From: Dimorphilus gyrociliatus
Taxonomy: Eukaryota; Animalia; Annelida
Direction of reading: 5' to 3'
Assembly (NCBI GenBank): GCA_904063045.1
Contig: CAJFCJ010000039.1
Coordinates: 1 to 64,000 of the forward strand
Length of the DNA: 64,000 nt
Numbering within the stretch: the stretch's first letter is position 1; each line of letters begins with the position of its first letter. The position numbers and the translations under genes are program-made. Positions 1 through 64,000 of the stretch are shown piece after piece. The notes under the pieces were generated by a model. It was given only the letters and a program-made list of their open reading frames with translations, had not been told where the DNA came from and made no database searches.

Positions 1-3000
1 TGTGAGACTGAATTTTGTGGTAAATTGTCTGGTGAATAGCCTGTATTGGTTGTTCAATTCCTTGTGAATCCTTAACAATTACATCATTGCCATCCTTATC
101 AGTAATCTGATTGTAACTTTTTCTACATTGTCTGTGATTTCAATGTAACTCTATCAATTTCAACATTATCTCCTTCAGATACTCTGATTTGGACTGTTGG
201 GTTTTCGTCATTTACACTTTCCCATAATGTTGGAGAAGTTGGATAATGTCTTGTGGATTTCCGCTTGATACTGTAATATCATCAGGTTGAATGACCTTGT
301 CATCATCCATGATTTCTTGACAATAAGTGACTGTTGTTGTTGATGGAGAGGTGGTTGTACCACTTGTTGTTCCAGTTGTTGTTCCAGTTGTTGTTCCAGT
401 TGTTGTACCAGTGGTGTTCCAGTGTTGTTCCTGTTGTTGTTGTTTCTAAAAAGTAAGAATAGAGCACAAGTAGAAAATTTACATTTTAAGAAAAAATTTA
501 TATGCTGATTGATTAATGTAAAAATATATATAAATATATACATATCTATATATGTAAAATAAAAAACAAAAAGACAATTTACCTGGTTTAACACAAGCAA
601 GAATTTCCACTTTGGTTGTGACTGGTGTATCTTTGTCAGTTTTGGTGAAGGTCAATGTTACTTTAGTGCCCTTTGTCAATGCTAGATTATCTGGTATATC
701 ATCTGGAGAATATCCATCTTCTGGTTGATCATTTCCATCAGAATCTTTAACAGGAACATCATTGCCATCCTTATCTGTGATAGTGATCTTCACTTTGTCA
801 ACATTTTCAGGATTTATCAATGTTACTCTATCAATTTCTTCATCATCATTTTCAGATATTGTTACTGTGACAGTTGGGTATCGTGTATTAGATTTTGGAA
901 TAATATCTGTTGGTGTTCCACTGCTAGTTTCAATATCATCAGGTTGAATAATGCTCTCTTCATCCATGATTTCTTGACAAAGTGTTGGTGTTGTTGTTGA
1001 TGGTGTTGAAGTTGTACCACTTGTAGTTTTGGTTGTTGTACCAGTAGTTGTACCAGTAGTAGTACCAGTAGTAGTACCAGTAGTTGTTCCAGTAGTTGTA
1101 CCAGTAGTTGTTCCAGTTGTAGTTCCTGTAGTTGTTCTGTTGTTGTTGTCTCTGAATAAGGGTAGAAAAAAATTGAATATTTGTGCATAAATTTTTTGGT
1201 TTTTTTTAGGTTTAAACAAATTAATTTACAAACCTTCCTCAGAACAAGCCAATATTGTTACTTGTGTTTTTACTGGTTCATTTGGAATGACTTTGTGAAT
1301 GTTAAAGTGACTGTGGTAGCAAGTGTGAGACTGAATTTTTGTGGTAAATTGTCTGGTGAATAGCCTGTATCTGGTTGTTCAATTCCTTGTGAATCCTTAA
1401 CAATTACATCATTGCCATCCTTATCAGTGAATCTGATTGTAACTTTTTCTACATTGTCTGGTGATTTCAATGTAACTCTATCAATTTCAACATTATCTCC
1501 TTCAGATACTCTGATTGTGACTGTTGGGTTTTCGTCATTTACACTTTCCATAATGTTGGAGAAGTTGGGATAATGTCTTGTGGATTTCCGCTTGATACTG
1601 TAATATCATCAGGTTGAATGACCTTGTCATCATCCATGATTTCTTGACAATAAGTGACTGTTGTTGTTGATGGAGAGGTGGTTGTACCACTTGTTGTTCC
1701 AGTTGTTGTTCCAGTTGTTGTTCCAGTTGTTGTACCAGTGGTTGTTCCAGTGGTTGTTCCTGTTGTTGTTGTTTCTAAAAAGTAAGAATAGAGCACAAGT
1801 AGAAAATTTTACATTTTAAGAAAAAAATTTATATGCTGATTGATTAATGTAAAAATATATATAAATATATACATATCTATATATGTAAAATAAAAAACAA
1901 AAAGACAATTTACCTGGTTTAACACAAGCAAGAATTTCCACTTTGGTTGTGACTGGTGTATCTTTGTCAGTTTTGGTGAAGGTCAATGTTACTTTAGTGC
2001 CCTTTGTCAATGCTAGATTATCTGGTATATCATCTGGAGAATATCCATCTTCTGGTTGATCATTTCCATCAGAATCTTTAACAGGAACATCATTGCCATC
2101 CTTATCTGTGATAGTGATCTTCACTTTGTCAACATTTTCAGGATTTATCAATGTTACTCTATCAATTTCTTCATCATCATTTTCAGATATTGTTACTGTG
2201 ACAGTTGGGGTATCGTCATTATCACCACTTGTCCATGGTGTATTAGATTTTGGAATAATATCTGTTGGTGTTCCACTGCTAGTTTCAATATCATCAGGTT
2301 GAATAATGCTCTCTTCATCCATGATTTCTTGACAAAGTGTTGTGTTGTTGTTGATGGTGTTGAAGTTGTACCACTTGTAGTTTTGGTTGTTGTACCAGTA
2401 GTTGTACCAGTAGTAGTACCAGTAGTAGTACCAGTAGTTGTTCCAGTAGTTGTACCAGTAGTTGTTCCAGTTGTAGTTCCTGTAGTTGTTCCTGTTGTTG
2501 TTGTCTCTGAATAAGGGTAGAAAAAAATTGAATATTTGTGCATAAATTTTTTGGTTTTTTTTAGGTTTAAACAAAATTAATTTACAAACCTTCCTCAGAA
2601 CAAGCCAATATTGTTACTTGTGTTTTTACTGGTTCATTTGGAATGACCTTTGTGAATGTTAAAGTGACTGTGGTAGCAAGTGTGAGACTGAATTTTTGTG
2701 GTAAATTGTCTGGTGAATAGCCTGTATCTGGTTGTTCAATTCCTTGTGAATCCTTAACAATTACATCATTGCCATCCTTATCAGTGAATCTGATTGTAAC
2801 TTTTTCTACATTGTCTGGTGATTTCAATGTAACTCTATCAATTTCAACATTATCTCCTTCAGATACTCTGATTGTGACTGTTGGGTTTTCGTCATTTACA
2901 CTTTCCCATAATGTTGGAGAAGTTGGGATAATGTCTTGTGGATTTCCGCTTGATACTGTAATATCATCAGGTTGAATGACCTTGTCATCATCCATGATTT

Positions 3001-6000
3001 CTTGACAATAAGTGACTGTTGTTGTTGATGGAGAGGTGGTTGTACCACTTGTTGTTCCAGTTGTTGTTCCAGTTGTTGTTCCAGTTGTTGTACCAGTGGT
3101 TGTTCCAGTGGTTGTTCCTGTTGTTGTTGTTTCTAAAAAGTAAGAATAGAGCACAAGTAGAAAATTTTACATTTTAAGAAAAAATTTATATGCTGATTGA
3201 TTAATGTAAAAATATATATAAATATATACATATCTATATATGTAAAATAAAAAACAAAAAGACAATTTACCTGGTTTAACACAAGCAAGAATTTCCACTT
3301 TGGTTGTGACTGGTGTATCTTTGTCAGTTTTGGTGAAGGTCAATGTTACTTTAGTGCCCTTTGTCAATGCTAGATTATCTGGTATATCATCTGGAGAATA
3401 TCCATCTTCTGGTTGATCATTTCCATCAGAATCTTTAACAGGAACATCATTGCCATCCTTATCTGTGATAGTGATCTTCACTTTGTCAACATTTTCAGGA
3501 TTTATCAATGTTACTCTATCAATTTCTTCATCATCATTTTCAGATATTGTTACTGTGACAGTTGGGGTATCGTCATTATCACCACTTGTCCATGGTGTAT
3601 TAGATTTTGGAATAATATCTGTTGGTGTTCCACTGCTAGTTTCAATATCATCAGGTTGAATAATGCTCTCTTCATCCATGATTTCTTGACAAAGTGTTGG
3701 TGTTGTTGTTGATGGTGTTGAAGTTGTACCACTTGTAGTTTTGGTTGTTGTACCAGTAGTTGTACCAGTAGTAGTACCAGTAGTAGTACCAGTAGTTGTT
3801 CCAGTAGTTGTACCAGTAGTTGTTCCAGTTGTAGTTCCTGTAGTTGTTCCTGTTGTTGTTGTCTCTGAATAAGGGTAGAAAAAAATTGAATATTTGTGCA
3901 TAAATTTTTTGGTTTTTTTTAGGTTTAAACAAAATTAATTTACAAACCTTCCTCAGAACAAGCCAATATTGTTACTTGTGTTTTTACTGGTTCATTTGGA
4001 ATGACCTTTGTGAATGTTAAAGTGACTGTGGTAGCAAGTGTGAGACTGAATTTTTGTGGTAAATTGTCTGGTGAATAGCCTGTATCTGGTTGTTCAATTC
4101 CTTGTGAATCCTTAACAATTACATCATTGCCATCCTTATCAGTGAATCTGATTGTAACTTTTTCTACATTGTCTGGTGATTTCAATGTAACTCTATCAAT
4201 TTCAACATTATCTCCTTCAGATACTCTGATTGTGACTGTTGGGTTTTCGTCATTTACACTTTCCCATAATGTTGGAGAAGTTGGGATAATGTCTTGTGGA
4301 TTTCCGCTTGATACTGTAATATCATCAGGTTGAATGACCTTGTCATCATCCATGATTTCTTGACAATAAGTGACTGTTGTTGTTGATGGAGAGGTGGTTG
4401 TACCACTTGTTGTTCCAGTTGTTGTTCCAGTTGTTGTTCCAGTTGTTGTACCAGTGGTTGTTCCAGTGGTTGTTCCTGTTGTTGTTGTTTCTAAAAAGTA
4501 AGAATAGAGCACAAGTAGAAAATTTTACATTTTAAGAAAAAAATTTATATGCTGATTGATTAATGTAAAAATATATATAAATATATACATATCTATATAT
4601 GTAAAATAAAAAACAAAAAGACAATTTACCTGGTTTAACACAAGCAAGAATTTCCACTTTGGTTGTGACTGGTGTATCTTTGTCAGTTTTGGTGAAGGTC
4701 AATGTTACTTTAGTGCCCTTTGTCAATGCTAGATTATCTGGTATATCATCTGGAGAATATCCATCTTCTGGTTGATCATTTCCATCAGAATCTTTAACAG
4801 GAACATCATTGCCATCCTTATCTGTGATAGTGATCTTCACTTTGTCAACATTTTCAGGATTTATCAATGTTACTCTATCAATTTCTTCATCATCATTTTC
4901 AGATATTGTTACTGTGACAGTTGGGGTATCGTCATTATCACCACTTGTCCATGGTGTATTAGATTTTGGAATAATATCTGTTGGTGTTCCACTGCTAGTT
5001 TCAATATCATCAGGTTGAATAATGCTCTCTTCATCCATGATTTCTTGACAAAGTGTTGGTGTTGTTGTTGATGGTGTTGAAGTTGTACCACTTGTAGTTT
5101 TGGTTGTTGTACCAGTAGTTGTACCAGTAGTTGTACCAGTAGTAGTACCAGTAGTTGTTCCAGTTGTTGTTCCAGTTGTTGTACCAGTAGTTGTTCCAGT
5201 TGTAGTACCAGTAGTTGTACCAGTGGTTGTTCCAGTTGTTGTTCCTGTTGTTGTTCCTGTAGTAGTACCTGTAGTTGTACCAGTAGTTGTTCCTGTTGTT
5301 GTACCAGTTGTGGTACCTGTTGTTGTTCCAGTAGTTGTACCTGTTGTTGTACCTGTAGTTGTACCAGTAGTAGTACCAGTAGTTGTACCAGTAGTTGTTC
5401 CAGTTGTAGTTCCTGTAGTTGTTCCTGTTGTTGTTGTCTCTGAATAAGGGTAGAAAAAAATTGAATATTTGTGCATAAATTTTTTGGTTTTTTTTAGGTT
5501 TAAACAAAATTAATTTACAAACCTTCCTCAGAACAAGCCAATATTGTTACTTGTGTTTTTACTGGTTCATTTGGAATGACCTTTGTGAATGTTAAAGTGA
5601 CTGTGGTAGCAAGTGTGAGACTGAATTTTTGTGGTAAATTGTCTGGTGAATAGCCTGTATCTGGTTGTTCAATTCCTTGTGAATCCTTAACAATTACATC
5701 ATTGCCATCCTTATCAGTGAATCTGATTGTAACTTTTTCTACATTGTCTGGTGATTTCAATGTAACTCTATCAATTTCAACATTATCTCCTTCAGATACT
5801 CTGATTGTGACTGTTGGGTTTTCGTCATTTACACTTTCCCATAATGTTGGAGAAGTTGGGATAATGTCTTGTGGATTTCCGCTTGATACTGTAATATCAT
5901 CAGGTTGAATGACCTTGTCATCATCCATGATTTCTTGACAATAAGTGACTGTTGTTGTTGATGGAGAGGTGGTTGTACCACTTGTTGTTCCAGTTGTTGT

Positions 6001-9000
6001 TCCAGTTGTTGTTCCAGTTGTTGTACCAGTGGTTGTTCCAGTGGTTGTTCCTGTTGTTGTTGTTTCTAAAAAGTAAGAATAGAGCACAAGTAGAAAATTT
6101 TACATTTTAAGAAAAAAATTTATATGCTGATTGATTAATGTAAAAATATATATAAATATATACATATCTATATATGTAAAATAAAAAACAAAAAGACAAT
6201 TTACCTGGTTTAACACAAGCAAGAATTTCCACTTTGGTTGTGACTGGTGTATCTTTGTCAGTTTTGGTGAAGGTCAATGTTACTTTAGTGCCCTTTGTCA
6301 ATGCTAGATTATCTGGTATATCATCTGGAGAATATCCATCTTCTGGTTGATCATTTCCATCAGAATCTTTAACAGGAACATCATTGCCATCCTTATCTGT
6401 GATAGTGATCTTCACTTTGTCAACATTTTCAGGATTTATCAATGTTACTCTATCAATTTCTTCATCATCATTTTCAGATATTGTTACTGTGACAGTTGGG
6501 GTATCGTCATTATCACCACTTGTCCATGGTGTATTAGATTTTGGAATAATATCTGTTGGTGTTCCACTGCTAGTTTCAATATCATCAGGTTGAATAATGC
6601 TCTCTTCATCCATGATTTCTTGACAAAGTGTTGGTGTTGTTGTTGATGGTGTTGAAGTTGTACCACTTGTAGTTTTGGTTGTTTCATAGTTGTACCAGTA
6701 GTTGTACCAGTAGTAGTACCAGTAGTTGTTCATTGTTGTTCCAGTTTGTACCAGTAGTTTTCCAGTTGTACAGTAGTTGTACCAGTGGTTGTTCCAGTTG
6801 TTGTTCTTGTTTTCCTTAGTAGTACTGTATTTCAGTAGTTTTTTTGTTGTACATTTGTACTGTTGTTTTCCAGTAGTTGTACCTTTGTTTACTGTAGTTT
6901 ACCAGTAGTAGTACCAGTAGTTGTACCAGTAGTTGTTCCAGTTGTAGTTCCTGTAGTTGTTCCTGTTGTTGTTGTCTCTGAATAAGGGTAGAAAAAAATT
7001 GAATATTTGTGCATAAATTTTTTGGTTTTTTTTAGGTTTAAACAAAATTAATTTACAAACCTTCCTCAGAACAAGCCAATATTGTTACTTGTGTTTTTAC
7101 TGGTTCATTTGGAATGACCTTTGTGAATGTTAAAGTGACTGTGGTAGCAAGTGTGAGACTGAATTTTTGTGGTAAATTGTCTGGTGAATAGCCTGTATCT
7201 GGTTGTTCAATTCCTTGTGAATCCTTAACAATTACATCATTGCCATCCTTATCAGTGAATCTGATTGTAACTTTTTCTACATTGTCTGGTGATTTCAATG
7301 TAACTCTATCAATTTCAACATTATCTCCTTCAGATACTCTGATTGTGACTGTTGGGTTTTCGTCATTTACACTTTCCCATAATGTTGGAGAAGTTGGGAT
7401 AATGTCTTGTGGATTTCCGCTTGATACTGTAATATCATCAGGTTGAATGACCTTGTCATCATCCATGATTTCTTGACAATAAGTGACTGTTGTTGTTGAT
7501 GGAGAGGTGGTTGTACCACTTGTTGTTCCAGTTGTTGTTCCAGTTGTTGTTCCAGTTGTTGTTCCAGTTGTTGTACCAGTGGTTGTTCCAGTGGTTGTTC
7601 CTGTTGTTGTTGTTTCTAAAAAGTAAGAATAGAGCACAAGTAGAAAATTTTACATTTTAAGAAAAAAATTTATATGCTGATTGATTAATGTAAAAATATA
7701 TATAAATATATACATATCTATATATGTAAAATAAAAAACAAAAAGACAATTTACCTGGTTTAACACAAGCAAGAATTTCCACTTTGGTTGTGACTGGTGT
7801 ATCTTTGTCAGTTTTGGTGAAGGTCAATGTTACTTTAGTGCCCTTTGTCAATGCTAGATTATCTGGTATATCATCTGGAGAATATCCATCTTCTGGTTGA
7901 TCATTTCCATCAGAATCTTTAACAGGAACATCATTGCCATCCTTATCTGTGATAGTGATCTTCACTTTGTCAACATTTTCAGGATTTATCAATGTTACTC
8001 TATCAATTTCTTCATCATCATTTTCAGATATTGTTACTGTGACAGTTGGGGTATCGTCATTATCACCACTTGTCCATGGTGTATTAGATTTTGGAATAAT
8101 ATCTGTTGGTGTTCCACTGCTAGTTTCAATATCATCAGGTTGAATAATGCTCTCTTCATCCATGATTTCTTGACAAAGTGTTGGTGTTGTTGTTGATGGT
8201 GTTGAAGTTGTACCACTTGTAGTTTTGGTTGTTGTACCAGTAGTTGTACCAGTAGTTGTACCAGTAGTAGTACCAGTAGTTGTTCCAGTTGTTGTTCCAG
8301 TTGTTGTACCAGTAGTTGTTCCAGTTGTAGTACCAGTAGTTGTACCAGTGGTTGTTCCAGTTGTTGTTCCTGTTGTTGTTCCTGTAGTAGTACCTGTAGT
8401 TGTACCAGTAGTTGTTCCTGTTGTTGTACCAGTTGTGGTACCTGTTGTTGTTCCAGTAGTTGTACCTGTTGTTGTACCTGTAGTTGTACCAGTAGTAGTA
8501 CCAGTAGTTGTACCAGTAGTTGTTCCAGTTGTAGTTCCTGTAGTTGTTCCTGTTGTTGTTGTCTCTGAATAAGGGTAGAAAAAAATTGAATATTTGTGCA
8601 TAAATTTTTTGGTTTTTTTTAGGTTTAAACAAAATTAATTTACAAACCTTCCTCAGAACAAGCCAATATTGTTACTTGTGTTTTTACTGGTTCATTTGGA
8701 ATGACCTTTGTGAATGTTAAAGTGACTGTGGTAGCAAGTGTGAGACTGAATTTTTGTGGTAAATTGTCTGGTGAATAGCCTGTATCTGGTTGTTCAATTC
8801 CTTGTGAATCCTTAACAATTACATCATTGCCATCCTTATCAGTGAATCTGATTGTAACTTTTTCTACATTGTCTGGTGATTTCAATGTAACTCTATCAAT
8901 TTCAACATTATCTCCTTCAGATACTCTGATTGTGACTGTTGGGTTTTCGTCATTTACACTTTCCCATAATGTTGGAGAAGTTGGGATAATGTCTGTGGAT

Positions 9001-12000
9001 TTCCGCTTGATACTGTAATATCATCAGTTGAATGACCTTGTCATCATCCATGATTTCTTGACAATAAGTGACTGTTGTTGTTGATGGAGAGGTGGTTGTA
9101 CCACTTGTTGTTCCAGTTGTTGTTCCAGTTGTTGTTCCAGTTGTTGTTCCAGTTGTTGTACCAGTGGTTGTTCCAGTGGTTGTTCCTGTTGTTGTTGTTT
9201 CTAAAAAGTAAGAATAGAGCACAAGTAGAAAATTTTACATTTTAAGAAAAAAATTAATATGCTGATTGATTAATGTAAAAAATATATATAAATATACATA
9301 TCTATATATGTAAAATAAAAAACAAAAAGACAATTTACCTGGTTTAACACAAGCAAGAATTTCCACTTTGGTTGTGACTGGTGTATCTTTGTCAGTTTTG
9401 GTGAAGGTCAATGTTACTTTAGTGCCCTTTGTCATGCTAGATTATCTGGTATATCATCTGGAGATATCCATCTTCTGGTTGATCATTTCCATCAGAATCT
9501 TTAACAGGAACATCATTGCATCCTTATCTGTGATAGTGATCTTTCACTTTGTCAACATTTTTCAGGATTTATCAATGTTACTCTATCAATTTCTTCATCA
9601 TCATTTCAGATATTGTTACTGTGACAGTTGGGGTATCGTCATTATCACCACTTGTCCATGGTGTATTAGATTTTGGAATAATATCTGTTGTGTTCCACTG
9701 CTAGTTTCAATATCATCAGGTTGAATAATGCTCTCTTCATCCATGATTTCTTGACAAAGTGTTGGTGTTTTGTTGATGGTGTTGAAGTTGTACCACTTGT
9801 AGTTTTGGTTGTTGTACCAGTAGTTGTACCAGTAGTTGTACCAGTAGTAGTACCAGTAGTTGTTCCAGTTGTTGTTCCAGTTGTTGTACCAGTAGTTGTT
9901 CCAGTTGTAGTACCAGTAGTTGTACCAGTGGTTGTTCCAGTTGTTGTTCCTGTTGTTGTTCCTGTAGTAGTACCTGTAGTTGTACCAGTAGTTGTTCCTG
10001 TTGTTGTACCAGTTGTGGTACCTGTTGTTGTTCCAGTAGTTGTACCTGTTGTTGTACCTGTAGTTGTACCAGTAGTAGTACCAGTAGTTGTACCAGTAGT
10101 TGTTCCAGTTGTAGTTCCTGTAGTTGTTCCTGTTGTTGTTGTCTCTGAATAAGGGTAGAAAAAAATTGAATATTTGTGCATAAATTTTTTGGTTTTTTTT
10201 AGGTTTAAACAAAATTAATTTACAAACCTTCCTCAGAACAAGCCAATATTGTTACTTGTGTTTTTACTGGTTCATTTGGAATGACCTTTGTGAATGTTAA
10301 AGTGACTGTGGTAGCAAGTGTGAGACTGAATTTTTGTGGTAAATTGTCTGGTGAATAGCCTGTATCTGGTTGTTCAATTCCTTGTGAATCCTTAACAATT
10401 ACATCATTGCCATCCTTATCAGTGAATCTGATTGTAACTTTTTCTACATTGTCTGGTGATTTCAATGTAACTCTATCAATTTCAACATTATCTCCTTCAG
10501 ATACTCTGATTGTGACTGTTGGGTTTTCGTCATTTACACTTTCCCATAATGTTGGAGAAGTTGGGATAATGTCTTGTGGATTTCCGCTTGATACTGTAAT
10601 ATCATCAGGTTGAATGACCTTGTCATCATCCATGATTTCTTGACAATAAGTGACTGTTGTTGTTGATGGAGAGGTGGTTGTACCACTTGTTGTTCCAGTT
10701 GTTGTTCCAGTTGTTGTTCCAGTTGTTGTTCCAGTTGTTGTACCAGTGGTTGTTCCAGTGGTTGTTCCTGTTGTTGTTGTTTCTAAAAAGTAAGAATAGA
10801 GCACAAGTAGAAAATTTTACATTTTAAGAAAAAAATTTATATGCTGATTGATTAATGTAAAAATATATATAAATATATACATATCTATATATGTAAAATA
10901 AAAAACAAAAAGACAATTTACCTGGTTTAACACAAGCAAGAATTTCCACTTTGGTTGTGACTGGTGTATCTTTGTCAGTTTTGGTGAAGGTCAATGTTAC
11001 TTTAGTGCCCTTTGTCAATGCTAGATTATCTGGTATATCATCTGGAGAATATCCATCTTCTGGTTGATCATTTCCATCAGAATCTTTAACAGGAACATCA
11101 TTGCCATCCTTATCTGTGATAGTGATCTTCACTTTGTCAACATTTTCAGGATTTATCAATGTTACTCTATCAATTTCTTCATCATCATTTTCAGATATTG
11201 TTACTGTGACAGTTGGGGTATCGTCATTATCACCACTTGTCCATGGTGTATTAGATTTTGGAATAATATCTGTTGGTGTTCCACTGCTAGTTTCAATATC
11301 ATCAGGTTGAATAATGCTCTCTTCATCCATGATTTCTTGACAAAGTGTTGGTGTTGTTGTTGATGGTGTTGAAGTTGTACCACTTGTAGTTTTGGTTGTT
11401 GTACCAGTAGTTGTACCAGTAGTAGTACCAGTAGTAGTACCAGTAGTTGTTCCAGTAGTTGTACCAGTAGTTGTTCCAGTTGTAGTTCCTGTAGTTGTTC
11501 CTGTTGTTGTTGTCTCTGAATAAGGGTAGAAAAAAATTGAATATTTGTGCATAAATTTTTTGGTTTTTTTTAGGTTTAAACAAAATTAATTTACAAACCT
11601 TCCTCAGAACAAGCCAATATTGTTACTTGTGTTTTTACTGGTTCATTTGGAATGACCTTTGTGAATGTTAAAGTGACTGTGGTAGCAAGTGTGAGACTGA
11701 ATTTTTGTGGTAAATTGTCTGGTGAATAGCCTGTATCTGGTTGTTCAATTCCTTGTGAATCCTTAACAATTACATCATTGCCATCCTTATCAGTGAATCT
11801 GATTGTAACTTTTTCTACATTGTCTGGTGATTTCAATGTAACTCTATCAATTTCAACATTATCTCCTTCAGATACTCTGATTGTGACTGTTGGGTTTTCG
11901 TCATTTACACTTTCCCATAATGTTGGAGAAGTTGGGATAATGTCTTGTGGATTTCCGCTTGATACTGTAATATCATCAGGTTGAATGACCTTGTCATCAT

Positions 12001-15000
12001 CCATGATTTCTTGACAATAAGTGACTGTTGTTGTTGATGGAGAGGTGGTTGTACCACTTGTTGTTCCAGTTGTTGTTCCAGTTGTTGTTCCAGTTGTTGT
12101 TCCAGTTGTTGTACCAGTGGTTGTTCCAGTGGTTGTTCCTGTTGTTGTTGTTTCTAAAAAGTAAGAATAGAGCACAAGTAGAAAATTTTACATTTTAAGA
12201 AAAAAATTTATATGCTGATTGATTAATGTAAAAATATATATAAATATATACATATCTATATATGTAAAATAAAAAACAAAAAGACAATTTACCTGGTTTA
12301 ACACAAGCAAGAATTTCCACTTTGGTTGTGACTGGTGTATCTTTGTCAGTTTTGGTGAAGGTCAATGTTACTTTAGTGCCCTTTGTCAATGCTAGATTAT
12401 CTGGTATATCATCTGGAGAATATCCATCTTCTGGTTGATCATTTCCATCAGAATCTTTAACAGGAACATCATTGCCATCCTTATCTGTGATAGTGATCTT
12501 CACTTTGTCAACATTTTCAGGATTTATCAATGTTACTCTATCAATTTCTTCATCATCATTTTCAGATATTGTTACTGTGACAGTTGGGGTATCGTCATTA
12601 TCACCACTTGTCCATGGTGTATTAGATTTTGGAATAATATCTGTTGGTGTTCCACTGCTAGTTTCAATATCATCAGGTTGAATAATGCTCTCTTCATCCA
12701 TGATTTCTTGACAAAGTGTTGGTGTTGTTGTTGATGGTGTTGAAGTTGTACCACTTGTAGTTTTGGTTGTTGTACCAGTAGTTGTACCAGTAGTTGTACC
12801 AGTAGTAGTACCAGTAGTTGTTCCAGTTGTTGTTCCAGTTGTTGTACCAGTAGTTGTTCCAGTTGTAGTACCAGTAGTTGTACCAGTGGTTGTTCCAGTT
12901 GTTGTTCCTGTTGTTGTTCCTGTAGTAGTACCTGTAGTTGTACCAGTAGTTGTTCCTGTTGTTGTACCAGTTGTGGTACCTGTTGTTGTTCCAGTAGTTG
13001 TACCTGTTGTTGTACCTGTAGTTGTACCAGTAGTAGTACCAGTAGTTGTACCAGTAGTTGTTCCAGTTGTAGTTCCTGTAGTTGTTCCTGTTGTTGTTGT
13101 CTCTGAATAAGGGTAGAAAAAAATTGAATATTTGTGCATAAATTTTTTGGTTTTTTTTAGGTTTAAACAAAATTAATTTACAAACCTTCCTCAGAACAAG
13201 CCAATATTGTTACTTGTGTTTTTACTGGTTCATTTGGAATGACCTTTGTGAATGTTAAAGTGACTGTGGTAGCAAGTGTGAGACTGAATTTTTGTGGTAA
13301 ATTGTCTGGTGAATAGCCTGTATCTGGTTGTTCAATTCCTTGTGAATCCTTAACAATTACATCATTGCCATCCTTATCAGTGAATCTGATTGTAACTTTT
13401 TCTACATTGTCTGGTGATTTCAATGTAACTCTATCAATTTCAACATTATCTCCTTCAGATACTCTGATTGTGACTGTTGGGTTTTCGTCATTTACACTTT
13501 CCCATAATGTTGGAGAAGTTGGGATAATGTCTTGTGGATTTCCGCTTGATACTGTAATATCATCAGGTTGAATGACCTTGTCATCATCCATGATTTCTTG
13601 ACAATAAGTGACTGTTGTTGTTGATGGAGAGGTGGTTGTACCACTTGTTGTTCCAGTTGTTGTTCCAGTTGTTGTTCCAGTTGTTGTACCAGTGGTTGTT
13701 CCAGTGGTTGTTCCTGTTGTTGTTGTTTCTAAAAAGTAAGAATAGAGCACAAGTAGAAAATTTTACATTTTAAGAAAAAAATTTATATGCTGATTGATTA
13801 ATGTAAAAATATATATAAATATATACATATCTATATATGTAAAATAAAAAACAAAAAGACAATTTACCTGGTTTAACACAAGCAAGAATTTCCACTTTGG
13901 TTGTGACTGGTGTATCTTTGTCAGTTTTGGTGAAGGTCAATGTTACTTTAGTGCCCTTTGTCAATGCTAGATTATCTGGTATATCATCTGGAGAATATCC
14001 ATCTTCTGGTTGATCATTTCCATCAGAATCTTTAACAGGAACATCATTGCCATCCTTATCTGTGATAGTGATCTTCACTTTGTCAACATTTTCAGGATTT
14101 ATCAATGTTACTCTATCAATTTCTTCATCATCATTTTCAGATATTGTTACTGTGACAGTTGGGGTATCGTCATTATCACCACTTGTCCATGGTGTATTAG
14201 ATTTTGGAATAATATCTGTTGGTGTTCCACTGCTAGTTTCAATATCATCAGGTTGAATAATGCTCTCTTCATCCATGATTTCTTGACAAAGTGTTGGTGT
14301 TGTTGTTGATGGTGTTGAAGTTGTACCACTTGTAGTTTTGGTTGTTGTACCAGTAGTTGTACCAGTAGTTGTACCAGTAGTAGTACCAGTAGTTGTTCCA
14401 GTTGTTGTTCCAGTTGTTGTACCAGTAGTTGTTCCAGTTGTAGTACCAGTAGTTGTACCAGTGGTTGTTCCAGTTGTTGTTCCTGTTGTTGTTCCTGTAG
14501 TAGTACCTGTAGTTGTACCAGTAGTTGTTCCTGTTGTTGTACCAGTTGTGGTACCTGTTGTTGTTCCAGTAGTTGTACCTGTTGTTGTACCTGTAGTTGT
14601 ACCAGTAGTAGTACCAGTAGTTGTACCAGTAGTTGTTCCAGTTGTAGTTCCTGTAGTTGTTCCTGTTGTTGTTGTCTCTGAATAAGGGTAGAAAAAAATT
14701 GAATATTTGTGCATAAATTTTTTGGTTTTTTTTAGGTTTAAACAAAATTAATTTACAAACCTTCCTCAGAACAAGCCAATATTGTTACTTGTGTTTTTAC
14801 TGGTTCATTTGGAATGACCTTTGTGAATGTTAAAGTGACTGTGGTAGCAAGTGTGAGACTGAATTTTTGTGGTAAATTGTCTGGTGAATAGCCTGTATCT
14901 GGTTGTTCAATTCCTTGTGAATCCTTAACAATTACATCATTGCCATCCTTATCAGTGAATCTGATTGTAACTTTTTCTACATTGTCTGGTGATTTCAATG

Positions 15001-18000
15001 TAACTCTATCAATTTCAACATTATCTCCTTCAGATACTCTGATTGTGACTGTTGGGTTTTCGTCATTTACACTTTCCCATAATGTTGGAGAAGTTGGGAT
15101 AATGTCTTGTGGATTTCCGCTTGATACTGTAATATCATCAGGTTGAATGACCTTGTCATCATCCATGATTTCTTGACAATAAGTGACTGTTGTTGTTGAT
15201 GGAGAGGTGGTTGTACCACTTGTTGTTCCAGTTGTTGTTCCAGTTGTTGTTCCAGTTGTTGTACCAGTGGTTGTTCCAGTGGTTGTTCCTGTTGTTGTTG
15301 TTTCTAAAAAGTAAGAATAGAGCACAAGTAGAAAATTTTACATTTTAAGAAAAAAATTTATATGCTGATTGATTAATGTAAAAATATATATAAATATATA
15401 CATATCTATATATGTAAAATAAAAAACAAAAAGACAATTTACCTGGTTTAACACAAGCAAGAATTTCCACTTTGGTTGTGACTGGTGTATCTTTGTCAGT
15501 TTTGGTGAAGGTCAATGTTACTTTAGTGCCCTTTGTCAATGCTAGATTATCTGGTATATCATCTGGAGAATATCCATCTTCTGGTTGATCATTTCCATCA
15601 GAATCTTTAACAGGAACATCATTGCCATCCTTATCTGTGATAGTGATCTTCACTTTGTCAACATTTTCAGGATTTATCAATGTTACTCTATCAATTTCTT
15701 CATCATCATTTTCAGATATTGTTACTGTGACAGTTGGGGTATCGTCATTATCACCACTTGTCCATGGTGTATTAGATTTTGGAATAATATCTGTTGGTGT
15801 TCCACTGCTAGTTTCAATATCATCAGGTTGAATAATGCTCTCTTCATCCATGATTTCTTGACAAAGTGTTGGTGTTGTTGTTGATGGTGTTGAAGTTGTA
15901 CCACTTGTAGTTTTGGTTGTTGTACCAGTAGTTGTACCAGTAGTTGTACCAGTAGTAGTACCAGTAGTTGTTCCAGTTGTTGTTCCAGTTGTTGTACCAG
16001 TAGTTGTTCCAGTTGTAGTACCAGTAGTTGTACCAGTGGTTGTTCCAGTTGTTGTTCCTGTTGTTGTTCCTGTAGTAGTACCTGTAGTTGTACCAGTAGT
16101 TGTTCCTGTTGTTGTACCAGTTGTGGTACCTGTTGTTGTTCCAGTAGTTGTACCTGTTGTTGTACCTGTAGTTGTACCAGTAGTAGTACCAGTAGTTGTA
16201 CCAGTAGTTGTTCCAGTTGTAGTTCCTGTAGTTGTTCCTGTTGTTGTTGTCTCTGAATAAGGGTAGAAAAAAATTGAATATTTGTGCATAAATTTTTTGG
16301 TTTTTTTTAGGTTTAAACAAAATTAATTTACAAACCTTCCTCAGAACAAGCCAATATTGTTACTTGTGTTTTTACTGGTTCATTTGGAATGACCTTTGTG
16401 AATGTTAAAGTGACTGTGGTAGCAAGTGTGAGACTGAATTTTTGTGGTAAATTGTCTGGTGAATAGCCTGTATCTGGTTGTTCAATTCCTTGTGAATCCT
16501 TAACAATTACATCATTGCCATCCTTATCAGTGAATCTGATTGTAACTTTTTCTACATTGTCTGGTGATTTCAATGTAACTCTATCAATTTCAACATTATC
16601 TCCTTCAGATACTCTGATTGTGACTGTTGGGTTTTCGTCATTTACACTTTCCCATAATGTTGGAGAAGTTGGGATAATGTCTTGTGGATTTCCGCTTGAT
16701 ACTGTAATATCATCAGGTTGAATGACCTTGTCATCATCCATGATTTCTTGACAATAAGTGACTGTTGTTGTTGATGGAGAGGTGGTTGTACCACTTGTTG
16801 TTCCAGTTGTTGTTCCAGTTGTTGTTCCAGTTGTTGTACCAGTGGTTGTTCCAGTGGTTGTTCCTGTTGTTGTTGTTTCTAAAAAGTAAGAATAGAGCAC
16901 AAGTAGAAAATTTTACATTTTAAGAAAAAAATTTATATGCTGATTGATTAATGTAAAAATATATATAAATATATACATATCTATATATGTAAAATAAAAA
17001 ACAAAAAGACAATTTACCTGGTTTAACACAAGCAAGAATTTCCACTTTGGTTGTGACTGGTGTATCTTTGTCAGTTTTGGTGAAGGTCAATGTTACTTTA
17101 GTGCCCTTTGTCAATGCTAGATTATCTGGTATATCATCTGGAGAATATCCATCTTCTGGTTGATCATTTCCATCAGAATCTTTAACAGGAACATCATTGC
17201 CATCCTTATCTGTGATAGTGATCTTCACTTTGTCAACATTTTCAGGATTTATCAATGTTACTCTATCAATTTCTTCATCATCATTTTCAGATATTGTTAC
17301 TGTGACAGTTGGGGTATCGTCATTATCACCACTTGTCCATGGTGTATTAGATTTTGGAATAATATCTGTTGGTGTTCCACTGCTAGTTTCAATATCATCA
17401 GGTTGAATAATGCTCTCTTCATCCATGATTTCTTGACAAAGTGTTGGTGTTGTTGTTGATGGTGTTGAAGTTGTACCACTTGTAGTTTTGGTTGTTGTAC
17501 CAGTAGTTGTACCAGTAGTTGTACCAGTAGTAGTACCAGTAGTTGTTCCAGTTGTTGTTCCAGTTGTTGTACCAGTAGTTGTTCCAGTTGTAGTACCAGT
17601 AGTTGTACCAGTGGTTGTTCCAGTTGTTGTTCCTGTTGTTGTTCCTGTAGTAGTACCTGTAGTTGTACCAGTAGTTGTTCCTGTTGTTGTACCAGTTGTG
17701 GTACCTGTTGTTGTTCCAGTAGTTGTACCTGTTGTTGTACCTGTAGTTGTACCAGTAGTAGTACCAGTAGTTGTACCAGTAGTTGTTCCAGTTGTAGTTC
17801 CTGTAGTTGTTCCTGTTGTTGTTGTCTCTGAATAAGGGTAGAAAAAAATTGAATATTTGTGCATAAATTTTTTGGTTTTTTTTAGGTTTAAACAAAATTA
17901 ATTTACAAACCTTCCTCAGAACAAGCCAATATTGTTACTTGTGTTTTTACTGGTTCATTTGGAATGACCTTTGTGAATGTTAAAGTGACTGTGGTAGCAA

Positions 18001-21000
18001 GTGTGAGACTGAATTTTTGTGGTAAATTGTCTGGTGAATAGCCTGTATCTGGTTGTTCAATTCCTTGTGAATCCTTAACAATTACATCATTGCCATCCTT
18101 ATCAGTGAATCTGATTGTAACTTTTTCTACATTGTCTGGTGATTTCAATGTAACTCTATCAATTTCAACATTATCTCCTTCAGATACTCTGATTGTGACT
18201 GTTGGGTTTTCGTCATTTACACTTTCCCATAATGTTGGAGAAGTTGGGATAATGTCTTGTGGATTTCCGCTTGATACTGTAATATCATCAGGTTGAATGA
18301 CCTTGTCATCATCCATGATTTCTTGACAATAAGTGACTGTTGTTGTTGATGGAGAGGTGGTTGTACCACTTGTTGTTCCAGTTGTTGTTCCAGTTGTTGT
18401 TCCAGTTGTTGTTCCAGTTGTTGTACCAGTGGTTGTTCCAGTGGTTGTTCCTGTTGTTGTTGTTTCTAAAAAGTAAGAATAGAGCACAAGTAGAAAATTT
18501 TACATTTTAAGAAAAAAATTTATATGCTGATTGATTAATGTAAAAATATATATAAATATATACATATCTATATATGTAAAATAAAAAACAAAAGACAATT
18601 TACCTGGTTTAACACAAGCAAGAATTTCCACTTTGGTTGTGACTGGTGTATCTTTGTCAGTTTTGGTGAAGGTCAATGTTACTTTAGTGCCCTTTGTCAA
18701 TGCTAGATTATCTGGTATATCATCTGGAGAATATCCATCTTCTGGTTGATCATTTCCATCAGAATCTTTAACAGGAACATCATTGCCATCCTTATCTGTG
18801 ATAGTGATCTTCACTTTGTCAACATTTTCAGGATTTATCAATATTACTCTATCAATTTCTTCATCATCATTTTCAGATATTGTTACTGTGACAGTTGGGG
18901 TATCGTCATTATCACCACTTGTCCATGGTGTATTAGATTTTGGAATAATATCTGTTGGTGTTCCACTGCTAGTTTCAATATCATCAGGTTGAATAATGCT
19001 CTCTTCATCCATGATTTCTTGACAAAGTGTTGGTGTTGTTGTTGATGGTGTTGAAGTTGTACCACTTGTAGTTTTGGTTGTTGTACCAGTAGTTGTACCA
19101 GTAGTTGTACCAGTAGTAGTACCAGTAGTTGTTCCAGTTGTTGTTCCAGTTGTTGTACCAGTAGTTGTTCCAGTTGTAGTACCAGTAGTTGTACCAGTGG
19201 TTGTTCCAGTTGTTGTTCCTGTTGTTGTTCCTGTAGTAGTACCTGTAGTTGTACCAGTAGTTGTTCCTGTTGTTGTACCAGTTGTGGTACCTGTTGTTGT
19301 TCCAGTAGTTGTACCTGTTGTTGTACCTGTAGTTGTTCCTGTTGTTGTTCCTGTAGTAGTACCTGTAGTTGTACCAGTAGTTGTTCCTGTTGTTGTACCA
19401 GTTGTGGTACCTGTTGTTGTTCCAGTAGTTGTACCTGTTGTTGTACCTGTAGTTGTACCAGTAGTAGTACCAGTAGTTGTACCAGTAGTTGTTCCAGTTG
19501 TAGTTCCTGTAGTTGTTCCTGTTGTTGTTGTCTCTGAATAAGGGTAGAAAAAAATTGAATATTTGTGCATAAATTTTTTGGTTTTTTTTAGGTTTAAACA
19601 AAATTAATTTACAAACCTTCCTCAGAACAAGCCAATATTGTTACTTGTGTTTTTACTGGTTCATTTGGAATGACCTTTGTGAATGTTAAAGTGACTGTGG
19701 TAGCAAGTGTGAGACTGAATTTTTGTGGTAAATTGTCTGGTGAATAGCCTGTATCTGGTTGTTCAATTCCTTGTGAATCCTTAACAATTACATCATTGCC
19801 ATCCTTATCAGTGAATCTGATTGTAACTTTTTCTACATTGTCTGGTGATTTCAATGTAACTCTATCAATTTCAACATTATCTCCTTCAGATACTCTGATT
19901 GTGACTGTTGGGTTTTCGTCATTTACACTTTCCCATAATGTTGGAGAAGTTGGGATAATGTCTTGTGGATTTCCGCTTGATACTGTAATATCATCAGGTT
20001 GAATGACCTTGTCATCATCCATGATTTCTTGACAATAAGTGACTGTTGTTGTTGATGGAGAGGTGGTTGTACCACTTGTTGTTCCAGTTGTTGTTCCAGT
20101 TGTTGTTCCAGTTGTTGTACCAGTGGTTGTTCCAGTGGTTGTTCCTGTTGTTGTTGTTTCTAAAAAGTAAGAATAGAGCACAAGTAGAAAATTTTACATT
20201 TTAAGAAAAAAATTTATATGCTGATTGATTAATGTAAAAATATATATAAATATATACATATCTATATATGTAAAATAAAAAACAAAAAGACAATTTACCT
20301 GGTTTAACACAAGCAAGAATTTCCACTTTGGTTGTGACTGGTGTATCTTTGTCAGTTTTGGTGAAGGTCAATGTTACTTTAGTGCCCTTTGTCAATGCTA
20401 GATTATCTGGTATATCATCTGGAGAATATCCATCTTCTGGTTGATCATTTCCATCAGAATCTTTAACAGGAACATCATTGCCATCCTTATCTGTGATAGT
20501 GATCTTCACTTTGTCAACATTTTCAGGATTTATCAATGTTACTCTATCAATTTCTTCATCATCATTTTCAGATATTGTTACTGTGACAGTTGGGGTATCG
20601 TCATTATCACCACTTGTCCATGGTGTATTAGATTTTGGAATAATATCTGTTGGTGTTCCACTGCTAGTTTCAATATCATCAGGTTGAATAATGCTCTCTT
20701 CATCCATGATTTCTTGACAAAGTGTTGGTGTTGTTGTTGATGGTGTTGAAGTTGTACACTTGTAGTTTTGGTTGTTGTACCAGTAGTTGTACCAGTAGTA
20801 GTACCAGTAGTAGTACCAGTAGTTGTTCCAGTAGTTGTACCAGTAGTTGTTCCAGTTGTAGTTCCTGTAGTTGTTCCTGTTGTTGTGGTCTCTGAATAAG
20901 GTAGTAAAAAAATTGAATTGAATATTTGTGCATAAATTTTTTGGTTTTTTTTAGGTTTAAACAAAATTAATTTACAAACCTTCCTCAGAACAAGCCAATA

Positions 21001-24000
21001 TTGTTACTTGTGTTTTTACTGGTTCATTTGGAATGACCTTTGTGAATGTTAAAGTGACTGTGGTAGCAAGTGTGAGACTGAATTTTTGTGGTAAATTGTC
21101 TGGTGAATAGCCTGTATCTGGTTGTTCAATTCCTTGTGAATCCTTAACAATTACATCATTGCCATCCTTATCAGTGAATCTGATTGTAACTTTTTCTACA
21201 TTGTCTGGTGATTTCAATGTAACTCTATCAATTTCAACATTATCTCCTTCAGATACTCTGATTGTGACTGTTGGGTTTTCGTCATTTACACTTTCCCATA
21301 ATGTTGGAGAAGTTGGGATAATGTCTTGTGGATTTCCGCTTGATACTGTAATATCATCAGGTTGAATGACCTTGTCATCATCCATGATTTCTTGACAATA
21401 AGTGACTGTTGTTGTTGATGGAGAGGTGGTTGTACCACTTGTTGTTCCAGTTGTTGTTCCAGTTGTTGTTCCAGTTGTTGTACCAGTGGTTGTTCCAGTG
21501 GTTGTTCCTGTTGTTGTTGTTTCTAAAAAGTAAGAATAGAGCACAAGTAGAAAATTTTACATTTTAAAAAAAAATTTATATGCTGATTGATTAATGTAAA
21601 AAATATATAAATATATACATATCTATATATGTAAAATAAAAAACAAAAAGACAATTTACCTGGTTTAACACAAGCAAGAATTTCCACTTTGGTTGTGACT
21701 GGTGTATCTTTGTCAGTTTTGGTGAAGGTCAATGTTACTTTAGTGCCCTTTGTCAATGCTAGATTATCTGGTATATCATCTGGAGAATATCCATCTTCTG
21801 GTTGATCATTTCCATCAGAATCTTTAACAGGAACATCATTGCCATCCTTATCTGTGATAGTGATCTTCACTTTGTCAACATTTTCAGGATTTATCAATGT
21901 TACTCTATCAATTTCTTCATCATCATTTTCAGATATTGTTACTGTGACAGTTGGGGTATCGTCATTATCACACTTGTCCATGGTGTATTAGATTTTGGAA
22001 TAATATCTGTTGGTGTTCCACTGCTAGTTTCAATATCATCAGGTTGAATAATGCTCTCTTCATCCATGATTTCTTGACAAAGTGTTGGTGTTGTTGTTGA
22101 TGGTGTTGAAGTTGTACCACTTGTAGTTTTGGTTGTTGTACAGTAGTTGTACAGTACAGTAGTAGTACCAGTAGTTGTTCCAGTAGTTGTACCAGTAGTT
22201 GTTCCAGTTGTAGTTCCTGTAGTTGTTCTGTTGTTGTTGTCTCTGAATAAGGGTAGAAAAAAATTGAATATTTGTGCATAAATTTTTTGGTTTTTTTTAG
22301 GTTTAAACAAAATTAATTTACAAACCTTCCTCAGAACAAGCCAATATTGTTACTTGTGTTTTTACTGGTTCATTTGGAATGACCTTTGTGAATGTTAAAG
22401 TGACTGTGGTAGCAAGTGTGAGACTGAATTTTTGTGGTAAATTGTCTGGTGAATAGCCTGTATCTGGTTGTTCAATTCCTTGTGAATCCTTAACAATTAC
22501 ATCATTGCCATCCTTATCAGTGAATCTGATTGTAACTTTTTCTACATTGTCTGGTGATTTCAATGTAACTCTATCAATTTCAACATTATCTCCTTCAGAT
22601 ACTCTGATTGTGACTGTTGGGTTTTCGTCATTTACACTTTCCCATAATGTTGGAGAAGTTGGGATAATGTCTTGTGGATTTCCGCTTGATACTGTAATAT
22701 CATCAGGTTGAATGACCTTGTCATCATCCATGATTTCTTGACAATAAGTGACTGTTGTTGTTGATGGAGAGGTGGTTGTACCACTTGTTGTTCCAGTTGT
22801 TGTTCCAGTTGTTGTTCCAGTTGTTGTACCAGTGGTTGTTCCAGTGGTTGTTCCTGTTGTTGTTGTTTCTAAAAAGTAAGAATAGAGCACAAGTAGAAAA
22901 TTTTACATTTTAAGAAAAAATTAATATGCTGATTGATTAATGTAAAAATATATATAAATATATACATATCTATATATGTAAAATAAAAAACAAAAAGACA
23001 ATTTACCTGGTTTAACACAAGCAAGAATTTCCACTTTGGTTGTGACTGGTGTATCTTTGTCAGTTTTGGTGAAGGTCAATGTTACTTTAGTGCCCTTTGT
23101 CAATGCTAGATTATCTGGTATATCATCTGGAGAATATCCATCTTCTGGTTGATCATTTCCATCAGAATCTTTAACAGGAACATCATTGCCATCCTTATCT
23201 GTGATAGTGATCTTCACTTTGTCAACATTTTCAGGATTTATCAATGTTACTCTATCAATTTCTTCGTCATCATTTTCAGATATTGTTACTGTGACAGTTG
23301 GGGTATCGTCATTATCACCACTTGTCCATGGTGTATTAGATTTTGGAATAATATCTGTTGGTGTTCCACTGCTAGTTTCAATATCATCAGGTTGAATAAT
23401 GCTCTCTTCATCCATGATTTCTTGACAAAGTGTTGGTGTTGTTGTTGATGGTGTTGAAGTTGTACCACTTGTAGTTTTGGTTGTTGTACCAGTAGTTGTA
23501 CCAGTAGTTGTACCAGTAGTAGTACAGTAGTTGTTCCAGTTGTTGTTCCAGTTGTTGTACCAGTAGTTGTTCCAGTTGTAGTACCAGTAGTTGTACCAGT
23601 GGTTGTTCCAGTTGTTGTTCCTGTTGTTGTTCCTGTAGTAGTACCTGTAGTTGTACCAGTAGTTGTTCCTGTTGTTGTACCAGTTGTGGTACCTGTTGTT
23701 GTTCCAGTAGTTGTACCTGTTGTTGTACCTGTAGTTGTACCAGTAGTAGTACCAGTAGTTGTACCAGTAGTTGTTCCAGTTGTAGTTCCTGTAGTTGTTC
23801 CTGTTGTTGTTGTCTCTGAATAAGGGTAGAAAAAAATTGAATATTTGTGCATAAATTTTTTGGTTTTTTTTAGGTTTAAACAAAATTAATTTACAAACCT
23901 TCCTCAGAACAAGCCAATATTGTTACTTGTGTTTTTACTGGTTCATTTGGAATGACCTTTGTGAATGTTAAAGTGACTGTGGTAGCAAGTGTGAGACTGA

Positions 24001-27000
24001 ATTTTTGTGGTAAATTGTCTGGTGAATAGCCTGTATCTGGTTGTTCAATTCCTTGTGAATCCTTAACAATTACATCATTGCCATCCTTATCAGTGAATCT
24101 GATTGTAACTTTTTCTACATTGTCTGGTGATTTCAATGTAACTCTATCAATTTCAACATTATCTCCTTCAGATACTCTGATTGTGACTGTTGGGTTTTCG
24201 TCATTTACACTTTCCCATAATGTTGGAGAAGTTGGGATAATGTCTTGTGGATTTCCGCTTGATACTGTAATATCATCAGGTTGAATGACCTTGTCATCAT
24301 CCATGATTTCTTGACAATAAGTGACTGTTGTTGTTGATGGAGAGGTGGTTGTACCACTTGTTGTTCCAGTTGTTGTTCCAGTTGTTGTTCCAGTTGTTGT
24401 ACCAGTGGTTGTTCCAGTGGTTGTTCCTGTTGTTGTTGTTTCTAAAAAGTAAGAATAGAGCACAAGTAGAAAATTTTACATTTTAAGAAAAAATTTATAT
24501 GCTGATTGATTAATGTAAAAATATATATAAATATATACATATCTATATATGTAAAATAAAAAACAAAAAGACAATTTACCTGGTTTAACACAAGCAAGAA
24601 TTTCCACTTTGGTTGTGACTGGTGTATCTTTGTCAGTTTTGGTGAAGGTCAATGTTACTTTAGTGCCCTTTGTCAATGCTAGATTATCTGGTATATCATC
24701 TGGAGAATATCCATCTTCTGGTTGATCATTTCCATCAGAATCTTTAACAGGAACATCATTGCCATCCTTATCTGTGATAGTGATCTTCACTTTGTCAACA
24801 TTTTCAGGATTTATCAATGTTACTCTATCAATTTCTTCATCATCATTTTCAGATATTGTTACTGTGACAGTTGGGGTATCGTCATTATCACCACTTGTCC
24901 ATGGTGTATTAGATTTTGGAATAATATCTGTTGGTGTTCCACTGCTAGTTTCAATATCATCAGGTTGAATAATGCTCTCTTCATCCATGATTTCTTGACA
25001 AAGTGTTGGTGTTGTTGTTGATGGTGTTGAAGTTGTACCACTTGTAGTTTTGGTTGTTGTACCAGTAGTTGTACAGTAGTAGTACCAGTAGTAGTACCAG
25101 TAGTTGTTCCAGTAGTTGTACCAGTAGTTGTTCCAGTTGTAGTTCCTGTAGTTGTTCCTGTTGTTGTTGTCTCTGAATAAGGGTAGAAAAAAATTGAATA
25201 TTTGTGCATAAATTTTTTGGTTTTTTTTAGGTTTAAACAAAATTAATTTACAAACCTTCCTCAGAACAAGCCAATATTGTTACTTGTTTTTACTGGTTCA
25301 TTTGAATTTTGTGAATGTTAAAGTGACTGTGGTAGCAAGTGTGAGACTGAATTTTTGTGGTAAATTGTCTGGTGAATAGCCTGTATCTGGTTGTTCAATT
25401 CCTTGTGAATCCTTAACAATTACATCATTGCCATCCTTATCAGTGAATCTGATTGTAACTTTTTCTACATTGTCTGGTGATTTCAATGTAACTCTATCAA
25501 TTTCAACATTATCTCCTTCAGATACTCTGATTGTGACTGTTGGGTTTTCGTCATTTACACTTTCCCATAATGTTGGAGAAGTTGGGATAATGTCTTGTGG
25601 ATTTCCGCTTGATACTGTAATATCATCAGGTTGAATGACCTTGTCATCATCCATGATTTCTTGACAATAAGTGACTGTTGTTGTTGATGGAGAGGTGGTT
25701 GTACCACTTGTTGTTCCAGTTGTTGTTCCAGTTGTTGTTCCAGTTGTTGTACCAGTGGTTGTTCCAGTGGTTGTTCCTGTTGTTGTTGTTTCTAAAAAGT
25801 AAGAATAGAGCACAAGTAGAAAATTTTACATTTTAAGAAAAAAATTTATATGCTGATTGATTAATGTAAAAATATATATAAATATATACATATCTATATA
25901 TGTAAAATAAAAAACAAAAAGACAATTTACCTGGTTTAACACAAGCAAGAATTTCCACTTTGGTTGTGACTGGTGTATCTTTGTCAGTTTTGGTGAAGGT
26001 CAATGTTACTTTAGTGCCCTTTGTCAATGCTAGATTATCTGGTATATCATCTGGAGAATATCCATCTTCTGGTTGATCATTTCCATCAGAATCTTTAACA
26101 GGAACATCATTGCCATCCTTATCTGTGATAGTGATCTTCACTTTGTCAACATTTTCAGGATTTATCAATGTTACTCTATCAATTTCTTCATCATCATTTT
26201 CAGATATTGTTACTGTGACAGTTGGGGTATCGTCATTATCACCACTTGTCCATGGTGTATTAGATTTTGGAATAATATCTGTTGGTGTTCCACTGCTAGT
26301 TTCAATATCATCAGGTTGAATAATGCTCTCTTCATCCATGATTTCTTGACAAAGTGTTGGTGTTGTTGTTGATGGTGTTGAAGTTGTACCACTTGTAGTT
26401 TTGGTTGTTGTACCAGTAGTTGTACCAGTAGTAGTACCAGTAGTAGTACCAGTAGTTGTTCCAGTAGTTGTACCAGTAGTTGTTCCAGTTGTAGTTCCTG
26501 TAGTTGTTCCTGTTGTTGTTGTCTCTGAATAAGGGTAGAAAAAAATTGAATATTTGTGCATAAATTTTTTGGTTTTTTTTAGGTTTAAACAAAATTAATT
26601 TACAAACCTTCCTCAGAACAAGCCAATATTGTTACTTGTGTTTTTACTGGTTCATTTGGAATGACCTTTGTGAATGTTAAAGTGACTGTGGTAGCAAGTG
26701 TGAGACTGAATTTTTGTGGTAAATTGTCTGGTGAATAGCCTGTATCTGGTTGTTCAATTCCTTGTGAATCCTTAACAATTACATCATTGCCATCCTTATC
26801 AGTGAATCTGATTGTAACTTTTTCTACATTGTCTGGTGATTTCAATGTAACTCTATCAATTTCAACATTATCTCCTTCAGATACTCTGATTGTGACTGTT
26901 GGGTTTTCGTCATTTACACTTTCCCATAATGTTGGAGAAGTTGGGATAATGTCTTGTGGATTTCCGCTTGATACTGTAATATCATCAGGTTGAATGACCT

Positions 27001-30000
27001 TGTCATCATCCATGATTTCTTGACAATAAGTGACTGTTGTTGTTGATGGAGAGGTGGTTGTACCACTTGTTGTTCCAGTTGTTGTTCCAGTTGTTGTTCC
27101 AGTTGTTGTACCAGTGGTTGTTCCAGTGGTTGTTCCTGTTGTTGTTGTTTCTAAAAAGTAAGAATAGAGCACAAGTAGAAAATTTTACATTTTAAGAAAA
27201 AAATTTATATGCTGATTGATTAATGTAAAAATATATATAAATATATACATATCTATATATGTAAAATAAAAAACAAAAAGACAATTTACCTGGTTTAACA
27301 CAAGCAAGAATTTCCACTTTGGTTGTGACTGGTGTATCTTTGTCAGTTTTGGTGAAGGTCAATGTTACTTTAGTGCCCTTTGTCAATGCTAGATTATCTG
27401 GTATATCATCTGGAGAATATCCATCTTCTGGTTGATCATTTCCATCAGAATCTTTAACAGGAACATCATTGCCATCCTTATCTGTGATAGTGATCTTCAC
27501 TTTGTCAACATTTTCAGGATTTATCAATGTTACTCTATCAATTTCTTCATCATCATTTTCAGATATTGTTACTGTGACAGTTGGGGTATCGTCATTATCA
27601 CCACTTGTCCATGGTGTATTAGATTTTGGAATAATATCTGTTGGTGTTCCACTGCTAGTTTCAATATCATCAGGTTGAATAATGCTCTCTTCATCCATGA
27701 TTTCTTGACAAAGTGTTGGTGTTGTTGTTGATGGTGTTGAAGTTGTACCACTTGTAGTTTTGGTTGTTGTACCAGTAGTTGTACCAGTAGTAGTACCAGT
27801 AGTAGTACCAGTAGTTGTTCCAGTAGTTGTACCAGTAGTTGTTCCAGTTGTAGTTCCTGTAGTTGTTCCTGTTGTTGTTGTCTCTGAATAAGGGTAGAAA
27901 AAAATTGAATATTTGTGCATAAATTTTTTGGTTTTTTTTAGGTTTAAACAAAATTAATTTACAAACCTTCCTCAGAACAAGCCAATATTGTTACTTGTGT
28001 TTTTACTGGTTCATTTGGAATGACCTTTGTGAATGTTAAAGTGACTGTGGTAGCAAGTGTGAGACTGAATTTTTGTGGTAAATTGTCTGGTGAATAGCCT
28101 GTATCTGGTTGTTCAATTCCTTGTGAATCCTTAACAATTACATCATTGCCATCCTTATCAGTGAATCTGATTGTAACTTTTTCTACATTGTCTGGTGATT
28201 TCAATGTAACTCTATCAATTTCAACATTATCTCCTTCAGATACTCTGATTGTGACTGTTGGGTTTTCGTCATTTACACTTTCCCATAATGTTGGAGAAGT
28301 TGGGATAATGTCTTGTGGATTTCCGCTTGATACTGTAATATCATCAGGTTGAATGACCTTGTCATCATCCATGATTTCTTGACAATAAGTGACTGTTGTT
28401 GTTGATGGAGAGGTGGTTGTACCACTTGTTGTTCCAGTTGTTGTTCCAGTTGTTGTTCCAGTTGTTGTTCCAGTTGTTGTACCAGTGGTTGTTCCAGTGG
28501 TTGTTCCTGTTGTTGTTGTTTCTAAAAAGTAAGAATAGAGCACAAGTAGAAAATTTTACATTTTAAGAAAAAAATTTATATGCTGATTGATTAATGTAAA
28601 AATATATATAAATATATACATATCTATATATGTAAAATAAAAAACAAAAAGACAATTTACCTGGTTTAACACAAGCAAGAATTTCCACTTTGGTTGTGAC
28701 TGGTGTATCTTTGTCAGTTTTGGTGAAGGTCAATGTTACTTTAGTGCCCTTTGTCAATGCTAGATTATCTGGTATATCATCTGGAGAATATCCATCTTCT
28801 GGTTGATCATTTCCATCAGAATCTTTAACAGGAACATCATTGCCATCCTTATCTGTGATAGTGATCTTCACTTTGTCAACATTTTCAGGATTTATCAATG
28901 TTACTCTATCAATTTCTTCATCATCATTTTCAGATATTGTTACTGTGACAGTTGGGGATATCGTCATTATCACCACTTGTCCATGGTGTATTAGATTTTG
29001 GAATAATATCTGTTGGTGTTCCACTGCTAGTTTCAATATCATCAGGTTGAATAATGCTCTCTTCATCCATGATTTCTTGACAAAGTGTTGGTGTTGTTGT
29101 TGATGGTGTTGAAGTTGTACCACTTGTAGTTTTGGTTGTTGTACCAGTAGTTGTACCAGTAGTAGTACCAGTAGTAGTACCAGTAGTTGTTCCAGTAGTT
29201 GTACCAGTAGTTGTTCCAGTTGTAGTTCCTGTAGTTGTTCCTGTTGTTGTTGTCTCTGAATAAGGGTAGAAAAAAATTGAATATTTGTGCATAAATTTTT
29301 TGGTTTTTTTTAGGTTTAAACAAAATTAATTTACAAACCTTCCTCAGAACAAGCCAATATTGTTACTTGTGTTTTTACTGGTTCATTTGGAATGACCTTT
29401 GTGAATGTTAAAGTGACTGTGGTAGCAAGTGTGAGACTGAATTTTTGTGGTAAATTGTCTGGTGAATAGCCTGTATCTGGTTGTTCAATTCCTTGTGAAT
29501 CCTTAACAATTACATCATTGCCATCCTTATCAGTGAATCTGATTGTAACTTTTTCTACATTGTCTGGTGATTTCAATGTAACTCTATCAATTTCAACATT
29601 ATCTCCTTCAGATACTCTGATTGTGACTGTTGGGTTTTCGTCATTTACACTTTCCCATAATGTTGGAGAAGTTGGGATAATGTCTTGTGGATTTCCGCTT
29701 GATACTGTAATATCATCAGGTTGAATGACCTTGTCATCATCCATGATTTCTTGACAATAAGTGACTGTTGTTGTTGATGGAGAGGTGGTTGTACCACTTG
29801 TTGTTCCAGTTGTTGTTCCAGTTGTTGTTCCAGTTGTTGTTCCAGTTGTTGTACCAGTGGTTGTTCCAGTGGTTGTTCCTGTTGTTGTTGTTTCTAAAAA
29901 GTAAGAATAGAGCACAAGTAGAAAATTTTACATTTTAAGAAAAAAATTTATATGCTGATTGATTAATGTAAAAATATATATAAATATATACATATCTATA

Positions 30001-33000
30001 TATGTAAAATAAAAAACAAAAAGACAATTTACCTGGTTTAACACAAGCAAGAATTTCCACTTTGGTTGTGACTGGTGTATCTTTGTCAGTTTTGGTGAAG
30101 GTCAATGTTACTTTAGTGCCCTTTGTCAATGCTAGATTATCTGGTATATCATCTGGAGAATATCCATCTTCTGGTTGATCATTTCCATCAGAATCTTTAA
30201 CAGGAACATCATTGCCATCCTTATCTGTGATAGTGATCTTCACTTTGTCAACATTTTCAGGATTTATCAATGTTACTCTATCAATTTCTTCATCATCATT
30301 TTCAGATATTGTTACTGTGACAGTTGGGGTATCGTCATTATCACCACTTGTCCATGGTGTATTAGATTTTGGAATAATATCTGTTGGTGTTCCACTGCTA
30401 GTTTCAATATCATCAGGTTGAATAATGCTCTCTTCATCCATGATTTCTTGACAAAGTGTTGGTGTTGTTGTTGATGGTGTTGAAGTTGTACCACTTGTAG
30501 TTTTGGTTGTTGTACCAGTAGTTGTACCAGTAGTTGTACCAGTAGTAGTACCAGTAGTTGTTCCAGTTGTTGTTCCAGTTGTTGTACCAGTAGTTGTTCC
30601 AGTTGTAGTACCAGTAGTTGTACCAGTGGTTGTTCCAGTTGTTGTTCCTGTTGTTGTTCCTGTAGTAGTACCTGTAGTTGTACCAGTAGTTGTTCCTGTT
30701 GTTGTACCAGTTGTGGTACCTGTTGTTGTTCCAGTAGTTGTACCTGTTGTTGTACCTGTAGTTGTACCAGTAGTAGTACCAGTAGTTGTACCAGTAGTTG
30801 TTCCAGTTGTAGTTCCTGTAGTTGTTCCTGTTGTTGTTGTCTCTGAATAAGGGTAGAAAAAATTGAATATTTGTGCATAAATTTTTTGGTTTTTTTTAGG
30901 TTTAAACAAAATTAATTTACAAACCTTCCTCAGAACAAGCCAATATTGTTACTTGTGTTTTTACTGGTTCATTTGGAATGACCTTTGTGAATGTTAAAGT
31001 GACTGTGGTAGCAAGTGTGAGACTGAATTTTTGTGGTAAATTGTCTGGTGAATAGCCTGTATCTGGTTGTTCAATTCCTTGTGAATCCTTAACAATTACA
31101 TCATTGCCATCCTTATCAGTGAATCTGATTGTAACTTTTTCTACATTGTCTGGTGATTTCAATGTAACTCTATCAATTTCAACATTATCTCCTTCAGATA
31201 CTCTGATTGTGACTGTTGGGTTTTCGTCATTTACACTTTCCCATAATGTTGGAGAAGTTGGGATAATGTCTTGTGGATTTCCGCTTGATACTGTAATATC
31301 ATCAGGTTGAATGACCTTGTCATCATCCATGATTTCTTGACAATAAGTGACTGTTGTTGTTGATGGAGAGGTGGTTGTACCACTTGTTGTTCCAGTTGTT
31401 GTTCCAGTTGTTGTTCCAGTTGTTGTACCAGTGGTTGTTCCAGTGGTTGTTCCTGTTGTTGTTGTTTCTAAAAAGTAAGAATAGAGCACAAGTAGAAAAT
31501 TTTACATTTTAAGAAAAAAATTTATATGCTGATTGATTAATGTAAAAATATATATAAATATATACATATCTATATATGTAAAATAAAAAACAAAAAGACA
31601 ATTTACCTGGTTTAACACAAGCAAGAATTTCCACTTTGGTTGTGACTGGTGTATCTTTGTCAGTTTTGGTGAAGGTCAATGTTACTTTAGTGCCCTTTGT
31701 CAATGCTAGATTATCTGGTATATCATCTGGAGAATATCCATCTTCTGGTTGATCATTTCCATCAGAATCTTTAACAGGAACATCATTGCCATCCTTATCT
31801 GTGATAGTGATCTTCACTTTGTCAACATTTTCAGGATTTATCAATGTTACTCTATCAATTTCTTCATCATCATTTTCAGATATTGTTACTGTGACAGTTG
31901 GGGTATCGTCATTATCACCACTTGTCCATGGTGTATTAGATTTTGGAATAATATCTGTTGGTGTTCCACTGCTAGTTTCAATATCATCAGGTTGAATAAT
32001 GCTCTCTTCATCCATGATTTCTTGACAAAGTGTTGGTGTTGTTGTTGATGGGTGTTGAAGTTGTACCACTTGTAGTTTTGGTTGTTTGTACCAGTAGTTG
32101 TGTACCAGTAGTTAGTACCAGTAGTAGTACCAGTAGTTGCAGTAGTTGTACCAGTAGTTGTACCAGTAGTTGTTCCAGTTGTAGTTCCTGTAGTTGTTCC
32201 TGTTGTTGTTGTCTCTGAATAAGGGTAGAAAAAAATTGAATATTTGTGCATAAATTTTTTGGTTTTTTTTAGGTTTAAACAAAATTAATTTACAAACCTT
32301 CCTCAGAACAAGCCAATATTGTTACTTGTGTTTTTACTGGTTCATTTGGAATGACCTTTGTGAATGTTAAAGTGACTGTGGTAGCAAGTGTGAGACTGAA
32401 TTTTTGTGGTAAATTGTCTGGTGAATAGCCTGTATCTGGTTGTTCAATTCCTTGTGAATCCTTAACAATTACATCATTGCCATCCTTATCAGTGAATCTG
32501 ATTGTAACTTTTTCTACATTGTCTGGTGATTTCAATGTAACTCTATCAATTTCAACATTATCTCCTTCAGATACTCTGATTGTGACTGTTGGGTTTTCGT
32601 CATTTACACTTTCCCATAATGTTGGAGAAGTTGGGATAATGTCTTGTGGATTTCCGCTTGATACTGTAATATCATCAGGTTGAATGACCTTGTCATCATC
32701 CATGATTTCTTGACAATAAGTGACTGTTGTTGTTGATGGAGAGGTGGTTGTACCACTTGTTGTTCCAGTTGTTGTTCCAGTTGTTGTTCCAGTTGTTGTT
32801 CCAGTTGTTGTACCAGTGGTTGTTCCAGTGGTTGTTCCTGTTGTTGTTGTTTCTAAAAAGTAAGAATAGAGCACAAGTAGAAAATTTTACATTTTAAGAA
32901 AAAAATTTATATGCTGATTGATTAATGTAAAAATATATATAAATATATACATATCTATATATGTAAAATAAAAAACAAAAAGACAATTTACCTGGTTTAA

Positions 33001-36000
33001 CACAAGCAAGAATTTCCACTTTGGTTGTGACTGGTGTATCTTTGTCAGTTTTGGTGAAGGTCAATGTTACTTTAGTGCCCTTTGTCAATGCTAGATTATC
33101 TGGTATATCATCTGGAGAATATCCATCTTCTGGTTGATCATTTCCATCAGAATCTTTAACAGGAACATCATTGCCATCCTTATCTGTGATAGTGATCTTC
33201 ACTTTGTCAACATTTTCAGGATTTATCAATGTTACTCTATCAATTTCTTCATCATCATTTTCAGATATTGTTACTGTGACAGTTGGGGTATCGTCATTAT
33301 CACCACTTGTCCATGGTGTATTAGATTTTGGAATAATATCTGTTGGTGTTCCACTGCTAGTTTCAATATCATCAGGTTGAATAATGCTCTCTTCATCCAT
33401 GATTTCTTGACAAAGTGTTGGTGTTGTTGTTGATGGTGTTGAAGTTGTACCACTTGTAGTTTTGGTTGTTGTACCAGTAGTTGTACCAGTAGTTGTACCA
33501 GTAGTAGTACCAGTATGTTGTTCCAGTTGTTGTACCAGTAGTTGTTCCAGTTGTAGTACCAGTAGTTGTACCAGTGGTTGTTCCAGTTGTTGTTCCTGTT
33601 GTTGTTCCTGTAGTAGTACCTGTAGTTGTACAGTAGTTGTTCCTGTTGTTGTACCAGTTGTGGTACTGTTGTTGTTCCAGTAGTTGTACCTGTTGTTGTA
33701 CCTGTAGTTGTACCAGTAGTAGTACAGTAGTTGTACCAGTAGTTGTTCCAGTTGTAGTTCCTGTAGTTGTTCCTGTTGTTGTTGTCTCTGAATAAGGGTA
33801 GAAAAAATTGAATATTTGTGCATAAATTTTTTGGTTTTTTTTAGGTTTAAACAAAATTAATTTACAAACCTTCCTCAGAACAAGCCAATATTGTTACTTG
33901 TGTTTTTACTGGTTCATTTGGAATGACCTTTGTGAATGTTAAAGTGACTGTGGTAGCAAGTGTGAGACTGAATTTTTGTGGTAAATTGTCTGGTGAATAG
34001 CCTGTATCTGGTTGTTCAATTCCTTGTGAATCCTTAACAATTACATCATTGCCATCCTTATCAGTGAATCTGATTGTAACTTTTTCTACATTGTCTGGTG
34101 ATTTCAATGTAACTCTATCAATTTCAACATTATCTCCTTCAGATACTCTGATTGTGACTGTTGGGTTTTCGTCATTTACACTTTCCCATAATGTTGGAGA
34201 AGTTGGGATAATGTCTTGTGGATTTCCGCTTGATACTGTAATATCATCAGGTTGAATGACCTTGTCATCATCCATGATTTCTTGACAATAAGTGACTGTT
34301 GTTGTTGATGGAGAGGTGGTTGTACCACTTGTTGTTCCAGTTGTTGTTCCAGTTGTTGTTCCAGTTGTTGTACCAGTGGTTGTTCCAGTGGTTGTTCCTG
34401 TTGTTGTTGTTTCTAAAAAGTAAGAATAGAGCACAAGTAGAAAATTTTACATTTTAAGAAAAAATTTATATGCTGATTGATTAATGTAAAAATATATATA
34501 AATATATACATATCTATATATGTAAAATAAAAAACAAAAAGACAATTTACCTGGTTTAACACAAGCAAGAATTTCCACTTTGGTTGTGACTGGTGTATCT
34601 TTGTCAGTTTTGGTGAAGGTCAATGTTACTTTAGTGCCCTTTGTCAATGCTAGATTATCTGGTATATCATCTGGAGAATATCCATCTTCTGGTTGATCAT
34701 TTCCATCAGAATCTTTAACAGGAACATCATTGCCATCCTTATCTGTGATAGTGATCTTCACTTTGTCAACATTTTCAGGATTTATCAATGTTACTCTATC
34801 AATTTCTTCATCATCATTTTCAGATATTGTTACTGTGACAGTTGGGGTATCGTCATTATCACCACTTGTCCATGGTGTATTAGATTTTGGAATAATATCT
34901 GTTGGTGTTCCACTGCTAGTTTCAATATCATCAGGTTGAATAATGCTCTCTTCATCCATGATTTCTTGACAAAGTGTTGGTGTTGTTGTTGATGGTGTTG
35001 AAGTTGTACCACTTGTAGTTTTGGTTGTTGTACCAGTAGTTGTACCAGTAGTAGTACCAGTAGTAGTACCAGTAGTTGTTCCAGTAGTTGTACCAGTAGT
35101 TGTTCCAGTTGTAGTTCCTGTAGTTGTTCCTGTTGTTGTTGTCTCTGAATAAGGGTAGAAAAAAATTGAATATTTGTGCATAAATTTTTTGGTTTTTTTT
35201 AGGTTTAAACAAAATTAATTTACAAACCTTCCTCAGAACAAGCCAATATTGTTACTTGTGTTTTTACTGGTTCATTTGGAATGACCTTTGTGAATGTTAA
35301 AGTGACTGTGGTAGCAAGTGTGAGACTGAATTTTTGTGGTAAATTGTCTGGTGAATAGCCTGTATCTGGTTGTTCAATTCCTTGTGAATCCTTAACAATT
35401 ACATCATTGCCATCCTTATCAGTGAATCTGATTGTAACTTTTTCTACATTGTCTGGTGATTTCAATGTAACTCTATCAATTTCAACATTATCTCCTTCAG
35501 ATACTCTGATTGTGACTGTTGGGTTTTCGTCATTTACACTTTCCCATAATGTTGGAGAAGTTGGGATAATGTCTTGTGGATTTCCGCTTGATACTGTAAT
35601 ATCATCAGGTTGAATGACCTTGTCATCATCCATGATTTCTTGACAATAAGTGACTGTTGTTGTTGATGGAGAGGTGGTTGTACCACTTGTTGTTCCAGTT
35701 GTTGTTCCAGTTGTTGTTCCAGTTGTTGTTCCAGTTGTTGTACCAGTGGTTGTTCCAGTGGTTGTTCCTGTTGTTGTTGTTTCTAAAAAGTAAGAATAGA
35801 GCACAAGTAGAAAATTTTACATTTTAAGAAAAAAATTTATATGCTGATTGATTAATGTAAAAATATATATAAATATATACATATCTATATATGTAAAATA
35901 AAAAACAAAAAGACAATTTACCTGGTTTAACACAAGCAAGAATTTCCACTTTGGTTGTGACTGGTGTATCTTTGTCAGTTTTGGTGAAGGTCAATGTTAC

Positions 36001-39000
36001 TTTAGTGCCCTTTGTCAATGCTAGATTATCTGGTATATCATCTGGAGAATATCCATCTTCTGGTTGATCATTTCCATCAGAATCTTTAACAGGAACATCA
36101 TTGCCATCCTTATCTGTGATAGTGATCTTCACTTTGTCAACATTTTCAGGATTTATCAATGTTACTCTATCAATTTCTTCATCATCATTTTCAGATATTG
36201 TTACTGTGACAGTTGGGGTATCGTCATTATCACCACTTGTCCATGGTGTATTAGATTTTGGAATAATATCTGTTGGTGTTCCACTGCTAGTTTCAATATC
36301 ATCAGGTTGAATAATGCTCTCTTCATCCATGATTTCTTGACAAAGTGTTGGTGTTGTTGTTGATGGTGTTGAAGTTGTACCACTTGTAGTTTTGGTTGTT
36401 GTACCAGTAGTTGTACCAGTAGTTGTTCCAGTTGTTGTTCCAGTTGTTGTACCAGTAGTTGTTCCAGTTGTAGTACCAGTAGTTGTACCAGTGGTTGTTG
36501 TCTCTAAATAAGTGTAGAAAAAAATTGATTATTTGTGTATGAATTTTTTTTTTTTAGGTTTAAACAAAATTAGTTTTCAAACCTTCTTCAGAACAGGCTA
36601 AAATAGAGAGTTGTGTTTTTACTGGTTCATTTGGAATGACCTTTGTGAATGTTAAAGTTACTGTGGTAGCAAGTGTGAGACTGAATTTTTGTGGTAAATT
36701 GTCTGGTGAATAGCCTGTATCTGGTTGTTCAATTCCTTGTGAATCCCTAACCATGATATCATTGCCATCCTTATCAGTGAATCTGATTTTAACTTTTTCT
36801 ATATTTTCGTGATTTAATAAAGTAACCCTATCAATTTCAACATTATCTCCTTCAGATACTCTGATTGTGACTGTTGGGTTTTCGTCATTTACACTTTCCC
36901 ATAATGTTGGAGAAGTTGGGATAATGTCTTGTGGATTTCCACTTGATACTGTAATATCATCAGGTTGAATGACCTTGTCATCATCCATGATTTCTTGACA
37001 ATATGTGACTGTTGTTGTTGATGGAGAGGTGGTTGTACCACTTGTTGTTCCAGTTGTTGTTCCAGTTGTTGTTCCAGTTGTTGTACCAGTGGTTGTTCCT
37101 GTTGTTGTTGTTTCTAAAAAGTAAGAATAGAGCACAAGTAGAAAATTTTACATTTTAAGAAAAAAATTAATATGCTGATTGATTAATGTAAAAATATATA
37201 TAAATATATACATATCTATATATGTAAAATAATAAACAAAAAGACAATTTACCTGGTTTAACACAAGCAAGAATTTCCACTTTGGTTGTGACTGGTGTAT
37301 CTTTGTCAGTTTTGGTGAAGGTCAATGTTACTTTAGTGCCCTTTGTCAATGCTAGATTATCTGGTATATCATCTGGAGAATATCCATCTTCTGGTTGATC
37401 ATTTCCATCAGAATCTTTAACAGGAACATCATTGCCATCCTTATCTGTGATAGTGATCTTCACTTTGTCAACATTTTCAGGATTTATCAATGTTACTCTA
37501 TCAATTTCTTCATCATCATTTTCAGATATTGTTACTGTGACAGTTGGGATATCGTCATTATCACCACTTGTCCATGGTGTATTAGATTTTGGAATAATAT
37601 CTGTTGGTGTTCCACTGCTAGTTTCAATATCATCAGGTTGAATAATGCTCTCTTCATCCATGATTTCTTGACAAAGTGTTGGTGTTGTTGTTGATGGTGT
37701 TGAAGTTGTACCACTGGTAGTTTTGGTTGTTGTACGAGTAGTTGTACCTGTAGTAGTTTCAGTAGTAGTACCAGTAGTTGTTTCAGTTGTAGTTCCAGTG
37801 GTTGTACCAGAAGTGGTGAATGTTGTTGTTGCAGTTGTTGTTGATGTTGTTGCTATTTTGTGAAGTGTGATAATGAGTTATATATTATGTTAGAGAGAAT
37901 ATTTAATTACTTTTTTGATAGCAGGCATGAACTTTCAAGTTTGATATTTCTTGCTGTCCTCCACCACTTCCTGGAAATCCTGTTTGAACTAACTTGATCT
38001 TCAGTGTTGTAGTGCCTTGAACTTTAGGAATATCTAGTTGTATTGTAGTTGCCACAGGAGTATTTCCATTTGTCAGAATTGTTTTTGCCTGAAAATATTC
38101 TTTTACTGTTGTTCTGTGGTTTTTTTTAGGCCAACAGAAAATGTCCCTTAGTGAGATATTCGAAAACCATTTTTGTGAATGTAAAAGTGCAGGAGGAAGT
38201 AAAGTAGTGTTTGATCGGTAAGCAGGATAGGTTTTTTTAAGGGTGACAGACAATGATGAATGTTAGACATAGATAAGGGCTTTTTGAGGTTTAGGGTAAA
38301 GTCAAGCACTATGGGAAATTTTCTGTGGCTGCCATTTTTACCTGTGTATATTGATTATCAAATTCTAACTCTATTTCAGAAGCATATTTTGTTTCAAGAA
38401 ATATTTCTGCAAATGTTTCAGCAGAGTTAGTGAGTGTTATTGTTATAATTGTGTCCTCTAAATCAGCAGCTTGATATCCAATATCATCAAATAAATGACT
38501 GCTCTCTCTGCCAGGTGTTGAAGGTTTTGTTAAAGAGTAAATCATATCTCCTTCAGTGTAAACATCACGCATATTTTCTTGTGAACATATTTCTGTAGAG
38601 AAAAGGCTTTTTAGTGAACAAGTTGTAAATATAGAAGTTAAAAGCAAAGTCACAACGTGAAGGGCAATATGTAATTTTATAACAGTATTTCATGCGGTGC
38701 AATATTTTAATAAAAATGAATAAATAGAAATATATATTTAAAAATAATATTGACTTGGTGAAGATGTTGTAGTAATCGTAGTTGATGTGGAAGTTGTTGA
38801 GCATCCTTTTTCATCCTCTCCATTTTCGCAATCCATTTCGCCATCACAGATCTTGTCTAGTGGTAAACATTTCTTTTTTATGCCAACAAAGTAGCAGTTT
38901 TCCATTGGTTTCGTCCCTTCTTCACATTCTAAAAGATTTCAATTTTTACACAATAAGTCAATTAGAAAGTTAGAGAATGAGGTATCGAATTAAAATAATA

Positions 39001-39005
39001 AATGA

Positions 39006-39044
<39 letters not shown>

Positions 39045-42000
39045 GTGTTTATGCCTATATACATATATGTATATACGGTTATTTTGTAGCCCCATTCTCA
39101 TCTAATTAACAACAACAGCAAACTGACCACAATCAGTTTCATCATCGCATTCCTCATGGCAATCACAAATGCCATTGCAACGAGTACTTGGTGGTAAACA
39201 TAATTTTGAGACTGCACATTCATAGAAACCGTTTGCACATTGACTTGTAGTGGTACCTGGCGTTGTTGTAGTTGTTGTAGCAGTGGTTGATTGCGTTGTA
39301 GTTGTATGATAACATGCCCTAAGTAACAAATTCTCAAAACTTACAAATCCAGAACCGATTTTTTCCAGCACTTTTATCTCAAAGAATTGAGATTTTACTG
39401 GTGGTTTTATATCCATTATTAATTCTGCTTTATTAGAGCTATCCACTGTCATTGGTATCTATAATGATATTATTAGCTTGAGTGTTTATTTAATAATCCA
39501 TTTATTTTTTACCTCTGGACTAATACCACCAGCTGTAATAAACTGAACTCTTTTTATATTTGCTGTTTTGAATGCAATATGAGTAATTTGGTCGACCTCA
39601 ACATTGAAATCAATTCTCAAGGCAATATTATTTCCAGATATTATGCTGGCTGAATTGCTCTTCTCAAATGCTGATTTGGCATCAACTGAATATGCCTCTG
39701 CTCCAACAGATGTCAAAGTTGCACTTACAAGATTAACATTTTCGTAGTTAAATGCATCGCACAGTTCAGGTTCTATTAAAAAATAATTTTAAGTTAATGA
39801 ATATAAAATGAGTGATATTTTACTTGTTGTTGTTGCTGTTGTTGATCCAGTGCTTGTTGTTGAAGGTTTTCCACAAGCTATAATATCAAAATTTTTAATC
39901 TTGGGTATTCCTGAAGTAGCTTTCAAAATGAGAGTCAATTTTACAGCCTTTAAACCATCTAATGTTAATATTGAAGGGCTCCAAAAGCCTTGTTCACTTG
40001 GTGCTTCAATCTAGAAAATATCAATATTAAAACAAAATATAAAATTTGTAATTTTGATCTAGTCTTTGTAAATACCTCTTGTGGAACATCCATCTCGTCC
40101 TGTCCAGCTAACTTGACTCTATACTGAAGAGTTTTTACATCACCCAGTAGAAGGGAGTAACTTCCAATATAAATACTTCCATCATTGGGCTGAAGTTCAA
40201 AGGACCATTCTGCTACTCCATCGGCCATATCTTCAACTGTGGGTAAAAATACTGCACCTGAACCGGCAAGGGCGTTTATAGATGTAGCAGAATTTGATGT
40301 AGCAGATGTTATAATATTCTCGGTGTTCACATTATATTGTATATCCTCACAAATGCCTATTTAAAATGACATTTTTCTTTATTTTCATGTTTAATATAGA
40401 TTATGTAATTGTAATCGTACTTGATGTTGTGGTAGCTGTTGTGCTTGTTGTTGTTGTTTCTGGTACATGACAAACCTTCCCGAATAGATTAAAGACTTCG
40501 ATAGGTTGACCAGATGTTTTGGCAAATAGCTCTATCTCTATTTTTCCTATAGGTATTCCTGATGGAGAAATATGTAGAATACATTTATCACCATTGTAAC
40601 TTCCAGAAGTATCCAGCTAAAAGAAAAATATTAGAATATGAGATTTTTAAAAACAGCTTATTAACTCACATATTGCTTTTCCATTTCTGTTCCATCTTCT
40701 AATGTCACTTTGAAACTAAATTTGTTGATATTGCGAGCGAAAAATTCAAATTGATACAGGGTATTATCACCATCCATACTTGGTTTCAAAACTAGTTGTA
40801 CAATGTCATTTATTTCCGAATAACTTGTACCAAAGCCCTATTGTTAGAAAATCTTAATAGGTAAAATCTGATAAAAAATTTATCTGTTACCGATAAGGCA
40901 GCTTGTAAAGTGGCATCGTTGTTAGTCGAACTGGACACATCGAGAGAAGTTGGACTGGCCGAGTTGTAATCGTATACAGTTCCATCAACACAGATTTGTG
41001 ATGTGGTTGTTCCTGTTGTAGTACCAGTTGTAGTACCAGTTGTAGTACCAGTTGTAGTACCAGTTGTTGTGCCAGTTGTAGTACCAGTTGTAGTACCAGT
41101 TGTTGTGCCAGTTGTAGTACCAGTTGTAGTACCAGTTGTTGTGCCAGTTGTAGTACCAGTTGTAGTACCAGTAGTAGTTCCAGTTGTTGTTCCGGTGGTT
41201 GTACCAGTTGTTGTTCCAGTGGTTGTTGTTGGTTCTGTGTGACAAACTTTGACTTCAAAATCCTTAACGAGAATAGATGGTGCTCCATCGACTCGAAGCA
41301 TTGTGATTTTTAGGGAGCTTAGAACAAATCCGTCAAGGTTTAATGCAATAGTCAACCAAGCATTTTGGTTACTTGGCACTCCCTATAGAAAAGTTAAGAT
41401 ATTTTAAAGACTAAAAGACAAATGGTATTTAGATAACTGAATAAATACCGTTTTAATTGGAGTGGTAGAATCTCCATTATAAATATTGTATAATTTTACA
41501 TTTGTAATTGTTAATTTAAGTTTAATAATTCTTGTTTCTCCAAGCATATTTGGTGTCAAAACTAATGTTAATGAGTCAGCTTCTTCCTTATAAATGTCTT
41601 CGCTTCCCTATTGGACGGAATGGTATAGTGATGAACAAATGTTTCACTGTTATAAGAATTTAATAAACCTTTAAGGCTTTGTCAGTATCAGCAAATACTG
41701 CATTCTGATTAACCAAATTTAATATATTGGATGTTTCACTATCAAAACTGTATTCAGTGCCTTGTCCTTCCAAACAAACTTGAGCTAAAATAAGTGGAAG
41801 AAATGAGTAATGAACTATGCGAATAGGTGATTTTAATTACGTTGTGTTGTTGTTGTTGTTGGTGGAGTTGTTGTTGTTGCAGTTGTTGCTGGAAAAATTG
41901 TTTAATTAATATTTTAAGATATAATTTATTAATTAATCAATCAAAGTATACTTGTAACTGGTTTGTAACAAATAACTGCACGTAGTTTTCCAATGCTAAT

Positions 42001-45000
42001 TGGTTTGCCAGAATCATCTCTTGTGAGTGTGATAACAACCTTTCCTATTTTATAGCCATCTGAAAGGTTTGGTGAATATTTTACTTCATCTTCTGGATAA
42101 TCCTGTTTGTTTACAAAATAGAATTAGATTAAGAGATATTCATCTTTCTTCTCCATTACCCTTTCGTATTGAGCTGTTGCCCCGCTTGTTAAAAAGATTT
42201 TTACAGCTAAATTTTTAACATTTTTAACGGCATATTGTAATGAAATGAGTGAATTTTCTCCGACTTGACCAGCTTGAAGAACGATTTCAACTTCATTTTT
42301 ATTTTCTTCATAATATTCACCAGATCCATCAGCAATATCTGATGGAATTGCTGAGAACTCATTTTCACTTGTAAAGCTTCCTACTGATAGAGTATCCAGT
42401 GATTGGTAGTCGTAAGTCAACAAATCACCTCCATTCTCACATACTGGAGCTAGAATAAATCAGATATAAAAATATTACCATAATTATTAAATAATTAGTG
42501 TTTAATTAATGATTTTTATTTACAAGTAGTTGTTGGACTTGTTGTTGTTGTTAGTGTTGTTGTTGTTGCTGTTGTTGTTGTTGTTGGTGACGTAATACAT
42601 ACTTGGGCCGAAATTAATCCAACTTTAATAGAAGTGCCGTCATCTCTCTTTTCCAAAATAAGTTTAATGATACCCAAATTAATTCCAGCTTGTCCATTTA
42701 GTATTCTATCTTCTACACTTCCATCAGTGTTAGCCTGTAGTAGTTAATTTTTTATAAAATAGTCATGATGTTAGTTTGAAAATCCTACTTTTGTTGTTTG
42801 GGCGGTTCCTCCTGATTTGTATGTTATGTGCCAGTAAAATGATGCAACATTTTCAAAGCGAACTGCTATAGAGAGAACAAGAACATCTCCTTCAACGTTG
42901 GGGGAAAATTCAATTTCAACATTGTCATCGCTATTATACGAAATGTCTGTTCCTTTTAGAGCATCTTCAGCTGAAACGCCGGCAACGGAGTCAACGACGT
43001 TTAGAACTTTTGATTCAGAGTTTAAAACGGCAGGACTACCCTCCTCGCACTGATGAGCTAATAGATAAAAGTAATGTATAAGTATATATACAGATAAAAG
43101 ATACTTTAAACGTACGAGTTGAAGTGGTAGTGGTAAGAGTTGTTGTGGTTTGTTCAGTTGTTGTTGATTTTTCGTGAAGACATAGATCGGCTTGGACATT
43201 TAGAACACTTAAATCTTGTTCGTTATCTCGTTTTACAACAACCAATTTCACTTCTCTTAACAATACACCAGTTCCACTACCAGTTAAAGCAGTCTCGAAA
43301 AAGGCAGAGCCTTCCTCAACACTTTTCTAAAATGTTATATTTATATTTTATAACTTTATCACCTATAATTACTATTCTGTTAATTTTACCGTTGGTTTTA
43401 TTGTAGGCTCCTCAACGCCATTAAATTTAATTTCCCAATGATATTCTAGAGCGTTGATTAGTCTGACCTTAAATTTTAAGAAATATACATCTTTGTCAGA
43501 GTTTGGAAGGAATACAATAGTTATTCCTTGGTTGCTATTATATTGTGAACCAGAATTAAATAGAGCAGGGGAAAAGTCGTTTCCTGGGGCTTGTTCATCG
43601 TAGATGGTCAAACCAACTGAACCGGAAGCATACCTTTGAGGTTCGCCTTCAAGACACTCCAAGGCTATAAAAAACATTTAAAATTATTATTATTTGTCTA
43701 ATGATCTTTTAGCTAAAAACTTACGTGCTGTGGTTGTTGTTGATGAAACTGTAGTGGTCGTTCCAGTTGTTGTTCCGGTTGTTGTTCCGGTTGTTGTTCC
43801 AGTTGTTGTTCCTGTTGTTGTTCCAGTTGTTGTTCCTGTTGTTGTTCCAGTTGTTGTTCCAGTTGTTGTTCCTGTTGTTGTTCCTGTTGTTGTTCCAGTT
43901 GTTGTTCCAGTTGTTGTTGATTCTGTTGTGGTAGCTTGAAAGAGAAATAAAATTGTTTTAATATAAGTTTTAATAAAACATTGAAAGGTGTTTGTGTGTT
44001 TGTGCTGTAACACATACTTATAACTTCTCCACAAACTGTTCCGCCAAGTTCTTTAATTTCAACAGGTTTGCTTGTATCGGCTGATGTTAATCTGATTTCA
44101 ATTTTCTTGAAATTAAATCCTTCAGGATTGATTTTGATTGAAACTTTTACGAATTCATCGGTTGATGAAATGTCCTAAAATAGATAATAATCATTATAAA
44201 ATATCTAGGTCAATTTGCCGGTGGAAAAAAGAAATTACGCACGATAGGTGTAGATGACAATGCTCCATTGGCGTCTGTGAGTAAAGCTGTTCCTCCTGCT
44301 ACGTTCTTAACGAAGAAAGCTAGGCTTGACACGACATCTGGTCCATTTGAGAGAGGCTCAATTTTAAATTTTGTTTCGGCATTACCGGATACATCTCCGA
44401 ATGTTTCGTCTGATCCAAGTAAGGCATCGCTCATATCAATATTGCTTGTAGAAAGAAGAGAAAGTGCTAAAACTCTATTAGTAAAATCGAAAGGATTTTG
44501 TTCTCCTCCAATCACGCAAATCTTTGGTGGAGTTGTCGTTGTTGCGGTTGTTGTTTCGGTTGTTGTTGCAGTTGTAGTTTCTGTTGTAGTTCCTGTTGTT
44601 GTTGATTCTGTTGTTGTACTTGTAAAACAGTTAATCTCATCGCTTCCATCTCCACAATCATCGTGATTATCACATCTAATATTCATTGGCATACACTCTC
44701 CTGATTGACATCTGTAATATTTGTCTGGATCACATTCCTCTGTTGTACAATTCTTCTCATCAGAGTAATCATTCATTCCGCAATCTCTATGCGAATCGCA
44801 TCTAAATTCCTTTTTGATGCAAGCGCCTGACTCGCATTCAAACTCATCTTCATCACAAGTCGGTGGGTCTAGAATTTTGAAAAATTATTAATATTACTTC
44901 ATGCAAGATGTAAATGATTAATAAATGCTACATACGGCAATTAAATTCATCACTGTCGTCCTGACAATCGTAGTTTCCGTCGCAATGTAATGGCATATCA

Positions 45001-48000
45001 ATACATTGAATAGCATTCAAACAACGGAATTGACCGGGTTTACATTGGAATACTGTTCGGAATAAGATATAATTAAAAATGATGATAAATGAATAAAAGA
45101 AAGAGCAATACGTACTGCATTCTTCTTCATCGGAATTGTCTCCGCAATCATTCATTCCATCGCATTTAAATTCTATTGGGATGCATTTGTCAGTTTTGTT
45201 ACACTTGAATTCGTCGTCTTTACATTCAACAACGCATGGTGTACCAAAGCATTCAAATTTAGCGTTTTTACATGTGCAATTCATACAATTATTATAAACA
45301 ATAGATTCAGCTGGATATTCTTTGCCATTGTGAATACATGGACAATCTAAAGCTGGAACGCATTGATTGTTATCCAAAACTGTTCCCTGAGGACAGAAGC
45401 AGCCTTCCAAACAATGAGTATCTTGGCAGTAGGGCTCTGGTGCTTCTCCTATGTTTCTGCAGGTTTGAGGGCATGGTGGCCCGCATGGTCTGTACTCTTT
45501 ACCTCCCTCGCACATAACGGGACATAAATGTTGACTTCTCCATTTTACGTAGACTCCGTTCTTATTACAAACTTCGGCAAAATTAGCAATGGCTGTGCAC
45601 AAACATTCACAATCGCCTCCTCTGTTACATCCGCATGCGTCGTATTTGCATTCTTTATAATATTCAAGGAATGTAGGAACAACATCTCTGCAAGCAGCAA
45701 AGGCTGGTCCATCTGTAATGATTTTGCAAGAATCTTCAGCCCATTCTCTTCTATCTGGGAATTGTTCACAAGGATCTAATAGATCGTATGTGTGTGGTTT
45801 ATCAATGTTGCCACATTTTCCAGTAACTTCCCATTGCTGGGCAAATTCAGCAACAGTTTCAGCAGTTCCGAAATCATTTGAGGCGTCATTGTCAAAGTTA
45901 CCACACAAACCATTCACTTTATTCTGATGTCCTCTGCTGACGAACAAGTATACTCTGGTTCCACCATCCCATTGAACGCTTAGCCCAGAATCGTGTATAT
46001 TGATTATTGTAAATAATCCAGCTGGACCAACATAAATACCGTTATATCTAAGACTATCACCATAACCTACAGTGACATTGTCAACTTTGATATCAGCTCC
46101 TTGAATCATTTCAATTGAAACTCCATTAGCTAAAATTTTGATACTCTTTGTGCATGTAACACCACCAGTCCCGCAAGCGTGGTTCTTAGCAATAACAGTA
46201 AGTTGTGATCCTTCTGTGCTTTTAAGTAAATAATATGAACAACTTCCTTGGAAAGTGTATCTCTTTCCATCGAATGTATAGTAGTGAGGATCTCCAGAAG
46301 CCCAACAAACCGCTGGACAGTCTGCTGTTGATGGTTGTTTTTCCCATAAACCACCTTTGCATACGTATGTATTGCAACCATCTTTTAAGATATCAGCTTT
46401 ACCGTAATATTTATCGTTATGGAAACATGGGCAAGTATTGCTAGCAATACAATTTCCATCGTGATTTAAAACCAAACCATCTGGACATCCACAACCTTCG
46501 CGAGGTTCTTCTGGTTGGCAGTCAGCAATTCTCATGTAATCGAAGCAGGTAGCTCCACAGGTTTTTAAATCTTTTCTCCATTCTTGATTTTTTGGGCATT
46601 GTACTGAATCAGAGCAGGATTTTGTTCCGCAGTTCCAGCTGCCATTTGAGCATGTACAATTTGAACATGCTCTCCTGATAACTGATCCAGCATCTTTGTA
46701 TGGATTTAGGTGATCATTTTTATCGTAACAGGTACAATCTTTAACTTGGACGCACTGTCCACGATTATCTAATCTTTGACCAGTTGGACAACCGCAACCT
46801 CCGTAGCAGTTTTTATCTTCGCAACCCAAAGGATGTTCGAAATCCATACAGCTATTGCAAGATGAGAAACATTCATCATAGACTTCGCCATTTTTACATT
46901 GATATCCGTCGATATTTTTACATTTAAGTAATAGTCCTGTGTCACCTCTCCAGTTGATTTTAACTCCTTTTTCCATACATGCCTCGGCATAGGCAGCGAC
47001 AATATTACAGAATCCTAAATAGGAATTTTCATTGGCACACATATCATAATTACACATCTCTTTGTAGATTCGAGGATCGATAACGTCATGACACTCTTTT
47101 AAGACTCCTTCGTCGATAAATGCTTTGCATGTTGCATGGACTCCATCTCTTTTTTCTGTTTCAAGTGCGCATGGATCAATGTGTTGACCGACATTTGCCT
47201 TTGGAGTATCCGAACAGGTTGACTGCTTGAAGGAATTAACAAATTCGGACATAGTTGATATTGGTGCATTTGATCTTGGCACACGATCGTCGAGTGGGGA
47301 ACCGTTATAGTTGCCGCATAGACCTCTAACTTTATCAGCGTAATAAGGTGATAAGTAGACGTAAATTCTTCCATTTTTATCATAGCTGACTCTAAAACCA
47401 AAACCTCTTATGGTTGTGAGTAAAGAAGTTGATCGTGTAACAGATAATTCTGGTCTATAATACGGATTTGTAGCAACATTTGAGATTTCTCTTCCGTTAA
47501 TAACAGCAGCTACGTTTCTAAAAAGAAAAATATGGTTGAAAATTGATTTATTTCTCTTTTTAAACTTACCCTCCTGCAGCTTTCAAGAGTACTTTTACAT
47601 CGTTGTATTGAATAAAGACTGAAATTATAGAGGGAGTGCCTAATTTACCAAAATCTTCCATTGAATAGGCAATTTGTAAATTTCCTTTTCCTTCCGTTAC
47701 AACTGTGTTCCTTTCAACCAAAGTATATTGGCAATTGTCTCCTCTTAAGTCAAATGAATCTCCATCAAAAGTAGTAATATGTTGTAAACCGATGATTGAA
47801 CATTTCTTAGGACATCGTTTCTTTGTGCATATCCATCTACCGTATTTACATTCGCATGTATTACAATCTGGTTTGATTACATCACCAGAAGAATATCTCT
47901 TCATTTGATAAGAACAAGAGCAATCTCTAGCTTCTACGCAAGTGTTTGTCATTTCGTCCATAAAGGTTCCAGGTTTACAAGTACATCCGGGAACGCATTG

Positions 48001-50660
48001 GCTATCGCAAACATCGTGTGTAGCTGGGCTGAGGATATTTCTGCAGGTTTTTTGGCAACGATCAATGCAAGGTTTGTATGTCAAACCGGCTGGACATGTT
48101 CTTGCTTTAATGGAGAAAATAGAGAGACAGAGATGATTAATTATCAATATTCATCAAAAACTACAGTGAGAAACACTTACGACATCTGACATCTGTTCTG
48201 TAGTTAATGTAAACTCCTCTTGTAGCACATTCGAAAGAATATTGGAACATAAAGTCACAAAGTGCGGCATCAATTTCATTCTTTTTTTGTTGGTCGCTCA
48301 ATGAACTATGCATTATTCTACACATTTCATTAACGCAGAGATCGTAATGTCTCTTTGGCGAAAATTTACTTCTGCATGCGGAAAATGGCTCAAATTTCAA
48401 TTCTCCACATTTAACCTTGGCATTACGTTCGGTACTTTCATTAAGGCATTCCGGTTGAGCATTAGGCGCATCTGGACACTAGAAAAAAGATAAAAAGTCA
48501 ATACTTGAACATTCTTTTCACATTGCTAACAAAATAATGAAAAAAAATTTAAAGTTGATTGAATGCATTAGAAAAATTCAAAAAAAGCTTCAAAATTGGA
48601 AATTTGTTCAAAACTCTTCTTTCTAAAGTGCAATACTTTTTATAAATTTATCATTCAAGAGCAAACTGTGCACAAAATCGATTCAAAATTGTGGAATTCC
48701 ATTAAAAGCAGTATTTGACAGCATTGACTACTACCTCTAAATTTTTCGCTTTTTTGTCCTGAAAAGTCGTTGAATGTTTAATAATAATTAATGGAAGAGA
48801 GAGAGAGATATATAAATATCATTTAGTTCTAGTATACTAATATATAATCCACTTTAACCTTAATAAAATACCAATATTTTGGTGCGTTAATATGATTTTT
48901 CATCTTGTTCAATTCAATGTGCGAATAGTTAAAAAAAAAATAGGGAAAGTTTGTGCAACCTTTTTTTAACCTTAAAATAGTTTGCAAAGGACAAAAATAA
49001 GTTATTGCTTTTTGTTCAACTTACGTTTGACGCCTTGAAGAAAGAATAGAATTGTTTTGAAATGTAGATTTATACATAATCATTAATTGATAATATATAA
49101 ATTAACTTACGACTTCAGTCAAGCTGCTAACTAGGAAAGAATTTCCCATAGCTGATGGTACTCTGGCCAATACGCCGTTTCTTTGTTTCATATCGTTTAG
49201 AGCATCACCATCAAAGTTACCGCACAAACCGGAGATTGTTGTTGAACCGATAGCAGTTTTCAATTGATCGTCAATAGTCAAGAACCATGCTCTTGAATTT
49301 TCAACTGACCACTTTGATCTGATATCTCCGTATTCGAGAAAGATAAAGTCACCACTTCTCTCGAAAATAACATCTATAAAAAGAGTAAAAAATCGATTAA
49401 TCGCTGAATTAGAGAAGATGTGTGAAATTTAAGATTCGTACTTGATGACCTGGTTGTTCCACCAGCTGCTACGGTTATTGGTTCGTTGTTAACTTTAATA
49501 TCCTCTCCGGAAGCAACAACTGTTGTTTGCGAATTCAAGTAGAATAAAAGAGTCTTTTTGCAGGTTGAATAAGCTTGGCATTCGTTCATTTTTATGTTTA
49601 TTGTTTTAATTCCGTCATTCATCAATGTATATTCGCATTGTCCTTGGAAAATATACTCCAAACCGTCGAAAGATCTGTAAACTTTTGTTCCATAGGACAT
49701 ACATGTATGAAATCCAATATTTTTGTCTTGATCAACGACTTCCGGTTTTGTTGGATCGGTTGAACCTTCGCCAGCTTTTGGACATTCGATACACGTAGAG
49801 TTGGATGAACCCCAAGTTTTTCCACCTCTTGTACAACAATCCTCATAAGTAGTTGTTATTTGACCAACGTCTTGAGCCTTAGGACCCCAACAGAATCCTT
49901 GGGCGAAACAATACTTAAGACTAGTTGTTATGGCATCTTTATTATCCTGACAACGATAGCCTGAGTATCCAGCGTCACATTTGCATTCGTCTGGAACGAA
50001 ACATGTCCCACGCTCGCACGGAGGAGTGCAAATGGGAGTTTCGCATCCTACTCCTGTCCATTGCGGACAACAACGCCGAACAATTTCAACATCGTTCCTG
50101 TAAAAGACGTAAAGATAAGATTTTCCTTATTAATTCTCTATAGTAATTTAGTGTTAATTACTTTTCGAAGACGCAAATGTCATTGGAATTTCCAGCTATC
50201 CATTGGGATGTCCTCGCTTGAAATTCTTGATTTGAATCGCCACCGAATCCGCTAAGTTCTTTACTTACGGACCATATTCCCAGTCTCATTTGGATTTCTG
50301 TGCAAGGAGCACTTTCCTTCTTTATAACGGGTACGGTATCATTGCAGTATTTCGCAGTTCTGAGTGGTTATTGGAGAATGGGGATGGTGGGTGGTAGGGA
50401 GGAGGAGGAAACAAAAAAAGCAAAATTAAGTTATAAGTCATACCGTTGATTTGTTGGTAGAGAAAATAAGAAAGTTATCCTTTTTTTTAAATATTATTTG
50501 TCATATCCAAAAGTTAACAGACTTTTTGCTTTTATTAATTTTGAACATTTATGAATTTTGTTTGTCGGCTTTCTTTTTAAATTAAAATTGTTTACCCGAG
50601 AGTCGTAAATGCCAAAAGAAGTAAGCCGGTAAGGAAGGGATTCCTTGGCCCAAAAATCAT
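1..50660 (-). CDS. Giant secreted SCO-spondin/mucin-like protein (SP-EMI-EGF-TB-like-3x[VWD-C8-TIL]-4xLDLa-8x discoidin-like-2xLDLa-at least 53 more discoidin-like domains with Thr-rich linkers); 3' end lies beyond the window
   Basis: Exons joined by hand via GT-AG sites with consistent phases: 50596-50660, 50162-50359, 49442-50097, 49111-49373, 48181-48478, 47570-48104, 45116-47517, 44936-45052, 44243-44868, 44018-44174, 43725-43934, 43390-43664, 43116-43326, 42789-43057, 42524-42734, 42160-42449, 41952-42102, 41841-41888, 41669-41784, 41449-41607, 40891-41382, 40670-40837, 40421-40616, 40076-40356, 39824-40010, 39513-39772, 39128-39458, 38755-38928, 38342-38592, 37911-38088 (9,775 nt, open frame), then 52 array exons. 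Family assignment is by recognised motifs. Confidence 0.88.
3271..3864 (-). CDS. Representative short array exon B (594 nt, 198 aa): (GTTT)9 linker + [10 protein letters not shown]...ILACVKP domain
   Basis: Phase 1-1 exon bounded by TTCAG|AG and CCAG|GTAAAT. Confidence 0.9.
3948..4490 (-). CDS. Representative array exon A (543 nt, 181 aa): (GTTT)5 linker + [10 protein letters not shown]...ILACSEE domain
   Basis: Phase 1-1 exon with length divisible by 3. A 555-nt variant has one extra GTTT. Confidence 0.9.
4630..5439 (-). CDS. Representative long array exon B (810 nt, 270 aa): (GTTT)27 linker + domain B
   Basis: Same splice sites as short B; 216 nt (18 x 12 nt) longer. Confidence 0.9.
18604..19533 (-). 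CDS. Extra-long array exon B (930 nt): (GTTT)37 linker from an internal 120-nt duplication
   Basis: 19212-19331 is repeated at 19332-19451; frame is preserved. Confidence 0.85.
36583..37852 (-). CDS. Diverged first unit of the array: exon B0 (37253-37852) and exon A0 (36583-37113)
   Basis: Same splice phases. B0 has a non-GTTT linker start ([15 protein letters not shown]..). A0 carries substitutions ([25 protein letters not shown]). Confidence 0.85.
37911..44530 (-). CDS. Nine divergent two-cysteine beta-rich domains (discoidin/FA58C-like, inferred) separated by Thr-rich linkers, with two LDLa repeats before the ninth
   Basis: Each ~130-150 aa module opens with a Cys just after a Thr run and closes with a beta-strand plus Cys (TVCGE, DLCLH, QVCIT, VICYK, KVCHT, KVCHV, IACGK, RACYH, HACYQ). 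Eight of nine have a central NV/NI/DV motif (NA in the second; not clear in the ninth). All are encoded on 2-3 short exons. Confidence 0.75.
38755..39250 (-). CDS. Two LDLa-type repeats embedded among the discoidin-like domains
   Basis: [37 protein letters not shown] (end of exon 39128-39458). Exon 38755-38928, absent from the ORF track in this frame, reads [43 protein letters not shown]. Confidence 0.8.
39011..39036. repeat. (AT)n microsatellite in an intron of the giant gene
   Basis: Direct reading; lies inside the 199-nt intron 38929-39127. Confidence 0.9.
44636..45225 (-). CDS. Cluster of four LDL-receptor class A repeats
   Basis: [24 protein letters not shown]; [24 protein letters not shown]; [26 protein letters not shown]; [25 protein letters not shown]. 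All have six Cys and the acidic DCxDxSDE signature. Confidence 0.92.
45230..49710 (-). CDS. Three von Willebrand D assemblies (VWD-C8-TIL, with extra TIL/VWC-like modules)
   Basis: VWD starts [28 protein letters not shown] and [19 protein letters not shown] motifs [31 protein letters not shown]8 motif [36 protein letters not shown] motif [17 protein letters not shown]. Confidence 0.93.
49779..50359 (-). CDS. N-terminal EMI-like, EGF-like and TB/follistatin-N-like modules (exons 2-3)
   Basis: KYCNDTV..SAPCTE..DICVFEK|[18 protein letters not shown] (EMI-type CC-P-x-W ending). [27 protein letters not shown] (EGF, 49950-50030). [30 protein letters not shown] (49779-49910). Confidence 0.7.
50596..50660 (-). 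CDS. First coding exon: signal peptide [22 protein letters not shown]
   Basis: ATG at 50660, hydrophobic core, phase-2 donor GG|GTAAAC matching the phase-2 acceptor at 50359. Confidence 0.8.
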
Positions 50661-50800
50661 CTCGATTATTAAAGTCTTACGAGGACTTATCACTGACGAA
50701 ATGAAAAATAGATTTATATCGTTTAAAATACGTAACGCGGAATGCGAGGGGACTGAGAGAAGGAAATCTCTAGTCTAATTCTAGAAAACTTGAATTCAGC

Positions 50801-50807
50801 TTTTATA
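50801..50807 (-). promoter_or_regulatory. Possible TATA box of the giant gene
   Basis: TATAAAA on the minus strand ~140 nt upstream of the ATG. Weak evidence in AT-rich DNA. Confidence 0.25.
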
Positions 50808-51929
50808 TGTCTCCTCTTCGGCCATGTTTGGTATCATCTGTAGAGGATAAGTGGATATTTAGGAAAGGCGTAAAACCATATGCGACATTTAAATTCAATA
50901 TTTTCATTCAAGATTTCTTCCAAATCGATAACATCCGTGCGTCTTCTTTCAAAATGGATTTTGCATAAAGGTCGATTTTTGGCATACTTGACTAGCTTTT
51001 TTTCGGATTATTATTTTTAATAAGGTAATCAATAGAAAAAACCTTAACCGCTCCCAACCATGATACATGCACGTGCCCATAAAAAAACTTCATTAATTTT
51101 TATTGGTCTATCAGATAAATCTGTCTTCAACACTATTCTATTCATTTAGTAAACACATTCTTCAAAATTCAACATTCGATTTTCATCTGTCATCATCATT
51201 TCTAACTTATCAAATGTAAAACAGTTCAAGTATAAGTTTTCTTTTTCTCTTCTTTTCTTCTTTCTTCTTTCAGTTTTACACAGATTTTCGTTCAGATTTT
51301 TTTTACCATCCAGTTTAAAATAGCACTTCAAGTACTTTATGACGTCATTTTACCAATATTAATTACTTTGAAGTGTACTATTGCGCTTTTCTCTCTTCTT
51401 TTTATGTGTGTGTCTAGTTTGTCAAGGAATTTTTGTCTAAAAAAATTTCTAATAGGTGTTTAATTAATAGTTTTTATTGTTTGTTTTGTTTTTATCTTCT
51501 TTTTTTATCGGTTAGGCGTCTCTTTCTGACGTTTAGAAAAATTGTGTAAGAACCCGGAAATTCTATTGAAAAGAATTATTGATGTTGGTGAAGATTTTTT
51601 TTTCTTCGTCCTATATCTCTTTTGGAAAATAGGATCCTTCTTTCTTTCTTTTTAAAGATAATCTGGCTTTAGAAGAACAGTGGTTTTTTATTAGGACTTA
51701 TCATTTCTCTCCAATTTTCTTGGCTTATGAAGAGAAGATAGAGAAGGAGAAAGGCAAGAAATAATAGGGAAGAAAATTGGCGTTATATATTAAAGAAAAG
51801 CAAAAACATTTAATTAAGCTTATCACTATAATAAAGTTTCTTATCTTTATCGCGATTGTGAAGGAAAATGATAAAGATTATTGCCATAAACTTTATAGAA
51901 TTTTTATTATCTTCATTCCGAACTGGGAA

Positions 51930-53372
51930 ATGACGAATAGAACTGAGTATGGACCGTTTTATTATTGTTATTACTATGGTATATTTTACGGGATATCTAT
52001 CATAAGCTTCTTGGGTAATATATCTATAATGATGTTAATAATAGGTCATAAAAATCTTTGGAATATAAATAATTATTTGTTTGTTAACTTATCCATATCG
52101 GATACTGTAACAACAATTTTATATACAATGTATAATACTAGTCATTTAGATGTTATTTCTATCGCAAAAGTTCTCGGTAAGTAATTGAATAAATCATTGA
52201 TTCACCCACGCCCCCTCTTCTTTCTTTACCCCACTTTTTAACTGTTACATACAGACAATTATATCATATTTTATACATCAATTTATAGCTGTTTTTCTCT
52301 TATGTCTGTCTCTCTTCCCGTCTCTCTTTGTTTGTGAAAAGACTTTTTATTACCGTCTTTTAACTGATTCATTTTTTATTGATTTTAGGTGAATGGATGA
52401 CTTGCAAAATTATGATTCTCTTCTTTCATATTTCTGTTAATTGCTCATCTTGGAATTTGGTTCTTATCACTATTTTTAGATATATTTCAATCAATTTTCC
52501 ATTGAGATTTAAGCTGTTTATTACATCGAGACGTCTTATTCTTGTCATCTCTGTCACTTACTCTCTCATTACTTTAGTGTGCTCAATAATCGACATTACC
52601 GTCAAGAAACCAATGGGTAAGCGCTTAGCCAACGGCAACAACGCTAATGATCTTTAATTTAGCCTACAGAAATGAATGTCGAATCGAATTTATTTTCGAT
52701 ATAAGAAGAACGATGGCCTACTTTTTCTTGCAAGTTGGTGTACCACTTACAATAATGATAGGCCTATATTTCCAAATGATGGTTGTTGCTCGACGCCAAG
52801 TTAGTTTTGAAAAATACATACTGTGTATCTATGTAATGATAGAGAGAGAGAGAGAGAGAGAGAAAGAAAGAAATTTCTCCACCTTCTCTCTCCCTATAAA
52901 TAAAAAATTACTTATAAATTTTACTTTATTGCGCTTTCCTTGTATTCCTCACTCTCTTTGCTCTCCGCAAAGATTAAACTTATTTTAAATCAAGGAATCG
53001 AAGAAGAGAGTTTAAGGAAAGTAATCATGAGAGAAATAAAACTATTCAAATTATTTGGTATACTTTTGATATCATTTAGTATTGCTTATACTCCAATTTT
53101 TGCGTTTCTCATTATATCGGCAATTTGTGGAAAAGGATGCTCGATTAACAAGTACTTTAGGTAATCTCAAAGTCAATTTAAGAGATTATTAAGTTTCTAT
53201 CGAATTCGTGCCTACGTATTTCCCTAACAGGGCAACTAGTAGATTACTAGTTCATTTCAATACTATAGCAAATGTTCTTATATACGCTGGTCGTACAAAA
53301 GATATTCAGAATGTTTTGAAGAGGAAATTTCTAAATGCGAATAGAGTGAATGTAAATTTGGAAGAGAAATAA
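51930..53372 (+). CDS. Class A (rhodopsin-like) GPCR, 5 exons, 313 aa, orphan
   Basis: Exons 51930-52176, 52389-52616, 52663-52799, 52973-53160, 53231-53372 splice in frame (942 nt incl. TAA). Seven hydrophobic segments. TM1 LGN, TM2 NLSISD, TM3 Cys (TCK) and FRY, ECL2 Cys (NEC), TM5 VPL..Y, TM6 AYTP, TM7 NVLIY. N-glycosylation sequon NRT at the N-terminus. Confidence 0.88.
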
Positions 53373-54516
53373 GAAGGAGAAGAAGAAGAAGAGAGTAATG
53401 TAATATTTAATAAATAATTGTATCATTATTATAATAATAGTTATTATCGTATATTAATGAATAAATTTTTGTTTCACGACCGACACAATTAGAACATGCA
53501 TCTAGAAAAAAAAATTTTTTTCTTTTCCAATAAATTAGAACATTGATTGTCGCTAAATTTGAAAGAAAAAAAAAGAAAAATATAATAAAATAAAGATTGT
53601 ATAGCAGGTAAAATATATAGCTACAAAATATAGCTAAACAGATCAAATATGGCATTTTTTTTGTACTAAGCAAGAACAAAAAAGAATTCAAAACAATTCA
53701 ATCTAACTTCATTTTTCACCTTTTTCTTATTTTTACTTTGTCAAAACTCCTTTCTCTTCCTCCTCCTCCTCCTCCTCTAAATTCTCTTAGTTTTAGGACA
53801 AAGGTAAATAGGCAAAAAAGGTAAAAGAGAAGCAAAACAAACAAAAAGAGGCAAAATTTGAAAAAATAATAATGAATAAAAAAAACAAGTTAAAGTATTC
53901 TTTTTACTGAGAATCAAATTGTTAAAAGGAACAAACTTATTTTGCCAAGAGCTGGCTGCTACAGGAATGTTTTTTATGTATTTTTTAATAAATTGTCCAT
54001 ATCTCAATTAGCTTTTCATTTAATCTATAATTATTAAAAAATCCTTATTGCTCAATTTAAGAGAGAGAAGGAGAGAGAGAGAGAGAGAGAAAGAAAGAGA
54101 AATATAAAAAACAAGAATGAGAGAAAGATTGACAGATAGATAGTTAGAGATGGAAGGAATTTTCTTTAACATTTTCTCATTCAATTTTCAGTTTTAAAAC
54201 TGCAAAAATACTTTTTTGTTTTTCCCTTATTGTAATTCTTATCATTAGAAAACAAAGAGAAAAAGAAAAAAGATTAAGAAAAAAGAAAATGCATACTAAA
54301 ACTCTCTCACTTCATCATCACTTTTAAAGAATTGTTTCTGCCTCAATAATTGATTATTGATAGTAGTATTGTTTGTTTGTTTCTTTTTTTTTCAACATTT
54401 TTTTAGACGCCTTCCGTTGACTAAAATAATATAGAAATTTTATTTCTTTTTAATAATTTTCTCCTTCATCGTCTCAATTATTTTTTTTAAAGAAAAACAT
54501 TGAAGAAATACGTTAA

Positions 54517-54815
54517 AGAAGAAGAAGTAGTAGAAGAAGAAGAAGAAGAAGAAGGAGGAGGAGTTGATGAATGATAATGAAGACGATAATAAAAAAAAAG
54601 GACGAGGATGAGGAGAAGAAGAACGAGAAAATTAATTAAAAAGAAACAAAATTAGGATAAAAAATATTGAGCTGAAGCTCCGGCTTACAACATTGTTATC
54701 ATAAATTGTTTTGTTCAAATATTTACAACGATAAACATAAACAACAAACAAAAATTTTCACATTGAGTATATTTCGTTGCTTGCTTCTTAGAATTTTCAT
54801 ATTTATTATTAATTA

Positions 54816-54856
<41 letters not shown>

Positions 54857-54900
54857 TTAATATATATATAGATAGATATATAGATATATAGATATATATA
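54517..54900. repeat. Simple repeats: (GAA)n near 54517-54553 and (AT)n/(ATAG)-like near 54819-54900
   Basis: Direct reading. Similar (GA)n, (CT)n, (CA)n and (AT)n tracts occur at ~52841, 54070, 58278, 60004, 61195, 61432, 61703 and 63278. Confidence 0.85.
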
Positions 54901-54986
54901 ATTCAATTAACTACGCCAATTTTTTAACACTTTTTTCCATTTAAAATAAGCAATGTACAAACACGGCCTCGGCGGACCTATCACAA

Positions 54987-55062
54987 GCGACAGGTGGCGC
55001 CACCCACAATTTTTAACTAGTGCTGGGCAAGTTGGACGCTTCGGTGTGGCAGATGGCGCCAC
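54987..55062 (+). promoter_or_regulatory. Two tandem CTCF-like motifs
   Basis: GCGACAGGTGGCGCCAC (54987-55003) and GTGGCAGATGGCGCCAC (55046-55062) match the CTCF core AG[AG][TG]GGCGC. They lie in a small GC-rich patch within very AT-rich intergenic DNA. Confidence 0.5.
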
Positions 55063-55968
55063 ATAATAGACAAAAACTGAGCGTTTTTCTCCAAATTTCT
55101 AATATATGTTAATTTTTTTTTTCAACAAGATATAAAATCTCTAAAAACGCGAAAGACAGTCATTTTACGAGGTTGTCCAGTTGAAAAAAACTAACAAATA
55201 AACCTTTCCTTTTCTTTCTTATACTTTTTTGTTTTTCTCTTTTTTGTACTTTTTTTTAATTTTCAATTTGTTTTCTAGTTTTTGCTTTTTTTTCACTTAA
55301 AAAAACATTTTCTACTTTCTATTTCGTTTTGTTTTTTCATCTTTTTCTTTATTTTTTAAAGAGTTTTTTTTTTCAACACTTGAAAAAAAAGATGAAAAAG
55401 CAAAAATGAATAATAAGGAGAAATAATAGTTTGAGAGAGATAAATAAGACAGAGAGAGAGAGAGAGATGGAAAAAGAAAATACTCTACAAACTAACTCAA
55501 TCGCTTACGTAATAACGCTTTCTGTCGTGTGAAAATTAATGTTTTAAGAAAAAAATACCAAACCAAGCTTATTTTGAAATGGAACATTTGTTTCGTGCTC
55601 TATTATTAATATGAATAATACATTCTAATTGAGAATTAATTAATGATATTAATAGTAGAATCAGTAGATAACGATAAGAAAATAACAATAATAATCATAA
55701 TGATAATAATTTAGAGCAATTAGTATGTTAGTGGAGTAAATAATTTCGTTTTAAAATGTTGCCTTGCAACCCTGGGCCGATTTTTCGGAGGACTGTCTTT
55801 GAGAATTTAGAGCTTTCAAACACTAAACAAAAAAAGGAACATAGACTCATCTGACTAGTTTTTCCGCCAAGATATCAAAAAATTCGTCAAATGCGGAATG
55901 TTAACGCGCACGACAAAAAGAAGAGAAAAATTGGACGGCGGGCGGGGCAGTTCGAAGTTCGACATGTT

Positions 55969-58277
55969 CTAGGCGTTTTTCGGAGTTTGAATCCAAGGGA
56001 ACGGAACGGCTTGAGCCAGGGCCGGATGTTGAATGAGCGTCGGGTGGGCGGCTAGAGTAACGGAGGGCGCAAGTTCGGCGTAAGCAGCCGCAAGAGGATG
56101 CGCCGTAGTCCATTCAAGACCCGGAAAAAAGCCAGCTCCTGCTAATTCCTCTACAAAAGAGAGAAAACGGGAGAAAGAAGAGAAAAATATAAATTAGAAA
56201 ATCTTTATTAAGCGTAATAATCTAAATTAATTAATTATTTTTTTTTCCATTTTTTGCCTCAATATTTAATTAAAAAAGGCAGAGAAAAAATGGAGAACAA
56301 TGAATAATAGAGGGAGAATAATTTCCTAATCATATACATAAAAAAGGAAAAGGATGAATAGAACTAGAAGGGGGATAATCTTTCATTTCTGAATATTTCA
56401 AGCTTTTTCCTTTTCTAGCTCGGCTAATTTGCCCTCTCTTTTCTCTTTCATTTCATTCTATTTATCCATCTATCTATCTATCTATCTATCTGCCTGTCTA
56501 TCATACCCTCTCTTTTCTATCGATTCTTACATCATTCAGCACAAATTAAAGAGACCACGTATCTGCTGCTTCACATGAATATTTATCAGCTTTGAAGTCG
56601 AACTCAAGCGAAGTGATAAATAAGCCTAATAACGGTTGGATGCACTAGAAAATCTGCATTCTTTATTAATATTCCTTTATACTGTAAGTACTAGTGCTGT
56701 TTGCATGTACATGAGCAAAGGTAAAAAGGGACTTTGACGTCATGAAAATAATCTAATGATGTACTTACGCCCCGTTAAGGGATGGAAAAGAGCGGTGGGA
56801 TGAGTAGCTGCAGGTTGGGGCGACTGTTGTTTAGGTTTCGTCACTTTCGTATTAGATTTCGCAAATTCTAAGCGCAGTGTTTGCGGTAGATCCGGATCGA
56901 ATCGGACTCCTTGAAGATCTTGTTTCGCCGCTTCTGCCAATATTCGCGACGCGAATGTCACAAAACCGACTGGCTGTTGGAAGAAATTAAAGAATAAAGA
57001 AGCCAATCGATTATAATAATTAATATAGATTTAATAATTAAAATTATCTTTAGAGTCTAAACAGGTTCGATTGAATAGAAAAAACAAAATAATGATTGAA
57101 TAAATAAATGAATAAGATGATAGAGAGATAAGAGGAGTGATAAAAAAAAATAAAACAATATATAGAAGGTTTCCAACTACTCGAATTATGAAAATCACAT
57201 AAAAGACAAGAAAAGGGGAAAAGAAAACTTTTCTTCTCTTCCATTGCGACGCTTTCCTACACGATTGATAGGAAAAGAGCGTAACTATCTTAACAGATAT
57301 TGGCCGTTTAACTTTTTCTTTTCTCCTCTTAATATGGATTAATTTAATTCATTTTGTCTATTCTAATTACAACAAATAGACATAGAGATGTGAAATCTCT
57401 TTTCTTCTCTTTTCTCTTCTCTTACTAGGATATTTCTTTGGTCTTTGCTAATAGCGATAACACTTTGTTTGTTTGTTTGCTTACTTTATACAAAGCGAGC
57501 GAGAGACGCAGTGAGTGAGAGGCAGCGACAGAGACAAAGAGATAGAGAGCGTCGCTCGGCAAAGAGAGAGAAAAAGGATACATGATAAAATTATTCTCTC
57601 AAATGGTATTTGCTACTAGTAGAGAACCCAATAAATATCTTACCAATCAATACAGCGTTGGTATACACTCTGTAACATACTTTAGTATTTACGAGTAGAC
57701 GCTGTATTCTCTCTGTAAATTACTGTTTAATGTATAAACTAGTAGGGGTGTCTCTTTTAAAGCTCTATTCGCTTAGGATTACAAGATTCGTTATAAATTA
57801 AGTCGACACAGGTGTATTGGCATAAAAGTCTATTTGTTTTTTTCCTCTTTATTAGTCTAGTAGATGGATTGACGAACGAGTAATTGGAAACCCTCTTTTT
57901 TTTGTGGTGATTCGGAAAAAATTCTTGAAATGTGAGAAAAAATCACTTCTAGGAAGAATTTTACCGGCAACTGGTGTTAATGTGGAATTTTTTGCACACC
58001 ATGAATATGGAGAAAAGGGAAAAAAAAAAGCACTTCAGTCAAAAGAGAACTTTGAAAATTTTATAAATAGGCCTATTTTCCTGCTTTGATAATAATAGTA
58101 ATAATAACAGTAATAATAAATAATAAAAATGATGATAATAGTATTATAGTATTAGTGAAATAGAAAGAGCGATAAGTAGCGTAGGAAAAATAATAAACTA
58201 AATGATATAAATAACTCGAGTATTAATATCTATTTATAGATTTTCATGTATACATATACAGTATACAGTCTATATAG

Positions 58278-58311
<34 letters not shown>

Positions 58312-61300
58312 CACCCTTATTTATATCATTCACTTTATGATGATGCTTGGAAAAAGATAGAAAGGAAAAATGCTCTTCTTCTACAAAATTTAAGTGAACC
58401 ACTGCAAAAAAAATAGCATAACAAGATATAAATTTTAATTACAGTTGATTATGTTCATGCATCATCAACTGTTTATGCCCAAAGCATGAGAAAAACATGA
58501 GAGTTTATATAAATCTCTACAACGATATATATATATATATATATAGTTGTATATTGGTTGATATATATTTTAAAATATCAAGGAAAAACCATCAAGATAC
58601 AGTATTGAAATAGGAGGTAGAAGAAGAAGGAAGAGGAGCAGTAGAAGAAGAAGAAGAAAGAGATAAAGGAAGAGAAAATAAAGATGAAAATGAAGAATAA
58701 TTAATAAATGAATAAATAAAAGTTTTACACTCTTAGTGATTTATTATTGAAAATATCATTTGCTTTAATGTTTTCTTTGATTGGATAATTTTTGAAAAAA
58801 GATTATAATGAAATTCTTATTTTGTTTAGTTTTTTGTTTTTTGGAATGGGGAAAGGGAGTTTTTTGTTAATATTCTCAAATTTTACCGTCTGTTGGAAAA
58901 TGTTTGTTTGGTTTGTTTTTTGGTTTTTTTTGTGGTTGGAATGAGGATTTTATGAAAAAAAAAAGAAAAAACAAACATAAGTATATTCTAATTCAGAATG
59001 TTTTTTTTTAGTTAAAAAAATTGCCGCTAAAAGGCAGCACAAGTTCCTTTTGGAGAGTTTAAGGGATAAAAGTCGTTCAACAATCTTATCTAGTTGTTTT
59101 CGTCTTATGTTTCTGTTTTATATGGGAATACTTATAAATGTACGTACTATATACTCAGTACAGATTTCTCACTCGCATTATCATTGTTTGTTTCGGCTGA
59201 ATTGAGACAAACATTTTCCATTAATAAAGAGTAGGGAAGCGTCGATACTGTAATGCATTGAGCGTCTATTAATATGAAATAATTACATCTTCCAATCAAA
59301 CGCTCTCCGTCAGTAAATAGATGGGTTTTTTAAGCTCCGATATATTATTATTCTTTTCCTCTTTCTCTCAATCTTTCTCGTTGAATTATAGAGTGTATAG
59401 ATGATAAAAATAAATAGAATGGCTTAGCATCAACGTTGGATAAGATTGTCATTTCAGAAAAATGAAAAAATACATTGCTAGACTACTTTTATCCCTTTCC
59501 AACCCCTCCTCTTTCTTACTACTACTCGGAAACAATCAACTTACTGATGTATTCTTTCCATTTTTGCCAGTCACTTTAAGCAGCGATCCTTCGTAACCCT
59601 GAAAAACAAAGCATGGTTGCCATGGTGATGCCACTGCACTCTGTGATACGGCTCATGCACACAATTCTTCTATATTAATTAGATATTGAATTTTTTTGCA
59701 TGCACAGCATTGAGAAGAAAAAGAAGCTTGAATGCGTAAAAAAGGTACAAATTCTTTGTACTGTTACTATTATATAAATAAACTTATGCTAAGATACGAA
59801 TTTATGAATATTCTTATTGTTTTCTTTATTTAAAAATTTTCATTGATGATAATAAGAATAATGATAATAATAAGATACTTTTCATTAAAGATAAAGATAA
59901 ACTTACACATTGCTTAGTTTTCACTTGACTTATGGTTTTTAACAAGGAATTTTCGTAGCCCTGATTGTTGGTTTTCAATAGATTAACATGAAAAGTTGGC
60001 GGAAAGAGAGAGAGAGAGAGAGAAAAAAAGAGAAAATAAAAATAAATCTCTTGTATTTTTTTTGGAGAGAAGAGAGAAAAAAAAGATAAAAAAAAGTCAT
60101 TTTTTTTCTCTTTTTTTTCATTTTTCTTTTATTTTCTCTTTTAATCTCATAGTTTTTTCTTCTTCTTCTCTTTCTTTCTTTTTTTCTTCTTCTTAATTTT
60201 TATTTTCCTCCAAGCAAAAAGAAAGAATGAGAAAGACAGAAAGATTGACAAGAACAGCAGTTTTCTATAGCCTACTATTCTCTTCTCTTCTCTTCTCAGT
60301 AATTTTATATATATATGTATATATATATCCCTAACCCTCATAAAAAATATCAGAAAGAACTGTGGAAAACGAGGAAAAAGATAAATAAATAAAGAAGAAG
60401 AAGAAGAAGAAGAAGAGGAAATTCCAATTTTATCCTCTTCTTCCTCTAGTTCTTATCATAATTAGTTTGAAAGTTTTCCTCTTTACTAATCTATTTTATT
60501 TCCTCATTTTTCTATTAATTTAATTAAAAAAAAAATTGCTTTATGATAATAACCACTCATTCATACTTGAAGACACGTTTTACAAATAAAAAAAATCGTG
60601 TTTGTCTATTAATAGAAGGTAATAAATTACTGGCCCTTTCGCCTTACAAACCCTCTCCCCCCTCCCTCCCTCTCTAAAGCTCTACTATTCTAGCCCTACC
60701 ATTAACAACTAAACGACCAATGAAACAAACCTTATCGAGTCAAGCTTGACTACTGTAATTACTCCATTAAATTGTCCAATCAGTAAAAATTGTTTTTTTT
60801 AAGACTTAAATACACTATACTTGCTTAAAACAACTAATTTGACCTTTTGTATGGAGCTAAACAACTGCTCTCCTTCAACAAACTAATTAGATGAACATAT
60901 TGCAATAGCTTTCTCTCTCTACCAAGAACAAAAAAAAATTGACGGAATTAACTAACGTCATTATTCGTTTATATAAAACATCTAGATTGTAACGTTATTC
61001 TAATAGGGAGAAAAAAAATAACGTATGAATAACAATCTGCTGGAGAGCTTTTATTATTTTGTTACATGGACGATAAATGATACATAACGCCTTATTAATT
61101 TTTTTTTCTTTCAATTTTCTCTTTTCTCTTTAATGCTATAAGGTTTACCTTTTGGTCGTTTAGAATGTTCGGATACAATTTATTCGCTTCAAATATATAT
61201 ATATATATATATATCTGGATGGATTGGCTAGCTAAAACGGACTTAAGCCTATATACAAACGCGAATAAAATCGAACAGCTGCGATAAATACCTTGTAAGA

Positions 61301-61369
61301 TCTAAATAGTAGGTATAATTCCCTCGGTTTTGCATCCATCGGCAGGCCGCTTACGAACAGAGTTCTAAC
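55969..61369 (-). CDS. cpo: Couch potato / RBPMS family single-RRM RNA-binding protein; four coding exons, first coding exon not securely located
   Basis: Exons 61292-61369 ([26 protein letters not shown]), 59545-59598 ([18 protein letters not shown]), 56769-56973 ([44 protein letters not shown]..) and 55969-56150 (..[30 protein letters not shown]). All have canonical, phase-compatible splice sites. The RRM is the recognisable cpo/RBPMS/MEC-8 sequence. Confidence 0.93.
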
Positions 61370-64000
61370 CTGAAATTAATTAAATATTAATTAGAAGTGG
61401 ATACTTGTTATGTATGTATTTATATCTCTCTTCCTCTCTCTCTCTCTCTCTCTCTCTCTTTGTGTCTTTTTTTAAGATATTTAATTCCAACAGAATGTTC
61501 AAAAGTTAACAAGTAACACGAAAAATAGACTTGACAATTTCTTAGAATATCTATACTTTCACTTTTTATACTTTTCCATTCTAAAGTCAAATTTGAATGT
61601 GTATTAATGTATACGTCCTCACACACATACATACATACTTCATGCATTCATATAGACCATTTATACTATATATATATAGCATATATTATGCATACACAGA
61701 CGCACACACACACACACACACACTCTGAACATTGCCTGTAAAGTTTTTACGTAAAATATACTACTGCAATTTACAGTTAGTTTTACATTAATAGTTGACA
61801 GAGTTACGATTTATTTGCTACAAGTTGGAAGGTACACAGCTCACAGCATACAATAGTTAGGGAAACATTTATTGGGAAGAGAGGGAAAAAACTCTACAGG
61901 AATATATTTTCGACCACCCGTTGCTATTACTGTTAGGTTCTTGTCGAATTACGGATTCGTAATTGTAGTCACGTGGCGTGATGTCTGATAAATTGTGTGT
62001 AAAGAGCGGAAAGGGCGTGGAGAGGTGTTTTTTTGGCAGTGTTTGTTTCGGTTTCGGTTCAGATTGTACCAAAATCTCCTTTACATTTAGAATTTCTTTA
62101 TTTTTTTTTAAAAAAAAAAACTTCAAATAGATTATTCTTTATTCTAACTGTTCTCAATTTCTTAAAAAAGTTGCCTCAAAAATTCCTTTTTCTTTCCTCT
62201 TTCGTCATTTTACTTGTTTCTTTCTCTTTTTTCTTTCCTTTTCTCTTTTTACCTGGTCTCCAGGTTGGATCATTTACAGTATATACAAGTATATATATAG
62301 TACAGTCTCTCTCTTTTTTTCTTTCTCTCTCTCTCTCTCTTGTCTGTCTATCTCTCAAATCGCTAATACTGTAAATAATCTTATCACTTCTTTCCTCTCT
62401 GCTCTCATTAATAGCAATTATTAAATCAAATAAAAAACGTGAATCGAAATTGAGATATTGTTAGTATTTTCAATTGACCTGTACTTTGCAATTACTGACC
62501 AGGTAAATGTCAATTCTATCAAATTACCATGATTTCTGCTCCCTTTAAATTCAGGTCAGTGACATGACTAATAATCAGTATATCGTATGAGAAATTATAA
62601 CCTCTCCAACTATATCTACGAAATATAGTGCTTATATTGCAATATACGCCAATATAGAATCTATACGTGTAGAGTATATATACTGCATGTAAATTTTTTA
62701 CAGGTGAGAAACAAGCAAACGTTGAAGCACCGAGGTTGTAAGTGAATTATATAAAAGTGTCACTAAGCACGCAAAATTGCGTTGCCCTATAGATAATTAT
62801 TATTCGGAATGTCTGGAATTATATTGAAAATCTTATACTGCTTAACAGGAAATCTGAGCTCGTGACAAACATTATGAAAATTAAGATCGGACTTTATTAA
62901 ATAAGCCTTCTGTAATTTAAAAATCTTCGTTACTAGCAATTTCAACATTCCCTTTTCAAAAATAAAACAAATATTTACAAAAATTCCTTAGTAATGATAA
63001 AAAATGCAAATTAGGCCTATTGAGCTGGTAATTTTGTCATCAAAAGTATTTTGTATACTTAAATATTGCATTTAATGCTTTTGGATGCTTGCCCTGTGGA
63101 AAAAAGCTATTAAATATAGGGGATTATCTTTATCCGTACCAGTTATTTCTTTTTTGCCTTCGCTCCTTTCTTTTACTTTAGCATGTTCCATTTTCCCCCC
63201 TATTCTTCCGATTCGAAATAATTTTTCATAACATTGATAAGCCTCTCTCTGTGTCTCACGCTCTCTGTGTGTGACTCTCGCTCTCTCTCTCTCTCTCTCT
63301 CTCTTTTCCCTACCTCCCCTCGCCTAAGTCAGTCTATTTATATACTTAAAATAGTATTTATTTTACAAGGAGCAGTTTTTATAAGAATATTGATCGACTC
63401 TATTATAGAGGGATAATGATAAATTAAAAGTTAAAAGGAAAACTGTAAACTCTGTTTTATAATTGATAGATATAATCTTAATTAAGTTTGAAGGTAATAT
63501 TTTGACATACTCTAGATATGGAATAGACAAATCTATCTATTTATCTATCTATCTATGAACTATGCATATTTCTTAGAAACGAAAAGTGATTAAAAGGGCG
63601 ATTCTCTTTCTTTCAGACTAAATCAAAGTAAATTTGTACAGGTAAGTGTTATATATATATCTTTATGCTAATATATATATATAGATATATATTAGTATAT
63701 TTGTAGTTTATTTATATATACAACCGCCTTAATTATATTTAATTGTGTCGAGTATATTAATGATGTTACATAGGCCAACTATATGAAAACAATGATGATA
63801 TGACGCAATAGACTCTAATAGGGTATATATGCACATCAAACGATATATACAACGTATATATATGGTTAGTACGGAAAATAAATAGACGAAAAGAGCCATT
63901 GACGTGTATACATGTGATACTTATTTCTTAATGAATGCATACAAGCTGTAAAGAAGGCGAGAATGGAGAAATTATTTGGTTTCGTGGAGTGTAAACAAAA

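Follow-up and report, generated by a model that had tools for sequence, protein, structure and literature searches.

A giant secreted protein of the annelid Dimorphilus gyrociliatus with at least 61 discoidin-like beads on poly-threonine tethers, a likely mucus or adhesive scaffold

What kind of secreted protein is encoded by a gene whose head recalls SCO-spondin and the gel-forming mucins, and whose body is a long array of nearly identical small domains on threonine-rich tethers? The question is raised by a minus-strand gene on the D. gyrociliatus contig CAJFCJ010000039.1, of which positions 1-64,000 were analysed (the window, 64,000 nt). A first-pass annotation, made from the DNA letters, had proposed a spliced gene running from a signal peptide at 50660 through a head with three VWD domains and LDLa modules into 9 divergent and 52 homogenised two-Cys domains, amounting to about 14,000 aa in the window. 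We recovered this structure, starting from an ATG at 50660, and found that the gene is expressed and spliced. The protein length within the window is 3,259 + 10,577 + ~148 aa, or ~13,980 aa. The features of the gene, from its start codon onwards, are as follows.

50596..50660, minus strand: exon 1 (22 residues), with the start codon and a signal peptide, read from the sequence
45228..50359, minus strand: EMI-like Cys-rich region with a ten-residue motif, EGF-like module and three VWD-C8-TIL units (D1, D2, D'D3), from Pfam; EMI from the motif only
44610..45227, minus strand: four LDL-receptor class A modules adjoining the third TIL, from Pfam Ldl_recept_a
39260..44560, minus strand: discoidin-like domains D1-D8, mostly of two exons each, with Thr-rich linkers between them, two of which are long (TTTG)n tracts; from the gene model, hhalign, TRF and RNA
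38756..39259, minus strand: two more LDLa modules, between discoidin-like domains D8 and D9, from Pfam and RNA introns
37911..38592, minus strand: D9, in two exons (38592-38342 and 38088-37911), from the gene model, RNA contigs and an hhalign profile
37853..37910, minus strand: head-to-array intron of 58 nt, GT..AG, phase 1, with its donor after 37911 and its acceptor before 37852, from the sequence and RNA contigs
1..37852, minus strand: homogenised array of 26 A and 25 B exons, with a further B exon truncated at the window edge, from the exon map, RNA and DNA depth

The head was modelled by dynamic programming, and D2 and the 5' end were adjusted by hand. The resulting model has 31 exons from 50660 to 37911, contains no stop codons and uses GT-AG introns throughout, most of them 51-83 nt long. 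Exon 1 was read from the sequence; it encodes a hydrophobic core, has a GT donor after 50596 and joins exon 2 in frame at 50359. Spliced RNA contigs from three runs confirmed ten introns, nine in the head and one A-to-B splice of the array (37253/37113), the latter being present in all three runs. The junction of head and array (37911>37852), which had been predicted in the first-pass annotation, was likewise supported by spliced RNA contigs. Contig 19 of run X4 (530 nt) spans 38592-38341 and 38087-37911 and carries 101 further letters, while a second contig of equal depth (22.4), in which 37797 is 46 letters away from the end, fits 37852-37752 exactly. Contig 11 of run X2 has eight non-intron letters, and seven of these eight positions agree with the start of exon 37852. 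Head and array are transcribed and spliced as one message. A search of positions 37000-64000 against Rfam gave no match. The array continues past the window start (position 1), and the 3' end of the gene lies beyond the window.

The array comprises 51 complete exons, from 37852 down to 583, in which exons of type A (137-aa core) alternate with exons of type B (136-aa core). Each exon starts with a (TTTG)n tract, between 9 and about 40 units long, and continues into an acidic two-Cys domain, with phase-1 introns of ~83 and ~139 nt alongside. The (TTTG)n repeats contain no proline and Thr makes up 36% of each A+B unit; the domains, or beads, have a pI of ~4.1 and a net charge of -13 to -22. Identity between copies approaches 100% and extends to the introns, and among copies of equal length the core is identical at the DNA level in 19 of 22 A exons and 21 of 22 B exons. 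Together with the nine divergent domains of the head, the 52 array exons bring the protein to at least 61 units, each consisting of a poly-Thr tether and a compact acidic bead of discoidin fold.

The frame had been described as running through the window with no stop, which does not stand for the assembly as given: 15 complete array exons out of 51 are frame-broken, containing in-frame stops and having lengths indivisible by three. These breaks, together with the near-identity of the copies down to their introns, as in over-polished repeats, and the run of the array off the window edge, could be taken to mean that most of the array was produced by mis-assembly or is degenerating, and that the genuine gene stops close to the head. 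We consider this very improbable, since spliced RNA contigs join head to array and A to B, RNA depth over the array is higher than that over the head (~11-30 word depth across head exons in the three runs) by a factor of 20-60, and short-read DNA depth is 19-24 times the single-copy depth of the head, not far from the assembled number of 26 A and 26 B exons. The breaks themselves are single G/C deletions that fall in a different place in each copy and cluster in poor patches (for example, 22 in 6680-6977), with at most three substitutions per exon and none in most. The published D. gyrociliatus assembly was built from PacBio reads with PBcR. Because the deletions are scattered single G/C losses with almost no substitutions, the frame breaks look like PacBio consensus errors rather than decay, and the intactness of the 15 broken exons is inferred from this error pattern. 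For annotation, this means that a ~50-kb gene holds many long-read indel errors in its array.

Upstream of the array, the head contains nine divergent domains (D1-D9), each 132-140 aa long and having Cys at both termini. Searching the head directly with an HMM profile of the array domains gave weak matches (best 1.4e-4), so that profile-profile comparison was needed to link the two sets. By hhalign, the D1-D9 profile matched the array-domain family with a probability of 92.5% and an E-value of 4.8e-7, and the alignment ends on the terminal Cys. RNA contigs reproduced the modelled introns between 40891 and 39458 exactly, and the 253-nt intron of D9 was present in contigs of runs X2 and X4. TRF found 12-nt repeats at 41015-41220 and 43760-43918.

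The N-terminal part of the head has the D1-D2-D'D3 arrangement. Pfam detected VWD-C8-TIL three times, with VWD, C8 and TIL matches in exons 49443-50096, 49111-49371, 48182-48478, 47572-48102 and 45117-47516. The last of these is a big exon with an ORF of 784 aa; in a phmmer search of the PDB it matched FCGBP, MUC5AC, MUC2 and VWF D'D3 with E-values from 1e-206 (FCGBP) to 1e-138, those for MUC2, MUC5AC and VWF D'D3 being about 1e-138 to 1e-146. Ahead of these units, the EMI-like region has a CCPxW motif and six Cys in the expected places; neither of its exons gave a Pfam EMI match, the domain being split by the intron 50162/50097, and a homologue search with the exon carrying its end returned one unnamed fragment. 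The CGLC motif serves multimer assembly in VWF and mucins, and this tetrapeptide is absent at the GLCGN motifs of the head. In total, Pfam identified five LDLa modules and a weak sixth. One lies in 45117-47516 (residues 764-800), one in 44937-45050 and two in 44243-44866; of the pair between D8 and D9, that in 38756-38926 scored E 1.6e-6 and that in 39102-39452 a weak 0.12, and the introns 38928/39128 and 38592/38755 in this stretch were present in RNA contigs. No VWD domain beyond the first three was found in the ~12,000 aa that follow within the window, and no exon scanned, in head or array, matched TSP1 (Pfam TSP_1) or CysD (Mucin2_WxxW).

These domains invite comparison with SCO-spondin, in which the FA5/8C domain sits between two LDLa groups. 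The two proteins share three VWD domains with TIL, many LDLa modules, a discoidin domain and giant size; the putative EMI-like Cys-rich region of the D. gyrociliatus protein lies at the N-terminal position that EMI has in SCO-spondin, and the polymers that SCO-spondin forms are predicted, from the sequence, for the D. gyrociliatus protein as well. The SCO-spondin trait of an LDLa cluster directly after the third VWD-C8-TIL unit was found by Pfam (cf. PMC4948705), and to this extent the SCO-spondin-like character attributed to the head is borne out; the lack of TSP1 in every exon scanned does not fit it. Chick SCO-spondin (Q2PC93) has one FA5/8C domain, 13 LDLrA and 27 TSP1 repeats (PMC8487547). 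It further differs in its VWC and CTCK domains and in having no mucin backbone, whereas the D. gyrociliatus protein has no TSR in ~14,000 aa. The gene could nonetheless be a true SCO-spondin orthologue, secreted by glia-like or neuroepithelial cells as a fibre or matrix rather than as an epidermal mucus or adhesive. The CCPxW motif at the N-terminus, the LDLa cluster, the placement of discoidin-like domains between two LDLa groups, the position of invertebrate mucin-like proteins next to SCO-spondin in the tree of Lang et al. 2016 (PMC4948705) and the SCO-spondin transcript of another annelid, Owenia, in radial-glia-like cells (PMC5543218) would all agree with this. We nevertheless regard it as unlikely, given the absence of TSP1 repeats from the ~14,000 aa in the window against 27 in chick (PMC8487547), a body that is a mucin-like Thr backbone, and a limpet protein with the same head that is a component of pedal mucus, with expression in the pedal sole (PMC7333891). 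In searches with the head, the named matches of the VWD3 exon were vertebrate mucins only, in a search whose length filter hides giant proteins, and in the protein atlas the head fell into generic VWD clusters, which do not separate SCO-spondin from mucin.

The identity of the repeated module was examined by structure. The AlphaFold (AF2) model of the bead had a pLDDT of 96.4 and a pTM of 0.90. VIA-align superposed 126-130 of its 137 residues at 2.7-3.0 A (Z 13-14) on DDR1/2, NRP1 b1, FVIII C2, CASPR2 and lactadherin C2, and bead residues 1..137 aligned onto full domain ranges (DDR1 32-185, NRP1 b1 276-424). Foldseek results agreed: among the Swiss-Prot AlphaFold models the best 30 matches were all FA58C domains, and among the AFDB clusters the top matches were F5/8 type C with a TM of 0.75. 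Discoidin domains are disulfide-closed at their ends. The terminal Cys of the bead model map onto these ends, where a closing disulfide is predicted; C137 is invariant in the family alignment, and C1 is present in every copy that includes the start. On the strength of the model, the assignment of the repeated module as a discoidin-fold domain holds, and the discoidin-like label of the first-pass annotation was well chosen, though Pfam at its threshold finds nothing.

At the sequence level the bead is far less conspicuous. At the gathering score, Pfam F5_F8_type_C (PF00754) matched none of the array A and B exons, the D1-D9 exons or nine distant relatives, one of which (P0004) came nearest, with 22.1 bits where 28.2 is the cut-off (E 1.7e-4). 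A PDB profile search with the domain family gave mostly spurious ubiquitin matches, the meaningful one being the CBM32 entry 4a42 (E 0.012), and the protein atlas gave weak F5/8 leads (score 0.64). Among 1.84 billion representatives, 40 matched at E up to 0.001, unrelated bacterial proteins being among these matches, and a search with another relative (P0007) returned itself and P0003 only. The closest relatives (P0046, P0047 and P0048) have the same order, with the LDLa cluster coming after three VWD-TIL units. One public contig (L001) is collinear from VWD2 through VWD3 and LDLa into PTS and bead repeats, and a second (L002) carries the D3 end, LDLa and bead repeats in the same order. The bead defines a discoidin subfamily that is invisible to Pfam and very rare in public protein sets.

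The first-pass annotation had recognised the architecture in no characterised protein, a view of its novelty that is too strong, as F5_F8 and PTS mucin-like proteins, hemolectin (PMC4948705) and P-vulgata_3 (PMC7333891) are known. P-vulgata_3, from the adhesive pedal mucus of the limpet Patella vulgata, is expressed and localised in the pedal sole; it has three vWFD, C8, TIL and five LDLa domains and was called homologous to the first third of SCO-spondin (PMC7333891). By reported domain content, its head composition matches that of the D. gyrociliatus gene, and both species are lophotrochozoan. The published sequence differs in being 1,604 aa long and incomplete at one end, with neither discoidin beads nor a Thr array reported. 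Lang et al. 2016 characterised lophotrochozoan mucin-like proteins by F5_F8 domains with PTS, and described insect hemolectin as three VWD, F5_F8 and two VWD (PMC4948705). With both, the D. gyrociliatus protein shares three VWD-C8-TIL units and, after them, discoidin (F5_F8) domains with PTS. The lophotrochozoan mucin-like proteins, however, have CysD among their F5_F8 domains, whereas the D. gyrociliatus gene has more than 60 Pfam-invisible beads, an LDLa cluster and no CysD. The F5_F8 domains of hemolectin are seen by Pfam and are followed by two more VWD, in contrast to the D. gyrociliatus gene, which has no later VWD in the window. A clotting or agglutinating factor of the hemolectin/hemocytin type, released from coelomocytes or at sites of wounding, with its beads as lectins, in order to catch microbes and close injuries, would accord with the discoidin fold of the bead. 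Such a role appears improbable to us: hemolectin has two discoidin domains and then two more VWD, where the D. gyrociliatus protein has over 60 beads and lacks any later VWD within 14,000 aa, and neither LDLa modules nor Thr tracts of such great length belong to hemolectin. The RNA depth of the head exons (~11-30) is uninformative on cell type.

The vertebrate gel-forming mucins MUC2, MUC5AC and MUC5B resemble the protein in their D1-D2-D'D3 head (~30% identity, E about 1e-140) and in a long repeat region of O-glycosylation type, punctuated by small disulfide-closed globular domains, glycosylation being predicted from sequence in the D. gyrociliatus protein. As proposed, a Thr-rich backbone is interrupted by the beads as these mucins are by CysD domains; a CysD-like cross-linking role for the beads may follow by analogy. 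The punctuating domain of the vertebrate mucins is nevertheless CysD, with many Cys and WxxW, and not a discoidin fold with two Cys; LDLa modules are absent from these mucins, and in place of (TTTG)n they have repeats rich in Pro/Thr/Ser, the D. gyrociliatus linkers being free of proline. Discoidin domains also occur in the temporary adhesives of echinoderms, where Nectin has six and Sfp1 combines discoidin with VWD, C8, lectin and EGF domains, and the discoidin domains were reported to bind galactose and GlcNAc (PMC7037938). These proteins resemble ours as secreted adhesive or cohesive proteins with several discoidin domains, to which Sfp1 adds VWD and C8. They differ in having between four and six discoidin domains, in lacking LDLa and an array on Thr tethers, and in coming from another phylum. 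The likeness is taken as a functional analogy and not as evidence of whole-protein homology.

Collectively, we favour, with a probability of about 0.78, a secreted, polymerising mucin-like glycoprotein of D. gyrociliatus that is likely to be a mucus or adhesive scaffold. From what is known of the family, the head would, like that of VWF and the gel-forming mucins, cause the protein to form disulfide-linked multimers within the secretory pathway, and the Thr tracts would be densely O-glycosylated into stiff bottle-brush spacers. The beads may take the position of CysD as non-covalent cross-linking nodes, or as nodes that bind glycans or Ca2+, yielding a multivalent gel; their DKDGND/DSDGND loops are candidate Ca2+ sites. 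By analogy with P-vulgata_3, its likely use would be in mucus for ciliary gliding, in temporary adhesion or in a cocoon matrix. Mucin-type end-to-end dimerisation needs a C-terminal CTCK/VWD4 region, which in this gene would fall outside the window. The missing CGLC tetrapeptide of the head and the lack of proline in the linkers, in contrast to classical PTS regions, count against the mucin-like reading.

The protein is an extreme form of a known invertebrate mucin type and not wholly new. It reveals how lophotrochozoan mucus and adhesive proteins continue behind their SCO-spondin-like head, in a part that transcriptomes are unable to assemble: poly-Thr tethers there carry discoidin beads in an array of 10,000 aa. 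More tentatively, and we hold this as a possibility that is rather doubtful, a conserved, unnamed family of LDLa-discoidin mucins may keep the ancestral state of SCO-spondin, namely a gel-forming mucin of a mucociliary sole with a discoidin-punctuated backbone. The single vertebrate FA5/8C domain would then be a relic of such an array, the TSRs would have expanded later, and the acidic beads, binding O-glycans on adjacent tethers, would serve as lectin or Ca2+ nodes that cross-link themselves. If true, this would give molecular support to the descent of Reissner's fibre from sole mucus. D. gyrociliatus, an annelid of small size that is tractable and moves by gliding with cilia and mucus, could be used to test whether lectin-fold beads can play the role of CysD in a mucin gel, and whether proteins of the SCO-spondin family began as sole mucins.

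The mucin gene lies on the minus strand, and its head was modelled with a dynamic programme on codon usage and splice sites, hand-corrected at two places. The head comprises 31 exons, from the ATG at 50660 to the donor at 37911, with no stops and with introns that are all GT-AG and mostly 51-83 nt long. One intron inside VWD1 (48479-49110, minus strand) measures 632 nt, about ten times the usual length in this gene. Exon 1 encodes a plausible signal peptide, as judged by eye, and an EGF-like module and an EMI-type motif were recognised by eye in the N-terminal region, as expected of an EMI-EGF start. Pfam made no EMI call on either half of the candidate domain because an intron splits it. VWD, C8 and TIL were each detected three times in the head by Pfam, with four LDLa modules immediately after the third TIL and one clear and one weak LDLa match further along. 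The 784-aa ORF of the large exon matched the D'D3 regions of MUC2, MUC5AC and VWF with E-values of ~1e-138 to 1e-146, and FCGBP with an E-value of 1e-206. Beyond the LDLa cluster lie nine divergent domains (beads D1-D9) of 132-140 aa with Cys at both ends, one of which has a third Cys. They are spaced by Thr-rich linkers, with two LDLa modules between the eighth and ninth. The GPCR gene listed below is divergent from the mucin start, ~1.1 kb away.

Neighbouring gene and ORF
51777-53164, plus strand: rhodopsin-family GPCR gene of several exons (Pfam 7tm_1 on three ORF pieces, best E-value 3.8e-8)
56740-57006, minus strand: ORF with a partial RRM_1 match (GFVTFASR...LRLEFAKS; E-value 0.006)

The window is AT-rich (~34% GC), strand skew is strong between 1 and ~44000, and Tandem Repeats Finder reported a dozen arrays of the 12-nt unit GTTGTACCAGTA, which become (TTTG)n when read on the minus strand. 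According to the ORF listing and the sequence, one repeat unit is one exon, in which an acceptor (...ttcag or ...tttag) is followed by an E-TTTT-G(TTTG)n opening, a ~136-aa domain with Cys as its first and last residue, and a closing phase-1 GT donor. Mapping of canonical donors and acceptors placed 51 complete array exons from 37852 to 583, in strict alternation of 26 A exons (137-aa core) and 25 B exons (136-aa core). The A and B cores are 63% identical, the array introns are ~83 and ~139 nt long, and exon 52 starts at 445 and is truncated by the window edge, beyond which the 3' end of the gene lies. The array coding total is 31,730 nt (10,577 aa); head, array and partial exon together sum to ~13,980 aa, in agreement with the ~14,000 aa of the first-pass annotation. 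The linkers fall into length classes (window 1-37852, minus strand), at ~173 or 389 nt for A (one of 509) and 125 or 137 nt for B, and identical 1,575-nt A+B units run in succession from ~12200 to ~19600. Together, these two features suggest recent unequal crossing-over of double units.

The frame had initially been read as free of stops. This held for the 31 head exons, but in the array, as assembled, 15 of the 51 complete exons have lengths that are not multiples of three and contain stops. When the 15 broken exons were aligned to intact copies, a single exon had a core substitution (1) and two exons had linker substitutions (1 and 3); the others had none. The frame breaks were single-base indels, in nearly all of which a GG or CC pair had lost one base, at positions that differed from copy to copy. 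Two patches were indel-rich: exon 10144-9339 had seven indels in its core, and 6680-6977, ~300 nt of one linker, had 22 small deletions; substitutions across both totalled three, all in 6680-6977. Inherited mutations in a homogenising array are expected to be common to the copies and accompanied by substitutions; a pattern of scattered deletions, each private to one copy, and hardly any substitutions is the hallmark of long-read consensus that was left uncorrected. The Dimorphilus gyrociliatus genome paper describes a PacBio/PBcR assembly (10.1101/2020.05.07.078311). The pattern of deletions, taken with this assembly type, argues that the array reading frame is probably continuous in life. Gene models over 6680-6977 and 9339-10144 need correction with accurate reads.

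Contigs from four public sequencing runs (X1-X4) were placed on 36560-41000. X1 is genomic and its contigs continue through introns. Contigs of X2, X3 and X4 are spliced, and X2 and X3, labelled 'DNA?' and '?', are on this basis transcriptomes. The modelled introns listed below were matched exactly; introns upstream of 40891 are from the gene model, the RNA contigs covering 36560-41000.

Modelled introns exactly matched in spliced contigs
40837/40891, minus strand
40616/40670, minus strand
40356/40421, minus strand
40010/40076, minus strand
39772/39824, minus strand
39458/39513, minus strand
38928/39128, minus strand
38592/38755, minus strand
38088/38342, minus strand

The A-to-B array splice 37253/37113 was also present in spliced contigs. 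At the head/array junction, X4 contig 19 (530 nt, depth 22.4) lay on 38592-38341 and 38087-37911 with 101 extra letters, and a contig of equal depth included 37797, which lay 46 letters away from its end, as predicted for 37852-37752. The eight letters of X2 contig 11 past 37911 mismatched the intron, and seven of the eight agreed with the start of exon 37852. Array word depth, a rough measure, was 19-24x single-copy in the X1 DNA and, relative to the head in RNA, ~20x in X2, ~28x in X4 and ~60x in X3. Collectively, the splices, junction contigs and depth ratios show that the array is genuine, that its copy number (from word depth) is roughly as assembled, and that it is transcribed with the head. 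The proposed continuity of head and array was thereby supported by RNA, both at the junction 37911>37852 and in the array exons. In X4, a coral metatranscriptome, the transcript was ~92-100% identical, varying by exon, which suggests that a close relative of the source animal was present in the coral sample.

Pfam found no family in the A, B or D1-D9 bead exons, and an A+B profile searched against 1.84 billion representative proteins gave only 40 matches at E-values up to 0.001. Among these, short fragments matched best over the full length, and they share the bead layout of Cys, GM.DP..IP...I..SSG....LRP....PW.S and then ...ACFE, with Thr/Pro/Ser linkers between. Some of the lower-ranking matches (P0017, P0024) were rejected as kin, being unrelated bacterial repeat proteins. 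A sub-threshold F5_F8_type_C match was found in one relative (E-value 1.7e-4), and the bead family profile matched the CBM32 structure 4a42 with an E-value of 0.012. An AlphaFold2 bead model from a 17-row alignment reached a pLDDT of 96.4 and a pTM of 0.90, and Foldseek with this model returned neuropilin b1/b2, DDR1/2, CBM32, F-type lectin and factor VIII C2. The best 30 Swiss-Prot AlphaFold matches were without exception FA58C domains of animals, aligned over their whole length, and the top AFDB clusters were F5/8 type C proteins (TM 0.75). VIA-align gave Z-scores of 13-14, with 126-130 of 137 residues at 2.7-3.0 A, and mapped residues 1-137 to the whole discoidin domain, terminal Cys pair positions included. 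The model confidence and structural matches indicate that the bead is a predicted discoidin-fold domain, trimmed to 137 residues compared to ~155; the discoidin-like module first proposed is thus borne out by structure where Pfam is blind. The D1-D9 bead profile matched the array family with an hhalign probability of 92.5% (E-value 4.8e-7), so the nine divergent domains are of the same kind as the array beads. Both bead types are highly acidic (A, net -22, pI 4.05; B, net -13). Residues 77-92 of A (e.g. 14013-14060, minus strand) carry the loop motifs DKDGND and DSDGND, of which B has the first only, and from their likeness to calcium loops our guess is that the beads may bind calcium.

Relatives were found in two public contigs. 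L001 (Logan run, 1-13171) encodes VWD2, TIL, VWD3, C8, TIL and several LDLa modules, in that order, and L002 (ENA metagenome assembly, 1-12877) the C8/TIL end of D3 and LDLa modules. Downstream, both have Thr/Pro-rich linkers and several copies of the same bead, collinear with the mucin gene, but with longer introns and several beads per exon. The closest protein relatives of the VWD3 exon, P0046 (78% identity), P0048 (47%) and P0047 (41%), likewise continue from D3 into LDLa modules. These layouts indicate that the gene belongs to a conserved yet unnamed family and is no one-off.

Lang et al. 2016 (PMC4948705) placed invertebrate mucin-like proteins nearest SCO-spondin; in their account hemolectin has 3 VWD, F5_F8 and 2 VWD domains, and F5_F8 domains, together with CysD and PTS, characterise the lophotrochozoan mucin-likes. 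The domains of chick SCO-spondin are EMI, 3 VWD, 13 LDLrA, one FA5/8C, 27 TSR and CTCK (PMC8487547). The mucin gene has the head and the LDLa modules in common with SCO-spondin; however, filing it as SCO-spondin was dropped because TSR are absent from its ~14,000 aa within the window. Within the window, the gene has neither a further pair of VWD units, as in hemolectin, nor CysD domains like those of vertebrate mucins. The architecture had been put forward as unrecognised, which is too broad given the known F5_F8 mucin-likes (PMC4948705), but several features are new: the scale, with more than 60 beads in near-identical copies including introns; the phase-1 design of one exon per unit; the (TTTG)n tether; the LDLa modules; and a bead subfamily that Pfam misses.

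The gene gives one message for a very large secreted protein, in which a D1-D2-D'D3 head of VWF/mucin type is combined with LDLa modules and at least 61 discoidin beads held on Thr tethers. By analogy with these families, the head would drive disulfide multimerisation in the secretory pathway and the Thr tracts would form O-glycosylated stiff brushes. CysD domains are folded nodes between brushes in MUC2 and MUC5, and the beads may be comparable. Glycan binding is common among discoidin and CBM32 domains, and the beads may bind glycans or calcium. Such a protein would make a multivalent gel or adhesive, and we put the probability of a mucus/adhesive scaffold at about 0.78. A protein whose head has the same composition is known from limpet pedal mucus and localises to the pedal sole (PMC7333891), and echinoderm temporary adhesives contain multi-discoidin proteins, of which Sfp1 combines discoidin, VWD and C8 (PMC7037938).

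Helm et al. 2017 reported that annelid radial-glia-like cells express SCO-spondin, and they cite the proposal that Reissner's fibre is the remnant of a mucociliary sole (PMC5543218). It is doubtful that the mucin gene supports such an origin. With a SCO-spondin-headed mucin in a ciliary glider, the idea linking Reissner's fibre and the sole would be open to testing by in situ hybridisation and phylogeny.
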